Assembly: GCA_005882295.1 (NCBI GenBank)
Contig: VBAI01000011.1
Coordinates: 1,592 to 65,591 of the forward strand
Source of the DNA: Candidatus Segetimicrobium genomatis
Lineage (GTDB): Bacteria > Sysuimicrobiota > Sysuimicrobiia > Sysuimicrobiales > Kaftiobacteriaceae
Reading direction: 5' to 3'
Length of the DNA stretch: 64,000 bases
In this document: positions 1 to 64,000 of the stretch, one piece after another
Layout: every line of letters starts with the position of its first letter
Position numbering within the stretch: the stretch's first letter is position 1
Notes under the pieces: model-generated
The model's database searches: none
What the model was told of the DNA's origin: nothing
Seen by the model: only the letters and a program-made list of their open reading frames with translations
Program-made: the position numbers and the translations under genes

Positions 1-772
1 TCTCGCCTGGCGAGGTGAGCACATCGAGCGGGAGGTTCACGCGCAGGGCACGGCCTGGGATCAGGTGACGCGTGATGCCGGCGGGCAGCTTGACCGGCGC
101 GCGGGAGATCTCAAGGATGTCGCGCTTGGTGAAGGCGGGAAACACGACCACGGCCGCGACGGACCCGTACTCTTCCCTCAGCGCCTCCAGATCCGCGCTC
201 ATCACCCGGTAGATCCGGTTCGTGGTTTTGTATGCGTCCACCACGGCCGCCAGGGTCTCGGCCAGGGAATGGCGGGCAGACGCGGACACCTCGACGGCTC
301 CGCCTGATGTGATCACATAGCAGCCGCTGGACCGCTCGGGTGGGCGGCGCGAGGCCTCGGCCGGGCTGATGTCCCGGATGGAAAGCCCCCTGGCGCGCAA
401 GAGCCCAGGCAGGTCGACCGGCTGCGCGAGGAGGTGACACCAGACGTCCAACCTGACGGCAGGATCTTCGTACTCGACCACCTGGAGGAGTACCGCGGGC
501 GCTTCGAGGGCCAGCAGCGCGGTGGTGCGGTTGGCGCCGTCGAGGATCACAAAGCCGCCGTCGGAGCGCGGCGCCGCGATGGGCGGATTCCGCAAGACTC
601 CCTCGGTGCGCAGGCGCGTGACGAGCCGCTGCACCCGCGCAGGATCGGTGTCCTCGTGCAGGTGCACCTCGGCCCGGGGAACAATACGCAGATCGGGAAG
701 CGATCGTCCCTCCGGCAAACGCAGGGCCGCCCCGACTTTCGCCTTGTCGTCAGTCATTGTCTCAGCCAGTCT
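1..772 (-). CDS. ParB/sulfiredoxin-like domain protein, partial (C-terminus runs off the window start)
   Basis: Start codon is the reverse complement of 770-772. Translation MTDDKAKVGAALRLPEGRS...GFVILDGANRTTALLAL carries a ParB N-terminal-domain-like DG-x-x-R motif. High GC at third positions. Not in the ORF track because it has no stop inside the window. Confidence 0.45.
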
Positions 773-886
773 TCACAGTCTCCCCAGTCCTCCCAGTCTA
801 CCCAGTCTGTGTGCTCCTCCGGAAGGGCTTGGAGACTGGGAAGACCGTGGAGACCGGGAAGACTGGGTAGACTCGGCAGTTAGCGT
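766..886. repeat. Hairpin element family C (tandem CAGTCTNCC / GTCTACCCAGTCTTCCCAGTC units followed by inverted GGGAAGACTGGGTAGAC units)
   Basis: Direct reading: cagtcttcacagtctccccagtcctcccagtctacccagtc ... gactgggaagaccgtggagaccgggaagactgggtagac. Same family at 16686-16792 and 18607-18684. Confidence 0.8.
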
Positions 887-2628
887 CCCAGCTGTTTCGC
901 GAGATGGTCGATGACGTCAATCTTGGTGACAATTCCGGCAACCGCGCCATGATCCACGACGACGGCCGCGTTGCTGGACAGGAAGATGTCGGCCAGGACA
1001 TCGAGGGGGCTGTCGGGGTCGACGACCGGCGGAGCAGGATCGATGATGGGCTGGATCGGATCGGATGGCCGGTGCGATCCATCCAGCAGGTGCGTGAGCA
1101 GGTCCACTTCACTGATCATGCCCACCAGCCGGCCGTCCTCCAGCACGGGGAGTTGTGACACGTCATACTGCTTCATCTTGGCGACGACCTCGTTGACGGC
1201 ATCCGTGCGGGTGGCCGTGACCAGCGGGATCGTTCGCGAGCGCACCAGGTCGCCCACGGTCCCCAGTTCCCGCTCCAGCATGCCGTGCTCGCGCATCCAG
1301 TCGTCGGAAAAGATCTTCGACAGGTAGCGGGAGCCGGAGTCCGGCAGGATCACCACCATCCGCAGCCCGGCGCCCATCTCGGGGAGTGTGCGCGCGTACT
1401 TCAGCGCGCCGGCGACGGCCGCACCGCCGCTGCCGCCGCAGAACAAACCTTCCTCACGCACCAGCCGGCGCGTTGTCAAGAAGGCGTCGCGGTCGCTGAC
1501 CTGCACGACGTCATCCAGCACCGAGAAATCCATCGTCTTGGGGAGAAAGTCTTCGCCGATGCCTTCGACCTTGTACGTGTGCGGCTCTGGCATGGTGCCG
1601 GTCTTGAAGTAGTCATAGAAGACGGACCCCACGGGGTCGACGCCAATCACCCGCAGTCCCGGATGACGCTCCTTCAAAAACTTTCCGGCGCCGGAGATCG
1701 TGCCGCCCGTGCCCATGCTGGCCACCACGACGTCGAGACGTCCGCCGGTCTGCCGCCAGATCTCCGGGCCAGTGCTGTCGTAGTGCGCGTGCGGGTTGGC
1801 CGGGTTGGCGTACTGGTTGGCGTAGAAGCTGTTGGGTGTTTCTTCGGCGATGCGGCGGCTGACGTTGTAGTAACTGCGCGGATCCTCGGGGGCCACCGCG
1901 GTGGGAGTGATGATCACGCGCGCGCCGAAGGCCCGCAGCAGGCGAATCTTCTCTTCGGACATCTTATCCGGCATGACGAAGATAGTGCGATATCCGCGCA
2001 CCGCCGCGGCAATGGCCACGCCGACGCCGGTATTCCCGGATGTCGCCTCTACAATCGTGCCCCCCGGCCGCAGCAAACCGCGGCGCTCGGCGTCTTCGAT
2101 CATCGCCGGGCCAATACGGTCTTTCACCGAGCCGCCGGGGTTCAGATACTCCAGCTTGGCGACCAGATCGGCGCGGATGCCCCGGGTGACTTTGTGGAGT
2201 CGAACCAGCGGCGTCCGGCCAATGACCTCCAGCACCGTATCGTAGACCTCCTCGGGCGTGGCGGGCATTCCCGCCCGGCTCAGCCGGGGTGCCGGCACAG
2301 CCCGCCGCACGCGCCGGGACGCTGGGGATTTCACTTTCCGCGCCACGCTCTTGCCCCGACCTCCTGCCATCGCGGGAATGATCGATACCTCGTCGCCATC
2401 CTGGACCGGCGTGGAGAGCCCTTCGAGCTGGCGGATCTCGGTCCCATTGACGAAAATGTTGATGAAGCTGCGCACCTCCCCCGTCTCGTCACACAGCTGC
2501 TGGCGGATCCCAGGATATGTGCGCTCCAAGGCATCCAGCAGGGCGCGCATGCTGCGGCCGGCGGCCTCCACCTTGCTCTGGCCGCCCGTTGTACGGCGTA
2601 ACGGAGTTGGTATGTACACTGTCGTCAT
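880..2628 (-). CDS. CysO(MoaD/ThiS)-like sulfur-carrier domain fused to a PLP-dependent cysteine synthase / cystathionine beta-synthase domain and a C-terminal CBS pair
   Basis: The N-terminal ~90 aa end in IIPAMAGG and resemble M. tuberculosis CysO (VYIPTPLRRTTGGQSKV...FINIFVNG...DGDEVSIIPAMAGG). A basic linker follows, then a PALP domain with the GGSVKDRIG lysine motif and a GNTG glycine loop. Two CBS motifs lie at the C-terminus. It is a single uninterrupted ORF. Confidence 0.85.
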   Translation of the reverse strand: MTTVYIPTPLRRTTGGQSKVEAAGRSMRALLDALERTYPGIRQQLCDETGEVRSFINIFVNGTEIRQLEGLSTPVQDGDEVSIIPAMAGGRGKSVARKVKSPASRRVRRAVPAPRLSRAGMPATPEEVYDTVLEVIGRTPLVRLHKVTRGIRADLVAKLEYLNPGGSVKDRIGPAMIEDAERRGLLRPGGTIVEATSGNTGVGVAIAAAVRGYRTIFVMPDKMSEEKIRLLRAFGARVIITPTAVAPEDPRSYYNVSRRIAEETPNSFYANQYANPANPHAHYDSTGPEIWRQTGGRLDVVVASMGTGGTISGAGKFLKERHPGLRVIGVDPVGSVFYDYFKTGTMPEPHTYKVEGIGEDFLPKTMDFSVLDDVVQVSDRDAFLTTRRLVREEGLFCGGSGGAAVAGALKYARTLPEMGAGLRMVVILPDSGSRYLSKIFSDDWMREHGMLERELGTVGDLVRSRTIPLVTATRTDAVNEVVAKMKQYDVSQLPVLEDGRLVGMISEVDLLTHLLDGSHRPSDPIQPIIDPAPPVVDPDSPLDVLADIFLSSNAAVVVDHGAVAGIVTKIDVIDHLAKQLGR

Positions 2629-2649
2629 GGCCTTGCTACCCCGAACAGC

Positions 2650-2734
2650 GTCTACTTGGTCTACCTAGTCTTCTTAGTCTACAAGCATCTAAAGAGACCA
2701 AGGAGACCAAGAAGACTAAGCAGACCAAGTAGAC
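2650..2734. repeat. Hairpin element family D (GTCTACTTGGTCTACCTAGTCTTCTTAGTCTAC ... GAGACCAAGAAGACTAAGCAGACCAAGTAGAC)
   Basis: Tandem 8-9-mers with an inverted copy. Second copy at 29521-29612. Confidence 0.8.
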
Positions 2735-2735
2735 A

Positions 2736-3881
2736 TCATTTGGCTGTTTCAAGCGCTTGTTTCAAGTCGTCAATGAGGTCATCGACGTGCTCAATGCCAA
2801 CAGAGAGCCGGAGGAGACCTTCGTCGACCTGGAGTGGGGAACCGGCCAGCGAGGCGTGCGTCATGCTGGCCGGGTGGTCGAGGAGCGACTCCACCCCGCC
2901 CAGGCTTTCCGCCAGCGTGAACACCCGCGTCGCCGACGCCACGGCGCGGGCAGCCCGCCCGCCGCCCTTGAGCACCACCGAGACCATCCCACCAAACCCT
3001 TTCATCTGACGGGCGGCCAGTTGATACCCGGGATGATCCGGCAGACCCGGGTACAGCACACGCGCCACGGCGGGATGCCCACGGAGGAACTGTGCCACCT
3101 GCGACGCGTTGGCGGCGTGACGTTCCATCCGCACAGCCAGTGTCTTGATTCCCCGCAAGACCAGCCAGCAGTCAAACGGACCGGGCACCGCGCCCGCCGC
3201 GTTCTGGTGAAACTTCAGGGTCTCATGGATCTCCTTGCTGTTGGTCATCGCGCCGCCACCCACCACGTCGCTATGACCGCCTAGATATTTGGTGGTGGAA
3301 TGCACGGCGAGATCCGCCCCCAGCGTGAGCGGCTGCTGAAGGTACGGGGACGCAAAGGTGTTGTCAACGACAACGAGCGCATCATGCGCATGCGCAAGTT
3401 CCGCGATCCGGGCGATGTCGAGAATCTTCAAATAGGGGTTGGTGGGAGTCTCGATCACCACCATCCGCGGCCGGTCGGCCAGCGCCGCCTCGACACGGGT
3501 GAGGTCGGTCATATCGACGAACGCGGGCCGGATCCCATACCGCTGCAGCACCCGCACGAGCAGCCGGTACGTGCCTCCATAGATGTCGTCGGGGCCGAGG
3601 ACGCGATCGCCGGGGTTGAGAAGGTAGGCGATGGTCGTGATCGCCGCCATGCCCGACGCAAAGGCCAGGCCGTACGCGGCGTCCTCCAAAGACGCCAGGC
3701 AGGTCTCCAGCGCGGTTCGCGTCGGATTTGCGGTCCGGCTGTAGTCGTATCCCTTGTGCACTGCCGGTTCGGGCTGCGCGTACGTCGAGGTCTGATAGAT
3801 CGGGGTCATCACCGCGCCGGTCGCCGGATCCGGGTCCTGGCCATCATGAATCGCGCGGGTCTCGAACCGCCGGCGTGTCAT
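2736..3881 (-). CDS. Cystathionine gamma-lyase/gamma-synthase family PLP enzyme (Cys/Met metabolism)
   Basis: MTRRRFETRAIHDGQ...TPIYQTSTY N-terminus. PLP-lysine motif STTKYLGGHSDVVGG. Length 381 aa. Confidence 0.85.
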   Translation of the reverse strand: MTRRRFETRAIHDGQDPDPATGAVMTPIYQTSTYAQPEPAVHKGYDYSRTANPTRTALETCLASLEDAAYGLAFASGMAAITTIAYLLNPGDRVLGPDDIYGGTYRLLVRVLQRYGIRPAFVDMTDLTRVEAALADRPRMVVIETPTNPYLKILDIARIAELAHAHDALVVVDNTFASPYLQQPLTLGADLAVHSTTKYLGGHSDVVGGGAMTNSKEIHETLKFHQNAAGAVPGPFDCWLVLRGIKTLAVRMERHAANASQVAQFLRGHPAVARVLYPGLPDHPGYQLAARQMKGFGGMVSVVLKGGGRAARAVASATRVFTLAESLGGVESLLDHPASMTHASLAGSPLQVDEGLLRLSVGIEHVDDLIDDLKQALETAK

Positions 3882-3884
3882 CAG

Positions 3885-4601
3885 CTATGCTGAGGCGGCG
3901 GCATACCCGGATGCCGCGCGCAGGAGATCCTCGCGCGCGACAGCCCCCAGCGTCAGATCGAACACCTCGGCAAACCTGCGTGCATACGCCAGCCGGACCT
4001 CGTCGACAGGCAGGGGCCGTCCGAGCAGGCGGGCCATCGACGTGACGGGGCGTCCGATCCCGCAGGGATTGATGTAGTCGAAGGGCGCGAGATCAGGACC
4101 GACATTGAGGGCGAACCCGTGCATGGTCACCTTGCGTTTGACGGCGACCCCGACCGCTGCGATCTTCTCATGGCCGGCCCAGACGCCAGGAAAACCCCGC
4201 AGCCGCTGCGCGGCGAGGCCGAAATCCTGCAGCGTGCGGAGGATGGTCTCCTCCAGCGACCGCACGTACTTCACGACGTCCTCGTTGTAGGCGCGCAGGT
4301 CCAGGATGGGATAGCCCACCAGCTGGCCCGGCCCGTGGTAGGTCACACTGCCTCCGCGCTCAATGTCATAAACTTCGAACCCCTTGCCGGTAAGAAACTC
4401 GCGCGGGACCAGCAGATGGTCGGCCCGGGCGGAGCGGCCGATCGTGAATACCGGCTCGTGCTCCAGCAGGATGAGCCCGTCCGCCAGCTCTTCCCGTTGC
4501 CGCGCCCCGATCAGAGCCTTTTGCAGCGCCCAGGCATCGGCATAGGGCGTAGGACCCTCGCGGAGATTGAGGAGCCAACCCTTTCGAGACATCACCGCCA
4601 T
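3885..4601 (-). CDS. lipB: Lipoyl(octanoyl) transferase
   Basis: Motifs LEHEPVFTIGR, HGFALNV, NPCGI. 238 aa. Confidence 0.85.
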   Translation of the reverse strand: MAVMSRKGWLLNLREGPTPYADAWALQKALIGARQREELADGLILLEHEPVFTIGRSARADHLLVPREFLTGKGFEVYDIERGGSVTYHGPGQLVGYPILDLRAYNEDVVKYVRSLEETILRTLQDFGLAAQRLRGFPGVWAGHEKIAAVGVAVKRKVTMHGFALNVGPDLAPFDYINPCGIGRPVTSMARLLGRPLPVDEVRLAYARRFAEVFDLTLGAVAREDLLRAASGYAAASA

Positions 4602-4605
4602 TGTA

Positions 4606-4732
4606 ACAGTGAATCATGAATCATGTGTAGTGATTAGTGAATCGTGATTAGTGATTCGCCACACTACTCACATTGTGGTACATCGCCTCACCAGACTGGT
4701 TGCGAATCACTAATCACAAATCACCAATCACG
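4606..4732. repeat. Hairpin element family E (GTGATTAGTGAATCGTGATTAGTGATTCG ... CGAATCACTAATCACAAATCACCAATCAC)
   Basis: Tandem GTGATTA/GTGATTCG units with an inverted copy. Second copy at 39055-39162. Confidence 0.8.
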
Positions 4733-5621
4733 CAGTCGGTTCAATCACTCCGCTGAAGGTGGTCACCTCCAGCCCCCTCCCTCGGAGTTCGCGGAGAAAG
4801 GGTGTGAAGCCGAGGGAGTCACCGGCCAGGTGACCTGTGACGATCAGGTTGCCGCGGCCTTCGGCGCGCAGGCGCTGCAATTCTCCAAAGTCGATGTGGA
4901 TGTAGACGACCAGATCCACGCCGTGCGTAAAACAGGTGTGGGCAACGGGATAACCGCCATTTGTGTAGGCGCCGTGGGCGACGACGACCTTGCGCACCGG
5001 GTCTCTGGCATTGCCCATGGCCAGCTGCACTGTGGTCGGGGCGGCGCGCATTTCCGGGAGCGCCAGCAGCGCCTCAACGACATCACCGGCCGTGGCGTGC
5101 CCGGCAGCCAGCCCCGTACCAACCGGCGCGGAGCCTTTCTGCGTTGCGCCAGTCGATCTCGCCGGTTGGTACGGGGCCAGGGCAGTGTCGACCTGCTCAC
5201 GCATCCGCCGGCGGCCCAGCTCGTCCAGCGGAGCGTGGATGTTCATAAAGGGCATACCCAGCAGTCGTGCGGCCGAGGGAACGTGGTCATAGTTGGCCGC
5301 CTGACCACGCAGCTTCAGCCCCTCGACCTTCTCTGCCACCGCGGCCAGCGCCGCATCCTCCGGCACGCCGGCTGCAGTCATAAACTCCACATGCCTGAGG
5401 AAGATCTTCCAGACCTCGACCGCGGTGGCGGGAGGGTGGTGGGCGATGACGAGATCGGCGCCCATCGTCTTCGCCAGTTGCAACTCAGCCGTGCCGACAT
5501 CCAGTCCGAAGAGCACTTTCCTGATGCCCTTGCCGGGGACGAAAATACTCGAGTCCTCCGGAATGCGGAGATAGCCGGACATCCCCAGCGCCAGCGACAT
5601 GATCTCTTCCGTAGTCATCAA
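4728..5621 (-). CDS. Nif3-like dinuclear metal centre protein (GTP cyclohydrolase 1 type 2 homolog family)
   Basis: DLVIAHHPP hallmark and a C-terminal GHLAGDSLGF region. 297 aa. Confidence 0.55.
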   Translation of the reverse strand: MMTTEEIMSLALGMSGYLRIPEDSSIFVPGKGIRKVLFGLDVGTAELQLAKTMGADLVIAHHPPATAVEVWKIFLRHVEFMTAAGVPEDAALAAVAEKVEGLKLRGQAANYDHVPSAARLLGMPFMNIHAPLDELGRRRMREQVDTALAPYQPARSTGATQKGSAPVGTGLAAGHATAGDVVEALLALPEMRAAPTTVQLAMGNARDPVRKVVVAHGAYTNGGYPVAHTCFTHGVDLVVYIHIDFGELQRLRAEGRGNLIVTGHLAGDSLGFTPFLRELRGRGLEVTTFSGVIEPTA

Positions 5622-5634
5622 AAAAGTCTGGGTT

Positions 5635-5847
5635 CTAGTCTCGGAACAGTGGAACGAGCGTGAGAATCACAGCGATGGCAGCAGTGATCCACAGGCGGAC
5701 GATTGTCGGCCGGGACCGGAAGCGGCGGCGGTACACGGCATAGAATGAGTAACCCAGTGAGAGGACTGTGAACGCCAGCAGATACGGCCTCGCCGACTCA
5801 AAGAAGACCTGCAGTGCAGCGCCTCCTAACCCGAGGAGGCTCGCCAC
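5635..5847 (-). CDS. Small hypothetical membrane protein (70 aa, two predicted TM helices)
   Basis: Hydrophobic ORF between the Nif3-like gene and the FTR1 permease gene. No recognisable family. Confidence 0.3.
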   Translation of the reverse strand: MASLLGLGGAALQVFFESARPYLLAFTVLSLGYSFYAVYRRRFRSRPTIVRLWITAAIAVILTLVPLFRD

Positions 5848-5924
5848 CGGCGCGATCAGTCATCACCCGGACGCCAGCAGACTGAGGGCCAGCGATCTCA
5901 AGTCCAGTCCGTGAGCGGTACGCA

Positions 5925-6040
5925 TCCTACCTACACAAACTACACGATCTACACAACCTACACAATCACCTGCAGAACCATCTGTTTGCGCTTTTGATTG
6001 TGTGGGTTGTGGAGTTTGTGTAGGTCGCGTAGGTTAGGTC
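5925..6040. repeat. Hairpin element family B (CTACACAAACTACACGATCTACACAACCTACACAATCACCTGCAGA ... TTGTGTGGGTTGTGGAGTTTGTGTAGGTCGCGTAGG)
   Basis: Tandem CTACACAA units with an inverted TTGTGTAG arm. Copies at 17605-17716 and 44995-45133 share the spacer motif CAAT(C/T)ACCT(G/A)C. Confidence 0.8.
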
Positions 6041-6869
6041 AGGCTTTCGCACGTTGGGGGGCCAGCTCCTTTGCGGTCGGTGGCCGGAAGTAGGCCCACC
6101 CCACCACGAACAGGTAGACAGCGTAGGCGAGGACCTCGACTAGCGAGGGGTTGCCGTTGTACCCAAAGACAGCGTTGAGCACGCTGCCCACCGATGATGT
6201 ATCAGGAATGATGGCGTTGGTGTCCCAGACGTGCTCGATCACGGGCGGGATGAGCCCGGCCTCGTGGAATTCGTGGGTGCCGTGCGCCAGCAGGCCAGAG
6301 GCGAACAGCAGCAGCAAGATGCTCGTGACGTTGAAAAACGTGCGCAGGTTCAACCGGTAGGTGCCGCGGTAGAGCAGGTAGCCCAGCACAACCGCGGCGA
6401 GCACTCCCAGCAGCCCGCCCGCTGTCACGATCAGCATCGTCGCAGACCTGACGGCGGCGAACAGGAAGAGCGCGGTCTCCACGCCTTCCCGCCCCACCGC
6501 CACGAACGCCAGGAACGCCAGCGCTCCCAGCGACCCGGCCTGCAGGGCGGTGTTTACCCTGGCGTGGAGGTGTGCGCGGATGTTGATGGACTGCCTGCGC
6601 ATCCAGAAGATCATGTAGGTGAGAACCCCGGCCGCAGTGAACATGGCGGTGCCTTCAAACAGCTGCTCGCCTCGCCCCGTGAACTCGCCCGCAGTCACAA
6701 AGATGCCGGCGCCGACGATCGCGCTCATCAGGATCGCCAGCCCGGTACCCAGCCACGCGACGGCGAATTTTTCGCGATGTCCGGTCCTGGCCAGATAGGC
6801 CAGGATGATGCCGACGATAAGGGCTGCCTCCAGACCCTCCCGTAACGTGATCAGGGCTGATGCCGCCAT
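6039..6869 (-). CDS. FTR1/EfeU-family high-affinity iron permease
   Basis: Two REXXE motifs (REGLEAAL and REGVETAL) within 7 TM segments. 276 aa. Confidence 0.8.
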   Translation of the reverse strand: MAASALITLREGLEAALIVGIILAYLARTGHREKFAVAWLGTGLAILMSAIVGAGIFVTAGEFTGRGEQLFEGTAMFTAAGVLTYMIFWMRRQSINIRAHLHARVNTALQAGSLGALAFLAFVAVGREGVETALFLFAAVRSATMLIVTAGGLLGVLAAVVLGYLLYRGTYRLNLRTFFNVTSILLLLFASGLLAHGTHEFHEAGLIPPVIEHVWDTNAIIPDTSSVGSVLNAVFGYNGNPSLVEVLAYAVYLFVVGWAYFRPPTAKELAPQRAKA

Positions 6870-6960
6870 GCATCCTCCAAAGCGCAGTGAGTGGGAAACT
6901 TCGCTCAGGCTACCCTACTTCCTGATTGTCGTCAATCTGGCGGAGAACTGCAACCCGGGA

Positions 6961-8319
6961 CTAGGGTTGTATGCCCGTGAGCTCGCGGACAGCCTGCTCC
7001 ACCTGTTGCCGTGGATACGCGAAGTCTTCCAGCCGGCCGGCCAGGAAGTCTTCGTAGGCCTTCAAGTCGAAGTGCCCATGGCCGCTCAAGTTAAAGAGGA
7101 TCACCCGTGGACTGCCGTCGCGCTTGGCCTGAAGCGCTTCGTCGGTGGCTTTGCGGATCGCATGCGCCGACTCCGGCGCCGGGATAATCCCCTCTGCCCG
7201 TGCAAACTGCAGGGCGGCTTCAAACACCGCCCGTTGCTGATACGCTACGGCCTCGATGTACTTGTGGTGATAGAGCAGACACACCAGGGGCGCGTCCCCG
7301 TGGTAGCGCAGCCCTCCGGCGTGAATGGCCGGCGGGACAAAACTGTGCCCCAGCGTGTACATTTTCAGCAGCGGCGTGGTGGCCGCCGTGTCGCCGAAGT
7401 CATACAGATACATGCCGCGGGTCAGCGAAGGGCATGCTTCGGGCTCGACGGCGACGATGCGAACCTTCTTGCCCTTGAACTTGTCCGCCAGGAAGGGGAA
7501 CGCCAGCCCGGACATGTTGCTCCCCCCGCCGATGCACCCGATCACCACGTCCGGATACTCACCGGCCAGCTCCATCTGCCGGCGGGCCTCCAGGCCGATG
7601 ACGGTCTGATGCAGGAGGACGTGATTCAGCACGCTGCCCAGCGAGTACTTCGTATCGTCGTGCGTGGCGGCATCTTCCACCGCCTCGCTGATCGCGATGC
7701 CCAGGCTCCCCGGGGAGTTCGGATCCTTGGCCAGGATCGCGCGGCCGGCGTTGGTCCGCGAGCTGGGGCTGGGAATGACCTCGGCGCCCCAGGTCTGCAT
7801 CATGATCTTGCGGTAAGGCTTCTGGTCATGGCTGACCTTGACCATGTACACGGTGCATTGCAGATCGAACAAGCGGCAGGCCAGGGCCAGGGCGCTTCCC
7901 CATTGCCCGGCGCCTGTCTCGGTCGCCAGCCGGCGCACGCCGGCCTGCTTGTTGTAGAAGGCCTGCGCCACAGCGGTATTCGGCTTGTGGCTTCCGGCGG
8001 GACTCGTACCTTCATATTTGTAGTAGATGTGCGCGGGCGTATCCAGCACCCGTTCCAGCCGCCGGGCCCGGTGCAGCGGCGTCGGCCGCCACAGCCGGTA
8101 GATGTCTCGCACCGGCTCCGGAATCGGGATCTCGCGCTCGGTGCTGACTTCCTGCAGGATGAGGTCCATCGGAAATAGCGGCGCGAGATCATTTGGCCCG
8201 ATCGGCTGTTTCGTGCCGGGGTGGATGACCGGCGGCAGGGGCACGGGCAAATCTGCCAGGATGTTGTACCAGGATTTCGGGATCTGATTCTCGTCGAGCA
8301 GATACTTCACGCTTTCCAT
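6961..8319 (-). CDS. trpB2: Tryptophan synthase beta-like protein, long TrpB2 type
   Basis: 452 aa with [21 protein letters not shown]-lysine region and the TrpB2-type N-terminal extension. Confidence 0.85.
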
Positions 8320-8395
8320 CGACAGTCCCCCTCCGCCTCGCTGGAATCGTGATTCCGCGCGATTCGCGCCCCTGAGGAGAAATCCTTCCCGTTAT

Positions 8396-10114
8396 TCAGC
8401 TTTTGACGCGCAGCGTCCGCAGCCGATTGATCGCGGCGGCGATTTCCTGGCGTCGAGGGAAGGCCAGGTCGCCGGGCGCGCCGTCGGGGGCCAGGCCTTC
8501 AAGCCCGCGCTGGGCGATCTCCAGCTCGATCAATCCAAGCAGCTCGCGCATCGTGCGCATACCATCCACCAGCCCGTGGTCGGCGACCCAGATCAATGCG
8601 GCGGCGATTGCCCGCGCCTGCCCCGGATCGACCAGTTGCTCCAACGCGGCCAGATCCAGCGTGTCCCGACCCAAGAACACCGTGCGGATCTCGTGCGTTC
8701 CGGGGTGTGGATCGCTTCGCAGTCTCCGGCCGCGGAGAAATGCAAAGCCGTCGGGGAGCGGCACGCGGTGGTGGACGCCCCCGAATGACCCCTTCGGCCC
8801 GGCTCCGGGACTCGTCACATGTGCGGCCTGTCTGATCGCGGCGGTCACCGTCCGCAAATGGAAACCATCCATCGCGATGATGGTATCAGCGCAGGCAGCA
8901 TACTCGCTGCTGTGGCTGGTGACGACAATCGTCGACACACCGTGCTCTTCATACAAGGGCCGCACGATCTCGGCCAGGGGGATGACCGTCTGCCTGGCCT
9001 CCGGCGCCAGCTGACGCCAGAGCGGGTCGCGAGCCAGCAGGCCCGGCGCCGACGTATCCTCATCGATCAGCAGCACCGAGCAGCCGGCTTCCAGCGCCTC
9101 CCCGATCCCGGCGGCCTGCGACACGATGTCCCCGGCATGCTCCGCGCGGTATCGCGCTGGATCTTCTCCGCCCGGCAGGGAACTCAGGAATGCGGAGACG
9201 TTGACGCCCTCAATGCGGCGGCCTTCCTCCGCCCGCACCAGCGCCGCGTCGGCGACTGTCGTGCAGTGCTCACGCCCATCGCCTGGAAGATGTGGATACA
9301 CGCCGGTGGCAATGGCCCGCAACAGCGTGCTGCGGCCGGAAAATGGATTCCCCATAATCACGGTCACACCGCGTGGGATACCAACCCCGCTCACCACCCC
9401 CCGGTGCGGCAGATCGAGGGTGACTTTCAACTCCGGCGGCGCCGACAGGGGCACGAGGCGCGAGAGGATCGGGCGATCGGATCCGCTCTCGCGGGGGAGC
9501 ACCGCCCCCTCGGCCAGAAAGGCCACCAGGCCCCGTGCGGACAGCTGCAGGCGTAAGGCCTCGGCGTCCTCGGCCACCTCGACGTGACGCTGCGCCGCGT
9601 TGGGATTCAGGTTGGGGTAGATCAGCGCGCTGTCGACGAGCTGCGGAAGATCCTCGAAGAGCACGGTCTGGGCCGCCTTGGACACAATCTTTCGGCCCTC
9701 TGCCGGCAGGAAGATGGTGCAGCGAATCTCAACGTAATTTTCCGCCATCCGGCAGGCGGTGCGTTCGAGGATCTGTTGACCGCCGACATCGACAGCAAAC
9801 TGGGGCCGCCCGCCCCGAGAGCGGGCCACCTTCCGGATGGCCTCCAGCCAGCGCCGGGCGATGAAATCTTCCAGGGCGATCTTGCCGGGGCGGGACGCCC
9901 ACAACGACGCCGGAAATCTGGCCTCCGCCTGGTCGAGCCGGACCCGCAACGGCGATGGTGCCCCCGGCGGCTCCACGACCACATGGTCCACATGCAACGT
10001 GAAGCGCTCGAACCGGTACTCGCCGTCCAGCGCCTGGTATGCCTGGAAGGGCTTGCCCTCAAGGGTCAGGATCTTGTCGCGGAGGCGCTCCCACGGCAGC
10101 ATGGCAGATACCAA
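8396..10114 (-). CDS. ABC-class ATPase-like protein (resembles the 'predicted ATPase of the ABC class' family)
   Basis: 572 aa. Degenerate Walker A GNPFSGRSTLL, Walker B VLLIDEDTS, and an H-loop-like VVTSHSS. The 8-nt gap to the upstream CYTH-DNPH1 gene suggests an operon. Confidence 0.55.
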   Translation of the reverse strand: MVSAMLPWERLRDKILTLEGKPFQAYQALDGEYRFERFTLHVDHVVVEPPGAPSPLRVRLDQAEARFPASLWASRPGKIALEDFIARRWLEAIRKVARSRGGRPQFAVDVGGQQILERTACRMAENYVEIRCTIFLPAEGRKIVSKAAQTVLFEDLPQLVDSALIYPNLNPNAAQRHVEVAEDAEALRLQLSARGLVAFLAEGAVLPRESGSDRPILSRLVPLSAPPELKVTLDLPHRGVVSGVGIPRGVTVIMGNPFSGRSTLLRAIATGVYPHLPGDGREHCTTVADAALVRAEEGRRIEGVNVSAFLSSLPGGEDPARYRAEHAGDIVSQAAGIGEALEAGCSVLLIDEDTSAPGLLARDPLWRQLAPEARQTVIPLAEIVRPLYEEHGVSTIVVTSHSSEYAACADTIIAMDGFHLRTVTAAIRQAAHVTSPGAGPKGSFGGVHHRVPLPDGFAFLRGRRLRSDPHPGTHEIRTVFLGRDTLDLAALEQLVDPGQARAIAAALIWVADHGLVDGMRTMRELLGLIELEIAQRGLEGLAPDGAPGDLAFPRRQEIAAAINRLRTLRVKS

Positions 10115-10172
10115 CGGCGGGACTAGGGACTAGGGACTTGGGACTGGTTACGGCTCGGCATCCCTAGTCGCC
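10115..10172. repeat. Family A tandem heptamer arm (GGGACTAGGGACTAGGGACTTGGGACTGG) with a weak inverted partner
   Basis: Lies in the 8-bp gap region between the ABC-ATPase start and the CYTH-DNPH1 stop, overlapping the gene ends. Confidence 0.6.
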
Positions 10173-11151
10173 TCTCCAGTAGACTCATTAACTCTCCTTC
10201 ATCTCCATATCGGATGACGCGTAATCCGGGATTACCTTCAATCATCGCCGACAGTGCCACATCGGTCCGGCACAGACAGATGATGGACTTGCCGAGGTGC
10301 TGCGCGGTGGCGACTTCCACCCCCACACCCAGCGAGGGGATCGAGACCTCGGCGATCACCAGATCACACTCCAGGAGCCAGCGAATGTCACGCTCATAGA
10401 TCTGCGCGGCGTCGCCCCCTTCGCGCTGTTCCTCGGCAATGACATCCCGCGCGGCGACGTGGCTGGTCAGCACGTCATAGCCGCGCTGGGCGAGGAAGTC
10501 GACAATGCTCGCATACAGCGGCTGTAGGGATCTGCCGCCATGGATGGATCCGCAGAAGTACACCTTGCGCGCCGCGGGCCGCAGGTGTGCCGCCACGAGC
10601 GCAGCCACCGGCTCAGGGATCACCGCTTCCGCGGGCACGCCCAACGCGCCGAGTTTGCGGAGGATGGCCCCGGCCGCGGTGGCTGGATTCTGGCCCTCCA
10701 CTTCCAGCTCGCACATCCAGCCGATCCCGTCCACTTGCTCTGCGACCAGCTCGCCGACATCGGGGATGTCGTAGAAGAGGCCGGCTTTCTTGCGCACGAC
10801 TAACCAGGGGTCGTAGCCGAGCCCGGCGGCGAGGGTACGGCACTCGTCAGCGGAGCCGGCATAGAGGCGGACTTTCCCTTCGGGAAACCGTGACCGCTTG
10901 AACGAGAGTCCGTTGACCTGCACCACATCGGTCCAGGTCAGGAGCACTTCGCTGGGCTGCGCCGGGCGGTGGTGTTCGCGGACGCGCAGGGCCCGCGTGC
11001 GCGGGTCCCACGCGCCGCCGGGTGGCCGGTAGTAGTGATCGGTGAACGCGTACTCGAAGCGGACCCGGCCACCGAGTGTGGCGATGCGCCGGCGGAACGC
11101 CTCGACGTCGTCGATGAGGAAGCGGACTTCGCACTCGAAGGGAGCCGTCAT
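10123..11151 (-). CDS. CYTH (CyaB/ThTPase-like triphosphate tunnel) domain fused to a DNPH1/Rcl-like nucleoside 2-deoxyribosyltransferase-fold domain
   Basis: N-terminal MTAPFECEVRFLIDD...GGRVRFEYAFTDHYYRPPG matches the CyaB-like ExExK opening. The C-terminal YFCGSIHGGRS...DIRWLLECDLVIAEVSIPSLGVGVEVA...SAMIEGN closely parallels DNPH1 (YFCGSIRGGR...PSLGVGYELG...SAMIRGA). The ORF track starts at a TTG (11208) inside repeat F; ATG at 11151 is preferred. Confidence 0.7.
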   Translation of the reverse strand: MTAPFECEVRFLIDDVEAFRRRIATLGGRVRFEYAFTDHYYRPPGGAWDPRTRALRVREHHRPAQPSEVLLTWTDVVQVNGLSFKRSRFPEGKVRLYAGSADECRTLAAGLGYDPWLVVRKKAGLFYDIPDVGELVAEQVDGIGWMCELEVEGQNPATAAGAILRKLGALGVPAEAVIPEPVAALVAAHLRPAARKVYFCGSIHGGRSLQPLYASIVDFLAQRGYDVLTSHVAARDVIAEEQREGGDAAQIYERDIRWLLECDLVIAEVSIPSLGVGVEVATAQHLGKSIICLCRTDVALSAMIEGNPGLRVIRYGDEGELMSLLERRLGMPSRNQSQVPSP

Positions 11152-11164
11152 CTTCCACTCAAGT

Positions 11165-11262
11165 GGAGAGCGTCTCGGGAACGCGGGAACGGGGGAACGC
11201 GGGAACAACTGCTCACGTTGTCCGCTCGCGTTCCCGTGTTCCCGCGATCCCGCGTTCCCGTC
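11165..11262. repeat. Hairpin element family F (GGGAACGCGGGAACGGGGGAACGCGGGAAC ... GTTCCCGTGTTCCCGCGATCCCGCGTTCCCG)
   Basis: Tandem GGGAACG units with an inverted CGTTCCC arm. Sits between the acyl-CoA dehydrogenase stop and the CYTH-DNPH1 start. Confidence 0.8.
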
Positions 11263-11264
11263 AT

Positions 11265-12470
11265 CTAGTGTTCAAAGGGCCACTTGGGCAGCGTCACGCG
11301 CGTGGGCTTATCCTCGCGCAATCCCAGAGCGTAATCGGCCTGCAGCAGTGTGTGGATCTCGCGGGTGCCCTCGTAGATGACCGCGCCCTTGGCGTTGCGG
11401 TAGAAGCGCTCCACGGGATATTCGTCGGAGTAGCCGTACGCCCCGTGGACCTCCACCGCGTCGCCCGCGGCCTGCTCCGACGCCACCGTGGCGTACCACT
11501 TCGCCAGCGACGTCTCGCGCGTGTTCCGCCGCCCCTCGTTCTTCATCCATCCGGCCCGCAGATACAGCATGCGGCTGAGCTCGTAATCCCGCGACATGCG
11601 GGCAATCATCTCTTTGACGAGCTGATGCTCCCCGATCGGACGGCCAAACGTCCGGCGCTCCCGCGCATAGCGGGCGCTGCTGTCCAGGCAGGCGCGGATC
11701 AGCCCGGTTGCCCCTGACGCCACTGTGTACCGGCCCTGATCCAGCGCGAACATCGCGATGTGAAATCCCTCACCCTCCTGACCGAGGCGGTGATCGTCGG
11801 GCACCCGCACGTCCTCCATCACGATGGATCCGGTGTTGCCGGCCCGGATGCCCAGCTTGCCGTGAATGGTCGACGTGGTGATTCCCTTCATCTCGCGGGT
11901 GACCATGAACGCCGACAGGCCGCCGTGGTCTCGCTGCTTCTGCTTGGCCGCGTCGGTCCAGGCGAACACCAGGAAATGATCGGCGATGTCGGCCAGCGAC
12001 ATCCACGTCTTTTCCCCGTTGAGCACATAGTGCCGGCCGTCCCGCACCGCGGTGGCCTGGAGGCCGACGGCATCGCTGCCGGCCGCCGGCTCCGTCAACC
12101 CGTAGGCCGCGACCTTTTCGCCCCGGGCCTGGGGGACGAGAAACCGCCGCCGCTGCTCCTCCGTTCCCCAGGAGAGCACACTGAGACTGTTCAGTCCCAG
12201 GTGCACCGACATGATGACCCGCAGGGAGGTATCGACGTACTCCAGCTCTTCGCAGGCCAGCCCCAGGCTGATGTAATCCATCCCCGCGCCGCCATATTGC
12301 TCCGGGATACACAAGCCGAGGATGCCCAGCTTTCCCATCTTCCCCAGAATGGACCGGTCAAATTCCTGCGCCCGGTCGAGTCCCCGGATGCGGGGGGCGA
12401 CCTCGGTCTGCGCAAACTCACGCACCAACCGCTGGGCCGCGACGTGATGATCGGCCAGATCAAAATTCAT
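11265..12470 (-). CDS. Acyl-CoA dehydrogenase
   Basis: 401 aa with a canonical acyl-CoA dehydrogenase N-terminus (EQYGGAGMDYISLGLACEELE) and the YEGT(R)EI C-terminal motif. Confidence 0.9.
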   Translation of the reverse strand: MNFDLADHHVAAQRLVREFAQTEVAPRIRGLDRAQEFDRSILGKMGKLGILGLCIPEQYGGAGMDYISLGLACEELEYVDTSLRVIMSVHLGLNSLSVLSWGTEEQRRRFLVPQARGEKVAAYGLTEPAAGSDAVGLQATAVRDGRHYVLNGEKTWMSLADIADHFLVFAWTDAAKQKQRDHGGLSAFMVTREMKGITTSTIHGKLGIRAGNTGSIVMEDVRVPDDHRLGQEGEGFHIAMFALDQGRYTVASGATGLIRACLDSSARYARERRTFGRPIGEHQLVKEMIARMSRDYELSRMLYLRAGWMKNEGRRNTRETSLAKWYATVASEQAAGDAVEVHGAYGYSDEYPVERFYRNAKGAVIYEGTREIHTLLQADYALGLREDKPTRVTLPKWPFEH

Positions 12471-12487
12471 GACCCCATCCCTCTCGC

Positions 12488-13657
12488 CTACGCCAGCGCC
12501 TTCTGCCCGAGCAGGGCATAGAACTTGGCGGCAGTCATGAGCTCGTCCAGATCGACCGATTCGTCCGCCGCGTGCGCGACCTCAGGGTCGCCGGGACCGA
12601 AGAGAATCGTCGGCACGCCGCGCTCGGCAAAGAAGCGGCCGTCGCTGGATTGCTCGTAGCCGACCGGCTCGGGGGTCAGGTCCAGCGCCCGGGCCACATC
12701 CTGGGCCGCGCGCACCAGCGGCGCATCCGGGGAGGTCTCAATCGGCGGACCACACTGGATCACTTCCAGATCAACCTGAAGCTGCGGGTCCTCCGCCCGC
12801 AGATCGCTCACAACACCCTCGATCTCCGCCACCGCTGCCTGGACGTTCTCGTTGGGCAGCGTGCGGCGATCGATGGTCGCCTCGCACCAGTCCGGGACGA
12901 TATTGGTGGCCACCCCGCCACGAATGGTCCCAATATTGAGCGACGGAGGCGGAACCAGCGGATGCGAGAGAGAGCGCAGCCGCCCGGCGACGCGGTCCTC
13001 CACCGCCTGCAGGACCCGCAGCATGGCGCTGATCGCGTTGGCGCCCTCCCACGGCGTGCTGCCGTGCGCCGCCCGACCGTGTGTGATGACGCGCATCCAC
13101 ACGATGCCTTTCTCGGCGACCGCCAGGCGGTTGTGGGTGATCTCGCCGACGACGACGTGATCGGGGTGGACCAGCCCACGGTCGACCAGAAACTCAGTAC
13201 CGTTGATGCCGCCCACTTCTTCGTCGCTGACGGCCGTAAACACCAGCGTACCGTGCAGCGGCAGCACCTCGACCAGGGCACCAACCGCGGCGAGCATCGC
13301 CACCAGCGAGGCCTTGGCGTCGGCGGCGCCCCGGCCGAACATGCGCGCCCCCACAATCTCAGCGGCGAACGGGTCGTGGCGCCATGAACGGCGATCCCCA
13401 GCGGGCGCGGTGTCCATGTGCGAGGTGAAGAGCAACTCGGGGCGTCCCTGGCCGATGCGGGCGATGATGTTGGGCTTGCGCGGTTCGTCGGCGAGGACCT
13501 GGAAATCAACCGCGGCCTCACGCAGCCGCGCCGCGATTAGATCCGCCACCGCTCGCGTGTCCCCCGGCGGGTTGGGACTGGGCGTCCGGACCAGGTTCGC
13601 CAGCAGTCCTACCAGGGAGGCACGCTGGCGTTCAATCTGAGCGGCAACGGTGTCCAT
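12488..13657 (-). CDS. M20-family metallopeptidase (ArgE/DapE-like deacylase)
   Basis: HMDTAPAGD, GRGAADAKASLVAM, and EE(V)GG metal-binding motifs. Confidence 0.8.
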   Translation of the reverse strand: MDTVAAQIERQRASLVGLLANLVRTPSPNPPGDTRAVADLIAARLREAAVDFQVLADEPRKPNIIARIGQGRPELLFTSHMDTAPAGDRRSWRHDPFAAEIVGARMFGRGAADAKASLVAMLAAVGALVEVLPLHGTLVFTAVSDEEVGGINGTEFLVDRGLVHPDHVVVGEITHNRLAVAEKGIVWMRVITHGRAAHGSTPWEGANAISAMLRVLQAVEDRVAGRLRSLSHPLVPPPSLNIGTIRGGVATNIVPDWCEATIDRRTLPNENVQAAVAEIEGVVSDLRAEDPQLQVDLEVIQCGPPIETSPDAPLVRAAQDVARALDLTPEPVGYEQSSDGRFFAERGVPTILFGPGDPEVAHAADESVDLDELMTAAKFYALLGQKALA

Positions 13658-13695
13658 GGAAGAGGAAAGTTCATCCTTCCTTCTACCGTGGCGCG

Positions 13696-15060
13696 TTAGC
13701 GGACTGGCTCTGCCACGGCCTGGCGCGCCAGGCGCACTGCCGTGGTCAGTTGACGGTCCTGTCCGGCCTCGAGATCCTCAACGGTCATCGCCGTCGTCAC
13801 ATCGGGCTCCACGCCGGCACCTTCCAACCGCACGCCATGACCCGTGGCCAGCCGGAAGGTGGTGACGCTGAGCGCCGAGCCGTCCGACAGATCAATCATC
13901 ACGCTGGCCTCTACCGCCCCCGAGGTCTTGGCGCCGACCAGCACTCCGCGGTGATTTTCTTGAATCGCCGCGGCCAGCAACTCTGCGGCCGAGGCGCTAC
14001 CCTCGTCCACCATCAGGACCACAGGGATCGACGGCTGCAGCAGAGGGGGCCGCGTGGTCCGGACCACCTCCACCTGCCCGCCCTGCAGCATCTCGGTGTA
14101 GACGGGGACGCCGAACGGCAGCAGGGCGTTAAGCACGTTGTCGAGCTCATGCAGGTAGCCTCCGCTGTTCCCGCGGAGGTCCAGCACCAGCACCCGCATG
14201 CCCCCAGCCAGCAACCGGGTCAGGGCGCTGCGCACGTCGCGGCCGGTGCCTTCAACGAACTGGTACAGCCGGACGTAGCCCACGCCGCCGTCCAACAGAT
14301 CGGTTCGGAAGATGGAGGGCACGAGGATCGGGGCCCGGGTCATCGAGACCACCAGCGGATCGGCCATGCCTGGGCGCTGGAAGGTCACCGTCACCGGTGT
14401 CCCCGCCGGACCGCGGATCATCCCCGCGACCTGATCCACGGTCAACCCGCCGGTGGACACGTCGTTGACCTTCATGATGCGATCAAACTCATGGACCCCC
14501 GCAGCCTCCGCGGGGCCACCGGGGATCACCGTCCACACATAGAACCGGTTATCTTTCGGCAGGAGCACGATGCCGACGCCGGTAAACCCCGCCTGGCCGC
14601 GCTGACGCTGCCGCCGTTCGGCGTTCTGCTCGGGGTTGAGGAAACCGGTATGTGAATCGTGAAACGAGTCGGTCATGCTGCGGATGGCGGCATAGGCCAA
14701 CTGTGTCTTGGTGAGCTGGCCCACCGCGGCCGAAGCCGCAGTGGCAAATCGCTCGAGGAATACCTGCCTCGCGTCGGACTCCGTCAGAAATGAGGACGGG
14801 ATGTCCGGCAGATCAGCGGCGATACCGGCCGCCGACAGTTGCTCCCGTAGGCCGGCCACCGCGGCGTTGAGCACCTTCGTGGCGTTTACGGGATCGACGT
14901 AGTGGGTCTGCAGGACCTGCAGGGCTTCAAAGACCAGCGACTGGTCTGCGGCCTGCGCGGGCGCGACCAGCGGAGCGGCGGCCAGTGGAGCCGCGGCCAG
15001 CGCCACCAGCAGGGCGGCCGTGAGGATCACGTGCCAGGACGGTCGAACGGTGGATCGCAT
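13696..15060 (-). CDS. S41 C-terminal processing peptidase with signal peptide and PDZ domain
   Basis: N-terminal signal sequence, LRGNSGGYL motif, and S41 catalytic region VLVLDLRGNSGG...VLMVDEGSASAAE. Confidence 0.85.
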   Translation of the reverse strand: MRSTVRPSWHVILTAALLVALAAAPLAAAPLVAPAQAADQSLVFEALQVLQTHYVDPVNATKVLNAAVAGLREQLSAAGIAADLPDIPSSFLTESDARQVFLERFATAASAAVGQLTKTQLAYAAIRSMTDSFHDSHTGFLNPEQNAERRQRQRGQAGFTGVGIVLLPKDNRFYVWTVIPGGPAEAAGVHEFDRIMKVNDVSTGGLTVDQVAGMIRGPAGTPVTVTFQRPGMADPLVVSMTRAPILVPSIFRTDLLDGGVGYVRLYQFVEGTGRDVRSALTRLLAGGMRVLVLDLRGNSGGYLHELDNVLNALLPFGVPVYTEMLQGGQVEVVRTTRPPLLQPSIPVVLMVDEGSASAAELLAAAIQENHRGVLVGAKTSGAVEASVMIDLSDGSALSVTTFRLATGHGVRLEGAGVEPDVTTAMTVEDLEAGQDRQLTTAVRLARQAVAEPVR

Positions 15061-15078
15061 GTCACGCTCCCGGGTCGA

Positions 15079-15804
15079 TCAGATGGCCGGCCGGAATGGA
15101 AACAGCCGGAGGATCAATGTATTCAATCGGAAGATCAGGTCGAACATTAACGCCGTGCCCATGGCGACGAGAAATGCCCCGCTGGCTGTTTCGATCAGGC
15201 GGCCGTGCCGGCGCACCCATCCCAGCGCATCGATCGTTCCGGTCAAGAGCACTGCGGTGATCACAAACGGCACGCCCAACCCCAACGAATATCCCAGTAG
15301 CAGGATAGCGCCGCCGGCGGCGCGCGTCGAGGTCGCGGCCAACGTCAGAATGGCCGCCAGTACCGGACCGATGCAGGGCGTCCACGCAAACCCAAATGCC
15401 ATACCCACCGGAAGCACGCCCAATAGTGCACGTGGCCGGGGCACCCGGACGCGCCGCTCGCGGGACAGTCCCGGGATCCTCACCATCCCCCAGAGCGACA
15501 GCCCCAGCACGATGATGGCCGCGCCACCGATCCGGCTTAACCATACGCGATTTTGCAGCACAACATTCCCTAGTACCGTCGCCGACGCGCCCAGCGCCGT
15601 AAAGACGCTGGCGAACCCAATGACGAAGACCACGGTCCCCAGCACCACCTGAACCCGATGCTGCCGGCGGTCGGCGGGGGACAGCTCGGCCAGTGACAAC
15701 CCCGACACGAACGACAGGTAGCCTGGAATCAGAGGAACGATACAGGGAGACAAGAATCCCAGCACCCCGGCGGCAAAAGCCAGCAGCAGGTTCACGTCAG
15801 GCAT
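15079..15804 (-). CDS. ccdA: Cytochrome c-type biogenesis / thiol:disulfide transfer membrane protein CcdA (DsbD family)
   Basis: FLSPCIVPLIPGYLSF and WTPCIGP cysteine motifs. 6 TM segments. Confidence 0.85.
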   Translation of the reverse strand: MPDVNLLLAFAAGVLGFLSPCIVPLIPGYLSFVSGLSLAELSPADRRQHRVQVVLGTVVFVIGFASVFTALGASATVLGNVVLQNRVWLSRIGGAAIIVLGLSLWGMVRIPGLSRERRVRVPRPRALLGVLPVGMAFGFAWTPCIGPVLAAILTLAATSTRAAGGAILLLGYSLGLGVPFVITAVLLTGTIDALGWVRRHGRLIETASGAFLVAMGTALMFDLIFRLNTLILRLFPFRPAI

Positions 15805-16669
15805 CTGCCAACCCGTCCTCTGTTCCTATTCCCCTACGTCCTTTGCTTTGCTCCTTCTTCATCAACGCCGATGGGCGAGCAGTTGTTCGCGCCACTTCGA
15901 TCCTCACCTTCGCTCCCAGACTCATAGCCAAACGTGCGGCCGCGCTGCCTTCCCGCACGGCGATTTCGAGCAGCCCGTCGCTTCCGGGGACGACGGCGAT
16001 GCCGCCACGCGCCACGTTCCCATAAGTGTGGGCGGCCGTGGCGCGGATGCGCCGCCGCCCGATTGTGAGCTGGATCGGCGAGCCGTCGCCCGGGAACTCC
16101 GCGGCGGGAATGTTCGTGATCAAGTTCCCGAATGCGTCCACATAGAGGACCTCGCCATGGAGGACATCGCCGGCCCGGTGGCCAGCCTCCAGTGTCAGGT
16201 CGACAGCGTCCTCGACGGCACCCCCCAGCGCCTGCGCGGGCGTACCCAGAACTAGCTGCGCGGCAACCGGGGCGAAGAGATCTCGGCCGTGGAACGTGGA
16301 CGAGGCCACGCCGTGCAGGATCTCCGGCGCCTGAATCACATACGCGTGCGGCCGGCCCACCCGCTTCGCTGCCGGCAGCAGCAGTCCGTTGTCCGGCCCG
16401 ACGAAGCATTGCCCGCCGGAGGCGACGATCAGCGGCCGCCGTGTGGTGCCTACCCCGGGGTCCACCACCGCCAGGTGCACCGTGCCCGCCGGAGTCGTGC
16501 GCGCCACGGCCGACAACACGTACGCGCCGGCTCGGATGTCATGGCGCGGAATGTCGTGAGTAATGTCGATGAGGACCGCGTCGCACGAGGATGCCAGCAC
16601 GGCCTTCATCTGGGCGGGATACGGACTCTCACTGCCAAAGTCGCTTAACAACGTCACAATGACGGGCAT
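15797..16669 (-). CDS. S-adenosyl-L-methionine hydroxide adenosyltransferase (DUF62 / fluorinase-like family)
   Basis: N-terminus IVTLLSDFG and VVDPGVG motif typical of this family. 290 aa. Confidence 0.8.
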   Translation of the reverse strand: MPVIVTLLSDFGSESPYPAQMKAVLASSCDAVLIDITHDIPRHDIRAGAYVLSAVARTTPAGTVHLAVVDPGVGTTRRPLIVASGGQCFVGPDNGLLLPAAKRVGRPHAYVIQAPEILHGVASSTFHGRDLFAPVAAQLVLGTPAQALGGAVEDAVDLTLEAGHRAGDVLHGEVLYVDAFGNLITNIPAAEFPGDGSPIQLTIGRRRIRATAAHTYGNVARGGIAVVPGSDGLLEIAVREGSAAARLAMSLGAKVRIEVARTTARPSALMKKEQSKGRRGIGTEDGLADA

Positions 16670-16685
16670 GAGATTATCTGCCGCT

Positions 16686-16792
16686 TAGTCTACCCAGTCT
16701 TCCCTGTCTTCCCAGTCTACCCGGTCTCAGTGCGTTTCGTCTGTGCAGTTGACTGGGAAGACTGTGTAGACCGGGTAGACCGGGTAGACCGT
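16686..16792. repeat. Hairpin element family C
   Basis: gtctacccagtcttccctgtcttcccagtctacccggtc ... gactgggaagactgtgtagaccgggtagaccgggtagacc. Confidence 0.8.
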
Positions 16793-16794
16793 TT

Positions 16795-17601
16795 CTAGTG
16801 TTGACAAGCCGGGCAATAGAACGACGGCCTCCCACCCAGGCGCGCTTCTTTGATCGTGCCATCGCCGCGCGGGCAGCGCTGTCCGGCTCGACCATAGACC
16901 GCCAACCGCCAGCGGCCCATCCGGCCTGCGGCGTCCACAAACTCCGGCTCCCCGCCCGCCGCGATCGCCCGCCGCAGCACGCTACGGATCGACCGGTGGA
17001 GGACCCGTGTTTCCGCAGGCGTGAGCGATGACGCCGGACGGTCGGGGCGGATGCGGGCGGCGTGCAGGATCTCATGCGCCCACAGGTTCCCGATGCCGGC
17101 AATTCGTTCCTGGTCCGTCAGCAGTGCCCGGATGCTTCCGCGGCCCGCCAGCATCTGACGAAATCGCGCGGGCGTGAAGGTGGGAGAAAGAGGGTCTACA
17201 CCGAGTGAGGCCAGATACGCGACGCGATCCAGCTGAGGCGTCCGGTGCAATCCCAGCTCCGAGAGCTGCAGCTCGCGGAAGTGCAGGCTGCTGCCGTCGG
17301 AAAAAGCGATCACTACCGCAGTCTGCGCGTCCGGGGGGACCGCGGGGCGAACGAAGCGCAGCGTGCCCCACAGCTTGAAGTGAAAGATCAGTGTCCAGCC
17401 GCCGCTGAGCTGAAACAGCAGGGTCTTCCCGCGGCGGCTGACCCGTTCGATGCGCTTCCCAGCCAGCGCATCGGCAAATGCCTGCGGGCGGTGGGTGCGG
17501 ACGGCGGATGGGGACCGCACCTCTACCGACGCGATGACTTTGCCGCGGATCACGCGCTGCAGGCTTCGCTTGGCGGATTCGACTTCGGGAAGCTCAGGCA
17601 T
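16795..17601 (-). CDS. Formamidopyrimidine-DNA glycosylase / endonuclease VIII family (Fpg/Nei) paralog 1
   Basis: MPELPEVE N-terminus (catalytic Pro2/Glu3), H2TH region, C-terminal zinc finger CPRGDG...YCPACQ. Confidence 0.85.
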   Translation of the reverse strand: MPELPEVESAKRSLQRVIRGKVIASVEVRSPSAVRTHRPQAFADALAGKRIERVSRRGKTLLFQLSGGWTLIFHFKLWGTLRFVRPAVPPDAQTAVVIAFSDGSSLHFRELQLSELGLHRTPQLDRVAYLASLGVDPLSPTFTPARFRQMLAGRGSIRALLTDQERIAGIGNLWAHEILHAARIRPDRPASSLTPAETRVLHRSIRSVLRRAIAAGGEPEFVDAAGRMGRWRLAVYGRAGQRCPRGDGTIKEARLGGRPSFYCPACQH

Positions 17602-17604
17602 CCG

Positions 17605-17716
17605 AATCTACACAAACTACACAACCTACACAATTACCTACGTCGACTAACCACCGGCCATTATCGCGCTGCTTGTGATTGTGTAGATTGTGTAGGTCGT
17701 GTAGGTTGTGTAGGTT
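17605..17716. repeat. Hairpin element family B
   Basis: tctacacaaactacacaacctacacaattacct ... gtgattgtgtagattgtgtaggtcgtgtaggttgtgtagg. Confidence 0.8.
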
Positions 17717-18597
17717 CATTTCAGCAATCTCGACATCCGTCTATCAGCGTAAATCTTGCCGCCGGTCTGACACGCCGGGCAATAGTAGGTTTCCTTATCG
17801 GCAAAGTAGACTGTTTCGATGCGTGTGCGGCAGCGCGGGCACGGCTCGCCCCCGTGCCGGTGCACGCGGAGCAACTCAACCGGCTCGCGCGTTGGCAGCT
17901 GCGTTCCAAAACGGGTCCGGTGCTTCTGCAGCGCGGCAGCAAATACGCTCCGGATGGCGGCGTACAGCCTGGCCACCTCGTCGCTGGAGAGACGCGCGGC
18001 CGGCGCAAACGGCGACAGCTTAGCTTCCCACAGGATCTCATCCGCGAAAGCGTTCCCGATGCCCACGACATGGCGCTGCTGGGTGATCGCGCGTTTCAGC
18101 TGTCCCGGTTCCGCCTGGACGGCGCGGGCCAGCACATCGGCGGTGAACTGCTCACTGAGCGGATCCGGCCCTAACCCCGCCAGGGGCTCGCTCGACGCAG
18201 CATCCTGCGCGCGCAGCACATAGACCCCTGCCCGCTTTTTGGGCCCGGCTTCGTTCACGCGCAGTTCATCTCCCCCTTCGAGGAACAACCCGAACGCCAT
18301 CGGCTTGGGCGCCGGCGAGGCGCGGCCCTTGCGCGCTGCACTTCCGGCCCGCGCGATCTGCAGGCGGCCGTCGCGCATGAGGTGCATGACAAGGAGCAGA
18401 TCGTCTGAGAGATCGGACACGATGAGCTTACCGATCCGCCGGACGCGCTCGATGCGACGGCCGGCCAGCGCGCTGACCGGTGGGTCAAACGTTTTCACGA
18501 TGGCCGGACTGGGCACGCGCACCGACACAATCGTGTGACCCTCAATCTCGCGGGCGAGATTCTCTACCAGCACCTGGATGAATGGGAGCTCAGGCAT
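17716..18597 (-). CDS. Fpg/Nei family DNA glycosylase paralog 2
   Basis: MPELPF N-terminus and C-terminal zinc finger CPRCRTRIE...YYCPACQ. The ORF-track start at 18696 runs through repeat C and is rejected. Confidence 0.8.
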   Translation of the reverse strand: MPELPFIQVLVENLAREIEGHTIVSVRVPSPAIVKTFDPPVSALAGRRIERVRRIGKLIVSDLSDDLLLVMHLMRDGRLQIARAGSAARKGRASPAPKPMAFGLFLEGGDELRVNEAGPKKRAGVYVLRAQDAASSEPLAGLGPDPLSEQFTADVLARAVQAEPGQLKRAITQQRHVVGIGNAFADEILWEAKLSPFAPAARLSSDEVARLYAAIRSVFAAALQKHRTRFGTQLPTREPVELLRVHRHGGEPCPRCRTRIETVYFADKETYYCPACQTGGKIYADRRMSRLLK

Positions 18598-18606
18598 CGC
18601 CACCTC

Positions 18607-18684
18607 AAGTCTACACAGTCTTCCCAGTCCCCCCAGTCTTCCCAGTCTACTTCGCGGACGAAACGTACTGAGACTGGGTAGACT
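18607..18684. repeat. Hairpin element family C
   Basis: gtctacacagtcttcccagtccccccagtcttcccagtctac ... gagactgggtagac. Confidence 0.8.
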
Positions 18685-19873
18685 ATGGTTTGACACCTAG
18701 TACACGATGCACCTCAGCACGGAGCGACGCCAGCGCGTCATGTACCTGCTCGGGAGGGACGGCGCCCTGGGCGAAGGCCGGGCGTCCTCCGCCCCGGCCG
18801 CCCAGCGGCTCAAGGGCGCGGCGTAGTAGGGCGGCGGCATCCAGATCCAGGTCCGATGATCTGGCGACTATCACGCGCCCGTCGGAGGTGGCGAGTGCGG
18901 CGATGGTGGAGCCGGCAGCCGCGAGCCGGCCCGCCAGCGCCGACGTCATCTCCGCCGACCACCCGGGCAGCACCTCGGTCACAATCCTGGGCGTGCCCGG
19001 AAGGTTTTCGAGCCGGCGCTGCGCTTCGAGTTCCACCAGCTGATCGCGCAGGCCGGCCAGCGTGCGGTCGCGTTCGCGGAGTTGCCCCATGAGCCGCTCC
19101 ACCGCCTCGGCGACCTCTTGATCCTTCACGCTGAGCTTCACCGCGAGATCGCGTACCAGCGCGTTCTTCCACCGGGAGTCGCGGAGGGCGCGCCATCCGC
19201 ACAAGAACTCCACGCGCATCCCTCCCTTGAAGCGCTCCCACCGCCGGAGCCGCACCGCCCCGATCTCGCCCGTGCGACGCACGTGGGTCCCACCGCACGC
19301 TGAACGGTCAAACTCCTCGACGTCGACCACCCGGATGCGGCCTCGCTTCTTGGCCGGGCGGCGCAGCCCCAGGCTCGAAAGCTCCGCCTCGTCGACCTCG
19401 TAGACCAGCACCGGCCGGTCCTCGAAGACAATGCGGTTGGCGAGATCCTCCACCTGCGCCGCGGCCGCGGCGGAGAGGTCGGCGAGATCCAGATCCAGCG
19501 TGCAGAGTTCGGCCCCCAGGTGCACGGCACGCGTTTGCGCCTGCATCGCCTGGAGAAACGCCTGCGAGAGTATATGCTGACCGGTGTGTTGCTGCATGTG
19601 GTCGAATCGCCTCGGCCAGTCGATCGCGCCGGCCACGGCGCCTGTGAGCGGTGCGGAGACCAAGTGGAGCACGCGGTCCTCACCGTCTTCGATCACGTCC
19701 GTCACCGGTACCCCACTCAACGTACCGGTATCGTGCGGCTGGCCGCCGGACGTCGGATAGAAGGCGGTGCGGTCGAGGATCACCGCCAGCCGGTCGCCAT
19801 GGGGCTCCGACGCGAGCACGGTCGCCTCGAACTGCGTGAGGTAGCTATCAGCGTAGTACAGCCGCTCTGTCAC
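18683..19873 (-). CDS. alaX: Alanyl-tRNA editing protein AlaX-L (AlaRS editing-domain homolog)
   Basis: HTGQHIL and CGGTHV zinc-binding motifs. 396 aa. Confidence 0.8.
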   Translation of the reverse strand: MTERLYYADSYLTQFEATVLASEPHGDRLAVILDRTAFYPTSGGQPHDTGTLSGVPVTDVIEDGEDRVLHLVSAPLTGAVAGAIDWPRRFDHMQQHTGQHILSQAFLQAMQAQTRAVHLGAELCTLDLDLADLSAAAAAQVEDLANRIVFEDRPVLVYEVDEAELSSLGLRRPAKKRGRIRVVDVEEFDRSACGGTHVRRTGEIGAVRLRRWERFKGGMRVEFLCGWRALRDSRWKNALVRDLAVKLSVKDQEVAEAVERLMGQLRERDRTLAGLRDQLVELEAQRRLENLPGTPRIVTEVLPGWSAEMTSALAGRLAAAGSTIAALATSDGRVIVARSSDLDLDAAALLRRALEPLGGRGGGRPAFAQGAVPPEQVHDALASLRAEVHRVLGVKP

Positions 19874-20388
19874 GGGTCGCCCGAGAGAAAGGGAATCAAG
19901 GCGGCGGCAACAGCCTGCTCAAGCGCAGCCTGACGATCGAGGAGTCCGCGGGTCAGCAAACCGATGGCTCCGAATTCCTCGTGGGCGTTCCCGTGACCCA
20001 GGTGTGCGTCGACGATCGCCCCGAGTTCCTCTCCCCGCAGCGTCCGCGACGCGATCCACTCGGGCAGCTGAAAACGCACCCCGCAGCTGAGCCCTTCCCG
20101 CCCGTGGCGGTCGACGACCGCCACCCAGGCGCACATCCACACGCCCCGCAAGTCTCGATGCACACCGCCCTCGATCCCAATCCCCAGATCGGCATCGGCG
20201 AGACGCCGCGCTTCCCGCGCGCGGTGCAACGCCCCGCGGATGGTTTCCTCGTCGCTGGTCGGCTGCGCCGGGACACCCGAGGCCACCGGCACGGGGACCA
20301 CCGTGGCGTTGGGGAACGCGCGGGCGCACACGGACTCGGTGGCGCGGATCTTCGACTCGCTGGTTGTCGATCCGATGGCAATCTTCAT
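19870..20388 (-). CDS. Non-canonical purine NTP phosphatase (inosine/xanthosine triphosphatase, YjjX/DUF84 family)
   Basis: ESGVPAQP...SDEET and IGIEGG motifs parallel E. coli YjjX. 172 aa. Confidence 0.8.
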   Translation of the reverse strand: MKIAIGSTTSESKIRATESVCARAFPNATVVPVPVASGVPAQPTSDEETIRGALHRAREARRLADADLGIGIEGGVHRDLRGVWMCAWVAVVDRHGREGLSCGVRFQLPEWIASRTLRGEELGAIVDAHLGHGNAHEEFGAIGLLTRGLLDRQAALEQAVAAALIPFLSGDP

Positions 20389-20397
20389 ACACGAAAC

Positions 20398-20476
20398 TAC
20401 GGGACTAGGGACTTGGGACTAGACTAGTCAACCACCAAGAGAGTCGTACTGTCCAGTCCCTGGTCCCCAGTCCCGC
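20398..20476. repeat. Hairpin element family A (GGGACTAGGGACTTGGGACTAG ... CAGTCCCTGGTCCCCAGTCCC)
   Basis: Sits in the divergent gap between yjjX-like and lgt. Other copies at 22990-23085, 35024-35105, 52337-52468, 60309-60386 and, partially, 10115-10172. Confidence 0.8.
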
Positions 20477-20525
20477 CCCTTGAGTTTGTCGACAACCTTC
20501 CGACCAGGATGGTATACTGCCCGCC

Positions 20526-21269
20526 GTGCATCCCGTGGTGCTTGAATGGGGTCCGCTGGTGATCCGCTGGTACGGGGTGATGATGGCGATTACCGTCCTC
20601 ACCGGCGTGGCGATGGCTCTGCGGGTGGGCCCCAGACTGGGCATACCGGCGCAGGAAATCGACCGTCTGACCCTGCCGTTTGTGCTGCTGGCGTTTGTCG
20701 GGGCGCGGCTCGGCTACGTGGTCTCCCACCCCGCCGAGTTCACCTCACCGGTGGAGATCCTTCGCGTCTACCACGGCGGGCTGACGTCTCACGGGGCCAT
20801 TGCCGGCGGCTTTGCGGCGCTGTGGTGGGCGTCGCGGCGCCGCGGGCTCCCGTTGTGGACCCTGGCCGACACCACCATTTGGGCTGTGCCGCTCGGCAAC
20901 ATCTTCGTGCGTTTCGGCAACTTCATGAACGGGGAACTCTACGGCGACGTGACGGCGCTGCCGTGGGGCGTGACCTTTCCCGGAGTCCCCGGCCCGCGCC
21001 ACCCGCTGCAGATCTACGAGATGGTCTTCGCGACCGCCATCCTCGCGCTCACGCTGCCGCTGGTGCGCAGGCGTCAGTTCCCCGGCCAGATCTTCTGGAC
21101 GGTCGTCATTCTGACGTCAGTGGGGAGGATCGTCCTGGACCTGCTTCGCAGCGAGGACCGCGTCTTCGGGGTGATGACGCTGGGACAGATTCCGGCGGCG
21201 ATTTTGATTGTGATCGGCGCGTGGTTTCTGGCACGTCATTCACCGCGCGCCAAGCGACTCGATGCCTAA
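20526..21269 (+). CDS. lgt: Prolipoprotein diacylglyceryl transferase
   Basis: VRFGNFMNGELYG signature and HP(L)QIYE motif. 247 aa polytopic protein. Confidence 0.9.
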   Translation: MHPVVLEWGPLVIRWYGVMMAITVLTGVAMALRVGPRLGIPAQEIDRLTLPFVLLAFVGARLGYVVSHPAEFTSPVEILRVYHGGLTSHGAIAGGFAALWWASRRRGLPLWTLADTTIWAVPLGNIFVRFGNFMNGELYGDVTALPWGVTFPGVPGPRHPLQIYEMVFATAILALTLPLVRRRQFPGQIFWTVVILTSVGRIVLDLLRSEDRVFGVMTLGQIPAAILIVIGAWFLARHSPRAKRLDA

Positions 21270-21275
21270 ACTATT

Positions 21276-21352
21276 CTGTCATTGCGAGCCCGCAGGGCGA
21301 AGCAATCTCCTCCAACGGGAGATCGCCACGGGGCTTCGCCCCTCGCGATGAC
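21276..21352. repeat. Hairpin element family I (GTCATTGCGAGC...GAAGCAATCTCC..GGAGATCGC...GCGATGAC)
   Basis: gtcattgcgagcccgcagggcgaagcaatctcctccaacgggagatcgccacggggcttcgcccctcgcgatgac. Relatives at 26083-26285 and 33119-33191. Confidence 0.8.
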
Positions 21353-21384
21353 TGCATACTCTCTTGCTCCCGCGTTCCCGTCCG

Positions 21385-21669
21385 CTATCCATTCCGATAC
21401 TGCACTCCATATCCTCCGCGGGGCAGGCGCCAGTCGATGTTGTGGTACGGGCAGCCTGTGAGGCACGACGTGCACTCCACGCAGTTCTCGTAGGACGCCG
21501 TCGTCTTCTCCCCGTCCCAGCTGTACACGTTCGCGGGGCAAAACGTGGTGCAGGGCCGGCCCCACTGGTCTCCACATTTTGTCAGGCAGATGTTGTTATC
21601 ACGAATAGTGATATGGCTCTGTTTGTCGTGCTTGTACGTGAGCAGGAAGAGCTTCTCTTCGAGCTTCAT
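21385..21669 (-). CDS. fixX: Ferredoxin-like protein FixX
   Basis: 94 aa with the FixX cysteine pattern (CLTKCGDQ..., CVECTSCLTGCP). Its ATG overlaps the fixC TGA (ATGA). Confidence 0.8.
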   Translation of the reverse strand: MKLEEKLFLLTYKHDKQSHITIRDNNICLTKCGDQWGRPCTTFCPANVYSWDGEKTTASYENCVECTSCLTGCPYHNIDWRLPRGGYGVQYRNG

Positions 21670-22970
21670 CGCATCACCTTCCACGCCCGATACGCATCCC
21701 CGATCAACCGCCACAGCGGGCGCCGTCTGGTAATGGCTTTCCAGATCTTGCGCTGCTTGTCCCGCTTGGGCATCCCGTCCACCGTCAGCATCTCGTGCAC
21801 CGCGAGATTGACCAGCCCCGGATAAATCCGCAGCAGCTCCGGGTGCCGGTCCACAAACTCGGGCAGATGCTGGTACTTCCTCAGATCCTTGAGCACGAAG
21901 CTCTCCTCCAGCCGGCGCCGGTAGGATGCCAGTGACGCGGTGGACACGTCGCCGCGGCGATTCGCCTCGATCACCGTCTCCCCGGCCAGCCGGCCGGCTG
22001 TCATCGCCAGGTTGCTGCCCTCACGGTGCAGCCCGTTCACCATCATCGCCGCGTCGCCGGCGACCAGCACACCGTCTCCATACAGCCGGGGCATGGCGCG
22101 ATAGCCGCCCTCGGGGATGGCATGAGCCAGGTACTCCGCGACCTGGCCCCCGGCGAGCAGCGGCCGGACCAACGGGTGCTGCTTCACCCGCTCCAGCAAA
22201 CCATTGGGGGTCACTTTGGTCCGCATGAAGTGCGACATCAGCGCGCCCACGCCGACGGAGAGGCTGTCGCGGTTGGTGTAGATGAACGCGTAGCCTCCCA
22301 TCTCCTGCGTGACCGCGCCGTAGAGCTCGATCGTGACGCCCTCGCCCTCGCCGACGTTAAATCGTTCCTGGATCACCTCTGGAGGCAGGGTAATGATTTC
22401 TTTGACTGCCAGCGCCACCTCGTGAGGGGCGATTTCGCGGGTCTGCAGGCCGGCCTTCTTCGCGAGAAACGAATGTACGCCGTCGCACAGGACGACGGCG
22501 TCGGCATAGAGGTCGCCGTCGGGCCGGCCCGTGCGCACCCCGGCCACTTTGCCGTCCCGCACGATGAGGTCCTCGACCACGGTGGCCGGGATCAGGAACG
22601 CGCCCGCCTCCTCGGCCTTGGATGCGAACCAGCGGTCGAATTTCGCGCGCAGCACGGTGAACGCGTTCGGAATATCGCCGTGGGCGGCCGCAGTCTTGTG
22701 CCCAAGGGTCACCGCGGAGTCATCAGTCGTGATCCACAAGCGCTCTTCGACAATGACACGCTCAATGGGCGCCTCGGCGGCAAACGTGGGGATGAGATCG
22801 GCGAGCATTCGGCCGTACATCACCCCGCCCATGACGTTCTTGGCCCCGGGGTATTCCCCGCGCTCGATCAGCACCACGCTGAGCCCGGCTTTGGCCATCG
22901 TGTAGGCGGCGGCGCTGCCAGCCGGCCCAGCCCCAACGACGATGGCGTCGAACTTTTCCCCGGTGGACAA
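21666..22970 (-). CDS. fixC: Electron-transfer flavoprotein:quinone oxidoreductase FixC
   Basis: N-terminal FAD fold FDAIVVGAGPAGSAAA. 434 aa. Followed by fixX. Confidence 0.85.
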   Translation of the reverse strand: MSTGEKFDAIVVGAGPAGSAAAYTMAKAGLSVVLIERGEYPGAKNVMGGVMYGRMLADLIPTFAAEAPIERVIVEERLWITTDDSAVTLGHKTAAAHGDIPNAFTVLRAKFDRWFASKAEEAGAFLIPATVVEDLIVRDGKVAGVRTGRPDGDLYADAVVLCDGVHSFLAKKAGLQTREIAPHEVALAVKEIITLPPEVIQERFNVGEGEGVTIELYGAVTQEMGGYAFIYTNRDSLSVGVGALMSHFMRTKVTPNGLLERVKQHPLVRPLLAGGQVAEYLAHAIPEGGYRAMPRLYGDGVLVAGDAAMMVNGLHREGSNLAMTAGRLAGETVIEANRRGDVSTASLASYRRRLEESFVLKDLRKYQHLPEFVDRHPELLRIYPGLVNLAVHEMLTVDGMPKRDKQRKIWKAITRRRPLWRLIGDAYRAWKVMR

Positions 22971-22989
22971 GAGGTCACCTCAAAAACAA

Positions 22990-23085
22990 CTGCGGGACTG
23001 GGGACCAGGGACTAGGGACTGGAAAGAGCACCGACTGCTGTGGGTGGTTACCAGTCCCCAGTCCCAAGTCCCTAGTCCCGCAGTT
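22990..23085. repeat. Hairpin element family A
   Basis: aactgcgggactggggaccagggactagggactgg ... ccagtccccagtcccaagtccctagtcccgcagtt. Confidence 0.85.
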
Positions 23086-23089
23086 TCAT

Positions 23090-24523
23090 TTATCGCATTG
23101 CCTGCCCCACCTGCTGCACGAACGAGATCACCCGCCCCGGAAAGATCCCCAACACCACCACGCCGGCAGAGGCCGTCACTAAGGCCGCCGTCACCCAGCG
23201 GCCGCCGGCGAATCCCACGTCCTCGTGAGGCTGCCCGGTGAACATCGTGTAGGCCACCCGCAGGTAGTAATAGGCGGATACGACGCTGGTCAACACGCCG
23301 GTCACCACCACGCCAATCTGCCCGGCATCGAGCGCCGCGGTGAACACGTAGAACTTCGCCAGGAACCCTGCTGTGGGAGGCAGCCCGGCCAGGGACACCA
23401 TGAACAGCGCCATGGCCCCGCCCAGCGCCGGCGCGCGCCACGCCACGCCGGTCAGGTCGGCGATCTGATCCGCCTCTTCGCCGCGCCGGTGCAGCATCAG
23501 CACGACGGCAAACGCGCCGAGCGTCATGAACGTGTAGGCCAGCAGATAGAAGGCGACCGCGGACGCGCCCGACGGAGTGCCGGCGACGACACCGGTCAGG
23601 ATGAAACCGGCGTGCGCGATGCTGGAGTAGGCCAGCAGCCGCTTGATGCTCGTCTGCCGCAGCGCCGCGACGTTCCCCACGATCATGGTCAGGACGCTGA
23701 TTGCGGCCAGGAGCGTGCTCCACTCCCCAGCCTGCGCCGCCAGGGCCACCACGTAGACCCGCAGGAACGCCGCGAACGCCCCCACCTTCGCGATGACCGA
23801 CATGTAGGCGGTTGCGGGCAGCGGCGCGCCCTCGTACACGTCCGGCGCCCAGAAGTGGAAGGGGACCACAGCGGCTTTGAAGGCCAGGCCAATCGTGAGC
23901 AGCGCGAGCCCGGCCTGAAAGATGACCGCCGGCGTGCGCGCGTGCTCCGCGAGCGCGCGATACCCCGTCGATCCAGTGGCGCCAAACAGCAGCGCAATCC
24001 CGTACAGGAAGAACGCGGTCCCGAAGGCACCCAGGAGGAAATACTTCAGACCCGCCTCCTGCGAGCGCAGATCGGTGCGGGCAAACGCCGCGAGCACGTA
24101 GAGAGGGATCGACAGGGTTTCCAGACCCAGGAACAGCATGATCAGATCGCTGCTCGCCGCCATCAGCATCGCCCCAAGCGCGGCGACCAGCATCAGGGCA
24201 TAGTACTCACCGGCCTCCAGTCCCGTCCGCTCCACGTACTCTCCCGACAGCCACTGCGCGAGGAGCACCGCCAGCAAGGCGGTCGCCTGTATCACCCGAG
24301 TCAGCGCGTCGCGCACATACATGCCGGCAAACGCTGGCGTTGGATCGGCGCCCGCCGTCAGCGTTGTCCCCAACGCCGCCAGGGTACCCACCGCGGCCAG
24401 CCATCGCAGCAGATGCTGACGACCGGCCGGTAGAAATAGTCCGGCGAGCATGACCGCCACAGCCGTCGCGGTCACAACTAGCTCGGGGACCAGCAGGCGC
24501 AGGTCGACCGCAGGTGGCGTCAT
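23090..24523 (-). CDS. nuoN: NADH-quinone oxidoreductase subunit N
   Basis: Polytopic antiporter-like subunit. Start MTPPAVDL at 24523 overlaps the nuoM stop (ATGA). The ORF-track start at 24772 is rejected. Confidence 0.9.
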   Translation of the reverse strand: MTPPAVDLRLLVPELVVTATAVAVMLAGLFLPAGRQHLLRWLAAVGTLAALGTTLTAGADPTPAFAGMYVRDALTRVIQATALLAVLLAQWLSGEYVERTGLEAGEYYALMLVAALGAMLMAASSDLIMLFLGLETLSIPLYVLAAFARTDLRSQEAGLKYFLLGAFGTAFFLYGIALLFGATGSTGYRALAEHARTPAVIFQAGLALLTIGLAFKAAVVPFHFWAPDVYEGAPLPATAYMSVIAKVGAFAAFLRVYVVALAAQAGEWSTLLAAISVLTMIVGNVAALRQTSIKRLLAYSSIAHAGFILTGVVAGTPSGASAVAFYLLAYTFMTLGAFAVVLMLHRRGEEADQIADLTGVAWRAPALGGAMALFMVSLAGLPPTAGFLAKFYVFTAALDAGQIGVVVTGVLTSVVSAYYYLRVAYTMFTGQPHEDVGFAGGRWVTAALVTASAGVVVLGIFPGRVISFVQQVGQAMR

Positions 24524-26061
24524 CGATCGTGACTCGTGACTCGTGACTCGTGACTCGCTAGATGCGCAGCATTTCCGCGTTCCCGCACGTCTTGCACCAG
24601 TGCGCGCACCGAGGCTTCGCTCCGCCTCAGCAGCGGTGAGGGGTATACGCCAATCCAGAAGATCAACGCGATCAGGGGGATGAACAACCACTGCTCGCGG
24701 CGGGTGAGGTCGGTCATTCGTGCCCGTTCCTTCACCGCGACCGGTCCCTGCATCACGCGCTGATACATCCACAACAGGTACACGGCCGAGAGAATCACGC
24801 CGCTGGTGGCCAGGGCGGCATAGACCGGGTTCGCCCGAAACGTCCCCAATAAGATGAGGAACTCGCCGACAAACCCGTTGGTCCCCGGCAGCGCCAGCGA
24901 CGACAGCACCACGATGAGGGCCAGCGGCGCCAGGCGCGGCATCAGCGCCGCCACGCCGCCGTAGTCACCGAGCAGGCGGGAGTGGGTACGGTCGTAGAGG
25001 ACGCCGACGATCAAGAACAGCCCGCCGGTGCTGATGCCGTGGTTGACCATTTGGAGCAGGCTGCCCTGCATCGCCGGCACAGTCATGACAAACACGCCAA
25101 GCGTCACCAGCCCGAGGTGGCTGACGCTGCTCATCGCCACCAGCCGCTTGACGTCAGGCTGGGCCCACGACACGATTCCCCCGTAGATGATCCCGAGGAT
25201 GGCCAGCGCAGAGAGCAGCGGCGCGAACTGCAGCGTCGCCTGCGGGAACAGCGGGAGCAGGAAACGCAGGAACCCATACGTGCCCATCTTCAGGAGCACG
25301 GCCGCCAGCACCACGCTGCCGGCTGTCGGCGCCTCGACGTGAGCGTCGGGCAGCCACGTGTGCAGGGGCCAGACCGGCACCTTGATAGCAAACGCCAGCG
25401 CAAACGCGCCAAAGAGCCAGGCCTGCAGGGGCATCGCCACCCGCAGTTGCCTCAACTGGGCCAGATCAAACGTCCGCGCGCCCAGTGATGGGCCGCTGTG
25501 GAGATACAGCGTGATGATCGCCACCAGCATCAGCGCGCTGCCGGTCATCGTATAAAGGATGAACTTGACCGCCGCATACGAACGGCGCGGCCCGCCCCAC
25601 AGCCCGATGATGAAGTACATCGGGATGAGGACGGCCTCCCAGAAGACGTAGAACAGCACGAGATCAGCGGCCAGAAACGTGCCCAGCAGCGCCGTCTCCA
25701 GGACGAGCATGCTGAACACGAACTCCTTGATGCGCTCGGCGATCGAACCCCAGGCTGACAGCAGCGCGAGCGGCATGATGACCGCGGTCAGCATCACCAG
25801 CGGCAGGGAGATCCCGTCAACGCCGATGTGGTAGCTCACTCCGGCCGAGGGGATCCATGCCATCCGCTCCACAAACTGCAGCGCGGCCTGATCAGGATCG
25901 AAGCGGACGAACACAACGGCCGCCAGTGCGAGCGCCGCCAGCGATCCCGCCAGCCCAACACCGTAGAGGGCACCGGTCTTCTTGCGGTCGATCGCCGCGA
26001 CCACGATCGCCGCGGCGAGCGGCAGGAAGATCAGGATGGTCATCATCGGCAAACCCATCAT
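24520..26061 (-). CDS. nuoM: NADH-quinone oxidoreductase subunit M
   Basis: Antiporter-like subunit. Start uncertain: MMGLPMMTILIF at 26061 or 26046. The ORF-track start at 26175 lies in repeat I. The C-terminal tail SHESRVTSHDR is encoded by a TCGTGAC heptamer tandem at 24524-24552. Confidence 0.85.
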   Translation of the reverse strand: MMGLPMMTILIFLPLAAAIVVAAIDRKKTGALYGVGLAGSLAALALAAVVFVRFDPDQAALQFVERMAWIPSAGVSYHIGVDGISLPLVMLTAVIMPLALLSAWGSIAERIKEFVFSMLVLETALLGTFLAADLVLFYVFWEAVLIPMYFIIGLWGGPRRSYAAVKFILYTMTGSALMLVAIITLYLHSGPSLGARTFDLAQLRQLRVAMPLQAWLFGAFALAFAIKVPVWPLHTWLPDAHVEAPTAGSVVLAAVLLKMGTYGFLRFLLPLFPQATLQFAPLLSALAILGIIYGGIVSWAQPDVKRLVAMSSVSHLGLVTLGVFVMTVPAMQGSLLQMVNHGISTGGLFLIVGVLYDRTHSRLLGDYGGVAALMPRLAPLALIVVLSSLALPGTNGFVGEFLILLGTFRANPVYAALATSGVILSAVYLLWMYQRVMQGPVAVKERARMTDLTRREQWLFIPLIALIFWIGVYPSPLLRRSEASVRALVQDVRERGNAAHLASHESRVTSHDR

Positions 26062-26082
26062 GGGACGTAACCAGTCATCGCG

Positions 26083-26285
26083 AGCGCCGAAGGCGCGTGG
26101 CGATCCGCGAAGCGTTGCGAGCGCAGCATTGCCGGGGTCCCCGCAAATTCGCAGTCCAAATTTGCGGGGTGGCAAGCAATCTCATCTCGATAGGAGGTTG
26201 CCACGGCCCTGCGGGCCTCGCAACGACGCCTGCGGCGTCGCTTCGTCGCTTCGCTCCTCGCAATGACTGCGGTTCGCTCATCTAA
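26083..26285. repeat. Composite family I element with a nested palindrome
   Basis: tcatcgcgagcgccgaag ... ccccgcaaattcgcagtccaaatttgcgggg ... cgcttcgtcgcttcgctcctcgcaatgac. Lies between nuoM and nuoL inside the operon. Confidence 0.75.
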
Positions 26286-28140
26286 ACAGCCAGTAGCCGA
26301 GCATCAAAATCGTGCCGGCGAGAATGGCCGCCGCGTAGTTGCGCACGAAGCCGGTCTGCAGTCCCCGCACCGCCAGGCCTGCCCGGCCGACGAGCGCTCC
26401 CACGCCGTTCACCGCCCCGTCGATGCCGCGCGTCTCGACGACATCCGCAAGCAGGTGTGCCAGCCGTTTCGCCGGCGTTACGATCACGGCGTCGTACAGC
26501 GTTTCGATATACCACTGATGGCTGAGAAATCGCCCGAGCGCGCCCAGCGTCACCTCACGGCGGTCGCGGTAGAGTGCGAAACCGGCGAGGATGCCGGCCA
26601 GGCTGACGGCCACCGGCAGTGCCGTGATCACCCCCGCCGCGGGCATCGGCCTGTCCTTCAAGACTCCTATCGCGGAGTCGACGAAGAACGGCTCCAGGTA
26701 GCGGAGCAGCGGCTCGCCCGCGACCCGCGCACCCAGGAGCCCGCCGCCGAACGAGAGCGCGGCCAGGACCGCCATCGGCAGACCCATCACGGCGGGCGCC
26801 TCGTGGGGGTGCCCGGGATCCGCCGCGGGGCCGGCGAAGGTCAGCATCATCGCCCGCGTCACATACACGGCGGTGACAAACGCGGTCGCGAGACCCGCGA
26901 TCCACACCAGCATCGCGCCGCCGCGCTGCGCCCATTCGAAGGCTCCCTCGAGAATCAGGTCCTTACTGAAGAAACCCGCAAACGGCGGCACACCGGCCAG
27001 CGCCAGCCCGCCCACCGCGAACCCAGCCGCAGTCCAGCGCATCGGGCCGGCCAGCCCGCCGAGTCTGCGCATGTCGACGACCCCGCGCATGGCGTGCATC
27101 ACACTGCCCGCGGCCAGGAAGAGCAGCGCTTTGAAGAACGCATGCGTCGTGAGGTGGAACATGCCGGCGGGCATCATCACGACGCCCATGGCCAGGAACA
27201 TGTAGCCTAGCTGGCTGATGGTCGAATAGGCGAGGACCCGCTTGAGGTCCCATTCAACCAAGGCCACGGTGGCGGCGAAGAACGCCGTCACCGCACCGAC
27301 GGCCGCCACCACGGACAGGGTGTATCCGGCGTGGAGAAACAGGGGATGCAGCCGCGCGATCATGTACACGCCTGCGGTGACCATCGTCGCGGCGTGGATA
27401 AGGGCCGAGACCGGCGTAGGGCCTTCCATCGCGTCGGGCAACCAGACATACAGCGGCAGCTGCGCCGACTTTCCGGTGGCGCCGGCAAAGAGCAGCAGCG
27501 TGGCCGCGGTCAGCAGCCCAGGCGCCATTCCGCCTGAGGCGGCGGCCAGACGGTCAAACTGCAGATTTCCCGCGGTGGTGGCCAGCAGCAGGATGCCCAG
27601 GAGAAATCCGGCGTCCCCAATGCGGTTGACGATGAAGGCTTTGCGCCCGGAGCTGGCCGCGCGCTCGCGATCGAACCAGAACCCAATCAGCAGGTACGAA
27701 CACAGGCCGACCAGTTCCCAGCCCACAAAGAGCACCAGCAGATTACCGCCCAGCACCAGCAGCAGCATCGACGCCACGAACAGATTCAGGTAGGCGAAGT
27801 ACCGGGCGTACGCGGGATCATCGGCCATGTACCCGATGGAGTAGACGTGGATGAGAAACCCGACCCCGGTGACCACCAGGGCCATCAGCGCCGACAGGCG
27901 GTCCATGAACAGCCCGGCTGAGACCGTGAACTCACCGGCGCTGAGCCAGGTGAACAACGTCGCGGTCAGACCGCCGCCCGCCACGGCGGGATCGCCTGCT
28001 GCCATCACCGACGCGGCACACGCGGCGCCTACCGTCCCGCAGCCGATCGCGCCGACCACGCCGCGCGGCAGACGTCCGCCGGCCAGCCCGTTGATCAGCC
28101 AGCCGGCCAGCGGAAGAGCGACGATCACCTCGAGAACCAT
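26278..28140 (-). CDS. nuoL: NADH-quinone oxidoreductase subunit L
   Basis: 620 aa antiporter-like subunit with a long C-terminal amphipathic helix region. Confidence 0.9.
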   Translation of the reverse strand: MVLEVIVALPLAGWLINGLAGGRLPRGVVGAIGCGTVGAACAASVMAAGDPAVAGGGLTATLFTWLSAGEFTVSAGLFMDRLSALMALVVTGVGFLIHVYSIGYMADDPAYARYFAYLNLFVASMLLLVLGGNLLVLFVGWELVGLCSYLLIGFWFDRERAASSGRKAFIVNRIGDAGFLLGILLLATTAGNLQFDRLAAASGGMAPGLLTAATLLLFAGATGKSAQLPLYVWLPDAMEGPTPVSALIHAATMVTAGVYMIARLHPLFLHAGYTLSVVAAVGAVTAFFAATVALVEWDLKRVLAYSTISQLGYMFLAMGVVMMPAGMFHLTTHAFFKALLFLAAGSVMHAMRGVVDMRRLGGLAGPMRWTAAGFAVGGLALAGVPPFAGFFSKDLILEGAFEWAQRGGAMLVWIAGLATAFVTAVYVTRAMMLTFAGPAADPGHPHEAPAVMGLPMAVLAALSFGGGLLGARVAGEPLLRYLEPFFVDSAIGVLKDRPMPAAGVITALPVAVSLAGILAGFALYRDRREVTLGALGRFLSHQWYIETLYDAVIVTPAKRLAHLLADVVETRGIDGAVNGVGALVGRAGLAVRGLQTGFVRNYAAAILAGTILMLGYWLFR

Positions 28141-28143
28141 CGC

Positions 28144-28449
28144 TCAGCCTCGCAACAGATCCACGTCATCGATGTCGACCGTGTCCCGGGTGCGGAAGAT
28201 GGCGATGAGGATCGCCAGGCCCACCACGACCTCAACCGCGGCCACGACGACTACAAAAAATACCGCGAGTTGCCCCTCGATGGCCAGCCGCTGCCGGGCA
28301 AATGCGACGAACGTCAGGTTGACCGCATTCAACATCAACTCGATCGACATGAACACGACGAGCGCGTTCCGGCGCACCAGCACCCCGGTGGTGCCCAGCA
28401 CAAACAGCAGAGCGCTGAGCGCAAGGTAGGCCTCGAGCGGGACGCTCAT
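28144..28449 (-). CDS. nuoK: NADH-quinone oxidoreductase subunit K
   Basis: 102 aa starting [16 protein letters not shown], with ELMLNAVN motif. The ORF-track start at 28734 is rejected. Confidence 0.9.
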
Positions 28450-29003
28450 CGCCGGGGCGCTCCCACGGGCGAGGGGGCGGAGCTCCGCGGGGGCGCGGCC
28501 ACCGGCCGGCTCGCCGGCCGCCCGATGACGACGGCAGCGATGATGCCCACCAGCAGGATCACCGAGGCCACCTCGAAGGGTAAGGCAAACGAGGTAAAGA
28601 GCGCGCGCCCCACCGATTCTACAGTCCCAAACTCCGCCGGGGCCGGCGCGGCAGCATTTGTGGCAAATCGGAGGGTCAGGAGCATGAGGATCAAGAATGC
28701 CGCGGACAGCCCGATCGCGACTGGGCCCTGCCACCGCAGCCGGTCGGGTGACATCGCGCCCAGTTGCCGATGCAGGAGCATGACCACAAACAGGAACAGC
28801 ACCACGATCGCGCCGGCATAGACGATCACTTGCAGGACTGCGATGAACTGGGCGGCCAGCAGCAGGTACGTCACCGCCAGGCTGCCCAGCACCAGCAAGA
28901 GGGACAGAGCGTTGCGCACCGGCAGCCGGCTGGCGACCACGCCGAGGCCTCCGGCCAGCGCCCCGAGTGCAGCAAACACGAAGATGATTACTTCCACAAC
29001 CAC
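28446..29003 (-). CDS. nuoJ: NADH-quinone oxidoreductase subunit J
   Basis: NuoJ-like TM protein, 185 aa. Confidence 0.85.
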
Positions 29004-29016
29004 CCCGTGATTGGCA

Positions 29017-29502
29017 TCATACTTCCCGTTGGGGATCCCGTCCCGAGGCCCCGGGATACGGTTCTGTGAGCATGGGCTTCGTGTAGATCATGGCGTCCCG
29101 CGAGAAGCTCGCCAACTCGTACTCACGCCCGAGCACGATGGCGCCGGTGGGACACGCCTCCTCGCAGAACCCACAGAAGATGCAGCGCAGTTCGTTGATC
29201 TGAAAGTCTGTGGCGTAACGCTCACCCTTGCTGACTTGATGCTCAGGGGTATTCTCCGCGGCCCGGACGTAGATGGCCTGCGATGGACAGACAATGACAC
29301 ACAGCTCGCAGCCCACGCACCGTTCCATCCCATCCGCGTAGAGGGTGAGCCAGTGCCGGCCCTTGAAGCGTGGCTGGACCGCGGCCCGTTTCACCTCCGG
29401 GTAGCGGACGGTGACGGGGGGACGGAACAAATATCGGAATGTGACCGCCAGTCCCTTCAAAATGGCCAGCGATTGTCTGATACGCACTCTCAGGGTCGTC
29501 AT
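29017..29502 (-). CDS. nuoI: NADH-quinone oxidoreductase subunit I (2x[4Fe-4S])
   Basis: CVGCELCVIVCP and CIFCGFCEEACP ferredoxin motifs. Confidence 0.9.
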   Translation of the reverse strand: MTTLRVRIRQSLAILKGLAVTFRYLFRPPVTVRYPEVKRAAVQPRFKGRHWLTLYADGMERCVGCELCVIVCPSQAIYVRAAENTPEHQVSKGERYATDFQINELRCIFCGFCEEACPTGAIVLGREYELASFSRDAMIYTKPMLTEPYPGASGRDPQREV

Positions 29503-29520
29503 CGACGCGCACCGGAACTA

Positions 29521-29612
29521 CGTCTACTTGGTCTACTTAGTCTTCTTAGTCTACTTGGTCTAAGAGATCTACAGAATCAACGCTCTCTGGAGCAGGTAGA
29601 CCAAGTAGACGC
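29521..29612. repeat. Hairpin element family D (inside the nuo operon, between nuoI and nuoH)
   Basis: cgtctacttggtctacttagtcttcttagtctacttggtc ... ggtagaccaagtagacg. Confidence 0.8.
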
Positions 29613-29616
29613 CGTT

Positions 29617-30600
29617 TCATGTTCCCCGCAAGACGACAATCACCGCCGTCACCACCAGATTGAGCAGCCCAAGGGGGATAAGCACTTTCCATCCCAGGGC
29701 CATGAGCTGATCGTGCCTGACCCGGGGGAGCGTGGCCCGCAGCCAGATGAAGACAAACACGAAGGCCAGGGTCTTCAACACGAACCAGACCGGCCCCGGC
29801 AGCACCGGCCCCCACCAGCCGCCCCAGAACAGCGTCGTCAGCAGCGCGCTCATCGTGACGATGGCGACGTACTCGCCGATGTAGAACATCGCGAACTTGA
29901 AGCCGCCGTACTCGGTCTGGTAGCCAGCGATGAGCTCCTGTTCGGCCTCCGGCAGGTCGAACGGTGCGCGATTGGTCTCTGCCACCGCCGCGATGAGAAA
30001 GATGAGAAAGCCCAAGGGCTGGAGCGCTACGAACCATACGCGCCGCTGGGCCTCCACGATGGAGACCAGGCTCAATGAACCGGCGGTCAGCACCACGGAG
30101 ATCACGGCCAGCCCCAGGGCCAGCTCATAACTGATCAGTTGGGCGCTGCTGCGCAGACTGCCGAGCAGCGAGTATTTATTGTTCGACGACCATCCCCCCA
30201 GAATGATGCCGTACACGCCGACCGAGGAGGTGGCCAGGACCAACAGGATACCAACATTGACGTCGGCCAGCCGCAACGGGACACGCTGCCCGAACAGCAT
30301 CACCTCAGGCCCAAACGGAATCACCGCATACACGAAGAGAGCGGTGACCATCGAAATCGCCGGCGCCAGCCAGTACACGATCACGTCGACATGCGCGGGC
30401 ATGAAACTTTCCTTAAAGACGAGTTTGAGCCCGTCCGCCAGCGGCTGCAGCAGGCCGAACGGACCCACGCGGTTGGGACCATACCGGACTTGAAACTTGC
30501 CCAGCAGACGGCGCTCCAGCAGCGTCATGTACGCGCAGGCCGTCAGCAGAATGAACAGGAGCAGCGCGCTCTTCACCGCGACGATGGCGATCTCGATCAC
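29617..30600 (-). CDS. nuoH: NADH-quinone oxidoreductase subunit H
   Basis: N-terminus ...LLERRLLGKFQVRYGPNRVGPFGLLQPLADGLKL. Overlaps the nuoG stop (ATGA). Confidence 0.9.
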   Translation of the reverse strand: MIEIAIVAVKSALLLFILLTACAYMTLLERRLLGKFQVRYGPNRVGPFGLLQPLADGLKLVFKESFMPAHVDVIVYWLAPAISMVTALFVYAVIPFGPEVMLFGQRVPLRLADVNVGILLVLATSSVGVYGIILGGWSSNNKYSLLGSLRSSAQLISYELALGLAVISVVLTAGSLSLVSIVEAQRRVWFVALQPLGFLIFLIAAVAETNRAPFDLPEAEQELIAGYQTEYGGFKFAMFYIGEYVAIVTMSALLTTLFWGGWWGPVLPGPVWFVLKTLAFVFVFIWLRATLPRVRHDQLMALGWKVLIPLGLLNLVVTAVIVVLRGT

Positions 30601-33107
30601 AGCGGGCCGCCGCCCTCCTTGCGTCCCTCGGCGCCCCCGGCGACGGGGGCCAGGGCCGTCACCCGCACCCGCGTCAACGGCTCAGTCAGATCGACCAGCG
30701 CATTGGCGGGCGCGGCATCAAAACCCCGCGGCAGGAAGACCTGGCCCGGGAGGACGGCCGGTGAGAGCTTCGCCCGCACCGCCACCGACCCGCGGCGCGA
30801 TCGCACCACCGTGGCGTCGCCTTCACCGATCCCGCATCGCGCGGCGTCCTCGGGGTGAAACAGCGCCCAGGGCTCGCCGGCCAGGTCGGCGATCGCCGTG
30901 CTGCGCGAGGTCATCGCGCCCCGGTCGAACAGGACGTCCCCGAGCACGAGGATGAGGGGAAAGTCGGTGTCGGCGCCGTCGACAGGTCGGGCTTCTTGGA
31001 TCCTCGATCCCGGATCCTGGATCCTGGATCCCTGTCGCGGTACCCGGGCATCGATCTCCAGTCCGGGGATGAGAGATCGCATCTCGTCGAAGATTTCCTC
31101 CCAGCCGCTGTACGCGATCACCTTGCCCATCCGCTCGGCGAGCGCCGCGAAGATCCCCCAATCGGCCCGCGACTCACCAGGACCCGGGACGGCCGCGCGC
31201 AATCGCTGGACGCGGCCCTCGATGTTGCACACCGTGCCGTCTTTCTCCGGCGCCACCAGCGCCGGCAGCACCACATCGGCCATCTGCGCGGTCTGTGTCA
31301 GAAACGCGTCCTGGACCACCAGAAATGGCAGCCGCCCCCGCGCCTCAGTCCACCGCGTGCGGTCAGGGGCGTCGGTCCCCGGATCGGCGCCGGCCACGTA
31401 AAGGACGTCCAGCCTGCCCTGCCCTGCGGCCTCGATGATCTCCGGCGCGTTCCATCCCGCAGCGTCGCTCGGGGCAGCGCCCCAGAGCGACTCGAGATCG
31501 TGCCTGACCTCCGCCAGCGGGCGGCCACCGGGACCGGCATCAGGCAGCAGTCCGGCCAGCGCCGCCCCGAATGCGTTCCCTTTGCCGCGCATGACGTTCA
31601 CGGAGGTGTGGAGCCTGGCCGCGAGCTCACGCAGGAGCCCGTAGATCTCGGCGCCGTCAGGGGCGTCGAGCGCCCCGCGGCCGATGAGAATCTGCGGTCG
31701 TGCGGCGCGGGCCAGGCGCGCGCCCGCCGCGGTTATCGCGTCCCGGAGCACGCCGCCGGTCTCCCCCGCACCGTTTGGGGCGCCGGACATCGCCTCCAGC
31801 AATGCGCGCACTACCTGCGCGCCAGATCCGTAGCGGTGCACCAGGTGGTGGGCAATGAACCGATCAATCTCCAGCCCTTTCGGGGTGACGGCGATCATCG
31901 CCGCGCCGCGATCGAGCGCCCGCTTCATCCGCAGCCAGATGACCGGATACTCCTCGGTGATATCGCACCCCACAAGGACGATCACATCGGCGTCATTCAT
32001 GTCCGCAAGAGAGGATGTCATTCCCCACGGCGCGAGCAGGCTGGCGCCTCCCGGCGGCGCGTCGGTGCGGTGATCCAGGTGATTCGTGCCAACCACGCTG
32101 CGGAAGAACCGCCCGGCCACGTAGGCGTCCTCGTTGGCCAGGCGCGTCCCGCCGAGCATCGCCACCCGGCCCGGAGCGGCGGCACGCAGCCGGCGCGCCA
32201 CGACGTCCAGCGCTTCGTCCCACGTGGCTTCGCCCAACCCGCCCCCGCGGCGGATCAGCGGGGTGCGCAGGCGATCCTGGTGGTGCACGTAGGTGTGACC
32301 GAAAAATCCGAGGTCGCACAGCCAGATGTCGTTCACGGCCGGGGATTCGCGCGCGCGGGTGCGGGTGATGGCGCCGTCGCGCACATCGAACTCCAGGGCG
32401 CAGCCGACGCCGCACAGCGTGCACACGCTGGCCACCGGCTGATTGTCCCATGGCCGGGCGGCGAACCGATACGTCTTGGCCGTCAGCGCGCCCACGGGGC
32501 AGATGGCGATGGTGTTGCCGATAAACTTCGACTTCACCGGCAAAGTGAACGGCGTGTTTACCTCGCTGTGGAATCCCCGCTCAAACCCTTTCAACGCGTC
32601 GTCGCCGGCGATCAGCTCGCCGAACCGCACGCACCGCCAGCACAGGATGCACCGCTCCCGATCGAGCACCAGCACACGGCCCAGGGAGACCGGCTTGGCG
32701 AAGTCGCGTTTGGTCTCGACGAAGCGGCTGCGGCCGGGGCCGTACTGATAGGCCTGGTCCTGCAGCGGGCATTCGCCGCCCTTGTCGCAGATGGGACAGT
32801 CCAGCGGATGATTGATGAGCAAGAACTCCAGGATGGCTTCCTGTCCGGCTTTGACTTCGGGGGTGGTCGTGAAGACGGTCATGCCATCTGTCGCCTCCAG
32901 GGTGCAGGAGGTCTGGAGTTTCGGCATTTTTTCGACCTTGACCAGACACATCCGGCACGCCCCCAGCGGGGGCATGCGGTCGTGGTAGCAGAAGATGGGG
33001 ATCTCGATGCCGGACCGCCGGGCGGCGTTGTAGACGGTCGTCCCCTTCGGCACGGAGACCGTCCGCCCGTCGATGGTCAGCGTGATCGTTGGTGGAAGCT
33101 GGCTCAT
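30597..33107 (-). CDS. nuoG: NADH-quinone oxidoreductase subunit G (75 kDa Fe-S/molybdopterin-like)
   Basis: Start MSQLPPTITLTIDG at 33107; the ORF-track start at 33206 runs through repeat I. N-terminal 2Fe-2S and 4Fe-4S cysteine clusters. Contains an in-frame oligomer-repeat insert at 30998-31034. Confidence 0.9.
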   Translation of the reverse strand: MSQLPPTITLTIDGRTVSVPKGTTVYNAARRSGIEIPIFCYHDRMPPLGACRMCLVKVEKMPKLQTSCTLEATDGMTVFTTTPEVKAGQEAILEFLLINHPLDCPICDKGGECPLQDQAYQYGPGRSRFVETKRDFAKPVSLGRVLVLDRERCILCWRCVRFGELIAGDDALKGFERGFHSEVNTPFTLPVKSKFIGNTIAICPVGALTAKTYRFAARPWDNQPVASVCTLCGVGCALEFDVRDGAITRTRARESPAVNDIWLCDLGFFGHTYVHHQDRLRTPLIRRGGGLGEATWDEALDVVARRLRAAAPGRVAMLGGTRLANEDAYVAGRFFRSVVGTNHLDHRTDAPPGGASLLAPWGMTSSLADMNDADVIVLVGCDITEEYPVIWLRMKRALDRGAAMIAVTPKGLEIDRFIAHHLVHRYGSGAQVVRALLEAMSGAPNGAGETGGVLRDAITAAGARLARAARPQILIGRGALDAPDGAEIYGLLRELAARLHTSVNVMRGKGNAFGAALAGLLPDAGPGGRPLAEVRHDLESLWGAAPSDAAGWNAPEIIEAAGQGRLDVLYVAGADPGTDAPDRTRWTEARGRLPFLVVQDAFLTQTAQMADVVLPALVAPEKDGTVCNIEGRVQRLRAAVPGPGESRADWGIFAALAERMGKVIAYSGWEEIFDEMRSLIPGLEIDARVPRQGSRIQDPGSRIQEARPVDGADTDFPLILVLGDVLFDRGAMTSRSTAIADLAGEPWALFHPEDAARCGIGEGDATVVRSRRGSVAVRAKLSPAVLPGQVFLPRGFDAAPANALVDLTEPLTRVRVTALAPVAGGAEGRKEGGGPL
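30998..31034. repeat. In-frame tandem GGATCCTG-type repeat inside nuoG (encodes DPGSRIQDPGSRIQ)
   Basis: ggatcctcgatcccggatcctggatcctggatccctg. Confidence 0.7.
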
Positions 33108-33118
33108 AGATTCTCCGA

Positions 33119-33191
33119 TGTCATCGCGAGCGCAGCGAAGCGATCTCCTTGGACGAGGAGATTGCTTCGTCGCTTCGCTCCTCGCAATGAC
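33119..33191. repeat. Hairpin element family I (between nuoEF and nuoG)
   Basis: gtcatcgcgagcgcagcgaagcgatctccttggacgaggagattgcttcgtcgcttcgctcctcgcaatgac, an almost perfect palindrome. Confidence 0.85.
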
Positions 33192-33206
33192 AGAAAAGTC
33201 CTTCAA

Positions 33207-35015
33207 TCACGCCAATGCCTCAACATCACAGCGCCCTGTCTTGACATGGTGTTCATACTCCTGGCGGAAGAAACGCAAGGTCGAATAGATCGTGGGAGGC
33301 ACGCTCTCGCCCAGCGGGCAGAAACAGGTCCCCGTCATCCCCCGCGCGATGCCATCCAGCAGCGGCAGGTCCTCCACCCGCCCGCGGCCGGCCAGGATGC
33401 GGTGCAACGCCTCCCCCAACCACATCGTCCCTTCGCGGCAGGGCGTGCACTTGCCGCACGACTCGTCGCGGTAGAACTCCACGGTGCGCGAAGCGACCTC
33501 CAGCATGCAGGTGGTGTCGTCCATCACGATCAGCGCGCCCGACCCCAGCATCGATCCGTAGACATCGAGTTTGGCCAGCGCGTCGTAATCCATCGGCGTG
33601 TCCAGGTAGGCGGCGGGCAAGACGGCCGATGACGACCCGCCGGGAAAGCACGCCTTGAACGACCGGCCGGCACGCATCCCTCCAGCCCGGTCGATCACCT
33701 GCCGGATGGTGGTCCCCAGCGGCACCTCATACACGCCAGGATGCGCCACGTGTCCGCTGACGGAGATGAGAACCGGGGGCCCTTGCTGGCGGTACCACTC
33801 GGCACCCTTGGCGAGAATCCACGCCACGTGACACAGCGTCTCGACGTTGTTGACCACCGTGGGCTGCATGTACAGACCCTTGACCGCGGGGTAGTAGGGC
33901 GGCTTCAAGCGCGGCATCGCCCGGCGGCCCTCAAGCGACTCCAGCAGCGCGGTCTCTTCGCCGGCGATGTACGCGCCGGCGCCGGTGCCCAGCACGATGG
34001 TGAGATCGTACCCGCTGCCGGCAATGTTACGGCCCACCAGCCCCGCGGCAGTGGCCTGCGCCAGCACCCGGTCCAGCAGCGCCCGCGCCCGGTAGAACTC
34101 CCGCCGCAGGTAAACAAACGCCAGGTGCGCGCCGACGGCGTAGCTAGCGATGACGATTCCCTCGATGAGCCGGTGCGGGTCGCTTTCCAGCAGCGTGCGA
34201 TCTTTGAAGGTCCCGGGCTCGCCTTCGTCGGCGTTGATGACGACGTATTTGGTGACCGCGGGATCTTTGGGGATAAACTTCCACTTGCGCCCGGTGGCGA
34301 ACCCGGCGCCGCCGCGACCCCGCAGGCCGGATTTGTCCACCTCGTCGATCACGGCCTCCGGCGACATGGACAGCGCCCGCCGCAGCCCCGCGTAGCCCCC
34401 GCGCGCGGTATATGCCTCCAACTCGCCCTGATCCGGTTCGTGGAGATACTTGAGCAGAACAGGCTCGCCCGAAGAAGATTGTTGGGCCTCGGGCTTCGGG
34501 CTTTGCTGAACTACCGGGCTCCGGGCTTCGGGCCCTGGGCTTCGGTAGCGGCTGAGAATTTCACCGATGCTCTCTGGGGTAACCAGGCCGAACCGCTCAG
34601 TGCCCACCATCACGGCCGGCGCAGCCTCGCACGCGGCGAGACATTCCGCCGTCTTGAGGGTGAACGCGCCGTCCGGGGTCGTCTCCCCCACCTCGACTCC
34701 GAGTTGCCGCCGCAGCTGGTCGAGGATCCGGCCGCAGCCGTTGAGCATGCAGGCGATATTCGTGCAGACCTGCACGAGGTGCCGGCCGACCGGGCGGAAG
34801 AAGAGGAGATGGTAGAACGATGCCACCGAGGCGACCTCGCTGACCGGCAGGTCCATCACCGCCGCGAGGTCGGCCAGCGCATCGGCGGTCAGGTACCCCG
34901 CCTCGTCTTGCGCCACAAACAATGCCCCCAGCAGCGCCGACTGGCGGTGCGGAAACTGCGCCATCAGACGGCGGATCTCCACTTTTGCGTTTTCGGAGAG
35001 ACCGTTCTCGCTCAT
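33207..35015 (-). CDS. nuoEF: Fused NADH-quinone oxidoreductase subunits E (24 kDa, 2Fe-2S) and F (51 kDa, FMN/NADH-binding, 4Fe-4S)
   Basis: NuoE-like N-terminal ~160 aa (...CTNIACMLNGCGRIL...ECLAACEAAPA). Then a Pro/Gln/Ser linker. Then NuoF (GLRGRGGAGFATGRKW, SGYDLTIVLGTGAGAYIAGEETALLESLEG, CGKCTPCREG). The linker DNA is an oligomer-repeat hairpin (34486-34546). Confidence 0.85.
   Translation of the reverse strand: MSENGLSENAKVEIRRLMAQFPHRQSALLGALFVAQDEAGYLTADALADLAAVMDLPVSEVASVASFYHLLFFRPVGRHLVQVCTNIACMLNGCGRILDQLRRQLGVEVGETTPDGAFTLKTAECLAACEAAPAVMVGTERFGLVTPESIGEILSRYRSPGPEARSPVVQQSPKPEAQQSSSGEPVLLKYLHEPDQGELEAYTARGGYAGLRRALSMSPEAVIDEVDKSGLRGRGGAGFATGRKWKFIPKDPAVTKYVVINADEGEPGTFKDRTLLESDPHRLIEGIVIASYAVGAHLAFVYLRREFYRARALLDRVLAQATAAGLVGRNIAGSGYDLTIVLGTGAGAYIAGEETALLESLEGRRAMPRLKPPYYPAVKGLYMQPTVVNNVETLCHVAWILAKGAEWYRQQGPPVLISVSGHVAHPGVYEVPLGTTIRQVIDRAGGMRAGRSFKACFPGGSSSAVLPAAYLDTPMDYDALAKLDVYGSMLGSGALIVMDDTTCMLEVASRTVEFYRDESCGKCTPCREGTMWLGEALHRILAGRGRVEDLPLLDGIARGMTGTCFCPLGESVPPTIYSTLRFFRQEYEHHVKTGRCDVEALA
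34486..34546. repeat. GGGCTTCGGGC-type repeat hairpin forming the in-frame nuoE-nuoF linker
   Basis: cgcccgaagaag...ggcctcgggcttcgggctttgctgaactaccgggctccgggcttcgggccctgggcttcgg. Related oligomer at 41287-41314 (intergenic). Confidence 0.65.
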
Positions 35016-35023
35016 ATGCGAAG

Positions 35024-35105
35024 GGCGGGACTGGGGACTGGGGACTGGAGACTGGACATAACGGTGGCCCCACCAGTCCCTAGTCCCAAGTCCCTAGTCC
35101 CGTAG
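35024..35105. repeat. Hairpin element family A (between nuoD and nuoEF)
   Basis: gcgggactggggactggggactggagactgg ... ccagtccctagtcccaagtccctagtcccg. Confidence 0.85.
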
Positions 35106-35109
35106 TTCG

Positions 35110-36285
35110 TCATCGATCCACGTCTCCCAACACGATGTCGATCGAGGCAATCGCCACCACCACATCGCCCACGGTGCCGCGGTGGAGCATCACCGGAAGC
35201 GCCTGGAGATTGTTGAACGACGCGGAGCGCACCCGAACCCGGACCGGGCGGTTGCTGCCGTCGCTGACGATGTAGTAGCCTTTCTCTCCCCGCGGAGATT
35301 CGACCGCGGCGTAGACCTCGCCCGCCGGCGGGTGGATCCCCTCGCTGACCAGTTTGAACTGGTGGATCACCGCCTCCATGCTGCGCACCAGCTCCCGCCG
35401 CGGAGGCAGCGCGACCTTCCGGTCGTCCACGAGCACGGGGCCGCCGGGCAGCCCCTGCAACGCCTGCAGGATGATCCGCCTGCTCTGCCGCATCTCCTCC
35501 ATCCGCACCCGGTACCGATCAAACGCATCCCCGTTGGTCCCCAGCGGGACGTCGAACGAGTAGTCGGCGTAGCCGCCGTATGGAAACGCCTTGCGCACGT
35601 CATAGGACACACCCGACCCGCGCAGCACCGGCCCGGTGCACCCATAGCGGATGGCGTCCTCGGCGCTGAGCACCGCCACGCCCTCCGTGCGCTTGCGCCA
35701 GATGAGATTGTCCGTCAACAACGCCTCGTACTCGTCCAGCCGGCGGGGAACGTCTTCGAGGTATCTCTGCACACGCTCCGCAAAGCCCTCCGGCAGGTCC
35801 CACTGCAGCCCGCCGATCCGGAAGTACCCGTGCATCATCCGCTGTCCGGAGACCATCTCAAAGATGTCGAGGATCTCCTCCCGATCGCGGAAGCAGTACA
35901 TCAGCAGGCTGGTGACGTTGAGATCGATCGCCGCCGTGCCCAGATAGACGAGATGGCTGGCGATGCGCGAGAGTTCCGCCAGGATGAGCCGGATGACTTC
36001 GGCGCGCTTGGGCGCCGTGATGCCGAGCAGTTTTTCGACGGCCAGGACGTAGGCCTGCTCCTCGATGAACGTGGCCAGGTATTCAATGCGCGGGGGAAAG
36101 ACGATGTTCTGATGGTAGGTGCGGGTCTCCATCTCCTTCTCAAACCCGGTATGCAGGTACCCGATCACAGGCTCGACGCCGAGGATGACCTCGCCCTCCA
36201 GTTCCAGGATCAGCCGCAGCACCCCATGGGTGGCGGGGTGTTGCGGGCCCATGTTGAGGACGAGCGTCTCCTTCGTCAGCTGGCT
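35110..36285 (-). CDS. nuoD: NADH-quinone oxidoreductase subunit D (49 kDa)
   Basis: MSQLTKETLVLNMGPQHPATHGVLRL... The ORF-track start at 36327 is possible but less likely. Confidence 0.9.
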   Translation of the reverse strand, partial: SQLTKETLVLNMGPQHPATHGVLRLILELEGEVILGVEPVIGYLHTGFEKEMETRTYHQNIVFPPRIEYLATFIEEQAYVLAVEKLLGITAPKRAEVIRLILAELSRIASHLVYLGTAAIDLNVTSLLMYCFRDREEILDIFEMVSGQRMMHGYFRIGGLQWDLPEGFAERVQRYLEDVPRRLDEYEALLTDNLIWRKRTEGVAVLSAEDAIRYGCTGPVLRGSGVSYDVRKAFPYGGYADYSFDVPLGTNGDAFDRYRVRMEEMRQSRRIILQALQGLPGGPVLVDDRKVALPPRRELVRSMEAVIHQFKLVSEGIHPPAGEVYAAVESPRGEKGYYIVSDGSNRPVRVRVRSASFNNLQALPVMLHRGTVGDVVVAIASIDIVLGDVDR

Positions 36286-36353
36286 CATCTCAGGTCCCTG
36301 CCGGCGCACATGTATCGCCGGCCTCACCGCCTCGGGCGTCCGGCCTCCACCGC

Positions 36354-36868
36354 CTATGCGTGTCTCGGCTTTGACGTCGGGATGATCTGGCTGGGAACTT
36401 TCGGCGTGTGGCCCCGAAACTCGACAGGCTCTTCAACCAGCGGGTAATCCTTGCGCAGCGGATGGCCCTCCCAGTCGTCTGGCATCAGGATGCGCCGCAG
36501 GTCGGGATGGCCGTCAAACCGGATGCCAAACAGGTCGAAGACCTCCCGTTCCAGCCAGTTGGCCCCCGGCCATAACGAGGTGGCCGACGGCGCGGTCTGG
36601 TCGGCGGCGAGGTGCACCATAAGCCGGACCCGGGCGGGTGGCTCGACCGAGGTCAGCAGGTACACGACATCGAATCGCGGCTGCGCGGGATGGCGGTCCA
36701 CTGCCGTCAGGTCGGTCAGCAGACGAAACCCCATATCGCGCGCGGCCTCCAGCGCCTGCAGGATGCGCTCACGGGCGACGACGAGGGTCACCTCGTCCCG
36801 GAAGCGGATCTGTCCGACAACGGCCTCCCCCAGCCGCTGGACCAGGACGTCTTCGGGGCGGGTCATCG
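36354..36868 (-). CDS. nuoC: NADH-quinone oxidoreductase subunit C (30 kDa)
   Basis: Start [16 protein letters not shown] at 36868. The ORF-track N-terminal extension is rejected. Confidence 0.85.
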
Positions 36869-37408
36869 CCTCCTCCGGCCTGGCTGCGCGATGAGTTCCT
36901 GCAACTTCAGGAAGCCATAGAGCAAGGCCTCCGGTCGGGGTGGGCACCCTGCAACATAAACGTCCACGGGAATGAGCTTGTCCACGCCCTGCACCAGCGC
37001 GTAGTTGTTGAACACCCCGCCGCAACTGGCGCAGTCCCCCATCGCAATGACCCACTTCGGATCCAGCATCTGCTCATAGATGTGCTTGACCACCGGCGCC
37101 ATCTTTTGCGAGACCCGGCCGGAGACGATCATGAGATCGGCCTGGCGGGGCGAGGCGCGGAACGCTTCGCTGCCGAACCGCGCGATGTCAAAGCGGGCCT
37201 GAGCGGTGGCAATCATTTCGATCGCGCAGCAGGCCAGGCCAAACTGCGCCGGCCACAGCGAGTTCCGCCGGGCCCATGACACCACTCGATCCACCGTCGT
37301 TGTGAGGATGTTGCTTTCCAGGGCCCGGAGATCGGCCTCGGTCGCCTCTGCCGGCGACCGCGCGCGAGAGACCAGGGTGCCGCGCTCTGGCGGAGGTGTC
37401 ACTGCCAT
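36863..37408 (-). CDS. nuoB: NADH-quinone oxidoreductase subunit B (20 kDa, 4Fe-4S)
   Basis: [19 protein letters not shown], and GCPPRPE motifs. Start MAVTPPPE at 37408. Confidence 0.9.
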
Positions 37409-37779
37409 TCCAGCGCCCCTCGCTTCCAGGCGTAGAGGAAGCCCAGTCCAAGCACGGCGACAAACGCCAGCATCTCGACCAGGCCATAGACCTTCAGCTC
37501 CCGGGCCACGACGGCCCACGGGTACAAGAACACCGCCTCCACCTCGAAGAGCAGAAAGAGCATCGCAATAAGGTAGTAGCGGATGGGGACCCGCTCGCGG
37601 GCGGAGCCGATCGGCCATACCCCGGATTCATAGGGCTCGGCCTGCCCCGGCAGCGGGCGGCGCGCGCCACCGGCGCGCGCGGAACGCCATCCGCCGACGA
37701 GTGCGTGCGCCGTGAGGAGAACAGCCGTAAGCGCCACGGCAAGCGCAAAATGCACAAAGACGGGGATGTAGTCTGTCAC
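37399..37779 (-). CDS. nuoA: NADH-quinone oxidoreductase subunit A
   Basis: GTG start at 37779 with an AGGAGCG RBS 14 nt upstream. FESG-like ...[12 protein letters not shown]... and the 3-TM pattern. Confidence 0.8.
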
Positions 37780-37840
37780 GAGTGAATGCTCCGCGCTCCT
37801 ACGTACACACGGTTCGCCGCGCGGGGGGCCATCTCCCGGT

Positions 37841-39040
37841 CTATCGCCCGCTCCGCTGCGCAGCACGCTGCGGCACGGCGCGGCGCGGACGGCCTGCTGA
37901 GGCGGCGCGCAGATTCTCGATGACCTCAGGGACGACCGTCAGCAATTGATCAACGTCCTCGTCCGTATTCCAGCGTCCCAGGGTCAGGCGGATGGTGCCG
38001 GCCGCGATCTCCGGCGGCAGGCCGATGGCACTGAGCACGTGGGAGGGTTCCAGGCTGCCCGAGGTGCAGGCCGACCCGCTGCTCGCGGCCACACCCTGAA
38101 AGTCGAGCGCCAGCAGGATGGATTCGCTGTCGGCTCCTTCAAACGAAAGGTTCACGTTCCCGGGCAACCGCTCGACGGGATGCCCATTCAGGTGCGCGCC
38201 GTCGAGGCGGACGAGCCCCTGGATGAGGCGGTCCCGCAGCCGGCGCAGGCGGACCGCTTCCTCGTGCATGCACTCCATGGCGATGCGGATCGCCACCCCA
38301 AATCCTACGATCGCCGGCACGTTCTCCGTCCCCGCCCGGCGGTTGCGCTCATGCGATCCGCCATGCTGGATGCGCGCCACGTTGGATCCCTTGCGAACGT
38401 ACAGCGCGCCGACGCCCTTGGGGCCATAGCGCTTGTGCGCCGACATCGACAGCAGGTCGACGCTCAGCGCGTCCACGTGAACCGGGAGCAGGCCCACCGA
38501 TTGTGTGGCGTCGGTATGCATCAGAATTCCGCCCTCACGCGCGAGACGGCCAATCTCGGCCACGGGCTCCAGCGTACCGATCTCATTGTTAGCGTGCATC
38601 ACGGAGATCAGCACGGTGTCGGGGCGAATGGCCGCGCGCACGTCGTCCGGATCCACGCGGCCATCACGGTCCACGGGAAGGTATGTCACATCAAATCCAC
38701 GGGACTGTAAGAACCGAAGGGGTTCCAGCACCGCGTGGTGCTCAACCGGCGAAGCGATGAGATGCCGGCCCCGCGCCTCGTTCGCCCACGCCGCCCCGAG
38801 CACGGCAAAGTTATCCGCCTCGGTGGCGCCGCTGGTAAATACGATTTCGGCCGGGCTCGCCCCGAGGGCCGACGCGATCACCTCGCGCGACCGGTCCACT
38901 GCCGCCCGCGCGTCTTGCCCGAACTGGTGGATGCTGCTGGCGTTGCCGAACTGCTCGGTGAAGAACGGCAGCATCGCCTCCACCACTCGCGGGTCGGTGG
39001 GCGTGGTGGCGCCGTGATCGACGTATATGCGCGTATCCAT
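37841..39040 (-). CDS. iscS: Cysteine desulfurase (IscS/NifS family)
   Basis: [15 protein letters not shown]-terminus, [15 protein letters not shown]-lysine, and SGSACTSGS active-site cysteine loop. Confidence 0.85.
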
Positions 39041-39054
39041 AGGCATTGCGGGCT

Positions 39055-39162
39055 TGATCAGAGTGATTAGTGATTTGTGATTAGTGATTCGTTACTACTA
39101 GATTAGCACTTCTGCGTGGCAGGATGAGCCCGCAGTCCCGAATCACGAATCACTAATCACAG
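39055..39162. repeat. Hairpin element family E
   Basis: gagtgattagtgatttgtgattagtgattcg ... cgaatcacgaatcactaatcac. Confidence 0.8.
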
Positions 39163-39172
39163 GGTTTGCGTG

Positions 39173-39499
39173 TTAGCGTGGGATGGCCAGCGCGAGGCGG
39201 GGAATCAGCGGTGCGCCCCGGCGGCCATCGCCGGTCGCCTGCGCCGGGATCTTGCGCACAGCCCCAAGGCGTAATTGCAAGCGGATGTGCCGGAGCGGGA
39301 CACGCTTGCGGATCACAAAGTAGCGAATCTGCTGGGCCCGCTCGATGTCCTGCCAGGAGTAGAGCCTGCGGCGAGACCGTCCTTCGCGGACTGGATAGAT
39401 GAGCCCGTGCTGCTCCCATTTTCGCAGCGTCTGGGGGCTGACGCCCACCAGGCTGCTTGCGACGCTCACAGTGAAGAAGGGGTTTGTCTGCTGCTTCAT
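39173..39499 (-). CDS. MerR-family HTH transcriptional regulator
   Basis: FTVSVASSLVGVSPQTLRKWEQHGLIYPVREGRSRRRLYSWQDIE matches the MerR HTH signature. 108 aa. Confidence 0.7.
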   Translation of the reverse strand: MKQQTNPFFTVSVASSLVGVSPQTLRKWEQHGLIYPVREGRSRRRLYSWQDIERAQQIRYFVIRKRVPLRHIRLQLRLGAVRKIPAQATGDGRRGAPLIPRLALAIPR

Positions 39500-39518
39500 G
39501 GGGGAGTCTCCTCAGGAG

Positions 39519-39700
39519 ATTCATGCCCAGTATAGCAAGCCCCTGCCCAATTCCGGAACAACCGAACGGCAGTCCGTAATCCCATGAAAATCAGCAAAAT
39601 ACGGGGAAATGGGAAGAAAGGACCAGACGACAACAAAATTTCGCGGAATTAGGACTAGATTGGACTACAATTGACAATTTTACTCAATTTTGGCTTCATT
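39519..39700 (-). promoter_or_regulatory. Unusually AT-rich upstream region of the merR-like gene with a near-consensus sigma70-type promoter
   Basis: Minus-strand reading ...GGCTTGCTATACTGGGCATGAATCTCCTGAGGAGACTCCCCCATG. TATACT -10 is about 35 nt upstream of the ATG, with GAGGAG RBS. Further upstream there are ~150 bp at ~40% GC containing TTGACAATTTTACTCAATTTTGG. Confidence 0.4.
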
Positions 39701-39711
39701 TCTGCAGATTG

Positions 39712-40398
39712 CTACCTGGTTGAGGCCTGCTGGAGCCTTCGGGCGAACCGTTCAGCCTCGGGGTTGCCACTGCCGCGCAATGCCTCGATGGCCGCCGCGG
39801 TGTCATATTGCACCCTGCGCAGCGCGGCCCGCCATCGGTCCCCTTCGACACTCAGCGTCGCGTAAGACGCCCGCTGATCGCCGTCAAAGGGCAACCCCAC
39901 GCTGCCTGGGTTGACGAGCAACTTGTCGCCGAGCTCGCGCACGTAGGCGATGTGAATGTGCCCGTAGGCCACGGCGGCCGCCGCCGTATCGGCGAACACA
40001 CGGCGGATCACCGGCTCCGGGGCGTCGGGAGGCACAACATCGCTGATGCTCCAGGGGGTGGCATGCACCACCACCAGATCGCCGGCTCCGTGCGGGATCC
40101 GCCATAGAAAGGGCAGGCCGGCCAGGTACCGCCTGTCGGCGTCGGACATCTGGGTGGCGGCCCATCCGATGGCATCGGTGACCGAGTCCGGGGCGGAGGT
40201 CAGCCATTCGTCGGTGTTGCCCCGGATCGCCGGGTAGCCGCGGCGGCGGACGAATTCAACACATTCTGCAGGCCGGGGGCCGCCAAGGGCGAGGTCTCCG
40301 GCGACGATGACCTGCGAGGGACCCAACCGGTCCAGGTCCTGCAAGACCGCCTCCAGTGCCCAGAGGTTGCCATGAATATCGGAAATCACCGCAATCAT
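39712..40398 (-). CDS. Metallophosphoesterase (YfcE/MJ0936-like phosphodiesterase)
   Basis: ISDIHGN, GDLALGGP, GNTD and HATPW metal-binding motifs. Confidence 0.75.
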   Translation of the reverse strand: MIAVISDIHGNLWALEAVLQDLDRLGPSQVIVAGDLALGGPRPAECVEFVRRRGYPAIRGNTDEWLTSAPDSVTDAIGWAATQMSDADRRYLAGLPFLWRIPHGAGDLVVVHATPWSISDVVPPDAPEPVIRRVFADTAAAAVAYGHIHIAYVRELGDKLLVNPGSVGLPFDGDQRASYATLSVEGDRWRAALRRVQYDTAAAIEALRGSGNPEAERFARRLQQASTR

Positions 40399-40975
40399 GG
40401 AGGAGACTCCCCAAACACGGCATCGATGAAACTTTTCATGATGCGCGCCGTCACGCCCCAGATCTCATACCGGCCGTGTGTGTAGAAGTACACATCGACC
40501 TGCTGGCCGCCTCGCTCCCGCCGTTCCATCCGTAGTCTCGATGCATCACGAAACACGCTCAGCGGCACGCTCAGCACCTCGGCGATCTCCGCCGTATTGA
40601 TCCGCAGCGGCACGGGATCCGAAATGATCCCTACGAAGGGCGTAATCAAGAATCCACTCACCGTCGCGTGGACGTCGTCCAGCGTCCCCAGGACCTCCAC
40701 GATGCCCCGGGGAATTCCGACCTCTTCCTCAGTTTCCCGCAGCGCTGTGGCCAGGGCGTCCACGTCGCCTTGCTCGGTCGCCCCGCCCGGAAACGAGATC
40801 TGGCCCTTGTGGTGCTGGACGGTATCGGTACGCCGCGTGAACAGGACAAGCGGGGTTCCATCCTGCACCAGGAGCGGAATCAGTACCGCGGCCCTGGTAA
40901 GCCCGTCAGCCTCGATCATCCGACGGGTGCGTCGGGCAAGCTTCTGCCGGATGAGGTCGGTCAGGGCGGTCATGC
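40395..40975 (-). CDS. NUDIX hydrolase (CoA pyrophosphatase-like)
   Basis: Nudix box GGATEQGDVDALATALRETEEEVG. Start MTALTDLIR at 40975; the ORF-track 422-aa extension is rejected. Confidence 0.75.
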
Positions 40976-41318
40976 CCCACCTTTTGACAACTCCGAGGCG
41001 CCTCCTATGGGCACGGTGAAAGCACGGTACCTGGTACCCGGACGAGAGGCGAACGACCGGTCGGCGCAGGCCCTGGGGCCATATCCCCAAATTATCCACA
41101 AGATGTTGATATCTGAGGCAGGAGTTTGCCACCTGGCGGGGAATAAGCGTAAGGACCTGCAGGGGGGAGGAGCCTTCGAGTCTGCTCTTGGACGCCTCCA
41201 CGACAGGCTCCCCACTAGGCAACGCATGGACACCACTCCTCCTTCGCCCGCACCTCCTCCCTGAGGTCGCTTTATCTTCACAGACGGGCATCGGGCTTCG
41301 GGCTCCGGCCTCGACAGA

Positions 41319-42254
41319 ATGTGTGGCTTCATGATCGAGTACCTGCCGTTCGACAAGCGCGTCCCTGATACCCAATACCGTGATCTGCTCCTGCGCATCC
41401 TCACCACCGGCGAAGAGGTCCCGACCGAGCACGGCGTCTCGGCCCTGAAAGTCATCGGCCACGCCATGCGGTTCCCGCTGGCAAACGGGTTCCCTGTCGT
41501 GACCGAGCGCGACGTCGCCCGCGAACCTAAGAACGGGAGACGTCCATCGCTCTTCCACCAGGCCCTCGGCGAGTTGTGCGCTTTTCTCAACGGCGCACAC
41601 ACTCAACAGGACCTGGAGCAATTTGGCTGCTACTGGTGGGACCCCTGGGTCACCGCGGAACACTGCGAGAAGTTTGGTCTTCCCCCCGGGGATCTCGGGC
41701 CGGGGTCATACGGTGCGGCATTTCGGAGATTCCCCACTGCGGAAGGCACGCCGTTTGACCAGTTGCGGCACCTCATCGAGCAGGTCAAGGAACGGCCCGA
41801 TGCCCGGCATCACGAGCTCTCGCCGTGGATTCCGCAGTACGTGCTGACCGGGCACGAGGGCGGCCGGCGGGTGGTGGTGCCGCCCTGCCACGGCTGGGTG
41901 CACGTGCACGTGAACTCGCGTACCCGGACGCTGACCCTCACCCATCGCCAGCGCAGCGCGGACGCGCCAGTGGGCCTGGTTTTCAACCTGATCCACTATG
42001 CGGCGCTGACACTCATGATCGCCCAGGTCACCGGCTATCGGGCCAACGAGCTCGTCTATTGGATCGACGACGCGCACATCTATCTCAATCAGCTCGAGGA
42101 TGTGCGGGTGATGCTGGCCACGGAGCCGCAGCGTTTGCCGACGGTGACCCTGGACCCGGCGATCGCTGATCTGTTTGCCTTCCGGGCTCAGCACTTCGCG
42201 GTCCGGGATTACCACCCGCGACTGCCCCGCCGGCGCATTGCCACCCCGGTCTGA
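41319..42254 (+). CDS. Thymidylate synthase (ThyA) family protein, divergent
   Basis: Collinear with E. coli ThyA: GHAMRFPLANGFPVVTER ~ GHQMRFNLQDGFPLVTTK; VVPPCHGWVHVHV ~ ALAPCHAFFQFYV (catalytic Cys); FNLIHYAALTLMIAQ ~ FNIASYALLVHMMAQ; DAHIYLNQ ~ DTHLYSNH. The RR-x-I-x-SAWNP motif is altered to ARHHELSPWIP. Confidence 0.65.
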   Translation: MCGFMIEYLPFDKRVPDTQYRDLLLRILTTGEEVPTEHGVSALKVIGHAMRFPLANGFPVVTERDVAREPKNGRRPSLFHQALGELCAFLNGAHTQQDLEQFGCYWWDPWVTAEHCEKFGLPPGDLGPGSYGAAFRRFPTAEGTPFDQLRHLIEQVKERPDARHHELSPWIPQYVLTGHEGGRRVVVPPCHGWVHVHVNSRTRTLTLTHRQRSADAPVGLVFNLIHYAALTLMIAQVTGYRANELVYWIDDAHIYLNQLEDVRVMLATEPQRLPTVTLDPAIADLFAFRAQHFAVRDYHPRLPRRRIATPV

Positions 42255-42258
42255 CTCC

Positions 42259-43385
42259 TCAGACCACTGCGGTCACGAGGCCCTGCACGCGCGGCAGCCC
42301 CTTTCCCACCACCGTCCAGGAATCGCCCTCGTCGCGGCTGCCGTACACCTCGCCGGTCGTTGTCGCGAAGTACACGCCGGCCGGACGCAGGGTGTCGGCA
42401 TCCATGCCGTGCCGCAGCACTACGCAATGCACCTTTCTTGGCAAACCGTCAGTGAGTTTCTCCCAACTTCGACCGCTGGAGCGCGTCCGGTAGACCTCGA
42501 GGGCGCCGATGATGCAACTGTTGTGCTTCTTGCAGCCATTGCCCTGATAGGCGGGCACAACATACGCGGTGTTGACGTCCCGGGGGTGGACGGCCAGCGG
42601 AAAGCCGTGGCGCTCCGGGAGCCCGGCCGAGATATCCTGCCACGACGCACCGAAGTCGTTGCTGCGATAGACGCCGCAGTGCTGCTGCCGATAGATGACT
42701 TGCGTATCAGCCGGCGAGATCCCGATGCGGTGTGTACAGGCATGGACCTGGGCCAGGTGGTCTTCGGCCGCCTTGGCGCGCTCCTCCTCACTCGTCGGGC
42801 GCATGTGCTCACTGCGGCCCGCCACCGGGCAGGACTCGTAGACGCCCTGGCGGGCTAGCTCCCAGGTTTCCCCGCCGTCCAGAGTCCGTACCGCTCCATG
42901 GTTTGTGCTGCTGACGATGAGCATCCGCCTGGGATCTTTCGGGTCGATGTGGATACCGTGCAAGGAGTTGCCGATCGTGCCAAAGGCCCAGTCGCCGTAA
43001 CGGTTTTCCTTCAGTGGCGCACCAAGGTAGCCCTCGTGCACCGTCCAGTGGCGACCGCGGTCCGTGCTGTGAAACAGATAGCTGTAGTGGGTTCCCACCC
43101 ACAGATCGTCGGAGTGCTTGGGGTTCACGGCAACCGCCCACAGCTTGCGGATCGGCAGGCCGTCGTTGAGCGGCGTCCATGACTTCCCGAAGTTGCGGCT
43201 GGCCAGGAGGCCCTCGGACGATGTGGTGGCGTAGATGGACTTGCGCTTGGGATCCCAGGCGAAATGATTGACCGACAGCCCCTTCAGGTACGGGCCGCGG
43301 CGCTTCCACTTCGCGCGCCTCGCGTCGCTTTCAAAGACAAACAGGCCGCCGGCGGTCCCGGCAAACACCATCACCTTGGGCATCG
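42259..43385 (-). CDS. BNR/Asp-box repeat protein (Ycf48/sialidase-like beta-propeller)
   Basis: Multiple S-x-D-x-G-x-(S/T)-W boxes: STDRGRHW, TLDGGETW, SNDFGASW, SRDEGDSW. Start MPKVMVFAGTAGG at 43385. Confidence 0.7.
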
Positions 43386-43484
43386 CGGTCCTCCTGTCCA
43401 CACGCTGGGGAATCGGAGGGTAGCGTTCGTCGCCCGCAGAAGCACACCCTGCCGAACACGAAACGACCAACCAGGAGGGACACA

Positions 43485-44375
43485 GTGCGTTTCGCCACGT
43501 ACCAGCGGGGGAGAGAAGCGCGACTGGCATTTGTCGTCGAGGATCGGCTCGTGGACCTGGGCGCGGTCGCTCAGCGGAAGAAGACGAAGATACCCGCCGA
43601 CATGATTGGGGTGATTGCGGAGGTGCCCGCGAGCACGCTGCGCACGTTGTGGGGGGAGGCGCAGGCCTGGGTGAACGCGAGGCGTCCATCCATCCCCCTC
43701 TCGCGCGCCAGACTGCTGGCGCCAATCCAGCGCCCTCGCAAGAACATCATGTGCATGGGCCGCAACTACATCGAGCACGCCAGAGAAACCGGGGGCGCAC
43801 CGCCGGAGGTCCCGGTGTTCTTCACGAAACCGCCGACCTGCGTCATCGGTCCGGGGGCGCCGGTCACCTATCACACCGTGACGCAGGCGCTGGATTACGA
43901 GGTCGAGCTGGCGGTGGTGTTCGGCCGCCGCGGCCGCGACATCCCCGCCGCGAAGGCATTGGACTACGTTTTCGGATACACTATCATGAACGACGTCACC
44001 GCCCGCGATCTGCAGCGGCGGCACCAGCAGTGGTTCAAGGGGAAGTCGCTCGACACGTTCGCTCCGCTTGGACCGTGGATCGTCCACCGCTCGGCCATCC
44101 CGGATCCGCAGCGCCTGCGCCTGAGGATGCGGGTGAACGGCGAACTGCGCCAGAATGCGACGACCGCGAGCATGATCTTCGGTGTGGCGCAGTTGATTGA
44201 GAGCTTATCGGCCGGCATGACCATCGAACCGGGCGACATCATGGCGACCGGTACCCCGGAGGGCGTGGGGATGGGGTTCAATCCACCAAAATGGCTGCAC
44301 GTCGGCGACGTCGTCGAAGCGGAAGTCGAGGGCATCGGGCTGCTGCGCAACCACATCGCCGCGGCCAAACCCTAA
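43485..44375 (+). CDS. Fumarylacetoacetate hydrolase (FAH) family protein
   Basis: CMGRNYIEHARE, LDYEVELAVV, and TGTPEGVG motifs. Confidence 0.85.
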   Translation: MRFATYQRGREARLAFVVEDRLVDLGAVAQRKKTKIPADMIGVIAEVPASTLRTLWGEAQAWVNARRPSIPLSRARLLAPIQRPRKNIMCMGRNYIEHARETGGAPPEVPVFFTKPPTCVIGPGAPVTYHTVTQALDYEVELAVVFGRRGRDIPAAKALDYVFGYTIMNDVTARDLQRRHQQWFKGKSLDTFAPLGPWIVHRSAIPDPQRLRLRMRVNGELRQNATTASMIFGVAQLIESLSAGMTIEPGDIMATGTPEGVGMGFNPPKWLHVGDVVEAEVEGIGLLRNHIAAAKP

Positions 44376-44412
44376 CTGCGGAATTAGGGATCCGGGATTA
44401 GGGATCAGAATA

Positions 44413-45057
44413 ATGCGCGTTGCAAAACGAGTACGGCGCTGCGCGTGGGCGGACCATAGTCCATTGATGCGCGCGTATCACGATCGGGAGTGGGGGAATC
44501 CCCGGCACAGCGACCGGGTGCTCTTTGAGTTTCTGATCCTCGAGGGGATGCAGGCCGGGCTGAGCTGGGACACCATTCTGCGGAAGCGGAACAACTTTCG
44601 CCGCGCGTTCTCGCGATTTGATCCCAGGCGGGTCGCGCGCTACGCCTCAGGCGATATCCGGCGGCTGATGACCGACGCGGGCATTATCCGCAACCGCGCC
44701 AAGATCCTGGCGGCGATTGCCAACGCCCGGGCGTTCCTGGAGGTGGTGGGCGAGTTCGGATCGTTCAATAGATACATCTGGGGCTTCGTGGACGGCCGCC
44801 CGCTACTGAACCGGCGCCGTACCCTGGCCCAGATCCCCGCGGAAAGCCCGGTCTCCGTGGCCATGAGCGCAGACCTGCGGCGCCGTGGGTTTCGCTTCGT
44901 GGGCCCGACCATTTGCTACGCGTTCATGCAGGCCGTGGGCATGGTGAACGACCATACCGTCGGGTGCTTCCGCCGCGCCCAACTCCTGAAAGCTACCCCA
45001 CGACCTACGCAACCTACACGAACTACACAATCTACACAATCACCTGCAAAGACCTGA
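44413..45057 (+). CDS. tag: DNA-3-methyladenine glycosylase I
   Basis: YHDREWGNP and FEFLILEGMQAGLSW signatures. The C-terminal ~20 aa (PRPTQPTRTTQSTQSPAKT) is encoded by repeat family B. Confidence 0.85.
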   Translation: MRVAKRVRRCAWADHSPLMRAYHDREWGNPRHSDRVLFEFLILEGMQAGLSWDTILRKRNNFRRAFSRFDPRRVARYASGDIRRLMTDAGIIRNRAKILAAIANARAFLEVVGEFGSFNRYIWGFVDGRPLLNRRRTLAQIPAESPVSVAMSADLRRRGFRFVGPTICYAFMQAVGMVNDHTVGCFRRAQLLKATPRPTQPTRTTQSTQSPAKT

Positions 45058-45133
45058 CAAGCTGTCCTGCAGATTGTGCCCCTGATCTTGTCGTTTGTGT
45101 AGATTGTGTAGGTTATGTAGGTTGTGTAGATTG
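44995..45133. repeat. Hairpin element family B
   Basis: cgacctacgcaacctacacgaactacacaatctacacaatcacctgca ... gtttgtgtagattgtgtaggttatgtaggttgtgtagattg. Confidence 0.8.
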
Positions 45134-45166
45134 AGTGCGTTGGCGAATCACAAATCACCGTGTCCT

Positions 45167-45610
45167 TCAGCGCTCAAACCACAGCGTGTGCGGCCGGAGG
45201 TTGCCGGTGATCCCCAGCTGTGAGGCCATCAGGCTGGTCCACCGCAACACACCCTCGATAATGCCCAGCGTCTGTTCTTCCACCTGATCCGGCGGCAGCG
45301 GCGAGGCCTGCAGGGAAGTGATCATGTCGATTACCTGCCTGCTGATCGTCTCCACATCGTCCAGCAGCGCACGTCCCGCCTGCTGGGCGGATGGGCTGAG
45401 GGGCCGGGACGTGTCGTTGTGGCTTCCCAACTCGCGGCGCCGGGCCGCCGCCCACTTCGCGAGCTCATCCAGCGCCGGACGGGCATGGCCCGGGCTGCGC
45501 TCCATCACCACCGTGACGTAGACCTGACAGGCCCGCCACACATGGTGCACGATCCCTGCGAGAAACTTGCGATCAGAGGGCGTAAACGCGTTCGGGGGCA
45601 TCGCGCTCAT
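45167..45610 (-). CDS. Hypothetical protein
   Basis: 147-aa ORF with coding-like GC3. No family recognised. Confidence 0.45.
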   Translation of the reverse strand: MSAMPPNAFTPSDRKFLAGIVHHVWRACQVYVTVVMERSPGHARPALDELAKWAAARRRELGSHNDTSRPLSPSAQQAGRALLDDVETISRQVIDMITSLQASPLPPDQVEEQTLGIIEGVLRWTSLMASQLGITGNLRPHTLWFER

Positions 45611-45798
45611 CTTCGTCGCAACGAGACTTCCGCGCCCGACTGGCGGTCTCCTTGCCCCGTACCAAACTTGGTTCGTGAAACTGGTGGGGAACCCGACCTA
45701 CGCGGCAGACCAAGTTGGTACGGGGCTTGTCGTGAGGGCAACAGGGGCGATGGCTCTCACGGTGAACCTCTTCCTGGGCCTGCCTCGTACACCTGGCG

Positions 45799-46410
45799 AT
45801 GACCACATCCTCTGAACGCGAACCGCTCTCTGCGATCATCGCCGAGATGCTCGGCTCCCAGGTGGTCACCGTCGGTGAGGTGGCCGATCGCGTTGCCCAG
45901 CGGGGTTTTGGCCTGATCATGAGTGTCCTTGCCCTGCCGACGATGATCCCGGTGCTGCCCCCGGGGTCTGCGGCGTTTATCGGGCTGTTGTACATCCTGC
46001 TCGCAGTGCAGATGCTGATCGGGTTGCCGCGGCCGTGGCTGCCGGTGCGGGTACGCAACTACCGCCTCACCTCGGGCACCATGCGGATGCTGCAGGAGCG
46101 AGGCATCCCCCTGCTGCGCCGCGTCGAGCGTCTTGCCCGGCCGCGCGCGACGTGGGTTCCGGATGCGCTCGTGACGCGGGCCGTGGCGGTCGCGGTCCTG
46201 CTCCTGGGGATCGTGCTGCTTAGCCCGCTCCCGTTCTTCAACACGATCCCGGCCATGACTGTCCTGATCCTGGGCATCGGGCTGTTCAACCGTGATGCAC
46301 TGTTCTTGCTCGGAGGGCTGGTGGCCACGGCCGTTGTGGTGGCGGTGGCGGTCGCCGGGGCCGATACACTCATCAGGCTCGCCGAGCGACTAACTCGACG
46401 CGCCCGCTAA
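45799..46410 (+). CDS. ExoD-like membrane protein (exopolysaccharide synthesis ExoD family)
   Basis: ~200 aa with 4 TM segments and a GFGLIMSVLALP region typical of ExoD. Confidence 0.5.
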   Translation: MTTSSEREPLSAIIAEMLGSQVVTVGEVADRVAQRGFGLIMSVLALPTMIPVLPPGSAAFIGLLYILLAVQMLIGLPRPWLPVRVRNYRLTSGTMRMLQERGIPLLRRVERLARPRATWVPDALVTRAVAVAVLLLGIVLLSPLPFFNTIPAMTVLILGIGLFNRDALFLLGGLVATAVVVAVAVAGADTLIRLAERLTRRAR

Positions 46411-47390
46411 TGGCCGACCGCCTGCGCTGGGGAATCATCAGCACGGCCCGCATCGGGGTCCGCCGGGTCATCCCCGCCCTGATGCGCAGCCAGACCGGAA
46501 CCGCCGTCGCGATCGCCAGCCGCGATCTCACCCGCGCCCGGGAAATCGCCGCCAAGTTCCAGATCCCGCGGACCTACGGCTCGTATGAGGGGCTGCTGGC
46601 CGATCGGGACATCGATGCCGTATACAACCCCCTTCCCAACAGCCTGCATCCGGAGTGGACCATCCGCGCGGCGCAGGCCGGCAAGCACGTGCTGTGCGAA
46701 AAACCACTGGCGGTCAATGCCGTGCAGGCACAGACCATGGTGGACGCCTGCCGGAAGGCTGGCGTGTTGCTGCAGGAAGCGTTCATGTACCGCTATCATC
46801 CGCAGATCGGCGAACTACGCCGGCTGACCGCTTCCGGCGCCATCGGGGATCCCTGGCTGGTTCGCTCGACGTTCACCTTCACGGTCGGCCGCGACGATGA
46901 CATCCGCCTGAACGCGAGTCTGGGCGGCGGCGGGTTGCTCGACGTGGGATGCTACTGCGTGAACATCAGCCGGCTGCTGCTGGGAGAGCCCCAGGCAGTG
47001 ACGGCGTCGGGGGTGTTCGAGCACGGCGTGGACGTGCGCATGGCAGGCCTGCTGACCTTCGCGGCCGGAGCGGCCGTGCTCGACTGCGGGCTGCGGATGC
47101 CCTACCGCCAGATCTGCGAGGTCGTCGGCACCACCGGCGCGATCACGCTTCCGCGGCCGTTTCAGCCGGAAGAGGATCCGGCGATGCTGCTGGTCCGCCG
47201 GGGCGAGCGCGAGGAGCGGGTGGAGATCCCAGGCACCAACCAGTACACGCTGATGCTGGACCACATGGGCGCCTGCCTCCTGCGGGGCCAGCGCCCGCAA
47301 TTTCCTCCCGAGGATGCCGTGGCGAACCTGCGCGTGCTCGACGCGCTGCGGCGTGCTGCCACATCAGGCACGACCGTGCCGGTCGCCTAA
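46410..47390 (+). CDS. Gfo/Idh/MocA-family NAD(P)-dependent oxidoreductase
   Basis: N-terminal Rossmann WGIISTARIG...AIASRD and EKPLA motif. 326 aa. Confidence 0.85.
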   Translation: MADRLRWGIISTARIGVRRVIPALMRSQTGTAVAIASRDLTRAREIAAKFQIPRTYGSYEGLLADRDIDAVYNPLPNSLHPEWTIRAAQAGKHVLCEKPLAVNAVQAQTMVDACRKAGVLLQEAFMYRYHPQIGELRRLTASGAIGDPWLVRSTFTFTVGRDDDIRLNASLGGGGLLDVGCYCVNISRLLLGEPQAVTASGVFEHGVDVRMAGLLTFAAGAAVLDCGLRMPYRQICEVVGTTGAITLPRPFQPEEDPAMLLVRRGEREERVEIPGTNQYTLMLDHMGACLLRGQRPQFPPEDAVANLRVLDALRRAATSGTTVPVA

Positions 47391-48175
47391 CGGAGTTGCC
47401 GCAGCACCAGATTGAGTCCACTGACCAGCACTAGGCCGAGGACCACGCGGCGGAAGAGCTCCGGGCGCATGCGATCCTGAATCCAAAAACCCACCCGCGT
47501 CCCCGCCACCACCGGCACAAACGTCGCCACGGCGTAGACCAGGATCGTGCGGTTGTACAGCCCCAGCTGATAATAGCTGAGCACCTGGACCGCACCCCCC
47601 AGGAAGAATGACGCCGTCAACCAGAACACGAAGGGGCGCTTGTCCACTTTCAGGGACTGCACGAACGCCACGATCAGCGGGGCGAAGATGCCGGTGATGC
47701 CGCCCATCACGCCGGCGGCCAGCCCCACCACAGGCCCCGCGACCTGCTCCACGCCCGTCGAGAACTCGGGCGTGCGGTTCAGCAACCCGGACCCGGCGAC
47801 GAACAGTGCCGTCATCCCGACGATCAGGGACACGAGACCCGGATCCAGCCGGTGCAGCAACTGCGCGCCGATGACCGTCCCCGCGACGACGCCCATCAGC
47901 ATGCCCGCAAAACGGCGGAACTCTGCGGCGGTGCCGCCGCCGCGGAACAGGATCAGGAAGTTGCTGAACACCACCGAGACGGCGATCAGCACGACCGCCG
48001 TCCGGGCCCCGATGAGGTTGGCCGACAGGGGCACGGCGATGAGAGGAAATCCAAAGCCCAGGGCGCCCTTCACCGCGGAGGCGAACGCCACCACAAGCAG
48101 GACGAGCGCGAAGGCCGTGTTCGGCGCGAGAGCAGACTCCACTACACCTCTATCTCCTGATAGGGCGTCAGGCAC
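47387..48175 (-). CDS. TauE/SafE (DUF81) sulfite-exporter-family membrane protein
   Basis: Two-repeat 4+4 TM architecture with a GxGGG-like motif (VKGALGFGFP). Confidence 0.8.
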   Translation of the reverse strand: MPDALSGDRGVVESALAPNTAFALVLLVVAFASAVKGALGFGFPLIAVPLSANLIGARTAVVLIAVSVVFSNFLILFRGGGTAAEFRRFAGMLMGVVAGTVIGAQLLHRLDPGLVSLIVGMTALFVAGSGLLNRTPEFSTGVEQVAGPVVGLAAGVMGGITGIFAPLIVAFVQSLKVDKRPFVFWLTASFFLGGAVQVLSYYQLGLYNRTILVYAVATFVPVVAGTRVGFWIQDRMRPELFRRVVLGLVLVSGLNLVLRQLR

Positions 48176-49257
48176 GGCGTGCCGCCGGCGACGTACATCC
48201 GCCGCGCGGTGAGATCCTGGAGAACAGAGACAACGGTCTCGACCCGCTCTTCCTCAGGCAGCGCCGGATTCGGATGCCGGCAGACCGAGTCGGGATGACC
48301 GGCATGGTCGCGCAGGATGGATCGCAGCCCCTGCGCGTGGAGCATGCGGGCGCGCCGCCCCTCCTTCAGCAGGTGCTGCATGCGCGCCGCCCGCTGGTAC
48401 GTGGAGGTCTTCTCTTCGGCCAGGGGCTGCCGCACCTGCAACGCGGCGGGATCAACAAAGTGATTGGTGTGCGCCAGCAGGCCCGCAGACGGCACCAGCG
48501 TGCATGCGGCGTGGGGCGCGGTTTCCAGGTCGACGACCTCTGCCCGCCCATTGGCCTGCCCCAGCAGAAAGTTGGCCGAGCAGGAGCGCTCCTCGCCTGT
48601 GATGATGCGCACGGCATCGGAGAGGGTTTGAGCGTGAAGGAGCTTCCAGGTGCGGACGTGAAACGGCGTGCGCAGCCGCCTCCAGTCATCACGGTGGCTC
48701 AGCAGGCCGTTGATCACCAGCCCCAACCCGGCGGAGTTCATCCCGATCTTGCCGCCCACAATCCCGGCCTCGGTGAAAGCGGCCACGGTGAAACCGCCGG
48801 GGTGCTGCGCCCGGAGCACGAGCCCGCGGACCTGGGGAAACCAGTCCCAGTTCTGTCCGAGCCAGAGGTGCCCGTCGGCAGACGCCTCTGGGGTAACGGC
48901 GAACGCCGTGCAGCCTCCGGCGGGGACGTGGGCGGCATTCTCCTGGTTGATCGCAGAGTACTGGCTGTAAATCAGTTCGTACCGGGCATTGAGCACGGCG
49001 AGATCATCCAGGGACAGCCTGCTGCCCTCGACCGCACCGCGCATCGCGTCGGCGTAAGCCGGGTCGGCCGCCTCGATCACCGGCAGGTAGCGACGGGCGC
49101 GCCCGCGGACCTCGTTGGGAGACAACCGCGCCTCGCGCTGGAACCGGTCGAAGTAGACACCGAGGTTGTGGGCGATCAGATCCGCGGCCTCCCGTCCGTG
49201 ATGGTACCCAGCCTCAAACGGGGCCGCTGGTAGGTCGAGTATCCGTAGCTCAGGCAT
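48142..49257 (-). CDS. Peptidase C45 / acyl-CoA:6-aminopenicillanic-acid acyltransferase family protein
   Basis: PAGGCTAF catalytic-Cys region and the GQNWDW motif. Start MPELRILDL at 49257. Confidence 0.7.
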   Translation of the reverse strand: MPELRILDLPAAPFEAGYHHGREAADLIAHNLGVYFDRFQREARLSPNEVRGRARRYLPVIEAADPAYADAMRGAVEGSRLSLDDLAVLNARYELIYSQYSAINQENAAHVPAGGCTAFAVTPEASADGHLWLGQNWDWFPQVRGLVLRAQHPGGFTVAAFTEAGIVGGKIGMNSAGLGLVINGLLSHRDDWRRLRTPFHVRTWKLLHAQTLSDAVRIITGEERSCSANFLLGQANGRAEVVDLETAPHAACTLVPSAGLLAHTNHFVDPAALQVRQPLAEEKTSTYQRAARMQHLLKEGRRARMLHAQGLRSILRDHAGHPDSVCRHPNPALPEEERVETVVSVLQDLTARRMYVAGGTPCLTPYQEIEV

Positions 49258-50293
49258 CGCTCTCCTTGTTCGCCGGAATGGCCGAAGTTTCTTTCTGAAA
49301 CTCAAGCCACGCCGGCTGGCGCACAAAACCCAGCTTGGCATTGATGGCGAGCATCGGGCCGTTGCGATCGCTGTTCCTGGTCTGGATCTCCCGGTACCCG
49401 CCCCGCTGCGCGTACTCGATCGTCCGCAGTTTCAACGCCGTGGCAATGCCCAGCCCGCGGAACCCCGAGACGACGCCTGTCAGCTCCTGATGCAGCCACC
49501 CCGGGTCGGACGCCGCGCGCTTGAGCATGCTCTCCCCCACGTACATTTCTCCGATTTTTGCCAGAAAGTACGCGTCCGGCAGCGCCAGCGGGCTGCGCAC
49601 ACTGATCGCCAGGAATGTCTCGTACGTCAGGGGGGTGGGCGGTTCAGGATCGTCCCGCGGCGCATCGACGTCGAGCGTGCAGTGCAGTTGATAGAGGACC
49701 GGCAGGCAATCCGGATTGCGGCGCAATTCTTCCTCAAGCGTGGTTAGCACGATCCCGGCCTGCGCCACGCGCGTTGCGTACCCGGCGAACCGGGCCAGGT
49801 CGCAGCGCGCCACCTGCAGGCGGGATTCAAATGACCGGGCCCGCTCCACGAACCCGTAGCGTCGCAGAAACGCGATGGAACGAACCCAGTCCTCACGCGC
49901 GTTCGCCTTGATGCGCTGGGCTCCACGCCCGAGCAGCAGGTCCAAGACCCGGTCCATCAAGCGGCGGCCGATACCCCGCCGCTGCCAGTCCGGGTGGACC
50001 GCCAGCCGAATCGCATACTTGGCGGGGTGGAAGGACCACGCGATCTGATGATACCAGGCGTAGCCCACCACCCCGTTGTCCGGATGTTCGGCGATCAGCC
50101 AGCCGTGGTCGAAGCGCTCAGGTTCGAACTCGCGCACCTGGTCGCGCATCTCCGCCTCGCCGAACGGTCTCCCAGATGTCAGGCTGACGATCCGCGCGAT
50201 GGCCGCAAAGTCGCGGTCCTCCAGCGGCCGCAGGATGACGCCGGCGGCTGTCTGCACCGCTATCCCTCCAGGTTCTTGAGAAACGTGATCCAC
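49250..50293 (-). CDS. Tandem-GNAT N-acetyltransferase, paralog 1
   Basis: Two GNAT cores with (Q/R)xxGxG/A loops: RRGIGRRLM and FRGLGIATAL. Confidence 0.75.
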   Translation of the reverse strand: MDHVSQEPGGIAVQTAAGVILRPLEDRDFAAIARIVSLTSGRPFGEAEMRDQVREFEPERFDHGWLIAEHPDNGVVGYAWYHQIAWSFHPAKYAIRLAVHPDWQRRGIGRRLMDRVLDLLLGRGAQRIKANAREDWVRSIAFLRRYGFVERARSFESRLQVARCDLARFAGYATRVAQAGIVLTTLEEELRRNPDCLPVLYQLHCTLDVDAPRDDPEPPTPLTYETFLAISVRSPLALPDAYFLAKIGEMYVGESMLKRAASDPGWLHQELTGVVSGFRGLGIATALKLRTIEYAQRGGYREIQTRNSDRNGPMLAINAKLGFVRQPAWLEFQKETSAIPANKESDA

Positions 50294-51249
50294 ACCGGCT
50301 GCCGCTGGAAGCCGAAGCGGTCGTTGATCGCGATCATCGTCGCGTTGTGGATCTCATTTTCCGTCTTGATCTGCCGGCACTGGTGCGCTCTGGCGTACTC
50401 GACGGTTCTCACCTTCAGCGCCGTGGCAATGCCCCGGCCTCGGAAGGCGCGCCTGACGCCGGTGAGCCCTTGCTGCAACCAGTCTCCGGTCCCCGGCTTC
50501 CACAGTGTCGAGACCCCGGCGTACTGGCCGCCGACGACGGCGAGGAAGTACGCATCAGGGATGAACCAGGGTGCGTCCACCGTGTGGTGGCGCCAGGTCG
50601 TAAACTCTACCGGGGTGAACGGCTCGGGGTTGGGGACGTCGGCGCCCAGCTCCATGTCCAGGGCGTACACCTCGCGCAGGCAGCTCGGGTCTCTGGCCAT
50701 CTCGCTGCCCAGCGTTGTGATCGCGACGCCGGCGGCGTCCGCGCGCGCCAGATCTGGCTGGAACCGTGAGAGATCGCACGATGCGACGTCGAGCAGCGAG
50801 TCCCACGTCCGCATGACCTCGCTGAACCCCCGCGCCTGGACAAATCGTACGGCGTGGGCGAGGTCCTCCTTCACCAGCGTCCGCACCGCCAGCGCCTCTC
50901 GCGCCCGCAGCGATTGCTGCAGGCGGTCCCAGAGGCGCGAGCCGATCCCACGCCCCCACAGGTCCGGGAACACGCGGATGGTCATCCCGAACTTCCGGGG
51001 ATGGAAGTTCCAGGGGAGATGGCGCACTTCGCCGTACCCGGCGAGAACCCCGCTTCGCGGATCGACGGCGACATGCCGCTCCAACATGTACTTCCCCCGG
51101 TCGAGGTGGTCATCTTCATACCGCAGCTCATCCACCGTCCATGGTCGGTCTGGAACGACGGCGTTCGAGACGGCGACGACGGCGTCGTAATCTCGTTCCT
51201 CAAACTGCCGGATCTCGATGTCTGTACCGATTTGTTCCAACAGATTCAT
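50260..51249 (-). CDS. Tandem-GNAT N-acetyltransferase, paralog 2
   Basis: Same architecture and ~45% identity to paralog 1 (GRGIGSRLW and FRGRGIATAL). Confidence 0.75.
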   Translation of the reverse strand: MNLLEQIGTDIEIRQFEERDYDAVVAVSNAVVPDRPWTVDELRYEDDHLDRGKYMLERHVAVDPRSGVLAGYGEVRHLPWNFHPRKFGMTIRVFPDLWGRGIGSRLWDRLQQSLRAREALAVRTLVKEDLAHAVRFVQARGFSEVMRTWDSLLDVASCDLSRFQPDLARADAAGVAITTLGSEMARDPSCLREVYALDMELGADVPNPEPFTPVEFTTWRHHTVDAPWFIPDAYFLAVVGGQYAGVSTLWKPGTGDWLQQGLTGVRRAFRGRGIATALKVRTVEYARAHQCRQIKTENEIHNATMIAINDRFGFQRQPVWITFLKNLEG

Positions 51250-51494
51250 GGCACGCTCCCATTTGGAAAACGAAAAAGCGCAGAGTCTTGTGAACCCCTG
51301 CGCCCCATGTGCCGCGTACCCGCGAATCCTAGCGCGTGCGACCTCGTCTCATCGTCTGGCACCCATGGGAGCAGGGCCGGTCCGTCCGTGGACCGCCGTC
51401 AACTACCCTGATGCTCGTCTCTGCCATGACCATTGGGCACCACCTACTTTTGAAGACGCATTAGACGCTAGCACAACTCAAATGCGCGGTCAAT

Positions 51495-51572
51495 CAGGAA
51501 ACGGGAAACAGGAAACGGGAAGCGACTAACCTGAAGCGTTTACCGTTTCCCGTTACCCGTTTCCCGTTACCG
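51495..51572. repeat. Hairpin element family G (GGAAACGGGAAACAGGAAACGGGAA ... TTCCCGTTACCCGTTTCCCGTTACC)
   Basis: Tandem GGAAACG units with an inverted arm. Confidence 0.8.
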
Positions 51573-51581
51573 ATAGTTCGT

Positions 51582-52331
51582 TTACGTTAGCAGCCCCAGC
51601 TCCGTAAGTCGAATCCGCATCGCCTGCTGGGACACCCTGAATTCCCGCGCCAGATCGGCGATGACGGTGCGCGCGGCCTGAGCCCTCTCTTCGCTACCCA
51701 GCGCACGCAGGATGATTGGGTGCTGACGCTGGAAGGCCAGACGCACCTTCGCCGCCGGCATCAACAATTCGGCCGCGAAGGCCTTGGCCTCTCGCTCGCG
51801 CACCTGTCGCGCGGGTTCCAGTAGCACTGGCGTCCGGCCGGGCTCCTCGCTGGCCACGAGCGTCCCGTGTCCCAGCACCGCGTGCGCCAGTTCCTCCGCC
51901 ACGGCCCACCGCCGTTCGACATCGGCGTGGAATGGGTAGTTACGATTCAGGACCAGGACGGGATGGCCGGCGTCGCCGGCAACGGCGCCCCGCGTCGTGC
52001 GAGGCAGGCTGCGCCAGCTCACGGGATACCCCAGGCGTCCGGCCAGCCCTTCCACATCGACGGGGATATCAGATCCAAATGTCTCCAGGATCTCTCTGGC
52101 CTGCGTCGCGGCCTGCCCCCGCTGCGCCGGGGTAATGCGCCGTTCGGCCGTCACCTGCGGAGCAATCGTCAGAACGGCCGCGTGCTCTTCCGCCGTGAAG
52201 GGGCGCCCGCCACTCTCCAGTTGGAACAACCCGCATTCCGGACATGACCAGGCCACCGGCGGTTCGCACTCGCTGGCGAACTTGGCTACCATCTCGCTCT
52301 CGCAGACCGGACATGCACGCACCCTGGCCAC
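51582..52331 (-). CDS. ImmA/IrrE-family zinc metallopeptidase with N-terminal zinc ribbon
   Basis: HEXXH motif EELAHAVLGH. N-terminal CPVCES...CPECG. No adjacent XRE-type HTH gene. Confidence 0.6.
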   Translation of the reverse strand: MARVRACPVCESEMVAKFASECEPPVAWSCPECGLFQLESGGRPFTAEEHAAVLTIAPQVTAERRITPAQRGQAATQAREILETFGSDIPVDVEGLAGRLGYPVSWRSLPRTTRGAVAGDAGHPVLVLNRNYPFHADVERRWAVAEELAHAVLGHGTLVASEEPGRTPVLLEPARQVREREAKAFAAELLMPAAKVRLAFQRQHPIILRALGSEERAQAARTVIADLAREFRVSQQAMRIRLTELGLLT

Positions 52332-52336
52332 GCTCC

Positions 52337-52468
52337 AATTGCGGGACTGGGGACTTGGGACTGGTAACTGCCAACATACGACTCTGTTTTCCAGATTCCT
52401 GTTGACCGGGTCACAGCACTAACGTCGTTTGAATCTAGTGCCTAGTCCCCAGGCCCTAGTCCCGCAGT
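52337..52468. repeat. Hairpin element family A with a ~75-nt spacer
   Basis: aattgcgggactggggacttgggactgg ... cctagtccccaggccctagtcccgcagtt. Confidence 0.85.
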
Positions 52469-52474
52469 TTCGTG

Positions 52475-54724
52475 TTAGACGACGGGGGATCTGAGCAAGC
52501 GCAGCCGCGCATCCCTTGCGGCCGTCCGTACATCCGGGAAGGGCAACCCTTCGATCTGCATCAACACTTCGGCGGCCTGGAGGATGATACGCTGCAGATC
52601 CCCCTCCTCGGCATGACTCTCCGCCACCAGCGCGGACCAGTCTGCCGCGCGCATCCACGCCATCACCACATCCGCGCGGCGCTCGGCCGGTGGGGGAAGG
52701 CGCCGGCGCGACTGCGGATCCCATTCCGGCTCGCACTGCTGCACGAGGCCATCGGGTGGCAGCGCGTGCTGCCGCTCGAGGACGTCGAGCTCGCGAGCCA
52801 GCTTGATCAACGCACCCAGCCCCGCCTCTCCACCGCGATACGGGGCACGCTCCGTCGCCAGCGCCCCGGCCACCGCGGCCCACGCCGCGGTGGACCCGCC
52901 GATCAAGCTGCGCCGGACGATCTCGGCCAGCACGAGCATCCTGGGATGACGGAGCTCTGACGCCCATAAGCCCTCAGGCGTGAGGCGGGAGTTCTCGTCC
53001 AGATAGCCCAGACGCCGCAGCACCGCGGCGCGCCGCGTGAACTCATCGGCCAGCGCGCCTTCAAGACTGTGCAAGGCCTGACGCAACGAGGAGCGCCGCA
53101 GCTCCCGCGCCCGCAGCGCTTCAAGGGTGGCCAGGCAGCGTTGCTCCACCGGACACGTCGCGCAGGGCCAGGCCGTGAGCTCAGCCGACAGCGCGGCGAT
53201 ATCCGCCTGCGTCCCGCGCTGCTTCTGCAGTTTGCGCAACCGCTCGGCCATCCGCTCGTACCGGCCGCGGGTGATCAGCCGGTCATCGCAGGGCCGCTCG
53301 GCCAGGTCATCGGGCGGGATCGACCCGATGGCATTCTTGAGGCGCTGGACTTCTCCACGCTTCTCGTAAGCCGCGAGCGACCGGTTCAGTTCCCGCAACG
53401 CCTCCCCCAGCGAGACTCGGCGTAAGAGGTTGAGGACCTGGACGTACCCGGGAGAAAACGATGAGGTCACGGGGTCGGGCTCGGCGTCAATCAAGGCCAG
53501 GCCCTCGCGCGCTTCATCGCGTGACGCTGCCGGCAACACCACGACGCCAATGGTGTCCTTCCCGCGGCGGCCCGCCCGGCCGCTCATCTGATGGAACTCG
53601 GTGGCGCTCAGCACCACGGGGCCTTCAGGACTGTTGCGGACCAACGTCGAGAGCGCGACCGTGCGGGCGGGGACGTCCAGGCCGGCGGCCAGTGTCGTCG
53701 TGGCGCACACAACGCGGATGAGCCCACGCGCCAGCAAATCCTCCACGGCGAGCCGCCAGGCTGTGGTGTGGCCGGCGTGATGGGGAGCGATGCCGGAGTC
53801 AATGATCGCGTTGCGGAACGCGTGCCCGCGCAGGAACGGGAACTCACGCTCCCAGCGGCCAAACGCGGCCGCGCGCAGCTCCGGGCCAAACGCCCGCAGC
53901 GCCGCCAGTTCCCGCGCCGCCTCGTCGCACTGCCGGCGTGACGGATAGAAGAGGATCGCGGGCAACAGGCTGTAGTGCTCCAGCTCGCGGATGAGGCCCG
54001 CCAGCCAGCCGGACGGGCGCCCATCGGACGGCAGGTGGCCCAGGGCATCCGGCGGAATTAGCCGCCCGCGTCCATCGGCCAGCACGTACCGCAGTGGCAC
54101 CGGCCGTACCGCCTCGACGATCACCTCGGGCCGCTTCCCGCGGACTTCGGCCAGCCAGCTGGCGATCACCTCGGCGTTTGGAAAGGTCGCAGAGAGGAGC
54201 AGGAGCCGGCTGCGGCGGGGCGCCAGAAGCAGAATCTCTTCCCAGGCCGTGCCGCGCTCGCGGTCGGACAGGTAGTGGGCTTCGTCCAGCACAATCAACT
54301 GGGGAGTCAGCCGGTCACCGTACAGGGCGTTGCGGAGGATTTCCGTCGTCGCGACGATCACGGGCGCCTGGGCGTTGATGCGGCGCTCACCGGTCAGCAG
54401 TCCGACCGACTCCGCCCCGTACAACCCTGAAAATCGGTGGAACTTCTGGTTGGAAAGCGCTTTCAGGGGGGTGGTGTACCAGGCTACACCGCCGGCGGTG
54501 AGGATCTCGCTGATCGCCTGCTCGGCAATCCAGGTCTTCCCGCTGCCGGTCGGCGCGGCCACCAACACGTCCCCGGCGCGCACGGCCGCCAGCGCCGCTT
54601 CCTGGAATGGCGCAGGGACAAACGGGGCCGGCGGAGGCGTACCGACATCCTGGATAATCGCGCGGAGCTTACCAGACGTGGGACGTCGGACAGGCTGCCG
54701 CGCGGCGGGTCTGGATGTTGCCAT
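52475..54724 (-). CDS. DEAD/DEAH-box superfamily-2 helicase, Ski2/HelY-like
   Basis: Walker A AAPTGSGKT, DEAH-like VLDEAHY, motif III LSAT, motif VI QMSGRAGRRG, plus a C-terminal ~300-aa helical domain. Start MATSRPAA at 54724 is inferred. Confidence 0.8.
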   Translation of the reverse strand: MATSRPAARQPVRRPTSGKLRAIIQDVGTPPPAPFVPAPFQEAALAAVRAGDVLVAAPTGSGKTWIAEQAISEILTAGGVAWYTTPLKALSNQKFHRFSGLYGAESVGLLTGERRINAQAPVIVATTEILRNALYGDRLTPQLIVLDEAHYLSDRERGTAWEEILLLAPRRSRLLLLSATFPNAEVIASWLAEVRGKRPEVIVEAVRPVPLRYVLADGRGRLIPPDALGHLPSDGRPSGWLAGLIRELEHYSLLPAILFYPSRRQCDEAARELAALRAFGPELRAAAFGRWEREFPFLRGHAFRNAIIDSGIAPHHAGHTTAWRLAVEDLLARGLIRVVCATTTLAAGLDVPARTVALSTLVRNSPEGPVVLSATEFHQMSGRAGRRGKDTIGVVVLPAASRDEAREGLALIDAEPDPVTSSFSPGYVQVLNLLRRVSLGEALRELNRSLAAYEKRGEVQRLKNAIGSIPPDDLAERPCDDRLITRGRYERMAERLRKLQKQRGTQADIAALSAELTAWPCATCPVEQRCLATLEALRARELRRSSLRQALHSLEGALADEFTRRAAVLRRLGYLDENSRLTPEGLWASELRHPRMLVLAEIVRRSLIGGSTAAWAAVAGALATERAPYRGGEAGLGALIKLARELDVLERQHALPPDGLVQQCEPEWDPQSRRRLPPPAERRADVVMAWMRAADWSALVAESHAEEGDLQRIILQAAEVLMQIEGLPFPDVRTAARDARLRLLRSPVV

Positions 54725-54826
54725 GTGCAGTCTATGATACCCTACGCCCTCAGCGGATTCCACCACAGCACGGGACCAATTTAAGAAGTTTATTTTCACT
54801 GATCTAGATGACTTCGGCAGGGACGC

Positions 54827-54882
54827 AGTCGCGCTGTCGCGTAGTCGCGTTATCGCGTCGTCGCGTTATCGCGTTGTCGCGG
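54827..54882. repeat. Seven direct tandem 8-mers (GTCGCGCT GTCGCGTA GTCGCGTT ATCGCGTC GTCGCGTT ATCGCGTT GTCGCGGG) with no inverted partner
   Basis: In the divergent gap between the helicase and the sarcosine-oxidase-like gene. Confidence 0.8.
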
Positions 54883-54889
54883 GTAACTG

Positions 54890-56020
54890 ATGCCGACCGC
54901 GGACGTCATTGTGCTGGGCCTGGGCGCCATGGGGAGTGCTGCCGCCTACCATCTGGCGCGGCGGGGCGTGCGCGTGGCGGGCATCGAGCAGTACACGCCA
55001 GCGCACGACCGGGGTTCGTCGCACGGCCGGTCCCGCATCATCCGGGAAGCCTACTTTGAACACCCCGACTACGTCCCGTTGATTCAGCGGGCCTACGAAT
55101 TGTGGCGGGGGCTGGAGCAGGAGACCAGAGAACGCCTCCTCATCATGACCGGTGGCCTGATGATTGGGCCGCACGAGGGCGTGCTGGTCCAGGGGGCGCT
55201 CGCCAGCGCGCGCACCCACCGTCTTCCGCACGAACTCATCAGCGCGGAGGAAGTGCAACGGCGATTCCCGCCGTTCCGGTTGCCGCCATCGACGGTGGCC
55301 GTGCAGGAACCCAACGCGGGGGTGCTGTTCCCCGAAGCCTGCGTCCGGGCCCACCTGGATGGCGCCGCAGCGGCGGGCGCGGCGTTGCATTTTGAGGAAG
55401 CTGTCCGGCGGTGGAGCGCGTCTGTGGATCGGGTGGAAGTAACCACGTCACGGGCGACATACACGGCGGGGCGCCTGGTCGTTACCGCCGGTCCCTGGGC
55501 CCCAGCGGTGCTGCGCGAGCTCGGTTTGCCCCTACAGGTTGAGCGCAACGTGATGTACTGGTTTGCGCCGCTGCGCAACGGGCAGGCGTTTGCTCCGGAC
55601 CGCTTTCCCATCTACATCTGTGAGTACCGGAAGGACGCCTTCTTCTACGGCTTCCCCGCCCTCCCGGACGGCAGTGTAAAAGTCGCCCACCACCACAGCG
55701 GCCAGTGGTGCACACCCGACACCATCCGGCGGGAGGTGGGCCCAGACGAGGTGGACCGCATGCGGGCCCTGCTGGCCGGCCACCTGCCGGATGCCGGCGG
55801 GGAGCTCCAGCAGACGGCGACGTGCATGTACACCAATACCCCTGACGGCCACTTCCTCATCGACCGGCACCCGCAGTGGGGCACCGTCACCATCGCCTGC
55901 GGCTTCTCAGGGCACGGCTTCAAGTTCGCGTCGGTAGTCGGTGAGGTGCTGGCGGACCTGGCCCTTGACGGCCGCACGCGCCACCGGATCGCCCTGTTCA
56001 GGCTGGCCCGGTTTTCCTAA
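54890..56020 (+). CDS. Monomeric sarcosine oxidase / N-methyltryptophan oxidase family FAD enzyme
   Basis: N-terminal VIVLGLGAMGSAAAY FAD fold. CGFSGHGFKF region (covalent-FAD cysteine context). 376 aa. Confidence 0.8.
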   Translation: MPTADVIVLGLGAMGSAAAYHLARRGVRVAGIEQYTPAHDRGSSHGRSRIIREAYFEHPDYVPLIQRAYELWRGLEQETRERLLIMTGGLMIGPHEGVLVQGALASARTHRLPHELISAEEVQRRFPPFRLPPSTVAVQEPNAGVLFPEACVRAHLDGAAAAGAALHFEEAVRRWSASVDRVEVTTSRATYTAGRLVVTAGPWAPAVLRELGLPLQVERNVMYWFAPLRNGQAFAPDRFPIYICEYRKDAFFYGFPALPDGSVKVAHHHSGQWCTPDTIRREVGPDEVDRMRALLAGHLPDAGGELQQTATCMYTNTPDGHFLIDRHPQWGTVTIACGFSGHGFKFASVVGEVLADLALDGRTRHRIALFRLARFS

Positions 56021-56063
56021 ACTCCCCCTGGAGCCACGGCGGCGCTCGTGGTAAGATAAGGAA

Positions 56064-56915
56064 GTGACTCCGACCCGCCGACCCCCGCGACGGGATCCCT
56101 ACCAACTCTTCCACATCCAGTCCGATTTTGCCGCGGGACTCGCGCCTCATCAGATCGCCGCAAAGCACGGCCTGCCGCTGCCGGCGGTGCTGCGCATTAT
56201 CCGGCGCCGCAAGGACGAACGGCTGCTCAACCCGTTCAACCTCCGGCAGGGGGCGATGCGGTCGCACGGTGGGACCCAGCTGTACTGGGTGGGCTACATC
56301 GCCGCGGCCGGCCGCCTGTTCTTACAGGGTTCGGTGCCGACGCTGGTGCTGACCGTCGACCGGCGCGACATCGAACACGTCACCACCCTGATCGATGATC
56401 TCTGCACGGGTCATCCCACCTGCGAATGGTGTGAGAGTAGCCGCGATGGACTGCAGGCGTACGTCCGCGACCGTGAGTTGGCGCAGATGCTGGCGGAGTG
56501 GGGCACACCGGGGGCCGATCCGCTGGAAGGCTCCGTCCCCGTCGCCTTGATTCCTCCCTCCCTGCTGCCGCACTTTGTGCGGGGGTATCTTGAGGGGGGA
56601 CGGGGCATGCCCCCGTTCGGGCGGGGACACATCCCGGTCTCCCATTCGGCGGTGCGGCACATCGCGCTGGAAGGACCCGCCGAGTTTCTCACTGGTCTGC
56701 AGTCTGCGCTTAGCAAGCATGCCGGAACGAGCGCAGGCGAGATCCGGGCACGGCGGAACGGCCTGGCCGTCCTCACTTACCGGGGCCGGGCCGCTGCGCG
56801 CATCGTCCAGTTCGCCTACCGCGGCGCAGAACGGTCCCTTCCGCGCACAGCGCCGCTGCGACACCCCGTAGAGTCTTCACGATCACGAAACGGCAACGGC
56901 TCCGGTACCCGCTGA
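56064..56915 (+). CDS. Hypothetical protein with N-terminal HTH-like segment and two degenerate LAGLIDADG-like motifs
   Basis: LAPHQIAAKHGLPLPAVLRIIRRRK (HTH-like). YWVGYIAAAGRLFL and FVRGYLEGGRGMPP are spaced ~95 aa apart, as in double-motif LAGLIDADG folds. Confidence 0.45.
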   Translation: MTPTRRPPRRDPYQLFHIQSDFAAGLAPHQIAAKHGLPLPAVLRIIRRRKDERLLNPFNLRQGAMRSHGGTQLYWVGYIAAAGRLFLQGSVPTLVLTVDRRDIEHVTTLIDDLCTGHPTCEWCESSRDGLQAYVRDRELAQMLAEWGTPGADPLEGSVPVALIPPSLLPHFVRGYLEGGRGMPPFGRGHIPVSHSAVRHIALEGPAEFLTGLQSALSKHAGTSAGEIRARRNGLAVLTYRGRAAARIVQFAYRGAERSLPRTAPLRHPVESSRSRNGNGSGTR

Positions 56916-56951
56916 GTCACCATCCGGGATCACGCATCGAGAGGAGTCACT

Positions 56952-57335
56952 ATGGCGTCGAAGAGTCTGTACGTGGGGAATTTGCCATATGATGTTACCG
57001 AGCAAGATCTGCGGACCCTATTTGAAGCATGGGGTCCAGTGGCCGAAACCCGCCTCATTGCCTCGCGCGGGTTCGGGTTTGTGGAGGTGCCGGTGGAGAA
57101 AGCCGCCGACGCCATCACGGCCATGAACGGCAAGGAATACAAGGGCCGCGCGCTCGTGGTCAATGAGGCGCGCCCCCGCAGCGAGCGACCGTCCTTCCGG
57201 GATCGCGACGGCGGCGGAGGCTGGCGGCCCGGCGGGAGCGGTCCCCCGCGAAGTGGACGGCCCGGCGGTGGTGGTGGCGGCGGAGGTCAGCGGAAAGGCC
57301 GGCGTGATCGCGGAGACCGAGGGCCGCGGTGGTGA
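56952..57335 (+). CDS. RRM-domain RNA-binding protein with Gly/Arg-rich tail
   Basis: RNP2 LYVGNL and RNP1 RGFGFVEV. C-terminal GGGGWRPGGSGPP...GGGGGGG. Confidence 0.85.
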   Translation: MASKSLYVGNLPYDVTEQDLRTLFEAWGPVAETRLIASRGFGFVEVPVEKAADAITAMNGKEYKGRALVVNEARPRSERPSFRDRDGGGGWRPGGSGPPRSGRPGGGGGGGGQRKGRRDRGDRGPRW

Positions 57336-57394
57336 GGTAGTTTGACTTTCCGGTCCAGACGTGGTAACCTAATCTTGTCGTCATAATGCGTTCT

Positions 57395-57436
57395 GCGAGG
57401 GATGCCAGAGACGGCGTCCCTCGCGTTGTGTGTCGC
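57395..57436 (+). terminator. Putative intrinsic terminator after the RRM gene (may also be a 5'-UTR structure of the helicase gene)
   Basis: GCGAGGGA-tgccagagacggcg-TCCCTCGC stem-loop followed by GTTGTGTGT. Confidence 0.35.
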
Positions 57437-57551
57437 GGGCCTTCTTGTGGCGAGTTGGATCCGGCGAGACACGCGCAGATGCCGGCACCAACTCACGCGG
57501 CAATAGCCGCATCCGGTCAGTTGACCGGAACACAAGGAGGCGATTTCTATT

Positions 57552-58688
57552 TTGACAGCTACATCCGAGGCGCCGGCCAAGTTCGGCGACCTCACCCTTC
57601 GCCCGGACACACTCCGGGCCATACAGGCGCTGGGCTGGGAACAGCCCACGCCCATTCAGAGCAAGGTCATTCCGCTCTTGCGTGAAGGCCGTGACCTCGT
57701 CGGTCAGGCGCAGACGGGCTCCGGCAAGACGGGCGCGTTCGGGATTCCGATCGTCGAACGCCTTGATCCTGCGCAGCGGCTCATCCAAGCGCTCGTGCTG
57801 GCTCCGACCCGTGAGCTGGCCATTCAGGTCAGCGACGAGCTTCGCGCCCTCGGCCGGTTCCGCGGCCTGGCCGTCGTCACGCTGTACGGCGGGCAGCGCA
57901 TCGAGCAGCAGTTTACCGACCTGCGCAAGCGGCCGCACATTGCGGTCGCCACTCCAGGCCGGTTGCTCGACCACGTTCAGCGCGGCACGATCAGGTTGAA
58001 TTCGGTTACGACGGTCATCCTCGACGAAGCCGACCGCATGCTGGACATGGGCTTCCTGCCCGATGTCTCCCGCATTCTCGCCCTGACGCCGGCCACGCGG
58101 CAAACCGCCCTGTTCTCCGCCACAATGCCGCAGGCCGTCCGTGCGATCGCGGAGCGCCAGATGCGCAATCCGGTCTGGGTGCGCATCGCGGCGTCCAAAC
58201 CAACCGTTGATTCAGTGACGCAGTTCTATCTGGAGGTCGCAGAAGAGGACAAGGTCAAGGCGCTGCGCCGGCTGTTACGCCATGAGCCGATTGAGTCAGC
58301 GCTGGTCTTCCGGCGCACCCAATATCGCGTGGACAGGCTGGCGAAGTCGCTGGGAAGAGACCAGCGCGTAGGCGTGCTGCACGGCGGGATGCGCCAGGGC
58401 GCGCGCCTGGCAGCCCTGCGCGCGTTCGAAGAAAGGCGCACCCCGATCCTCATCGCCACCAACGTGGCGTCGCGGGGACTGGATCTGCCGGAGATCTCAC
58501 ATGTCATCAACTTTGACATGCCGGAGGACGTCGAGACGTACGTGCACCGGGTGGGACGCACCGCCCGGATGGGACGAGCCGGGACGGCGATCACTTTCGT
58601 GGGACAGCACGACATTGAGATGTTTGACCAGCTCAAGCGCACCTTCGGTCCTTCGCTCCAGCGCCATCCGCTGAATATCTACCAGTAA
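57552..58688 (+). CDS. DEAD-box ATP-dependent RNA helicase
   Basis: Q-motif region, AQTGSGKT, PTRELA, DEAD (ILDEADRMLDMGF), SAT, HRVGRTARMGRAG. TTG start with AAGGAGG RBS 12 nt upstream. Confidence 0.9.
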   Translation: MTATSEAPAKFGDLTLRPDTLRAIQALGWEQPTPIQSKVIPLLREGRDLVGQAQTGSGKTGAFGIPIVERLDPAQRLIQALVLAPTRELAIQVSDELRALGRFRGLAVVTLYGGQRIEQQFTDLRKRPHIAVATPGRLLDHVQRGTIRLNSVTTVILDEADRMLDMGFLPDVSRILALTPATRQTALFSATMPQAVRAIAERQMRNPVWVRIAASKPTVDSVTQFYLEVAEEDKVKALRRLLRHEPIESALVFRRTQYRVDRLAKSLGRDQRVGVLHGGMRQGARLAALRAFEERRTPILIATNVASRGLDLPEISHVINFDMPEDVETYVHRVGRTARMGRAGTAITFVGQHDIEMFDQLKRTFGPSLQRHPLNIYQ

Positions 58689-58775
58689 AGCGACCTGACC
58701 GAACGAGAGGGGCCCGCGGCCAGTCCGGGGGCCCCCTTTCATTTGTTCTACGATTCACGGTAGGATGGTCGTGAC

Positions 58776-59699
58776 ATGCGCATCGTGTCGCTCCTGCCCA
58801 GTGCCACCGAGATGGTTGCCGCCCTCGGCCTCACCGACCAGCTGGTAGGCATCTCCCACGACTGCGACTATCCGTCCGCGATCCGCGCCAGGCCGGTCCT
58901 GAGCGAGGCCATCGTCACCACTGATCTGCCGAGCGGCCTGATCGAAACCCGTATCCGCGGCCAGGTGCACAAAGGCAAGAGCGTGTACCATCTTGACGAA
59001 CGGCAGCTGGCGCACCTGCGGCCAGATCTCATCCTCACCCAGGAGCTGTGCAGCGTCTGCGCGCCCTCGTATACCCTGGTGCAGCAGGCAGCCAAACTAC
59101 TCGACGCCGAGACAAAGATTGTCTCGCTGGAACCGCTGGGGTTGTTCGATATCCTGGACAACATTCTGCTGGTCGGCACCCTCGCGGGCCGGACCGGCCA
59201 GGCCGAAGCGCTGGTGAGGGACCTGCGGGCGCGCATCGAGCGGGTTCGATCTCGGGCCGCCGGGTTGTCCACCCCGCGCGTCGCCTGCATCGAATGGCTG
59301 GATCCCCTCTACGTGGCCGGCCACTGGGTGCCGGAGATGGTAGAAATCGCAGGCGGCCGCGATGCCCTAGGCAGGCCGCGCGAGCCCTCGTTTGTCATCA
59401 CGTGGGAAGAGTTTGGGGCCGCTGACCCCGAGGCTATCATCATCATGCCGTGCGGGTTCGACGTGGCAAGGACCAGACAGGAAGTCCACCTGCTTACGAG
59501 GCGGCCCGGTTGGAATAGCCTGCAGGCGGTACGGAACGAGCGCATCTATCTCACGGATGCGTCGGCCTACTTCAACCGTCCCGGCCCGCGCATCGCCACC
59601 GGCCTCGAAATCCTGGCACAGATTCTCCATCCAGAAGTATTTCCGACGGAACTTCCCTCGGGAGCGTATGAAGCTCTGGATGGACCGCGTTCCCGTTAG
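58776..59699 (+). CDS. Class III periplasmic-binding-protein-like (BtuF/FepB/TroA-type) protein, no obvious signal peptide
   Basis: MRIVSLLPSATEMVAALG opening and the overall pattern of cobalamin/siderophore binding proteins. Confidence 0.6.
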   Translation: MRIVSLLPSATEMVAALGLTDQLVGISHDCDYPSAIRARPVLSEAIVTTDLPSGLIETRIRGQVHKGKSVYHLDERQLAHLRPDLILTQELCSVCAPSYTLVQQAAKLLDAETKIVSLEPLGLFDILDNILLVGTLAGRTGQAEALVRDLRARIERVRSRAAGLSTPRVACIEWLDPLYVAGHWVPEMVEIAGGRDALGRPREPSFVITWEEFGAADPEAIIIMPCGFDVARTRQEVHLLTRRPGWNSLQAVRNERIYLTDASAYFNRPGPRIATGLEILAQILHPEVFPTELPSGAYEALDGPRSR

Positions 59700-60085
59700 T
59701 ATTCCGCCCAGTTCTTCTTCTCGACGCTCCAGTTGGATGGTCCCACAGGCTTGATCGAGATGTGACACATATCGGATGCCCTGGTGGCCCCGTGCCAGTG
59801 CCATGTGCCCCCGGGGATCACAGCGATCTCTCCCGCGCGTAGCACGCGCCGCTCGCGCTCGGTGGCGACGATCCCCTCTCCCTCGACGAAATAGAGCACC
59901 TGATCGGCCTCATGAATATGAGGAATCGTGCGGGCGCCACGGTCGAAGAACACCCCGATGAGCTCTGCCGTTCCTGGTGCGTCCGGGCGGCGAAGGTTGT
60001 GCAGCCGCACGGTACCCGAAAAGTACTCGGGCCGGTCCGGCGGACCGGCTTTGCTGCGGTCTGGCTTAAGAACGTCCATCGCCAT
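59696..60085 (-). CDS. Cupin-domain protein
   Basis: HIHEADQVLYFVEGEG and AVIPGGTWHWHG cupin motifs. Confidence 0.75.
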   Translation of the reverse strand: MAMDVLKPDRSKAGPPDRPEYFSGTVRLHNLRRPDAPGTAELIGVFFDRGARTIPHIHEADQVLYFVEGEGIVATERERRVLRAGEIAVIPGGTWHWHGATRASDMCHISIKPVGPSNWSVEKKNWAEY

Positions 60086-60088
60086 CTC

Positions 60089-60292
60089 CTACTCCCGCGA
60101 CCTGATCAACTCATCCACTTCGCGACCCACGAGTAGACGGCCCAACTTACGATGGCCGATCTTTAGGTAGTGTGCCTTCCAGACGCGCACCACGTCGGCT
60201 TTCGTCTGACAGGCATCGAGTTCAGCCTTGACCTTCATCAAGTACTCGCGCTCCTCTTGGGGCGACGCGAACGCGGGCTCACGGGTAGACAT
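60089..60292 (-). CDS. Small hypothetical protein (67 aa)
   Basis: ATG at 60292. GC3 about 75%. Lies 4 nt upstream of the cupin gene. The ORF-track extension to 60412 runs through repeat A. Confidence 0.35.
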   Translation of the reverse strand: MSTREPAFASPQEEREYLMKVKAELDACQTKADVVRVWKAHYLKIGHRKLGRLLVGREVDELIRSRE

Positions 60293-60308
60293 GCAAGGAC
60301 CTCCAAGA

Positions 60309-60386
60309 CTACGGGACTGGGGACTAGGGACCGGTAACCTACATGTTTGCTTTACAAGTCCCCAGTCCCTATTCCCTAGTCCCGTA
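60309..60386. repeat. Hairpin element family A
   Basis: acgggactggggactagggaccgg ... agtccccagtccctattccctagtcccgta. Confidence 0.85.
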
Positions 60387-60435
60387 TTTTCCGTTTGGCA
60401 GGCATCGCCCACGATGGATTCGAAATAGTCGGGCC

Positions 60436-61101
60436 ATGGCTGCGAGCCGAGACGTGCCTCCGATGGACGCGTTCACGCGCAAGGAGTGGCGGATCATCCG
60501 GCGCTGCCGGACTCCTGAGAAGGTCCATCGCTTCCTGCGGTCGCTGCCGTACAACTGGGAACGCGGCGGTGACACGCTGCGATCCTTCCGCCAAGTCATC
60601 CGCCGGGGGACCGCCCAGTGCCTGGAGGCGGCGCTGGTGGCGGCGGTGATCCTTGAACAGCACGGCTCGCCCCCCCTGGTCGTGAGCTTCGAGTCCAAGG
60701 ACGGCATCGACCACGTCATCTACGTATTCCGCCGGCACGGACGCTGGGGCAGCGTGGCCCGCTCCCGGGATGCCGGTCTGCACGGGCGCCGGCCGGTGTT
60801 CCGCACCATCCGCGAACTGGTCTGGAGCTATTTCGATCCCTACGTGGACTTCACCGGTCGTATCACCGGCTATCAACTGGTGGATCTCCGGGCGCTGGGA
60901 CGCTACGAGTGGCGATTTTCTCCGAAGAACATGTGGAAGGTGGAGAAGTTCCTCCTCGACATCCCGCATCGCCGGCTGCGGTCGTCGAACGCGCGCTACA
61001 AGAGACTCCACGAGCGCTTCAAGGAGTACCGGCGGCGGGATCCCACCGGACCGGTGGTTGAAATCTACTCCAATCGAGACACGTGGATGCCACTCGACTA
61101 G
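60436..61101 (+). CDS. Conserved hypothetical protein
   Basis: Start MAASRDVPP at 60436; the ORF-track start at 60343 lies in repeat A. 221 aa, Arg/Trp-rich. No family recognised. Confidence 0.5.
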   Translation: MAASRDVPPMDAFTRKEWRIIRRCRTPEKVHRFLRSLPYNWERGGDTLRSFRQVIRRGTAQCLEAALVAAVILEQHGSPPLVVSFESKDGIDHVIYVFRRHGRWGSVARSRDAGLHGRRPVFRTIRELVWSYFDPYVDFTGRITGYQLVDLRALGRYEWRFSPKNMWKVEKFLLDIPHRRLRSSNARYKRLHERFKEYRRRDPTGPVVEIYSNRDTWMPLD

Positions 61102-61887
61102 ATGCCGGAACTACCCGACGTTGAGACTGTTGCCCGCCGGCTTCGCCGGACTGTCGGGGGCCGGCGCATCACCGGGGTGCGCGTGCTCGCGCCGCCGACG
61201 GTCCGTTCGTCGCCTCCGCGACGGTTCGTCCGAGAACTGACCGGCCGCTCTGTGCGCACGGTGGACCGCCGGGGCAAGTATCTGCTCATCCGGCTGAGCG
61301 GTTCGCGCACACTCGTCGTTCATTTGCGCATGACCGGCGACTTCACGCTCGTGCCAGGCGCCACGCCGGTGCACCCGCACACCCGCGTCATCCTGCAATT
61401 CGGCCGAGCCGACCTGCGCTTCATTGATCAGCGACGATTCGGCCACATGGACCTGGTGCCGTCTAACGTCGAATTCGCGCCCGTGGCCCGCCTGGGCCTC
61501 GAGCCGCTCAGCGCCTCGTTCACTCTGACGCGCTGGAACGGCATGCTGCATGGCCGTCGTGGCACCATTAAGTCTCTGCTGCTGCGTCAAGACCTGATCG
61601 CCGGTATCGGCAATATCTATGCTGACGAGATCCTCTGGCAGGCTCGCGTACATCCGGCCAGACCGGTTCACCGGCTGCGACATGGAGAACTGGCCCGGCT
61701 GTACCGGATCGTTCGCCGCGTCCTGCGCCGCGCGGTCACTCACCTATCGCGCTACGGCCGCCCCGTGGGCCGGTTTCTGGAGGTGCGGGGGGAACGCGAC
61801 ATGCCGTGCCCCCGATGCGGCCGACCCATTCGTGCGGCCTCCATCGCCGGCCGCACCACCTACTTCTGCCCCCACTGCCAGCGCTAA
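61102..61887 (+). CDS. Formamidopyrimidine-DNA glycosylase (Fpg/MutM family) paralog 3
   Basis: MPELPDVE N-terminus, H2TH, zinc finger CPRCGRPI...YFCPHCQ. Confidence 0.85.
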   Translation: MPELPDVETVARRLRRTVGGRRITGVRVLAPPTVRSSPPRRFVRELTGRSVRTVDRRGKYLLIRLSGSRTLVVHLRMTGDFTLVPGATPVHPHTRVILQFGRADLRFIDQRRFGHMDLVPSNVEFAPVARLGLEPLSASFTLTRWNGMLHGRRGTIKSLLLRQDLIAGIGNIYADEILWQARVHPARPVHRLRHGELARLYRIVRRVLRRAVTHLSRYGRPVGRFLEVRGERDMPCPRCGRPIRAASIAGRTTYFCPHCQR

Positions 61888-62049
61888 CCCCAGCACGGAT
61901 GTTGCCCTTGCAGGGCGCGGAAGTACGTGTTAGAGTAAGCGGCACACCGCAAGGACGGGGACTGTACGAGCAGCACCTGCGTGAGCGAGCGTCACCCATC
62001 GGATGGAAGGTGATGCCGTAGGGAGCTCGGATCCCACCCCCTGAGCGGG

Positions 62050-62252
62050 CCAACGAATTGCGTTGAAACGTTGGAGCGTTGAAACGTTGGAACGATAAGG
62101 CCAGTCGATTCGACGCTCTGACCTTCAATCAAGAAGTGAGCCGGGCGCCTTCCGATACGAGGTAGGAGAGCCGGACCTAGCGGCGTTGACGTGAGCGGAT
62201 TGTAGTTGCGCTTCAACGTTCCAACGCTTCAACGTTCCAACGTTCGTTGGGC
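62050..62252. repeat. Hairpin element family H (GCGTTGAAACGTTGGAGCGTTGAAACGTTGGAACG ... CGCTTCAACGTTCCAACGCTTCAACGTTCCAACGTTCG) with a ~110-nt spacer
   Basis: Flanked by the complementary GGGCCAACGAA / TTCGTTGGGCC. Confidence 0.8.
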
Positions 62253-62276
62253 CGGAATCAAGGTGGTACCGCGGAA

Positions 62277-62317
62277 GCCCTTCCGCCCTTGCGGCGGGAG
62301 GGCGTTGTGTTTTTTGG
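62277..62317 (+). terminator. Intrinsic-terminator-like hairpin plus T-run immediately upstream of the proC RBS
   Basis: GCCCTTCCGCC-cttg-CGGCGGGAGGGC followed by GTTGTGTTTTTTGG, then GGAGG RBS. Confidence 0.4.
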
Positions 62318-62328
62318 AGGTGAGGTCG

Positions 62329-63159
62329 GTGAATGAGATGGTCATCGGGATGATCGGCGCAGGCAACATGGCCGATGCCCTTATCAAAGGGTTGCTCAGC
62401 CGCCGCGTCCTGCCCCCAGACGCCATCTGGGCAACGAACCGCAGCAACCGGGAGCGGCTGGCGGGCCTGCAGGCGCGCTACGGAGTCCAGATCACGCCGG
62501 TCAAGCCGCCCCTGCTCGAGGCCGCCAGCATTGTCGTACTCGCGGTGAAACCAAAAGATACGCAGGAGGTCCTCGACCAGATCACAGGGACGGTCCGCGG
62601 GGAGCAACTCGTCATCTCCGTGATCGCGGGGATCCCGCTAGCCACCTTAGAACGGGCACTGCGCGGGATCCCGGTCATCCGGGCGATGCCCAACACCTCG
62701 GCCGCGGTGCTTGCCTCCGCGACCGCGCTCGCCGCCGGCCGGCACGCGACAGAGGACCACCTGCAGACGGCCACACGGATCTTCGAGGCTGTCGGCGACG
62801 CCGTGACCGTCCCCGAGAACGTCCTGGACGTCGTGACGGCGCTGTCGGGCAGCGGGCCGGCCTACGTGTACCGGCTAATCGAGGCGATGATCCACGCCGG
62901 GACTGATCTGGGGCTAGGCGGAGAGCTGGCCCGGCGGCTGGCGGTGCAAACTCTGATTGGCGCGGCGCGCATGCTGACCGAGTCGGCGGCGGATCCAGGT
63001 GAACTGCGCCGCAACGTCACCTCGCCAGGGGGCACCACGATGGCGGCCCTCGGCGTGCTGGAGGAACGCGGATTCGCTCAGGCGGTGCGCGCGGCGATCA
63101 GCCGGGCCGCCGAACGCGCGCGGGAGATGGCGCGGGAGTACGCGCCGGAGCAACCGTAG
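62329..63159 (+). CDS. proC: Pyrroline-5-carboxylate reductase
   Basis: IGMIGAGNMA Rossmann N-terminus and the P5CR C-terminal dimerisation domain (SPGGTT). GTG at 62329 (RBS spacing 8) or ATG at 62338. Confidence 0.85.
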   Translation: MNEMVIGMIGAGNMADALIKGLLSRRVLPPDAIWATNRSNRERLAGLQARYGVQITPVKPPLLEAASIVVLAVKPKDTQEVLDQITGTVRGEQLVISVIAGIPLATLERALRGIPVIRAMPNTSAAVLASATALAAGRHATEDHLQTATRIFEAVGDAVTVPENVLDVVTALSGSGPAYVYRLIEAMIHAGTDLGLGGELARRLAVQTLIGAARMLTESAADPGELRRNVTSPGGTTMAALGVLEERGFAQAVRAAISRAAERAREMAREYAPEQP

Positions 63160-63205
63160 GAGGGGAGCCTTGCGCGGTGGTCAAAACTTACCTCGGGAGC
63201 CACCC

Positions 63206-64000
63206 GTGGATCGCGCCAAAACTCCGGACCTCGCCGCCCTCGACCCAGCGGCCGTGCGGGCAGCCATCCGCGCCGGCGGGTGGACCGGGATAACCGCCGG
63301 GCTGGCGCCGGGCTTCGTGCAGGCCAACCTGGTGGTCCTGCCTGCGTCTGATGCGTATGACTTCCTCCTTTTCTGCCAGCGCAATCCCAAACCATGTCCG
63401 CTGCTGGAAGTGACCGATCCAGGGGATCCACATCCGGGGCGTGTGGCTCGCGGCGCCGACCTGCGCACCGATCTTCCTCAGTACCGCATCTTCCGGCGGG
63501 GGACGCCGGCGGGCGAGGCACGCCGGATCACCGATTTGTGGCGGGAAGACTTCGTCGCGTTCCTGCTGGGCTGCAGTTTCACGTTTGAAGCCGCGATGCA
63601 ACGCGCGGGAATCCCCGTGCGCCACCTCGACGAACGCCACAACGTCCCGATGTATATCTCATCGGTGATGTGCAGGCCGGCGGGAACTTTTGCCGGTCCT
63701 ATGGTCGTCAGCATGCGGCCGGTGCCGGCCGGGCTGATCTCGCAAACGGTCCAGGTGACGGCGCGCTCCCCCCTGGCCCACGGCGCACCGATTCACATCG
63801 GGGATCCGGCAGAAATCGGCATCCATGATCTCAGCCGCCCGGATTTCGGCGACGCCGTGACGGTCCATGATGGGGAGGTACCCGTGTTCTGGGCGTGCGG
63901 TGTCACACCGCAGGTCGCCGCGCGTGAGGCCCGGCCGGACATCATGATTACGCATGCCCCCGGGCACATGTTCATCACCGACCTGCGGGACGAAGACCTG
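63206..64000 (+). CDS. Putative hydro-lyase, DUF1445 / D-glutamate cyclase-like family, partial (runs off window end)
   Basis: GTG start with GGGAG RBS. Translation VDRAKTPDLAALDPAAVRAAIRAGGWTGITAGLAPGFVQANLVVLP...FCQRNPKPCPLLEV matches this family. Not in the ORF track. Confidence 0.55.
   Translation, partial: MDRAKTPDLAALDPAAVRAAIRAGGWTGITAGLAPGFVQANLVVLPASDAYDFLLFCQRNPKPCPLLEVTDPGDPHPGRVARGADLRTDLPQYRIFRRGTPAGEARRITDLWREDFVAFLLGCSFTFEAAMQRAGIPVRHLDERHNVPMYISSVMCRPAGTFAGPMVVSMRPVPAGLISQTVQVTARSPLAHGAPIHIGDPAEIGIHDLSRPDFGDAVTVHDGEVPVFWACGVTPQVAAREARPDIMITHAPGHMFITDLRDEDL

Follow-up and report, generated by a model that had tools for sequence, protein, structure and literature searches.

The inverted-repeat elements found at the gene junctions of the analysed DNA (64,000 nt in total, hereafter the window) are, with a probability of roughly 55%, lineage-specific dispersed non-coding palindromic repeats, which resemble REP/REPIN sequences and MITEs in behaviour and heptamer long SSRs and STRR sequences in structure, are remodelled by slippage and are tolerated in operon spacers. 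STRR sequences are the short tandemly repeated repetitive heptamers of cyanobacteria, reportedly described by Mazel et al. in 1990. The source lineage belongs to candidate phylum ANGP1 and is uncultured, from meadow soil, with a GC content of 65%. The elements and related arrays of the window are listed below; a strand is given where one is assigned.

766-873: hairpin C1, CCAGTCTWC 9-mer arms; co-directional gap (minus strand) between the hyp252 and ThiS-PALP-CBS genes; MFE -63, z -4.4
2650-2734: hairpin D1, GTCTWCTTR 9-mer arms; 1 nt past the upstream stop codon; z -7.7
4617-4731: hairpin E1, GTGATTM 7-mer arms; 3' arm overlaps the stop codon of a NIF3-like gene
5929-6034: hairpin B1, CTACACAAN 9-mer arms, inner motif AATCACCTGCA; z -7.9
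10119-10145: A0, partnerless solo arm (GGGACTN)x4, inner motif GGTTAC; 20-nt gene junction; no fold, z +0.8
11176-11260: hairpin F1, CGGGAACG 8-mer arms; 4 nt past an acyl-CoA dehydrogenase stop codon; z -6.1
16687-16791: hairpin C2, GTCTWCCCR 9-mer arms
17604-17717: hairpin B2, CTACACAAN arms; 98% of the Fpg1/Fpg2 gap; z -7.8
18608-18685: C3, C-type, complete 5' array and truncated 3' arm; z -2.0
20396-20476: hairpin A1, GGGACTN arms, outer motif AACTACG; divergent NTPase/lgt junction
21278-21355: I1, non-tandem family I palindrome (GTCATTGCGAG...CTCGCGATGAC); convergent lgt/fixX junction
22988-23085: hairpin A2, GGGACTN arms, ends AACTGCG...CGCAGTT; z -12.7; the sole element followed by a T-run
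24527-24557, minus strand: solo (GAGTCAC)x4.4 array, coding, in the last 11 codons of nuoM
26073-26270: I2, family I palindrome; nuoL/nuoM junction; nested 117-nt palindromic insert (about 26106-26240)
29516-29611: hairpin D2, GTCTACTTG arms, outer motif AACTACG; nuoH/nuoI junction
30997-31031: array within coding sequence
33119-33191: I3, family I palindrome; nuoEF/nuoG junction
35026-35107: hairpin A3, GGGACTN arms; nuoD/nuoEF junction, 3 nt past the stop codon and 10 nt before the next start
39062-39160: hairpin E2, GTGATTM arms; merR/aminotransferase junction
44374-44406, plus strand: J1, solo array of GGGATYN units with AACTGCG ahead
44999-45136: hairpin B3, CTACACAAN arms, inner motif AATCACCTGCA; convergent junction; 5' arm encodes the last ~20 codons of an adenine glycosylase ORF
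51495-51572: hairpin G1, GGAAACG 7-mer arms
52337-52469: hairpin A4, GGGACTN arms, ends AATTGCG...CGCAGTT, 81-nt loop
54827-54881: K1, solo array (GTCGCGTT)x7; divergent junction
60307-60388: hairpin A5, GGGACTN arms; divergent junction
62056-62250: hairpin H1, 16-mer GAAACGTTGGAGCGTT arms, outer motif AATTGCG, 122-nt loop

According to a curated junction table, elements are present in 22 of the 33 intergenic gaps that measure 40 nt or more (two thirds), comprising 18 tandem-arm hairpins, three family I palindromes and one solo array; two further solo arrays lie in gaps shorter than 40 nt. They occupy 3.7% of the window (~2 per 10 kb) and make up 75-98% of the length of most co-directional gaps. 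TRF detected arrays at the predicted sites and an inverted-repeat finder paired them, which confirmed that the intergenic tandem-arm hairpins are real. The TRF-plus-pairing pipeline gave 13 strict arm pairs in the window and none in any of 30 dinucleotide-preserving shuffles, while B1, A1, D2, A4 and C3 were recognised by looser inspection, in addition to the strict pairs. Folding energies range from -40 to -80 kcal/mol, and comparison of the MFE with shuffles yielded z from -2.0 to -12.7 for all elements except solo arrays A0 and K1 (-3.7 or better with the exception of the truncated C3). The elements recur on contigs of six different samples (98.6-99.8% identity), in an NCBI MAG and on JGI contigs; since they were recovered in independent assemblies, they are not assembly artefacts. 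The elements are located at co-directional, convergent and divergent junctions, including operon interiors, and the four nuo-operon junctions named in the original prediction are indeed occupied (by I2, D2, I3 and A3). Their 5' limit lies 1-15 nt past a stop codon and their 3' limit 10-20 nt ahead of the next start codon.

Each arm of the 18 hairpins is built of 3-5 tandem copies of a 7-9-nt unit with a conserved core and one free position. The terminal heptamer AAYTRCG is followed by the array, a variable loop of 12-122 nt and the reverse complement of both array and terminal motif. The predicted modular architecture was borne out, and this end motif (AAYTRCG...CGYARTT) is common to at least six unit families; within ~120 kb of lineage DNA, 19 of the 59 AAYTRCG sites adjoin an array (six unit families) compared with ~0.8 expected. 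Unlinked copies of family A, five to six in number, are alike in unit, in outer motif (AACTRCG), in inner motif (GGTAAC) and in arm polarity, with (GGGACTG)n on one side and the complement of GGGACTA-GGGACTT-GGGACTA on the other. B1 and B3 have the inner motif AATCACCTGCA in common; this spacer motif, ascribed earlier to all of family B, is exact in these two copies and variant in the third. Loops are wholly different between copies within one family. Among metagenome arrays, 25 partner arms lay downstream and 3 upstream, a bias more in keeping with descent from founders than with random inversion. Together with the units and motifs shared by unlinked copies and the frequency of the end motif beside arrays, this speaks for dispersal or common descent of the copies.

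The copy numbers of the families agree with those proposed (A, five hairpins and one solo arm; B and C, three each; D and E, two each; F, G and H, one each), one of the three C copies having a truncated 3' arm. Several details required correction. The tandem design does not extend to family I, a conventional palindrome without tandem oligomers, the units of F and H are an 8-mer and a 16-mer (2 x 8), respectively, and solo arrays J1 and K1 as well as the two arrays within coding sequence had been overlooked. The stems, described as long and perfect, reach 72-92% complementarity; mismatches recur with the period of the unit and fall on its degenerate position in almost all units. The same unit variants are held in both arms: GGGACT, GGGATT and GGGACC match across the arms, and 6 of 22 pairs are altered on both sides, a covariation that stems from a small number of independent changes (three unit variants) and exceeds its shuffle control only moderately (16/500).

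Elements are gained as complete units or copied from one locus to another. Within roughly 5-15% divergence in protein sequence, gene junctions lose them or exchange them for others. Syntenic relatives displayed all of gain, loss and family replacement at orthologous junctions. The window's nuoH/nuoI junction carries D, that of a 95% relative a C-type element and that of an 89% relative GTCTTCCAG; the nuoI/nuoJ spacer measures 19 nt in the window versus 209 and 155 nt, element-bearing, in two relatives; and the NTPase and alaX genes overlap by 4 nt in the window versus a 103-nt hairpin in relative L089. Relative L211 lacks G1, K1 and A5 (K1 is missing in L212 too) and has kept A4 and H1. No elements were found in 43 kb of the sister lineage L090/L212 (78-83%), in which gene order is unchanged and junctions are compact. 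Within the population, the nested insert of I2 is polymorphic (missing from strain contig L004), and strain contigs bear a GGGATTN allele at the A2 locus. In-place array expansion also occurs: the array in the nuoM tail has 4.4 perfect units in the window, two imperfect ones in L089 and none in L090. A genome-wide concerted unit switch was ruled out, the L089 lineage having both GGGACC and GGGACT elements. Outside the lineage, the tandem-arm hairpin design was also found in Acidobacteriota, Chloroflexota and one deltaproteobacterial MAG, and GGGACTN arrays in many unrelated high-GC contigs. Three ANGP1 lineages have an element at nuoH/nuoI, a junction that holds unrelated tandem-arm hairpins in Acidobacteriota and Anaerolineales as well.

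Such dispersed repeats might be maintained as follows. Replication slippage would enlarge and homogenise the arrays, and intra-element template switching (quasi-palindrome correction) would keep the arms matched, with the instability of long perfect palindromes in DNA presumably accounting for the persistence of periodic mismatches. Dispersal would need a trans-acting activity recognising the terminal motif, and elements would survive only in the stretch from a stop codon to the following ribosome-binding site. In this position they may be co-transcribed with the operon and fold back on themselves, so that stop and start codons would stay close and the operon would still work; any effect on mRNA stability or processing would be secondary. 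No mobilising gene (transposase, RAYT or other candidate) was found in the window and ~56 kb of relatives, and neither a target-site duplication nor a clean empty-versus-filled boundary could be defined at the compared junctions. These negative results count against the dispersed-repeat reading, as do the wholly different loops within families, unlike typical MITEs, the few events behind the arm covariation, and the occupancy of nuoH/nuoI across phyla, which could mean selection for a hairpin there rather than tolerance.

It is possible, though rather unlikely, that the elements are selected cis-acting mRNA structures, whose hairpins stop 3' exonucleases, guide endonucleolytic processing or maintain translational coupling of neighbouring cistrons, thereby tuning subunit stoichiometry like REP/BIME elements and the stem-loops in operons subject to 'selective RNA processing and stabilisation'. 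The highly stable folds, their position right after stop codons in nuo and other operons (with 10-20 nt left for the next ribosome-binding site), the arm complementarity kept across unit changes and an occupancy that outlasts family change, also at the nuoH/nuoI junctions of other phyla, are consistent with this, and the same role has been proposed for STRR hairpins (PMC2670836). However, the sister lineage manages identical gene order without elements, gains and losses separate 89-95% relatives, promoter regions between divergent genes (A1, A5, K1) and convergent junctions harbour elements too, and some solo arms cannot fold (A0, J1, K1). Sense and antisense strands do not differ in stability (summed dG -1467 and -1432, respectively) and no sense-strand bias in G-U over A-C pairs was observed (86 G-U pairs versus 71 in antisense); hence there is no signature of sense-RNA selection. 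The suggested terminator or attenuator function was not upheld either, as a T-run follows 1 of 30 elements (A2) and a terminator scan flagged none of the full element hairpins.

A purely local origin, in which a hairpin grows from a short inverted repeat by slippage and template-switch copying without movement between loci, and shared units reflect a mutational bias toward certain heptamers, seems improbable. One terminal motif at 19 array ends over six families is hard to obtain independently, the inner motifs and arm polarity common to unlinked copies are left unexplained, and complete hairpins of 100-200 nt stand where close relatives have 19 nt or an overlap, with no intermediates. What this origin does accommodate is the expansion in nuoM, the frequent solo arrays, the locus-specific loops and the GGGACTN arrays of unrelated contigs; heptanucleotide arrays are, in the summary of Mrazek 2007 given in PMC4679880, the commonest class of long SSRs and are attributed to polymerase slippage.

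Still more doubtful is that the units are bound by a DNA- or RNA-binding protein, or that G-rich arms form G-quadruplexes, the inversion being incidental. The A, F and C-type arms contain four GGG tracts spaced at 7-9 nt, which recalls the GGGAATC repeats that form G4 in Xanthomonas (PMC4692102), but G4 formation cannot be general because G tracts are missing from families B, D, E and H. Protein binding has been proposed for TAACTGA heptamers (PMC4679880) and would suit a conserved core with one free position, yet at least eight unrelated units would demand equally many specificities, units are replaced at one junction between close relatives, and the sister lineage has no elements. The RRM protein and the RNA helicases among the window's gene products are circumstantial evidence. 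What RAYT transposases recognise in a REP is a conserved tetranucleotide, GTAG, at the base of its hairpin. Mobilisation of REP pairs by a single-copy Y1 (IS200/IS605-like) RAYT encoded elsewhere in the genome can be given very little credence: the elements are extragenic and abundant, comprise inverted doublets and singlets like REPINs and REP singlets (PMC3116915, PMC3337134), and have GTAG/CTAC-like tetranucleotides in the terminal motif (CGTAGTT), and a single-copy RAYT need not lie nearby, but the arms are direct tandem repeats and not imperfect palindromes, so the REP definition fails, ~120 kb contain no RAYT, and many unit families occur together whereas one RAYT normally pairs with one REP family.

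The predicted likeness to REP/BIME and MITE elements holds for placement and behaviour (intergenic, in operons, dispersed, palindromic). The accompanying claim of an undescribed class is not supported. Similarly to MITEs (Correia/NEMIS; Chunjie is a further example), the elements are small and non-autonomous, have inverted ends and sit between operon genes without breaking the operon; however, no target-site duplication or related insertion sequence was seen here, each copy has a loop of its own, and tandem units make up the inverted ends. With the REP/REPIN/BIME sequences of proteobacteria, whose REPIN populations are inherited vertically yet evolve within the genome, they share an extragenic, palindromic and abundant nature, inverted doublets and singlets, presence in operons and module mosaics (PMC3116915, PMC3337134), whereas a REP is a short imperfect palindrome tied to a RAYT transposase and the arms here have no internal palindrome. 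Long SSRs of 5-11 nt (surveyed by Mrazek et al. in 2007, according to the summary in PMC4679880) and the Beggiatoaceae TAACTGA repeats (PMC4679880) likewise comprise heptanucleotide arrays over-represented in non-coding DNA of large genomes, with a patchy phylogenetic spread, a position just 5' of start codons and slippage as proposed generator. They consist of direct repeats, with one indirect repeat in 170 TAACTGA sets, and have neither hairpin architecture nor a common terminal motif.

Closer counterparts, which contradict the notion of an undescribed repeat class, are the STRR hairpins of cyanobacteria (PMC2670836) and the inverted heptamer-array pairs of Xanthomonas (PMC4692102). STRR heptamers, some of which form hairpins, as between hupS and hupL (PMC2670836), and which have proposed roles in transcript stability or translational coupling, also comprise several families per genome, intergenic and intra-operon, and the Nostoc GGGGA(C/T)T arrays include a unit, GGGGACT, that is a rotation of the family A unit GGGACTG. 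Few Nostoc arrays are paired (PMC4692102), and cyanobacterial arrays can reach 26 units, in low GC genomes, whereas here the hairpin pair dominates, with 3-5 units in an unrelated soil host of 65% GC. Xanthomonas carries 70-75 convergent inverted pairs of GGGAATC arrays, mostly of four units, mostly intergenic and stem-loop capable (Rehm et al. 2015, PMC4692102); as here, these are tandem heptamers with one degenerate position and usually ~4 units, about 90% intergenic, near a neighbouring ORF and dispersed round the chromosome. Array length differs between Xanthomonas species while type (single or pair) is kept, and 83% of sites are common to two species, in contrast to the rapid turnover here; there is one unit family versus at least eight, no terminal motif was reported (PMC4692102), and density is far lower than the ~2 per 10 kb of the window, where units of 8, 9 and 16 nt and several families without G tracts also occur. 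What sets the present elements apart is their unusual density, the many unit families, one end motif for at least six of these, and quick turnover between close relatives.

Housekeeping genes, the majority of them on the minus strand, fill the window (65% G+C) densely and include a complete nuoA-N operon followed by fixCX; no tRNA genes were found. Tandem Repeats Finder (TRF) identified approximately 60 short arrays of period 7, 8 or 9 (3–7 units each), clustering as pairs, and an inverted-repeat finder revealed that the paired arrays are mutual reverse complements located 12–122 nt apart. The merged arrays numbered 71, compared with a mean of 17.4 in shuffles. The pairing pipeline, in which merged TRF arrays were required to have a complementary partner within 170 nt, retrieved 13 pairs in the window versus 0 in each of 30 dinucleotide-preserving shuffles; five further hairpins, the arms of which are too degenerate or too short for the pipeline threshold, were recognized by inspection. 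Based on a curated gene map, 22 of the 33 gaps of at least 40 nt contain an element: (i) a tandem-arm hairpin (18 gaps), (ii) a family I element (3) or (iii) a solo array, i.e. one without a partner arm (1). Two additional solo arrays are placed in shorter gaps. Gene junctions hold 24 elements, spread across the whole 64 kb, and only 2 arrays lie in coding sequence. The original prediction of tandem-arm inverted elements at gene junctions is confirmed.

Some arrays and elements of the window, by position
10119–10145, A0, solo array (unit GGGACTN)
22988–23085, A2, hairpin (unit GGGACTN) between nuoN and fixC
24527–24557, minus strand, array in the nuoM tail
26073–26270, I2, family I element between nuoL and nuoM
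29516–29611, D2, hairpin between nuoH and nuoI
30997–31031, minus strand, array within nuoG
44374–44406, J1, solo array
54827–54881, K1, solo array

At co-directional junctions the element typically takes up 75–98% of the gap, starting 1–15 nt past the upstream stop codon and ending 10–20 nt ahead of the next start codon; divergent and convergent junctions also contain elements. The family inventory and coordinates proposed at first were essentially right, apart from the solo arrays J1 and K1 and the two coding arrays, which had been missed, and from two points of design. The stems, described as perfect, have a complementarity of 72–92%, with one mismatch per unit at the degenerate position, and family I, presented as a tandem-oligomer design, is an ordinary palindrome (GTCATYGCGAG...CTCGCRATGAC), the sequence of which gave only primer coincidences in the literature. 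All elements except the solo arrays A0 and K1 fold much better than shuffled sequence (z −2.0 to −12.7, and −3.7 or better for all of these but C3, which has a truncated 3' arm). The comparison with Rfam (cmscan of the whole window, both strands) returned 0 matches at gathering score.

The NuoH protein of the window is found, with identical sequence, on 85 contigs and is assigned at NCBI to 'Bacillati bacterium ANGP1', ANGP1 being a candidate phylum described from Angelo meadow soil (PMC7305173). Six contigs from six different samples (98.6–99.8% identity to the window) carry the same elements, and related ones are also contained in an NCBI MAG and in JGI contigs. Since they are present in such independent material, the elements are genuine genomic sequence, and the assembly artefact considered in the original prediction can be set aside. 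Runs of N occur exactly at or beside hairpins (L003 over window positions 22944–23106, L005 near 26283–26337, and L087 1024–1029), which indicates that the elements break short-read assemblies. Apparent strain polymorphism at A2 (L003) and beside I2 (L005) was rejected, as it consists of scaffolding N-runs and is not biology. Because such hairpins disrupt short-read assemblies and lengthen or create spurious ORFs, masking is advised for annotators of such MAGs.

Syntenic relatives were fetched using NuoH and the Ski2-like helicase as anchors. These were six contigs of approximately 99.5% nucleotide identity (L001–L006), two loci with 95% NuoH identity (L087 and L088), and others with 89% (L089 and L211), ~78–83% (L090 and L212), 82% (L007) and 68% (L008). 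Gene order is conserved among them, but junction content is not.

Content of orthologous junctions in the window and its relatives
nuoH/nuoI: D-type hairpin in the window, C-type in the 95% relative, GTCTTCCAG type in the 89% relative
nuoH/nuoI, further relatives: non-tandem palindrome in L007, nothing in L090
nuoI/nuoJ: 19 nt in the window; a (GTGAATA)x8 hairpin within 209 nt in L087; a family I element and a solo array within 155 nt in L089
NTPase/alaX: 4-nt gene overlap in the window, 103-nt hairpin in L089
Sites of G1, K1 and A5: present in the window, absent from L211
Sites of A4 and H1: present in the window, retained in L211

Some junctions that are compact in the window also contain elements in L211. 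Over 43 kb of the lineage of L090 and L212, every junction is free of such elements, and the spacing between nuo genes there is −1 to 65 nt. The presence/absence comparison suggested in the original prediction thus disclosed gain, loss and family replacement at orthologous junctions over 5–15% protein divergence. The elements are not required for the operon. Between strains, elements other than the A2 locus are nearly invariant and all internal indels fall within A2 and I2; a 117-nt nested palindrome in I2 (26106–26240) is shared by the window and five strain contigs and is missing from L004 (14334–14410). The most likely account, with a probability of roughly 55%, is that the elements are dispersed, REP/MITE-like non-coding repeats which slippage and template switching remodel and which are tolerated nowhere but in operon spacers.

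The relatives and the window contain some further features. A non-tandem junction palindrome of the CCCTTCGACTCGC...GCGAGTCGAA type was observed in two lineages (L007 2362–2450 and L211 5900–6040), and another non-tandem palindrome, TGCCGTACCAACTTGAT...ATCAAGTTGGTACGGCA, occurs twice in L211 (15474–15565 and 17482–17575). Possible relics of decayed elements in the window are AACTGCAACCCGGGACTAGGG beside a stop codon (6940–6960), a small GGAATCGTGATTCC hairpin (8345–8375) and one AATCAC unit in the 19-nt nuoI/nuoJ spacer (29003–29016). Among the neighbouring genes, nuoE and nuoF are fused into one 602-aa ORF (33207–35015, minus strand) in the window and all six strain contigs, and are separate genes in L087, L089 and L090. 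Three paralogous Fpg/Nei-family DNA glycosylases are encoded within the 64 kb (16795–17601, 17716–18597 and 61102–61887, two of them adjacent), as is an adenine (3-methyladenine) glycosylase (44413–45057). The gene for a bacterial RRM-domain protein (56952–57335) adjoins that for a DEAD-box helicase (57552–58688), and the gene for a Ski2/HelY-like, DSHCT-domain helicase (52475–54766) lies near both.

The nuoM tail array is direct evidence of in-place slippage: L090 lacks the units, L089 has two, both imperfect, and the window has 4.4 perfect ones, (GAGTCAC)x4.4, which lie in the last 11 codons and make the protein tail longer by ~15 residues. The other coding array, (GGATCCA)x5 within nuoG, encodes GSRIQDPGSRIQ in a hypervariable linker and is lacking in relatives. 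Arm lengths vary between orthologous elements. Nearly all positions at which the 99.5% strains differ from the window cluster in a ~250-bp tract around A2 (22900–23150), with 32 substitutions inside it, the ends of the flanking genes included, and 17–18 in the flanks; judged from this pattern, the GGGATT form at A2 is probably an allele imported by recombination. Two other ideas were rejected: (i) in-place rewriting of GGGACT to GGGATT between 99.5% strains, because the divergent tract looks like an imported allele, and (ii) a genome-wide concerted switch of units (GGGACT at six loci in the window, GGGACC at three in L089), because L211, which belongs to the L089 lineage, has a GGGACT element at Ski2/M78.

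The main rival explanation, that the hairpins have a selected role in mRNA, is considerably less probable. Unit variants change together in both arms: at nuoN/fixC the units are GGGACTN in the window, GGGATTN in the 99.5% strains (all eight units, both arms) and GGGACCN in L089. In nine A-type stems the two variable core positions per unit covary from UA to CG, both-side changes are found in 6 of 22 pairs, and 90% of cells are paired versus at most 52% with the partner slid by one column; as the independent events are few, this covariation is supportive, not conclusive. In A-type elements the degenerate position of GGGACTN forms a Watson-Crick pair in only 3 of 27 cells; one arm is typically (GGGACTG)n and the other the complement of GGGACTA-GGGACTT-GGGACTA. 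For 27 co-directional elements together, folding energies add up to −1467 kcal/mol on the sense strand and −1432 kcal/mol on the antisense strand, with 86 versus 71 G-U pairs; neither folding nor G-U asymmetry gave a signal or a strand bias in this set. The proposed terminator role found no support, since a T-run (GTTTTTG) follows only A2, at the nuo operon end, among 30 elements, and a terminator scan of 20001–40000 flagged no full element hairpin, its sole match inside an element being a 5-bp stem in the D2 loop. In the nuo region, the sequence that best matches a sigma-70-like promoter (TCGACA-18-TATACT with TG; 20489–20518, plus strand) is located directly after element A1, upstream of lgt.

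Elements of different families share an end motif, AAYTRCG. It has 59 sites in ~120 kb of lineage sequence, 19 of which lie immediately 5' of an array and read into it, against ~0.8 expected by chance, and it stands ahead of GGGACT, GGGACC, GGGATY, GTCTWC..., GTGATTC and the 16-mer H unit. The general anatomy is a terminal heptamer, (unit)n, a variable loop, (unit')n and the complement of the terminal heptamer, an architecture that was not found in the published descriptions consulted. Inner motifs are common to copies of one family (GGTAAC in A, AATCACCTGCA in B), and the loops of same-family copies are mutually unrelated. That several unit families have the same end motif speaks for a shared origin, or for a recognition step that they have in common, and against separate growth of each array at its own locus.

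With a low probability, AAYTRCG and the interchangeable unit arms may mark a hitherto unrecognised kind of non-autonomous mobile element dependent on a dedicated trans-acting enzyme. This enzyme would act on the terminal motif and produce or duplicate the arms by reiterative templated synthesis, and a change of template would give rise to new unit families. No transposase or RAYT was detected by Pfam scans of nearly all window genes or among the genes of the related loci L087, L089 and L211, and no insertion sequences in the lineage sequence examined; the element ends (AAYTRCG...CGYARTT) have no flanking direct duplication in filled-versus-empty alignments, which are too diverged to define boundaries. 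Tandem-heptamer arrays (STRR, long SSRs, GGGAATC and TAACTGA) have long been a curiosity and are not known to have an established generating mechanism or function. If true, the mobile-element explanation would at last provide a mechanism for STRR/heptamer arrays, unexplained since 1990, and related machinery would account for the same design in Acidobacteriota, Chloroflexota, Xanthomonas and cyanobacteria.

Repeats of this design are not confined to the lineage studied. In 80 nuoH loci of other species (1.41 Mb), the same pipeline, which retrieved nothing from five full shuffles, identified 19 tandem-arm hairpins built from unrelated units. Of these, 14 come from Acidobacteriota (10 of 24 loci), 3 from Chloroflexota and 2 from a single deltaproteobacterial MAG.

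Loci of other species with tandem-arm hairpins
Acidobacteriota: L028, L030, L032, L036, L041, L053, L058, L063, L072, L076
Chloroflexota: L018, L054, L079
Also: L039

Units in the nuo operons of these other phyla include AGTTCTC, ATTGAGTC, AATTTGGT and CGATTTA; several of the hairpins lie directly after nuoH, and in several the 3' arm directly adjoins the following ATG and no Shine-Dalgarno sequence is obvious. A metagenome scan queried with three GGGACTN units yielded matches of which those listed are mostly from unrelated high-GC organisms (contigs of mostly 60–72% G+C). Among the matches listed, 28 of 98 GGGACTN arrays have an inverted partner, located downstream in 25 and upstream in 3, i.e. 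the G-rich arm comes first in 25 and second in 3.

The view that the elements form an undescribed repeat class is not supported, as the same design was published for Xanthomonas GGGAATC arrays and cyanobacterial STRR. The former, usually of four units, are ~90% intergenic, form 70–75 convergent pairs and have no function assigned (PMC4692102); the 18 hairpins of the window (loops of 12–122 nt) are likewise two arrays of the same unit, convergent, close and capable of forming a stem-loop. In cyanobacteria, hairpins of STRR heptamers are located between hupS and hupL, and a role in transcript stability or translational coupling was proposed for them (PMC2670836). TAACTGA arrays are present in Beggiatoaceae, and Mrazek et al. 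(2007) carried out a survey of heptanucleotide long SSRs, with polymerase slippage as the cause according to the account in PMC4679880. As in long SSR/STRR-type repeats, head-to-tail units of 5–11 nt occur in the window beyond chance, mainly in non-coding sequence, dispersed and varying in unit number. STRR in the strict sense is a feature of (heterocystous) cyanobacteria, to which the host does not belong: its nuo operon has nuoE, F and G and the nearest genomes are labelled Armatimonadota. REPIN is the nearest behavioural analogue, but REP itself is a palindrome and RAYT-dependent, and the arms described here are direct tandem repeats rather than short imperfect palindromes (A0 is unfolded, z +0.8).

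The tandem-oligomer hairpin repeats of the window, from a candidate phylum, are unusually dense and belong to multiple families; what they add to published knowledge is a terminal motif common to several families, the coupling of the two arms, fast turnover at junctions and occurrence across phyla. It extends the published cases in three respects: (i) many unit families in one genome with a single terminal motif, which points to a common origin or recognition step, (ii) graded relatives (99.5%, 95%, 89% and ~80%) that differ by gain, loss and family replacement at identical junctions, including an element-free sister lineage, and (iii) occurrence of this design in several soil phyla. With these three features, existing metagenomes and metatranscriptomes can be used to test whether the elements spread selfishly or arise by local slippage, and whether they are neutral passengers or mRNA elements.

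Follow-up and report, generated by a model that had tools for sequence, protein, structure and literature searches.

A CysO-type sulfur carrier fused to cystathionine beta-synthase in CSP1-3/Sysuimicrobiota as a candidate substrate for JAMM processing

A single open reading frame in the 64-kb stretch of DNA analysed here (the window) encodes a 582-aa protein that consists, in this order, of a CysO-type sulfur-carrier domain (aa 1-90), a 37-aa basic linker, a cystathionine beta-synthase (CBS) core and a Bateman pair. Judging from sequence comparisons, we consider it likely (probability about 0.7) that this protein is a CysO pro-protein which is cut after Gly90 by a JAMM protease from the same operon. 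The fusion would then reflect the disappearance of the cysO stop codon, a change that is tolerated, and CBS would be the neighbour from a parallel route to cysteine.

Architecture and recurrence of the fusion protein

An earlier note on this DNA had described the first 90 residues as CysO-like with a terminal AMAGG, and this description was confirmed by profile and structure matches. Pfam ThiS matched aa 4-90 with 56.1 bits (cutoff 22.5), SAMP1/MoaD-type models matched at the N-terminus, among them the SAMP1 model NF041918 with 65.4 bits (cutoff 60), and the best PDB match was M. tuberculosis CysO (3dwg_C, E=6.5e-20, 47% identity), followed by 4n6e_B (2.8e-17). The domain ends in IIPAMAGG, where M. 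tuberculosis CysO has ILPAVAGG. The beta-grasp fold, for which a check by structure prediction had been proposed, is present in an AF2 model of the fusion (pTM 0.59), with a block-mean pLDDT of 76-94 over aa 1-80, strands at aa 2-5, 19-22, 56-60 and 80-85, and a helix at aa 27-37. Since the GG occupies aa 89-90 of 582, it is not at the C-terminus of the translated product, and a free C-terminal GG could be attained only after proteolysis. By sequence comparison the fused CysO domain shows neither relaxed constraint nor decay: in 39 fused sequences A88 and G89 never vary and G90 is conserved to at least 90%, and CysO identity divided by CBS identity gives similar values in fused (0.83) and unfused (0.87) forms.

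The linker, previously put at ~35 aa and rich in Arg/Lys, has 11 Arg/Lys among its 37 residues. It is predicted to be disordered, and the GG tail together with the linker looks exposed, because pLDDT is below 50 over aa 86-124 of the model. Across fused homologues the linker varies in length from 0 to ~35 aa, and in a large clade of 548-aa fusions there is practically no linker between the GG and the CBS core. Likewise, the residue following the GG varies freely among fused forms (R, A, V, M, T, S, G, E or H). Unfused CBS relatives begin with MARKVK or MSRRVK, and in the window the GGAGG of the two glycine codons precedes the GTG for Val95 by 13 nt. This GTG, for which GGAGG may serve as a Shine-Dalgarno sequence, is a possible internal start.

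The remainder of the protein scored 514.3 against the NCBIfam cystathionine beta-synthase model TIGR01137 (cutoff 510.25), spanning aa 130-577, and contains the PLP-lysine motif SVKDR. Its best PDB match was the M. tuberculosis CBS Rv1077 (2.4e-109), with human CBS next, and the last 455 aa of the fusion can be aligned over their whole length with Rv1077, a CBS with a Bateman module. It differs from known CBS enzymes by the N-terminal CysO domain and basic linker, and has no haem domain. Also, it is without the CysM-type loop that bears a basic residue at the position of M. tuberculosis Arg220. Together with the Pfam matches to PALP and to two CBS motifs (Table 1), these data bear out the PLP domain and Bateman pair that had been read from the sequence, and indicate that the PLP part of the fusion is orthologous to true CBS over its full length, with a predicted activity of condensing serine and homocysteine to cystathionine.

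The fusion recurs widely. The identical 582-aa protein occurs in 89 indexed blocks of the assembly collection, the same protein or a one-residue variant is encoded on four contigs from four different samples, and the three-domain architecture is common to ~40 protein clusters with 65-81% identity, all of which belong to the candidate phylum CSP1-3/Sysuimicrobiota. The claim that carrier and enzyme share one reading frame therefore stands. A CysO/ThiS-CBS fusion was not reported in the full-text literature searched, the scope of which ended at subscription journals, nor does one appear in the catalogue of ThiS/MoaD fusions by Iyer et al. 2006 or in the CSP1-3 genomics papers.

Table 1. Positions of the features discussed in the text (window coordinates unless a contig is named).
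Feature	Position	Strand	Basis or remark
Putative SbnI/SerK-like free serine kinase, first ~252 codons of 285 aa	1..757	-	runs off left edge
Long hairpin of 9-nt periodic units, between fusion and serine-kinase-like gene	766..873	.	intergenic
Whole fusion ORF (CysO domain, linker, CBS catalytic core, Bateman pair), 582 aa	880..2628	-	Pfam, NCBIfam
Bateman module (two CBS motifs), aa 464-577	898..1239	-	Pfam CBS 64.9 bits, two stretches; aligns with Rv1077 Bateman
PLP-dependent CBS catalytic core, aa 134-430	1339..2229	-	Pfam PALP 271 bits
Basic linker, aa 91-127 (RGKSVARKVKSPASRRVRRAVPAPRLSRAGMPATPEE)	2248..2358	-	equivalent to the extension at the N-terminus of CBS in unfused relatives
In-frame GTG (Val95), homologous to start codon of unfused cbs	2344..2346	-	junction DNA comparison
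Gly89-Gly90 codons, GGA GGT	2359-2364	-	
CysO-type sulfur-carrier domain (beta-grasp), aa 1-90, ending IIPAMAGG	2359..2628	-	Pfam, NCBIfam, PDB, AF2
Second 9-nt-periodic hairpin of this kind, between gamma-lyase and fusion genes	2650..2734	.	
Cystathionine gamma-lyase/synthase family gene	2736..3881	-	directly upstream in operon; Cys_Met_Meta_PP 487 bits
lipB-like octanoyltransferase	3885..4601	-	LplA-B_cat 167 bits (Pfam); upstream operon neighbour, conserved in relatives
ThiF+Rhodanese E1 (MoeZ-type), 396 aa	L005 18434-19624		PRK07878 417 bits

The operon within and beyond the window

The fusion gene lies close to the left edge of the window. Three contigs (L005-L007) that are 99.9% identical to window positions 1..10101 run past this edge, and carry genes for a SerK-like protein, a CysM-like protein, a Prok-JAB (JAMM) protein, an Rrf2/CymR-like regulator and a ThiF+rhodanese protein. 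The earlier note had placed a JAMM/Mec+-type protease outside the window and had called for a search for a MoeZ/MoeB-like E1. Both were found on these contigs, the JAMM gene in the same operon, starting ~1.2 kb beyond window position 1, and the MoeZ-type gene ~5.8 kb beyond it, which is ~6.7 kb downstream of the fusion. That phmmer detected no JAMM or ThiF/E1 gene inside the 64-kb window is thus an edge effect.

The Prok-JAB protein (134 aa, L005 13823-14227) has an intact E..HxHx7Sx2D motif (HSHTHTAAYPSRTD plus the upstream Glu), and its score of 101 is below the NCBIfam desampylase cutoff of 130. The CysM-like PALP protein (300 aa), encoded two genes downstream of the fusion, scored 344 bits against TIGR01138, under the equivalog cutoff of 394, and its best PDB matches were O-acetylserine sulfhydrylases. 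It carries a conserved Lys (GLKHM) where M. tuberculosis CysM has Arg220. The cysM-like gene is kept in all related loci that reach far enough downstream, and in four relatives (L012, L014, L017 and L018) it is fused to JAB. The five fused loci that extend far enough downstream to be judged (L002, L005, L014, L017 and L018) all retain CysM and JAB and have no separate cysO. Consistent with this, a lineage-specific CysO HMM and phmmer, searches which distant ThiS/MoaD paralogues may escape, revealed no other CysO-like ORF in the 64-kb window; the region covered around the locus amounts to ~73 kb. The idea that the fused PLP enzyme acts as a stand-in for CysM was not supported, given the separate CysM-like gene and the closest similarity of the fused enzyme to true CBS. 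On the same grounds, the carrier appears to be joined to a neighbour in the operon that serves a parallel pathway, and not to its own catalytic partner.

The kinase-like gene beside cysM is partly contained in the window, where ORF 2..772 matched the SbnI/SerK-like protein of L005 at 1.7e-162. This protein scored 60 bits against NCBIfam SbnI and 36.5 bits against SerK, both well under cutoff, and among PDB entries it matched SbnI (5uje, 1.3e-11) and a free serine kinase (5x0b, 0.003). It is a candidate supplier of O-phosphoserine. On the other side of the fusion, the gamma-lyase gene passed PRK07811 (577.7, cutoff 513), and in all 13 related loci checked (L001, L002 and L008-L018) it immediately precedes cysO or cysO~cbs. 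CBS and the adjoining gamma-lyase form a predicted reverse-transsulfuration pair, as had been proposed. An Rfam search (E<=0.1) of window positions 1-10000 gave no riboswitch or known RNA near the operon, the only sub-threshold matches being to 'miRNA precursor', which are explained by the long hairpins.

This gene content resembles the CysO-CysM-Mec+ system (with MoeZ) of M. tuberculosis, in that a homologous carrier, a CysM-like enzyme, a JAMM protein and a ThiF-rhodanese E1 occur in one neighbourhood. The differences are that CysO does not end at the GG here but is fused to CBS, that the operon adds CBS, a gamma-lyase and a putative SbnI/SerK-like serine kinase, that CysM has Lys instead of Arg220, and that CysM is fused to the protease in some relatives.

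Sequences following the diglycine across the lineage

To see the fusion in context, it is necessary to consider what follows the GG in relatives. Among the 118 closest stand-alone CysO homologues carrying the motif, 116 continue beyond the invariant IIPAMAGG with tails that are unconserved and 1-57 aa long. In 11 out of 11 close genome loci, the GG is followed either by a tail or by fusion to CBS. More distant CysO genes, from cyanobacteria and others, stop exactly at the GG with three exceptions, in a comparison that took in genes where the C-terminal motif was found. Some of the tails result from out-of-frame reading of the cbs start, others from reading into an intergenic hairpin. Throughout this phylum cysO lies directly upstream of cbs, in some cases with a GTGA stop/start overlap, and on the CBS tree fused forms are interspersed with unfused ones, requiring 12 parsimony changes. 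L008, the closest relative at species level (92% CBS identity), lacks the fusion, which indicates that the lineage of the window acquired the fusion recently. In Caldilineae, an orthologous carrier is found within a JAB-CysO-MoeZ-CysM cluster without CBS.

The earlier note had weighed proteolytic maturation against a regulatory role of the tethered carrier. The comparative data favour maturation, since the GG is trailed by tails or fusions lineage-wide and the fused CysO shows no relaxed constraint; the cleavage itself is a step that we infer.

Proposed processing and its alternatives

We propose that whatever follows the GG is trimmed in this phylum, so that the position of the cysO stop codon would not be under selection. 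A small indel would have merged the cysO reading frame with that of the following gene cbs, the former GTG start of which would now encode Val95. Translation would then yield a CysO-linker-CBS pro-protein, and the 134-aa JAMM (Mec+/desampylase-type Prok-JAB), encoded two genes downstream, would cut after Gly90, giving free CBS and a 90-residue CysO with a free Gly-Gly carboxylate and the C-terminal peptide ...DEVSIIPAMAGG. Next, the MoeZ-type E1 (ThiF + rhodanese) would adenylate and then thiocarboxylate CysO, from which the CysM-like PLP enzyme of the operon would form CysO-Cys, probably with O-phosphoserine from the adjacent SbnI/SerK-like kinase as co-substrate. The same JAMM would hydrolyse CysO-Cys to cysteine, as in the CysO/CysM/Mec+ pathway of M. 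tuberculosis. CBS and the gamma-lyase would perform reverse transsulfuration in parallel, and the fusion would involve no special chemistry.

As a point against this model, Mec+-type enzymes are known to remove one amino acid or short tails, whereas the JAB would here have to release a C-terminal protein of ~490 aa. The sub-cutoff desampylase score of the JAB also counts against it, as do, for the use of O-phosphoserine, the Lys in place of Arg220 and the best PDB matches of the CysM-like enzyme. In eukaryotic ubiquitin-ribosomal protein fusions and polyubiquitin, the N-terminal Ubl is freed by a protease that reads the Ubl and its GG, whatever follows. The present Ubl is similarly made as an N-terminal fusion, its release being predicted; unlike ubiquitin, it is bacterial, would serve sulfur transfer instead of protein tagging, and would be released by a JAMM protease that also acts in the catalytic cycle. 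HcyS/HcyD pairs a carrier that extends beyond its GG with a JAMM encoded in the same cluster. Residues after the GG and a JAMM in the cluster are shared by QbsE/QbsD, CxnE/CxnF, HcyS/HcyD and the present operon, and in the three known systems the JAMM has been proposed or shown to trim these residues. However, the QbsE, CxnE and HcyS tails measure 1-10 aa and have a fixed sequence, whereas those described here are unconserved, 1-57 aa in length, or a whole 490-aa enzyme. For QbsE and CxnE, removal of the extension by the JAMM enzyme of the cluster has been proposed (PMC5925218). MoaX is active only after cleavage behind its GG (PMC4326299), HvJAMM1 converts a linear SAMP1-MoaE fusion into active subunits (PMC4443979), and the natural MoaD-MoaE fusion of Deinococcus is cut by DRJAMM (PMC8832034). 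All three (SAMP1-MoaE being engineered) have an N-terminal beta-grasp carrier within a larger protein, as observed here, that is released after the GG, and in two of them a JAMM does the cutting. In these cases the carrier is joined to its own catalytic partner, while the enzyme attached to it here belongs to a parallel pathway. The present case differs further in that the protease gene is part of the operon and in that the fusion is found again and again across a single phylum.

A stronger version of the proposal, which we regard as rather unlikely, is that JAMM cleavage serves as a regulatory checkpoint. Tethered CysO, blocked at its carboxylate, and CBS, its N-terminus capped by the Ubl, would both be inactive, as with SAMP1-MoaE, and one cut would activate both routes in a fixed 1:1 ratio. 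If true, eukaryotic ubiquitin-fusion genes would have an equivalent in bacteria, one that evolved repeatedly in a single uncultured phylum.

It is also unlikely that the fusion stays uncleaved, with CysM working on free sulfide and the tethered CysO having a regulatory or scaffolding role on CBS; it might, for instance, recruit CBS to CysM or MoeZ, or alter the activity of CBS. Ubl domains with non-carrier roles on enzymes are known, such as the Ubl-ThiF fusions that co-occur with a separate ThiS (Iyer et al. 2006); the near-zero linker of the 548-aa clade could mean a fixed domain arrangement, and the fusion has lasted through substantial divergence. Yet the GG and the preceding motif are essentially invariant while the next residue is free to vary, the random tails on stand-alone CysO in this lineage make sense only if they are removed, and JAB and MoeZ are retained in the operon region with no other carrier in sight. 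A further point against this reading is the linker, which is predicted to be disordered and is unconstrained in length.

The possibility that CBS is itself the acceptor enzyme for the CysO thiocarboxylate, so that the carrier is joined to its catalytic partner as in ThiS-ThiG or MoaD-MoaE, seems quite improbable to us. CBS has the same fold as CysM, enzymes of the CBS family can accept alternative nucleophiles, and the constant position of cysO in front of cbs, sometimes overlapping by GTGA, would suit such a partnership. However, the operon contains a dedicated CysM-like enzyme, the one fused to the JAMM in four relatives, and the Caldilineae carrier cluster does without CBS. The fused enzyme itself passes the TIGR01137 trusted cutoff, is closest to true CBS enzymes with Bateman modules, and lacks the CysM-type loop with its basic residue.

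Even less probable is that the fusion is a chance event, neutral or mildly deleterious, that translation of CBS starts chiefly at the internal GTG (Val95), and that the CysO moiety is functionally dead. While Val95 is the old cbs start codon with GGAGG 13 nt upstream, and the fusion is recent in the lineage of the window with its unfused sister L008, the CysO domain is equally constrained in both forms, the zero-linker fusions form a large old clade without any internal start, and the exact protein recurs in many samples. Finally, a sequencing or assembly artefact that erased a real stop after the GG is refuted by the independent assemblies from different samples, the 89 blocks and the ~40 diverged clusters.

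If trimming of a pro-CysO by the operon JAMM is correct, a sulfur-carrier Ubl would be made routinely as a precursor across a widespread soil and subsurface phylum. JAMM trimming would be robust enough for the stop after the GG to drift freely and for the carrier to join the next gene repeatedly. The known cases, the short tails of QbsE and CxnE and the MoaD-MoaE fusions, would be extended to an enzyme that is not the partner of the carrier. The locus points to a compact cysteine operon with a putative serine kinase, CysM, JAMM, CBS and gamma-lyase, and the label 'cystathionine beta-synthase' alone hides the only CysO carrier found at these loci from pathway reconstruction. The precursor-processing logic of eukaryotic ubiquitin would thereby be at work within a bacterial metabolic system.

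The CysO-CBS fusion and its PLP enzyme

The earlier note had read the fusion gene as a CysO-like sulfur carrier joined N-terminally to an enzyme of the cystathionine beta-synthase (CBS) type next to a cystathionine gamma-lyase, and the reading frame, Pfam, NCBIfam and PDB matches bore out the fusion, while the neighbor indeed encodes a PLP enzyme of Cys/Met metabolism. Residues 1-90 are 47% identical to M. tuberculosis CysO (PDB 3dwg_C, E=6.5e-20), match SAMP1/MoaD-type carriers in NCBIfam and end in IIPAMAGG, the final GG being Gly89-Gly90. A linker of 37 residues (11 Arg/Lys) follows, and residues 130-577 match TIGR01137 cystathionine beta-synthase narrowly over the trusted cutoff (514.3 vs 510.25, NCBIfam). 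AlphaFold2, supplied with 39 fused homologues, confidently modelled the beta-grasp domain (block-mean pLDDT 76-94, residues 1-80) and also the CBS body; residues 86-124 have a pLDDT below 50.

Judged by sequence, the fused PLP enzyme is a full-length orthologue of true CBS: M. tuberculosis Rv1077 is its best PDB match (2.4e-109), followed by human CBS. The idea that it is the counterpart of CysM was not borne out, given this orthology, the absence of a CysM-type loop, the existence of a separate CysM-like protein, and an orthologous carrier in Caldilineae that lies in a JAB-CysO-MoeZ-CysM cluster without CBS. Since the fused enzyme is a true CBS and CysM is separate, the carrier's fusion partner is an operon neighbor and not its catalytic partner.

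Features of the window and of related contigs (L-handles denote related genome loci)
Feature	Position	Strand	Remarks
Fusion ORF	880..2628	minus	582 codons, uninterrupted
ThiS domain	aa 4-90		Pfam
PALP domain	aa 134-430		Pfam
Two CBS motifs	aa 464-577		Pfam
Gamma-lyase/gamma-synthase-type PLP enzyme	2736..3881		upstream neighbor of fusion gene
NIF3-like gene	4728-5621		near 452-aa PALP gene
FTR1 iron permease	6039-6869		adjoins 452-aa PALP gene
PALP-family protein, 452 aa	6961-8319	minus	upstream, fusion gene's cluster
9-nt-periodic intergenic hairpins, ~100 nt	766-873, 2650-2734, 16687-16781, 18608-18648, 29521-29561		dispersed family
SbnI/SerK-related protein, 285 aa	L005 11872-12729; window 757..1 (first ~252 codons)	minus	NCBIfam, PDB
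CysM-like enzyme, 300 aa	L005 12726-13628		just beyond window
Prok-JAB protein, 134 aa	gene start ~1.2 kb outside window		fusion gene's operon; JAMM motif intact (HSHTHTAAYPSRTD)
Rrf2/CymR-like regulator	L005-L007		after JAB
ThiF+rhodanese protein, MoeZ type, 396 aa	L005-L007		further downstream
CysM-JAB single ORF	L012 9690-11213; L014 3342-4865; L017 9579-11030; L018 7467-8960		CysM N-terminal, ~40-aa linker, JAB C-terminal

CysO C-termini and the cysO/cbs junction

In unfused relatives a separate cysO lies directly 5' of cbs and almost never stops at GG; the CysO of locus L001, for instance, ends in AMAGG-GRVVDRCG. Of the 118 closest motif-bearing stand-alone homologues, only two have GG as their C-terminal end, while unconserved tails of 1-57 residues extend past the invariant IIPAMAGG in 116. 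Of the 11 close loci in a scan of species-representative genomes, five have a CBS fusion and the others a tail of 1-25 aa. Where the motif could be located in more distant CysO genes (cyanobacteria and others, 51-60% identical), all but three terminate precisely at GG, which provides an internal control for the method. Besides the CysO-like gene, many cyanobacterial loci (including L040, L041, L056, L058 and L060) have another ThiS/MoaD-like ORF ~2 kb upstream of it; this second ORF is more divergent and ends in LIPPVSGG, and a few such ORFs (L030, L040, L041) have short post-GG tails.

The tails are explained by the DNA at the cysO/cbs junction. The cysO TGA and cbs GTG overlap in L009, the L012 tail is the cbs start read out of frame, and in L008 and L013 the CysO ORF continues into a hairpin that lies between the two genes. 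The window has, just 12 nt after the GG codons and in the same frame, a GTG (Val95) homologous to the relatives' cbs start codon. Tails and junction DNA together suggest that selection does not act on where cysO stops in this phylum, the cbs fusion being one end of a continuum. A neighbor-joining tree of the CBS core mixes fused with unfused forms (12 parsimony changes), and the closest species-level relative of the window, L008 (92% CBS identity), is unfused. With GGAGG 13 nt upstream of the Val95 GTG, the window's variant may also make free CBS from an internal start; such a start is absent from zero-linker fusion variants.

The hairpins entered by the CysO ORF in L008 and L013 are of a related GGGATCC/CCCTGAT type. 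Those of the window, two of which flank the fusion gene (766-873 and 2650-2734), consist of units of the AGTCTNCCC / GTCTACTTG types with a 9-nt period in inverted arrangement (22 matches to the unit pattern vs 0.02 expected by chance), and Rfam returned only sub-threshold, miRNA-precursor-like matches for them.

Neither A88 nor G89 changes among the 39 fused sequences, and G90 is retained in at least 90% of them; the residue following GG varies freely. The ratio of CysO-domain to CBS identity, relative to the window's protein, is 0.83 in fused and 0.87 in unfused forms. Wherever a fused locus reaches far enough downstream (L002, L005, L014, L017 and L018), CysM and JAB are retained and a separate cysO is absent, and three of the four genomes with a single CysM-JAB ORF also have the CysO-CBS fusion. 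The CysO domain of the fusion thus remains under selection. Linkers in fused forms range from zero to ~35 residues. An Arg/Lys-rich, probably disordered N-terminal extension of 10-50 aa (MARKVK...RRR) is often present on the lineage's CBS, including the unfused homologues P0035, P0037, P0044-P0046 and others; it corresponds to the linker of fused forms (window 2248-2358) and is wholly absent from the 548-aa zero-linker clade.

Partner genes beyond the window edge

Contigs L005-L007 share 99.9% identity with window positions 1..10101 and reach 9.1 kb past position 1. On the fusion gene's strand they encode, in downstream order, the SbnI/SerK-related, CysM-like, Prok-JAB, Rrf2/CymR-like and MoeZ-type proteins. 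The JAMM/Mec+ protease and MoeZ/MoeB-like E1 sought in the earlier note thus do exist, the former with an intact motif in the fusion gene's own operon. Apart from the fusion gene, no CysO-like, JAB or ThiF ORF was found inside the 64-kb window, and the absence of protease and E1 from it is an edge effect. The order lipB - gamma-lyase - cysO - cbs - serK-like - cysM - JAB - rrf2 is kept in related loci over the stretch that each contig covers.

The 285-aa protein, with no Pfam match on record, is a relative of SbnI (PDB 5uje, 1.3e-11) and SerK (5x0b, 0.003), both free serine kinases, and its ParB/Srx-like motif reads DGANR vs DGVHR in SbnI. Its gene is found between cbs and cysM at all related loci reaching that far. 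The protein is a candidate for the dedicated supply of O-phosphoserine to a CysM-type cysteine synthase. In the CysM-like enzyme, a conserved Lys (GLKHM) aligns with Arg220 of M. tuberculosis CysM (sequence identical to 3dwg_A), a residue linked to O-phosphoserine recognition; the substrate is uncertain because the best PDB matches are O-acetylserine sulfhydrylases. Upstream, the arrangement of the 452-aa PALP-family protein (from its sequence, probably TrpB2-like), FTR1 and NIF3-like genes is kept in L001 and L004-L007.

Proposed maturation and its meaning

Most likely, CysO of this lineage is made as a pro-protein that the operon's JAMM enzyme cuts after Gly90. MoeZ would activate the freed CysO and CysM would then use it, probably together with O-phosphoserine supplied by the neighboring kinase-like protein, and the same JAMM enzyme would release cysteine from the CysO-Cys adduct, as a JAMM enzyme does in M. 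tuberculosis. CBS and gamma-lyase would form a parallel reverse transsulfuration route, both cysteine routes being controlled by the CymR-like regulator. Of the proteolytic maturation proposed in the earlier note, the protease is present, and the cleavage itself is an inference to which precedents lend plausibility: MoaX requires a cut after its GG (PMC4326299), HvJAMM1 splits a linear SAMP1-MoaE fusion to give active parts (PMC4443979), MoaD-MoaE, fused in nature, is cut by DRJAMM (PMC8832034), and removal of the post-GG extensions of QbsE and CxnE by cluster JAMM enzymes has been proposed (PMC5925218).

An uncleaved fusion acting as a regulatory tether is unlikely, as neither the random tails of stand-alone CysO nor the invariance of GG fits well with it. 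Still less probable is that CBS accepts the thiocarboxylate, for which adjacency is the sole basis, and slightly less probable again is that CysO is dead and CBS is translated from an internal start, which conflicts with the conservation data. An artefact as the source of the fusion is refuted by the exact 582-aa protein in 89 blocks of the assembly collection, by identical or one-residue-variant proteins on four contigs, each of another sample, and by ~40 clusters (65-81% identity) that share the ThiS+PALP+CBS architecture. Those clusters that bear a name come from 'Armatimonadota' MAGs, and one related genome is that of Candidatus Thermofontivivens primus (phylum Sysuimicrobiota, CSP1-3).

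JAMM processing of sulfur-carrier precursors, as proposed here for pro-CysO, is a known principle. In the literature searched, no CysO/ThiS-CBS fusion is described; what is new is the fusion partner from another pathway, the loss of the GG-terminal stop codon across a whole lineage and the repeated recurrence of the fusion within the phylum. In databases the fused proteins are called 'cystathionine beta-synthase' only, an annotation trap in which the sole CysO carrier seen at these loci goes unnoticed. This trap and a bacterial parallel, arisen in nature, to ubiquitin-fusion genes are the main value of the finding.

What the first reader, a model, noticed from the sequence alone, without database searches (positions are those of the whole stretch)
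10123..11151. CYTH-DNPH1 domain fusion in an operon with an ABC-class ATPase: candidate nucleotide-processing or signalling module
The N-terminal ~170 aa look like a CYTH/CyaB-like triphosphate-tunnel domain, opening FECEVRFLIDD...RFEYAFTDHYYRPPGG. CYTH enzymes act on triphosphates such as NTP, thiamine-PPP and polyphosphate, or cyclise ATP. The C-terminal ~150 aa closely resemble 2'-deoxynucleoside 5'-phosphate N-hydrolase DNPH1/Rcl (YFCGSIHGGR...PSLGVGVEVA...SAMIEGN versus YFCGSIRGGR...PSLGVGYELG...SAMIRGA), including the catalytic-Glu position. I am not aware of a characterised protein combining a triphosphate-tunnel enzyme with a nucleotide N-glycosidase. An 8-nt gap separates it from a 572-aa degenerate ABC-class ATPase (8396-10114), so the two are probably co-transcribed. 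A plausible function is a dNTP-to-dNMP-to-base sanitising or depletion pathway. The other possibility is a cyclic-nucleotide generator coupled to a nucleotide-cleaving effector, as in conflict/defence systems.
Basis: partly seen in the sequence, partly recalled or inferred. Interest (0 to 1): 0.7.

Follow-up and report, generated by a model that had tools for sequence, protein, structure and literature searches.

The report
Triphosphatase fused to deoxynucleotide base-remover
A soil bacterium from the uncultivated phylum Sysuimicrobiota has a real, conserved gene that joins a triphosphate-cleaving enzyme to an enzyme that removes the base from deoxynucleotides; this pairing has not been described before and probably helps clean up or recycle DNA building blocks, rather than acting in signalling or phage defence.

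Summary
Window 10123-11151 (minus strand) encodes a 342-aa protein. Residues 1-190 are a CYTH/triphosphate-tunnel domain. Residues 193-330 are a DNPH1/Rcl-type 2'-deoxynucleoside 5'-phosphate N-glycosidase, 45% identical to rat Rcl. The fusion is not an assembly artefact: the exact sequence recurs on many contigs and orthologues occur in 15 further loci. It is rare, though, with about 4-5 clusters at 50% identity among 1.84 billion representatives, all in the Sysuimicrobiota (CSP1-3) lineage.

Published discriminating motifs mark the CYTH half as a triphosphatase, not a class IV adenylyl cyclase. This argues against the cyclic-nucleotide reading. I found no defence context.

The DNPH1 half keeps its catalytic and phosphate-binding residues. 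It never has the Glu that human DNPH1 uses to release the covalent intermediate.

Elsewhere DNPH1 domains are fused to MutT-like NUDIX, dTMP kinase and cytidine deaminase. That supports a nucleotide-pool clean-up or catabolic role. However, known tunnel triphosphatases yield NDP, not the NMP that DNPH1 needs.

The MRB1590-like ATPase is always adjacent and probably co-transcribed. Each gene also occurs without the other in the same syntenic slot, so functional coupling is unproven.

It is a new domain architecture built from two known enzyme families, of moderate interest.

The parts
10123..11151 (-). Complete CYTH-DNPH1 fusion gene (342 aa; stop codon TAG at 10123-10125)
   Evidence: ORF listing. 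The start is fixed by the family alignment. The exact protein is public as TMJ13089.1 / UniRef100_A0A537LYJ1, Ca. Segetimicrobium genomatis.
10582..11151 (-). CYTH / triphosphate-tunnel (TTM-type) domain, residues 1-190. Motifs: E6-x-E8-x-R10, D38-x-Y40, A54-x-R56-x-R58, K85, K93, K121, E138, E148-x-E150.
10162..10575 (-). DNPH1/Rcl-type 2'-deoxynucleoside 5'-phosphate N-glycosidase domain, residues 193-330. Key residues: Y198, H231, D255, S273, nucleophile E279, S301. S230 sits where human DNPH1 has E55, and H204 where it has R30.
10126..10161 (-). Low-confidence C-terminal tail, residues 331-342; variable in length and sequence between orthologues
   Evidence: pLDDT below 50 for residues 334-342. 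The alignment shows variable tails. It overlaps a 7-nt tandem repeat.
8396..10102 (-). Downstream MRB1590-like ABC-class ATPase: 568 aa from the ATG at 10102, or 572 aa from the TTG at 10114. Probably co-transcribed; function unknown.
   Evidence: Pfam ABC_N, ABC_ATPase (4.5e-84) and MRB1590_C. PDB 5d6a 3.6e-85 and MRB1590 4yix 4.9e-73. Adjacent to the fusion in all 15 other fusion loci.
9326..9352 (-). ATPase Walker A motif with Arg in place of the canonical Lys (GNPFSGRST)
   Evidence: The Lys-to-Arg change is confined to the subclade at 60% identity or more to the window. Fusion-adjacent ATPases P0275 and P0290-P0292 and the one in L012 keep Lys.
11176..11260 (-). Structured spacer between the acyl-CoA dehydrogenase gene and the fusion gene: two inverted arrays of about four 8-nt repeats that form an ~85-nt hairpin. 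Possible terminator or insulator marking the 5' limit of the fusion-ATPase transcription unit.
   Evidence: RNA fold dG -70.7 kcal/mol, z=-7.5. Tandem repeats. The motif is enriched here. No Rfam family. L001 has the same design with a different repeat unit.

Best explanation
The gene encodes a two-domain enzyme of deoxynucleotide housekeeping.

N-terminal half. This is a metal-dependent triphosphate-tunnel hydrolase. It would bind a triphosphate chain between a basic wall (R10, R56, R58, K85, K93, K121) and an acidic metal-binding wall (E6, E8, E138, E148, E150), and remove the terminal phosphate. The substrate would be inorganic triphosphate or a (deoxy)nucleoside triphosphate. It is not an adenylyl cyclase.

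C-terminal half. This is a DNPH1-type N-glycosidase. Working as a dimer, it would bind a 2'-deoxynucleoside 5'-monophosphate. S273, and S301 from the partner subunit, would hold the phosphate. Y198 would select deoxyribose. E279 would attack C1' to release the base, leaving a covalent deoxyribose-5-phosphate-enzyme intermediate that is then resolved.

Together. The two halves most likely act in one route that degrades or sanitises (non-canonical) deoxynucleotides. This mirrors the NUDIX-DNPH1 fusions of other bacteria.

Neighbour. The MRB1590-like ATPase downstream is probably co-transcribed, but its contribution is unknown.

Shown here: domain identities, the fold, conservation of the catalytic motifs, the triphosphatase-not-cyclase motif pattern, and the taxonomic and syntenic distribution. 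Inferred: the substrates, the coupling of the two halves, and co-transcription.
For: - Domain identity and fold. AlphaFold2 mean pLDDT 91.4.
- Triphosphatase rather than cyclase: PMC8233210 says true class IV cyclases need HFxxxxExExK, replace the first Arg of xRxR with a small residue, and replace ExE with ExA. In this family HF is present in 0 of 38 sequences, both Arg are kept in all, and ExE is kept in 60 of 61 and 38 of 40. The DxY motif is present as D38-H39-Y40; D38 is invariant across the wider CYTH subfamily and Y40 across the fusion-family alignment.
- DNPH1 chemistry: Y198, D255, S273, E279 and S301 are invariant in 55 of 55 fusions and H231 in 54 of 55. They map to rat Y13/D69/S87/E93/S117/H45. 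Residue roles come from PMC10603095: the Y24/D80/E104 triad, H56 for base contact, S98 and S128' for phosphate, and Tyr versus MilB Phe17 setting deoxyribose versus ribose preference.
- Pathway analogy: close DNPH1 homologues (40-50% identity) are fused to NUDIX in P0120, P0127 and P0138. P0138 scores 87.5 bits against the MutT model (cutoff 97.9) and 65.8 against the pyrimidine (d)NTP diphosphatase model (cutoff 156), so it is MutT-like without reaching either cutoff. Others are fused to dTMP kinase (P0161) and cytidine deaminase (P0201).
- Housekeeping context: a syntenic block of metabolic and repair genes, no PADLOC hit of note, and no viral relatives.
- Likely co-transcription with the ATPase: same strand, with a stop-to-start gap of 10-80 nt in the 12 loci measured, one base between the called genes in L032, and about 73 nt in L027/L028.
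Against: - Characterised relatives of the CYTH half remove only the gamma-phosphate. SaTTM converts ATP or GTP to NDP + Pi and is about 19-fold more active on PPPi (PMC8233210). DNPH1 needs a 5'-monophosphate. A direct two-step relay therefore lacks the NDP-to-NMP step.
- The hallmark Lys of ExExK is Arg throughout the subfamily. The consequence is unknown.
- The stand-alone CYTH subfamily is much more widespread than the fusion. It occurs in Planctomycetota and other groups with no DNPH1 nearby, so the CYTH half has a function that does not depend on DNPH1.
- The fusion family never has the Glu equivalent to human E55. In the human enzyme, losing it cuts turnover about 150-fold by trapping the covalent intermediate. 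The C-terminal half may therefore be a slow hydrolase or may resolve the intermediate in another way.
- No biochemical or expression data exist. The relative orientation of the two domains in the model is uncertain (pTM 0.68).
Confidence: 0.5

Rival explanations
1. The two activities are independent. The CYTH half is simply an inorganic triphosphate or short-polyphosphate phosphatase, and the DNPH1 half a dNMP N-glycosidase. The fusion would reflect co-expression or chance gene fusion in one lineage, with no shared pathway.
For: - PPPi is the preferred substrate of the nearest characterised tunnel enzymes.
- The stand-alone CYTH subfamily is widespread and has no conserved nucleotide-metabolism neighbours.
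- The fusion is confined to one phylum, in about 4-5 clusters at 50% identity.
- DNPH1 domains also occur fused to partners with no obvious functional link, such as MsrA, GNAT and DUF1801.
Against: - The fusion persists across orthologues down to 45-47% identity, with the catalytic residues of both halves intact. This suggests selection on the combined protein.
- DNPH1 fuses repeatedly to NTP-handling enzymes such as NUDIX and dTMP kinase. That makes a nucleotide-handling partner the more economical reading.
Confidence: 0.27
2. Signalling or defence module. The CYTH half makes a cyclic nucleotide or another nucleotide signal. The DNPH1-like half, which shares a fold with TIR and ThsB domains, acts as a nucleotide-cleaving effector. 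The ABC-class ATPase acts as sensor, as in conflict systems.
For: - JGI annotates some homologues as 'adenylate cyclase class IV'.
- ABC-type ATPases serve as sensors in several defence systems (papers listed).
Against: - All three class IV cyclase determinants are absent.
- The PADLOC hits are at noise level: E=0.016 and 0.033, covering short stretches.
- No viral-contig relatives.
- The locus lies in a conserved housekeeping syntenic block, in a window whose GC content stays between 0.62 and 0.68.
- The C-terminal half is 45% identical to true DNPH1 and has the full dNMP-binding and catalytic set, unlike TIR domains.
- The ATPase and the CYTH gene each occur alone in the same slot.
Confidence: 0.05
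3. The CYTH half is mainly a regulatory ligand sensor. It would bind PPPi, an NTP or an alarmone-like triphosphate and gate the DNPH1 half allosterically, rather than supplying its substrate.
For: - The hallmark Lys is replaced by Arg (ExExR) throughout the subfamily.
- Known tunnel-enzyme chemistry does not produce a DNPH1 substrate.
- Tunnel closure and product inhibition have been described for tunnel enzymes (abstract of PMC8233210).
Against: - Every metal-binding and phosphate-binding residue needed for catalysis is conserved, in the fusions and in the stand-alone proteins alike. That is what an active enzyme would look like.
- Arg can still bind phosphate.
Confidence: 0.08
4. Three-part nucleic-acid or nucleotide surveillance unit. 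The MRB1590-like ATPase, an RNA-binding ABC fold in trypanosomes, would engage nucleic acid or nucleotides and work together with the fusion enzyme, which disposes of released or aberrant nucleotides.
For: - The fusion-ATPase adjacency holds in the window and in all 15 other fusion loci, with short gaps, while the outer flanks vary: ACAD or S41 upstream, and PALP, LemA or a hypothetical gene downstream.
- No fusion was found without the ATPase.
- The family's one characterised member, MRB1590, binds RNA (PMC4538832, listed).
Against: - ATPase-only and CYTH-only loci occupy the same syntenic position.
- A more distant ATPase homologue sits in an unrelated context: PMT, then the ATPase, then Vut_1 and QueF.
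- The DNPH1 domain and the ATPase gene are physically contiguous, so a single insertion or deletion explains why they appear and disappear together.
- The Walker A Lys-to-Arg change does not track the fusion.
Confidence: 0.1

Closest known systems
DNPH1 / Rcl (2'-deoxynucleoside 5'-phosphate N-hydrolase 1; rat 2khz, human 4p5e and 8os9)
   Same: - 45% identity over about 140 residues.
- Same fold.
- The Tyr/Asp/Glu triad (Y198/D255/E279), the base-contacting His (H231) and the two phosphate-binding Ser (S273, S301) are all conserved (against PMC10603095).
   Different: - It is fused to an N-terminal CYTH domain.
- The Glu equivalent to human E55, which releases the intermediate, is never present in the fusion family (T/A/K/S/R/P).
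- In the window protein, the Arg equivalent to human R30 is His (H204), while most orthologues in the alignments have Arg there.
- It is bacterial and restricted to Sysuimicrobiota.
SaTTM (Saci_0718) and the archaeal CyaB-like tunnel enzymes PH1012, PH1819 and Pfu-838710
   Same: - Profile hits at 1e-6 to 1e-10 to the Pyrococcus proteins and 7.6e-4 to SaTTM.
- Same AxRxR, DxY and ExE motif pattern, which PMC8233210 assigns to triphosphatases.
   Different: - ExExK is ExExR.
- A distinctive YAFTDHYY / W48 / W116 signature.
- The domain is followed by a DNPH1 domain.
- Substrate untested.
Class IV adenylyl cyclase (CyaB; Yersinia pestis 2fjt/3n0y)
   Different: It lacks the HF motif, keeps the first Arg of xRxR and keeps the second Glu of ExE. 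All three features contradict cyclase function under the published rules.
NUDIX-DNPH1 fusion proteins found here (P0120, P0127, P0138; uncharacterised)
   Same: An N-terminal nucleoside-triphosphate-handling hydrolase is followed by a DNPH1 domain carrying the full catalytic set. This is the closest architectural analogue.
   Different: - The N-terminal domain has a different fold.
- Its chemistry (NTP to NMP + PPi) feeds DNPH1 directly.
- P0120 and P0138 keep the E55-equivalent Glu, while P0127 has Gln there.
MilB / BcmB CMP and hydroxymethyl-CMP N-glycosidases (4ohr)
   Different: - Only 19% identity.
- MilB has Phe (F17) where this protein has Tyr, and Glu (E62) where it has His. Those residues set ribose and cytosine specificity.
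- MilB is part of an antibiotic biosynthesis cluster.
MRB1590 / COG3044 'predicted ATPase of the ABC class' (4yix, 5d6a), for the neighbouring gene
   Same: Full three-domain match: ABC_N, ABC_ATPase and MRB1590_C. 5d6a scores E=3.6e-85.
   Different: - The Walker A Lys is Arg and the signature motif is altered in this subclade.
- No function is known for the bacterial members.

Membership tests
DNPH1/Rcl-type dNMP N-glycosidase (Pfam PF05014 superfamily) | Significant sequence and profile match over the whole domain | tested here: met
   PF05014 47.5 bits, above the 28.8 cutoff. Rat Rcl E=2.4e-26 and human DNPH1 about 1e-24.
DNPH1/Rcl-type dNMP N-glycosidase (Pfam PF05014 superfamily) | Catalytic triad Tyr/Asp/Glu (human Y24/D80/E104) with Glu as nucleophile | tested here: met
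   Y198, D255 and E279 are invariant in 55 of 55 fusions. The register was checked against rat Y13/D69/E93. Roles from PMC10603095.
DNPH1/Rcl-type dNMP N-glycosidase (Pfam PF05014 superfamily) | 5'-phosphate binding by two Ser (human S98 and S128' from the dimer partner), and Tyr rather than Phe for deoxyribose preference | tested here: met
   S273, S301 and Y198 are invariant. Roles.
DNPH1/Rcl-type dNMP N-glycosidase (Pfam PF05014 superfamily) | Glu adjacent to the His (human E55) that activates water to release the covalent intermediate | tested here: not met
   This position is S230 in the window and T/A/K/S/R/P in all 55 fusions. 63 of 99 aligned free or otherwise-fused homologues have Glu. 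The feature is invariant in metazoan DNPH1 but is not universal in bacterial homologues.
DNPH1/Rcl-type dNMP N-glycosidase (Pfam PF05014 superfamily) | Measured N-glycosidase activity on dNMPs; homodimer | not testable with these tools
   Needs purified protein.
CYTH / triphosphate tunnel metalloenzyme (Pfam PF01928) | Profile match and eight-stranded tunnel fold | tested here: met
   [not shown]
CYTH / triphosphate tunnel metalloenzyme (Pfam PF01928) | N-terminal ExExK hallmark motif | tested here: inconclusive
   Both Glu are conserved, but the Lys is Arg (ECEVR) in 57 of 61 sequences and throughout the stand-alone subfamily. The substitution is conservative and its effect is unknown.
CYTH / triphosphate tunnel metalloenzyme (Pfam PF01928) | xRxR basic motif, DxY motif and C-terminal ExE metal-binding motif (triphosphatase pattern of PMC8233210) | tested here: met
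   A54-L-R56-V-R58 with both Arg kept in all sequences, D38-H-Y40, and E148-x-E150 in 60 of 61. Rules.
Class IV adenylyl cyclase (CyaB, AC-IV) | HF motif four residues before ExExK | tested here: not met
   0 of 38 sequences have it. Only five residues (MTAPF) precede the first Glu.
Class IV adenylyl cyclase (CyaB, AC-IV) | First Arg of xRxR replaced by a small residue, and second Glu of ExE replaced by Ala | tested here: not met
   Both Arg are retained in all sequences. ExE is retained in 60 of 61 and 38 of 40.
Known anti-phage defence systems (PADLOC models) | Significant match to a defence-system protein model, or a defence-island or mobile context | tested here: not met
   Only ThsB at E=0.016 and PtuA at E=0.033, on short stretches. 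No viral relatives. Conserved housekeeping synteny.
MRB1590-like ABC-class ATPase (PF20446 + PF09818 + PF21117), for the neighbouring gene | Three-domain architecture | tested here: met
   E-values 1.5e-33, 4.5e-84 and 1.6e-28. 5d6a aligns end to end.
MRB1590-like ABC-class ATPase (PF20446 + PF09818 + PF21117), for the neighbouring gene | Canonical Walker A GxxxxGK[ST] | tested here: not met
   GNPFSGRST, with Arg in place of Lys. More distant members have the canonical GGGYHGKST.

The most novel reading that the evidence does not exclude
The fusion is a single-polypeptide disposal machine for aberrant deoxynucleotides, in which the two active sites are chemically coupled. The tunnel half would strip or supply phosphate or pyrophosphate. 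The DNPH1 half has systematically lost the water-activating Glu, so it would hold a covalent deoxyribose-5-phosphate-enzyme intermediate that is resolved by some route other than simple hydrolysis, for example attack by phosphate or pyrophosphate. The Walker-A-variant MRB1590-like ATPase could be a third partner.

If true, this would give a first physiological role to CyaB-like tunnel enzymes and a new reaction type for the DNPH1 scaffold. A related version is that the preferred substrate is a phage-type nucleotide such as 5-hydroxymethyl-dUTP/dUMP, which would make this a chromosomally fixed anti-phage nucleotide filter.
Probability: 0.12. Interest if true: 0.7.

Novelty: new variant of a known kind. 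Interest (0 to 1): 0.45.

Why it matters
The physiological role of CYTH/tunnel enzymes is still described as largely elusive (PMC8233210). A conserved natural fusion to a deoxynucleotide N-glycosidase is a 'Rosetta stone' clue that ties one CyaB-like subfamily to deoxynucleotide metabolism. It can be tested directly with one recombinant protein.

The work also shows that bacterial DNPH1 domains repeatedly fuse to nucleotide-pool enzymes: NUDIX, dTMP kinase and cytidine deaminase. This extends the 'nucleotide pool sanitiser' idea from human DNPH1, a cancer drug target, to bacteria.

The fusion family also provides natural variants that lack the E55-equivalent residue, which could inform the debated second step of the DNPH1 mechanism.

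There is a practical annotation point too. Public names describe only one half of the protein, and the 'adenylate cyclase class IV' label is probably wrong.

Tried and rejected
- Frameshift or assembly artefact: rejected. The exact sequence recurs across many contigs and sources, and orthologous ORFs are continuous.
- Longer TTG start at 11208: rejected. Almost all homologues start at MTAPFECEV or a close variant; two in the alignment have longer, unrelated N-terminal extensions.
- Adenylyl cyclase: rejected by motif rules.
- Defence system: PADLOC gave noise-level hits only and the viral-contig scan found nothing.
- Riboswitch or other known RNA in the structured upstream spacer: none. The only hit was a sub-threshold miRNA-hairpin match at 29.7 bits against a cutoff of 78.
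- Sigma-70 promoter and intrinsic terminator scans around the genes: no promoter-like sites, and no terminator-like sites in the relevant gaps. This is uninformative for a genome at 65% GC.
- NCBIfam: no family for the fusion protein.
- Literature searches for CYTH with DNPH1 or with nucleoside 2-deoxyribosyltransferase, and for bacterial DNPH1 with phage and NUDIX: nothing relevant.
- General linkage of MRB1590-like ATPases to CYTH, DNPH1 or NUDIX genes outside this lineage: not seen in the five contexts sampled.
- Conserved partners of stand-alone CYTH genes in Planctomycetota: none. The contexts were gyrB, hflX and others.
- Foldseek against afdb50, to look for independent fusions at the structure level: the library was unavailable.
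- A first residue-mapping script had a register error. The rat control exposed it and it was corrected.
Full report
**1. What is in the sequence**

The minus strand carries an ORF at 10123..11208. Alignment with 27, and then 60, homologues shows that the family starts at the ATG at 11151 (MTAPFECEVRF...). The exact protein is already public as TMJ13089.1 ('hypothetical protein') and UniRef100_A0A537LYJ1 ('Putative 2'-deoxynucleoside 5'-phosphate N-hydrolase 1'), from Candidatus Segetimicrobium genomatis. It sits in a 57-member cluster seen on many NCBI, JGI and ENA contigs. That genus belongs to the candidate phylum Sysuimicrobiota, formerly CSP1-3. GC content stays between 0.62 and 0.68 across the whole window.

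**2. The two domains are real**

C-terminal half:
- Pfam Nuc_deoxyrib_tr matches at E=2.4e-12, above the cutoff.
- phmmer against PDB gives rat Rcl at E=2.4e-26 and human DNPH1 at about 1e-24.

N-terminal half:
- In the whole protein, Pfam CYTH scores 20.9 bits, just under the 23.2 cutoff, but along the full model length.
- The isolated 190-aa domain reaches 23.5 bits.
- 46 of 61 family members match CYTH on their own.
- A profile of the subfamily finds the CyaB-like structures 1yem (8.7e-10), Yersinia class IV cyclase (1.9e-8), PH1819, 2aca, PH1012 and SaTTM.

Structure:
- An AlphaFold2 model built from the family alignment has mean pLDDT 91.4. Its pTM is 0.68, so the domain folds are confident but their relative orientation is not.

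**3. The fusion is conserved but rare**

- A word-indexed search found 67 homologues. About 57 are full-length fusions at 47-100% identity.
- An exhaustive HMMER pass over 1.84 billion 50%-identity representatives found only about 4-5 clusters with both domains (P0054, P0068, P0069 and fragments).
- The same pass found roughly 45 stand-alone CYTH representatives of this subfamily (190-200 aa) and many stand-alone DNPH1 proteins of about 140 aa at 40-50% identity.
- A scan of one genome per species returned 12 fusion loci. All are Sysuimicrobiota-type MAGs, variously labelled Armatimonadota, 'Bacillati bacterium ANGP1', Ca. Calidihabitans or Ca. Thermofontivivens.
- It also returned 12 CYTH-related loci without a complete fusion. 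Most are stand-alone CYTH genes in related bacteria and in Pirellulales, Phycisphaerales, Sedimentisphaerales and Polarisedimenticolia. One (L024) is cut off by the contig end after residue 78, so its type cannot be told.
- The most divergent fusions are again labelled 'Armatimonadota'.

**4. What kind of CYTH enzyme is it?**

Vogt et al. (PMC8233210) give three sequence rules. True class IV adenylyl cyclases have an HF motif four residues before ExExK. They replace the first Arg of xRxR with a small residue. They replace the second Glu of the beta-8 ExE motif with Ala. Triphosphatases have none of these changes.

In this family:
- HF is present in 0 of 38 sequences.
- The motif reads A-L-R-V-R, with both Arg kept in all sequences.
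- ExE is kept in 60 of 61 sequences of the fusion-family alignment and 38 of 40 of the subfamily alignment.
- A small residue (Ala54) occupies the Trp position that is diagnostic of thiamine triphosphatase.
- The DxY motif is present as D38-H39-Y40.

The domain is therefore a tunnel triphosphatase by the published criteria, and the JGI label 'adenylate cyclase class IV' is probably wrong. One deviation marks the whole subfamily: the hallmark Lys is Arg (E-C-E-V-R).

The nearest characterised enzyme, SaTTM, removes only the terminal phosphate. It converts ATP or GTP to NDP + Pi, makes no cyclic nucleotide, and is about 19-fold more active on inorganic triphosphate.

**5. What kind of DNPH1 is it?**

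Using the rat Rcl alignment as a register control (Y13, E44, H45, D69, S87, E93, S117), the window protein has Y198, S230, H231, D255, S273, E279 and S301.

- Y198, D255, S273, E279 and S301 are invariant in 55 of 55 fusions, and H231 in 54 of 55.
- According to PMC10603095, these are the Tyr/Asp/Glu triad with Glu as nucleophile, the base-contacting His, and the two phosphate-binding Ser, one of them supplied by the dimer partner.
- Tyr, rather than the Phe17 of MilB, selects deoxyribose. His, rather than the Glu62 of MilB, suits a uracil-type base.
- The domain should therefore bind a 2'-deoxynucleoside 5'-monophosphate and cleave its glycosidic bond.

Two differences stand out:
- The Glu equivalent to human E55 is never present in the fusion family. 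Instead there is T (24), A (12), K (9), S (6), R (3) or P (1). Among free or otherwise-fused homologues, 63 of 99 keep it. In the human enzyme, E55A and E55Q give burst kinetics and about 150-fold lower turnover, because the covalent deoxyribose-phosphate intermediate is trapped.
- In the window protein, the Arg equivalent to human R30 is His204.

**6. Clues from other architectures**

Longer proteins among the DNPH1 hits carry other nucleotide-metabolism domains:
- NUDIX-DNPH1: P0120, P0127 and P0138.
- dTMP kinase-DNPH1: P0161.
- DNPH1 fused to a cytidine/deoxycytidylate deaminase-type domain: P0201.
- Tandem DNPH1: P0076.
- MsrA-, DUF1801- and GNAT-DNPH1.

NCBIfam places the P0138 NUDIX domain nearest to MutT (87.5 bits) and to pyrimidine (d)NTP diphosphatase. 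It identifies the P0201 partner as cytidine deaminase, above that model's cutoff.

Bacterial DNPH1 domains therefore repeatedly join enzymes that act on the nucleotide pool. The NUDIX versions encode a complete route from dNTP to dNMP to base plus deoxyribose-5-phosphate. It is an argument by analogy, because known tunnel-enzyme chemistry stops at the diphosphate.

**7. The ATPase neighbour**

- The downstream gene is a full-length MRB1590-like ABC-class ATPase.
- In all 12 scanned fusion loci, and also in L027/L028 and L032, it follows the fusion on the same strand. The stop-to-start gap is 10-80 nt in the 12 loci measured, one base separates the called genes in L032, and about 73 nt in L027/L028.
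- The pair persists while the outer flanks vary: acyl-CoA dehydrogenase or S41 protease upstream, and a TrpB-like PALP enzyme, LemA or a hypothetical gene downstream.
- However, the whole region is one syntenic block within the phylum: Fpg, SAM hydrolase, CcdA, S41, M20, ACAD, the fusion, the ATPase, the PALP enzyme, and eventually LipB.
- In the same slot there are also ATPase-only loci: L025 (S41-S41-ATPase-PALP), L029 and L031. There are CYTH-only loci as well (S41-CYTH-LemA-TPM): L013, L020, L021 and L023.
- The DNPH1 domain and the ATPase gene are physically contiguous, so one insertion or deletion explains why they are present or absent together.
- A more distant ATPase homologue lies in an unrelated context.
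- The Walker A Lys-to-Arg change and the altered signature motif are confined to the subclade closest to the window. They do not track the fusion.

Co-transcription is therefore plausible, but functional coupling is unproven.

**8. Alternatives**

- Defence or signalling is disfavoured. The reasons are noise-level PADLOC hits, no viral relatives, a housekeeping context, and a non-cyclase motif pattern.
- A purely regulatory CYTH domain is unlikely because every catalytic residue is conserved.
- Independent, unrelated activities remain a serious rival. The stand-alone CYTH subfamily is far more widespread than the fusion and has no conserved nucleotide-metabolism neighbours.

**9. Verdict**

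- This is a new domain architecture (a new variant) built from two well-known enzyme families, restricted to one uncultivated phylum. It is not described in the searchable literature, and in public databases it is named for only one of its two halves.
- Interest is moderate. It offers a testable clue to the long-unclear physiology of CyaB-like tunnel enzymes, and natural DNPH1 variants that lack the intermediate-releasing Glu.

Noticed in passing
window 11176-11260 (compare L001 4825-4915): The spacer between the acyl-CoA dehydrogenase gene and the fusion gene consists of two inverted arrays of about four 8-nt tandem repeats (CGGGAACG and its complement CGCGTTCC). They fold into an ~85-nt hairpin (dG -70.7 kcal/mol, z=-7.5). 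It matches no Rfam family. The orthologous spacer in L001 has the same design with a different repeat unit, while other orthologues have almost no spacer. It could be a terminator or insulator, or a small repeat element.
   Followed up: partly
window 10119-10145: A 7-nt tandem repeat (GGGACTA, 3.9 copies) spans the stop codon and the variable C-terminal tail (..SQVPSP*) of the fusion gene, at its junction with the ATPase gene. Short tandem repeats therefore lie at both ends of the gene.
   Followed up: no
window 9326-9352 (ATPase gene 8396-10102): The MRB1590-like ATPase has Arg in place of the Walker A Lys (GNPFSGRST), and AGDIVSQ where canonical members have SGSTSQ. This holds for 11 of 12 orthologues next to fusions, but not for more distant members. 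It suggests a subclade with altered or lost ATP hydrolysis.
   Followed up: partly
window 16795-17601 and 17716-18696 (minus strand): Two tandem Fpg/Nei-type DNA glycosylase paralogues lie about 6 kb upstream in the same syntenic block. The duplication is also present in several orthologous loci (L004, L010, L011).
   Followed up: no
window 10540-10542 (codon for His204): The window protein has His where human DNPH1 has R30, a base-recognition residue, and where most orthologues have Arg (YFCGSIHGGR versus YFCGSIRGGR). One orthologue has Ser. This may be a substrate-specificity variant within the closest clade.
   Followed up: no
L013, L020, L021, L023 versus L027/L028: Compared with the arrangement S41-fusion-ATPase-LemA-TPM, the sister lineage has S41-CYTH-LemA-TPM. 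That is what a single deletion removing the DNPH1 domain plus the ATPase gene would produce, or the reverse insertion. The direction was not resolved.
   Followed up: partly
proteins P0120, P0127, P0138, P0161, P0201, P0076: These are uncharacterised multi-domain DNPH1 proteins from other organisms: NUDIX-DNPH1, dTMP kinase-DNPH1, DNPH1-cytidine deaminase and tandem DNPH1. The deaminase fusion recalls the human route from deaminase to DNPH1 for 5-hydroxymethyl-deoxynucleotides (that comparison is from my own knowledge). Their taxonomy and genomic context were not examined.
   Followed up: partly
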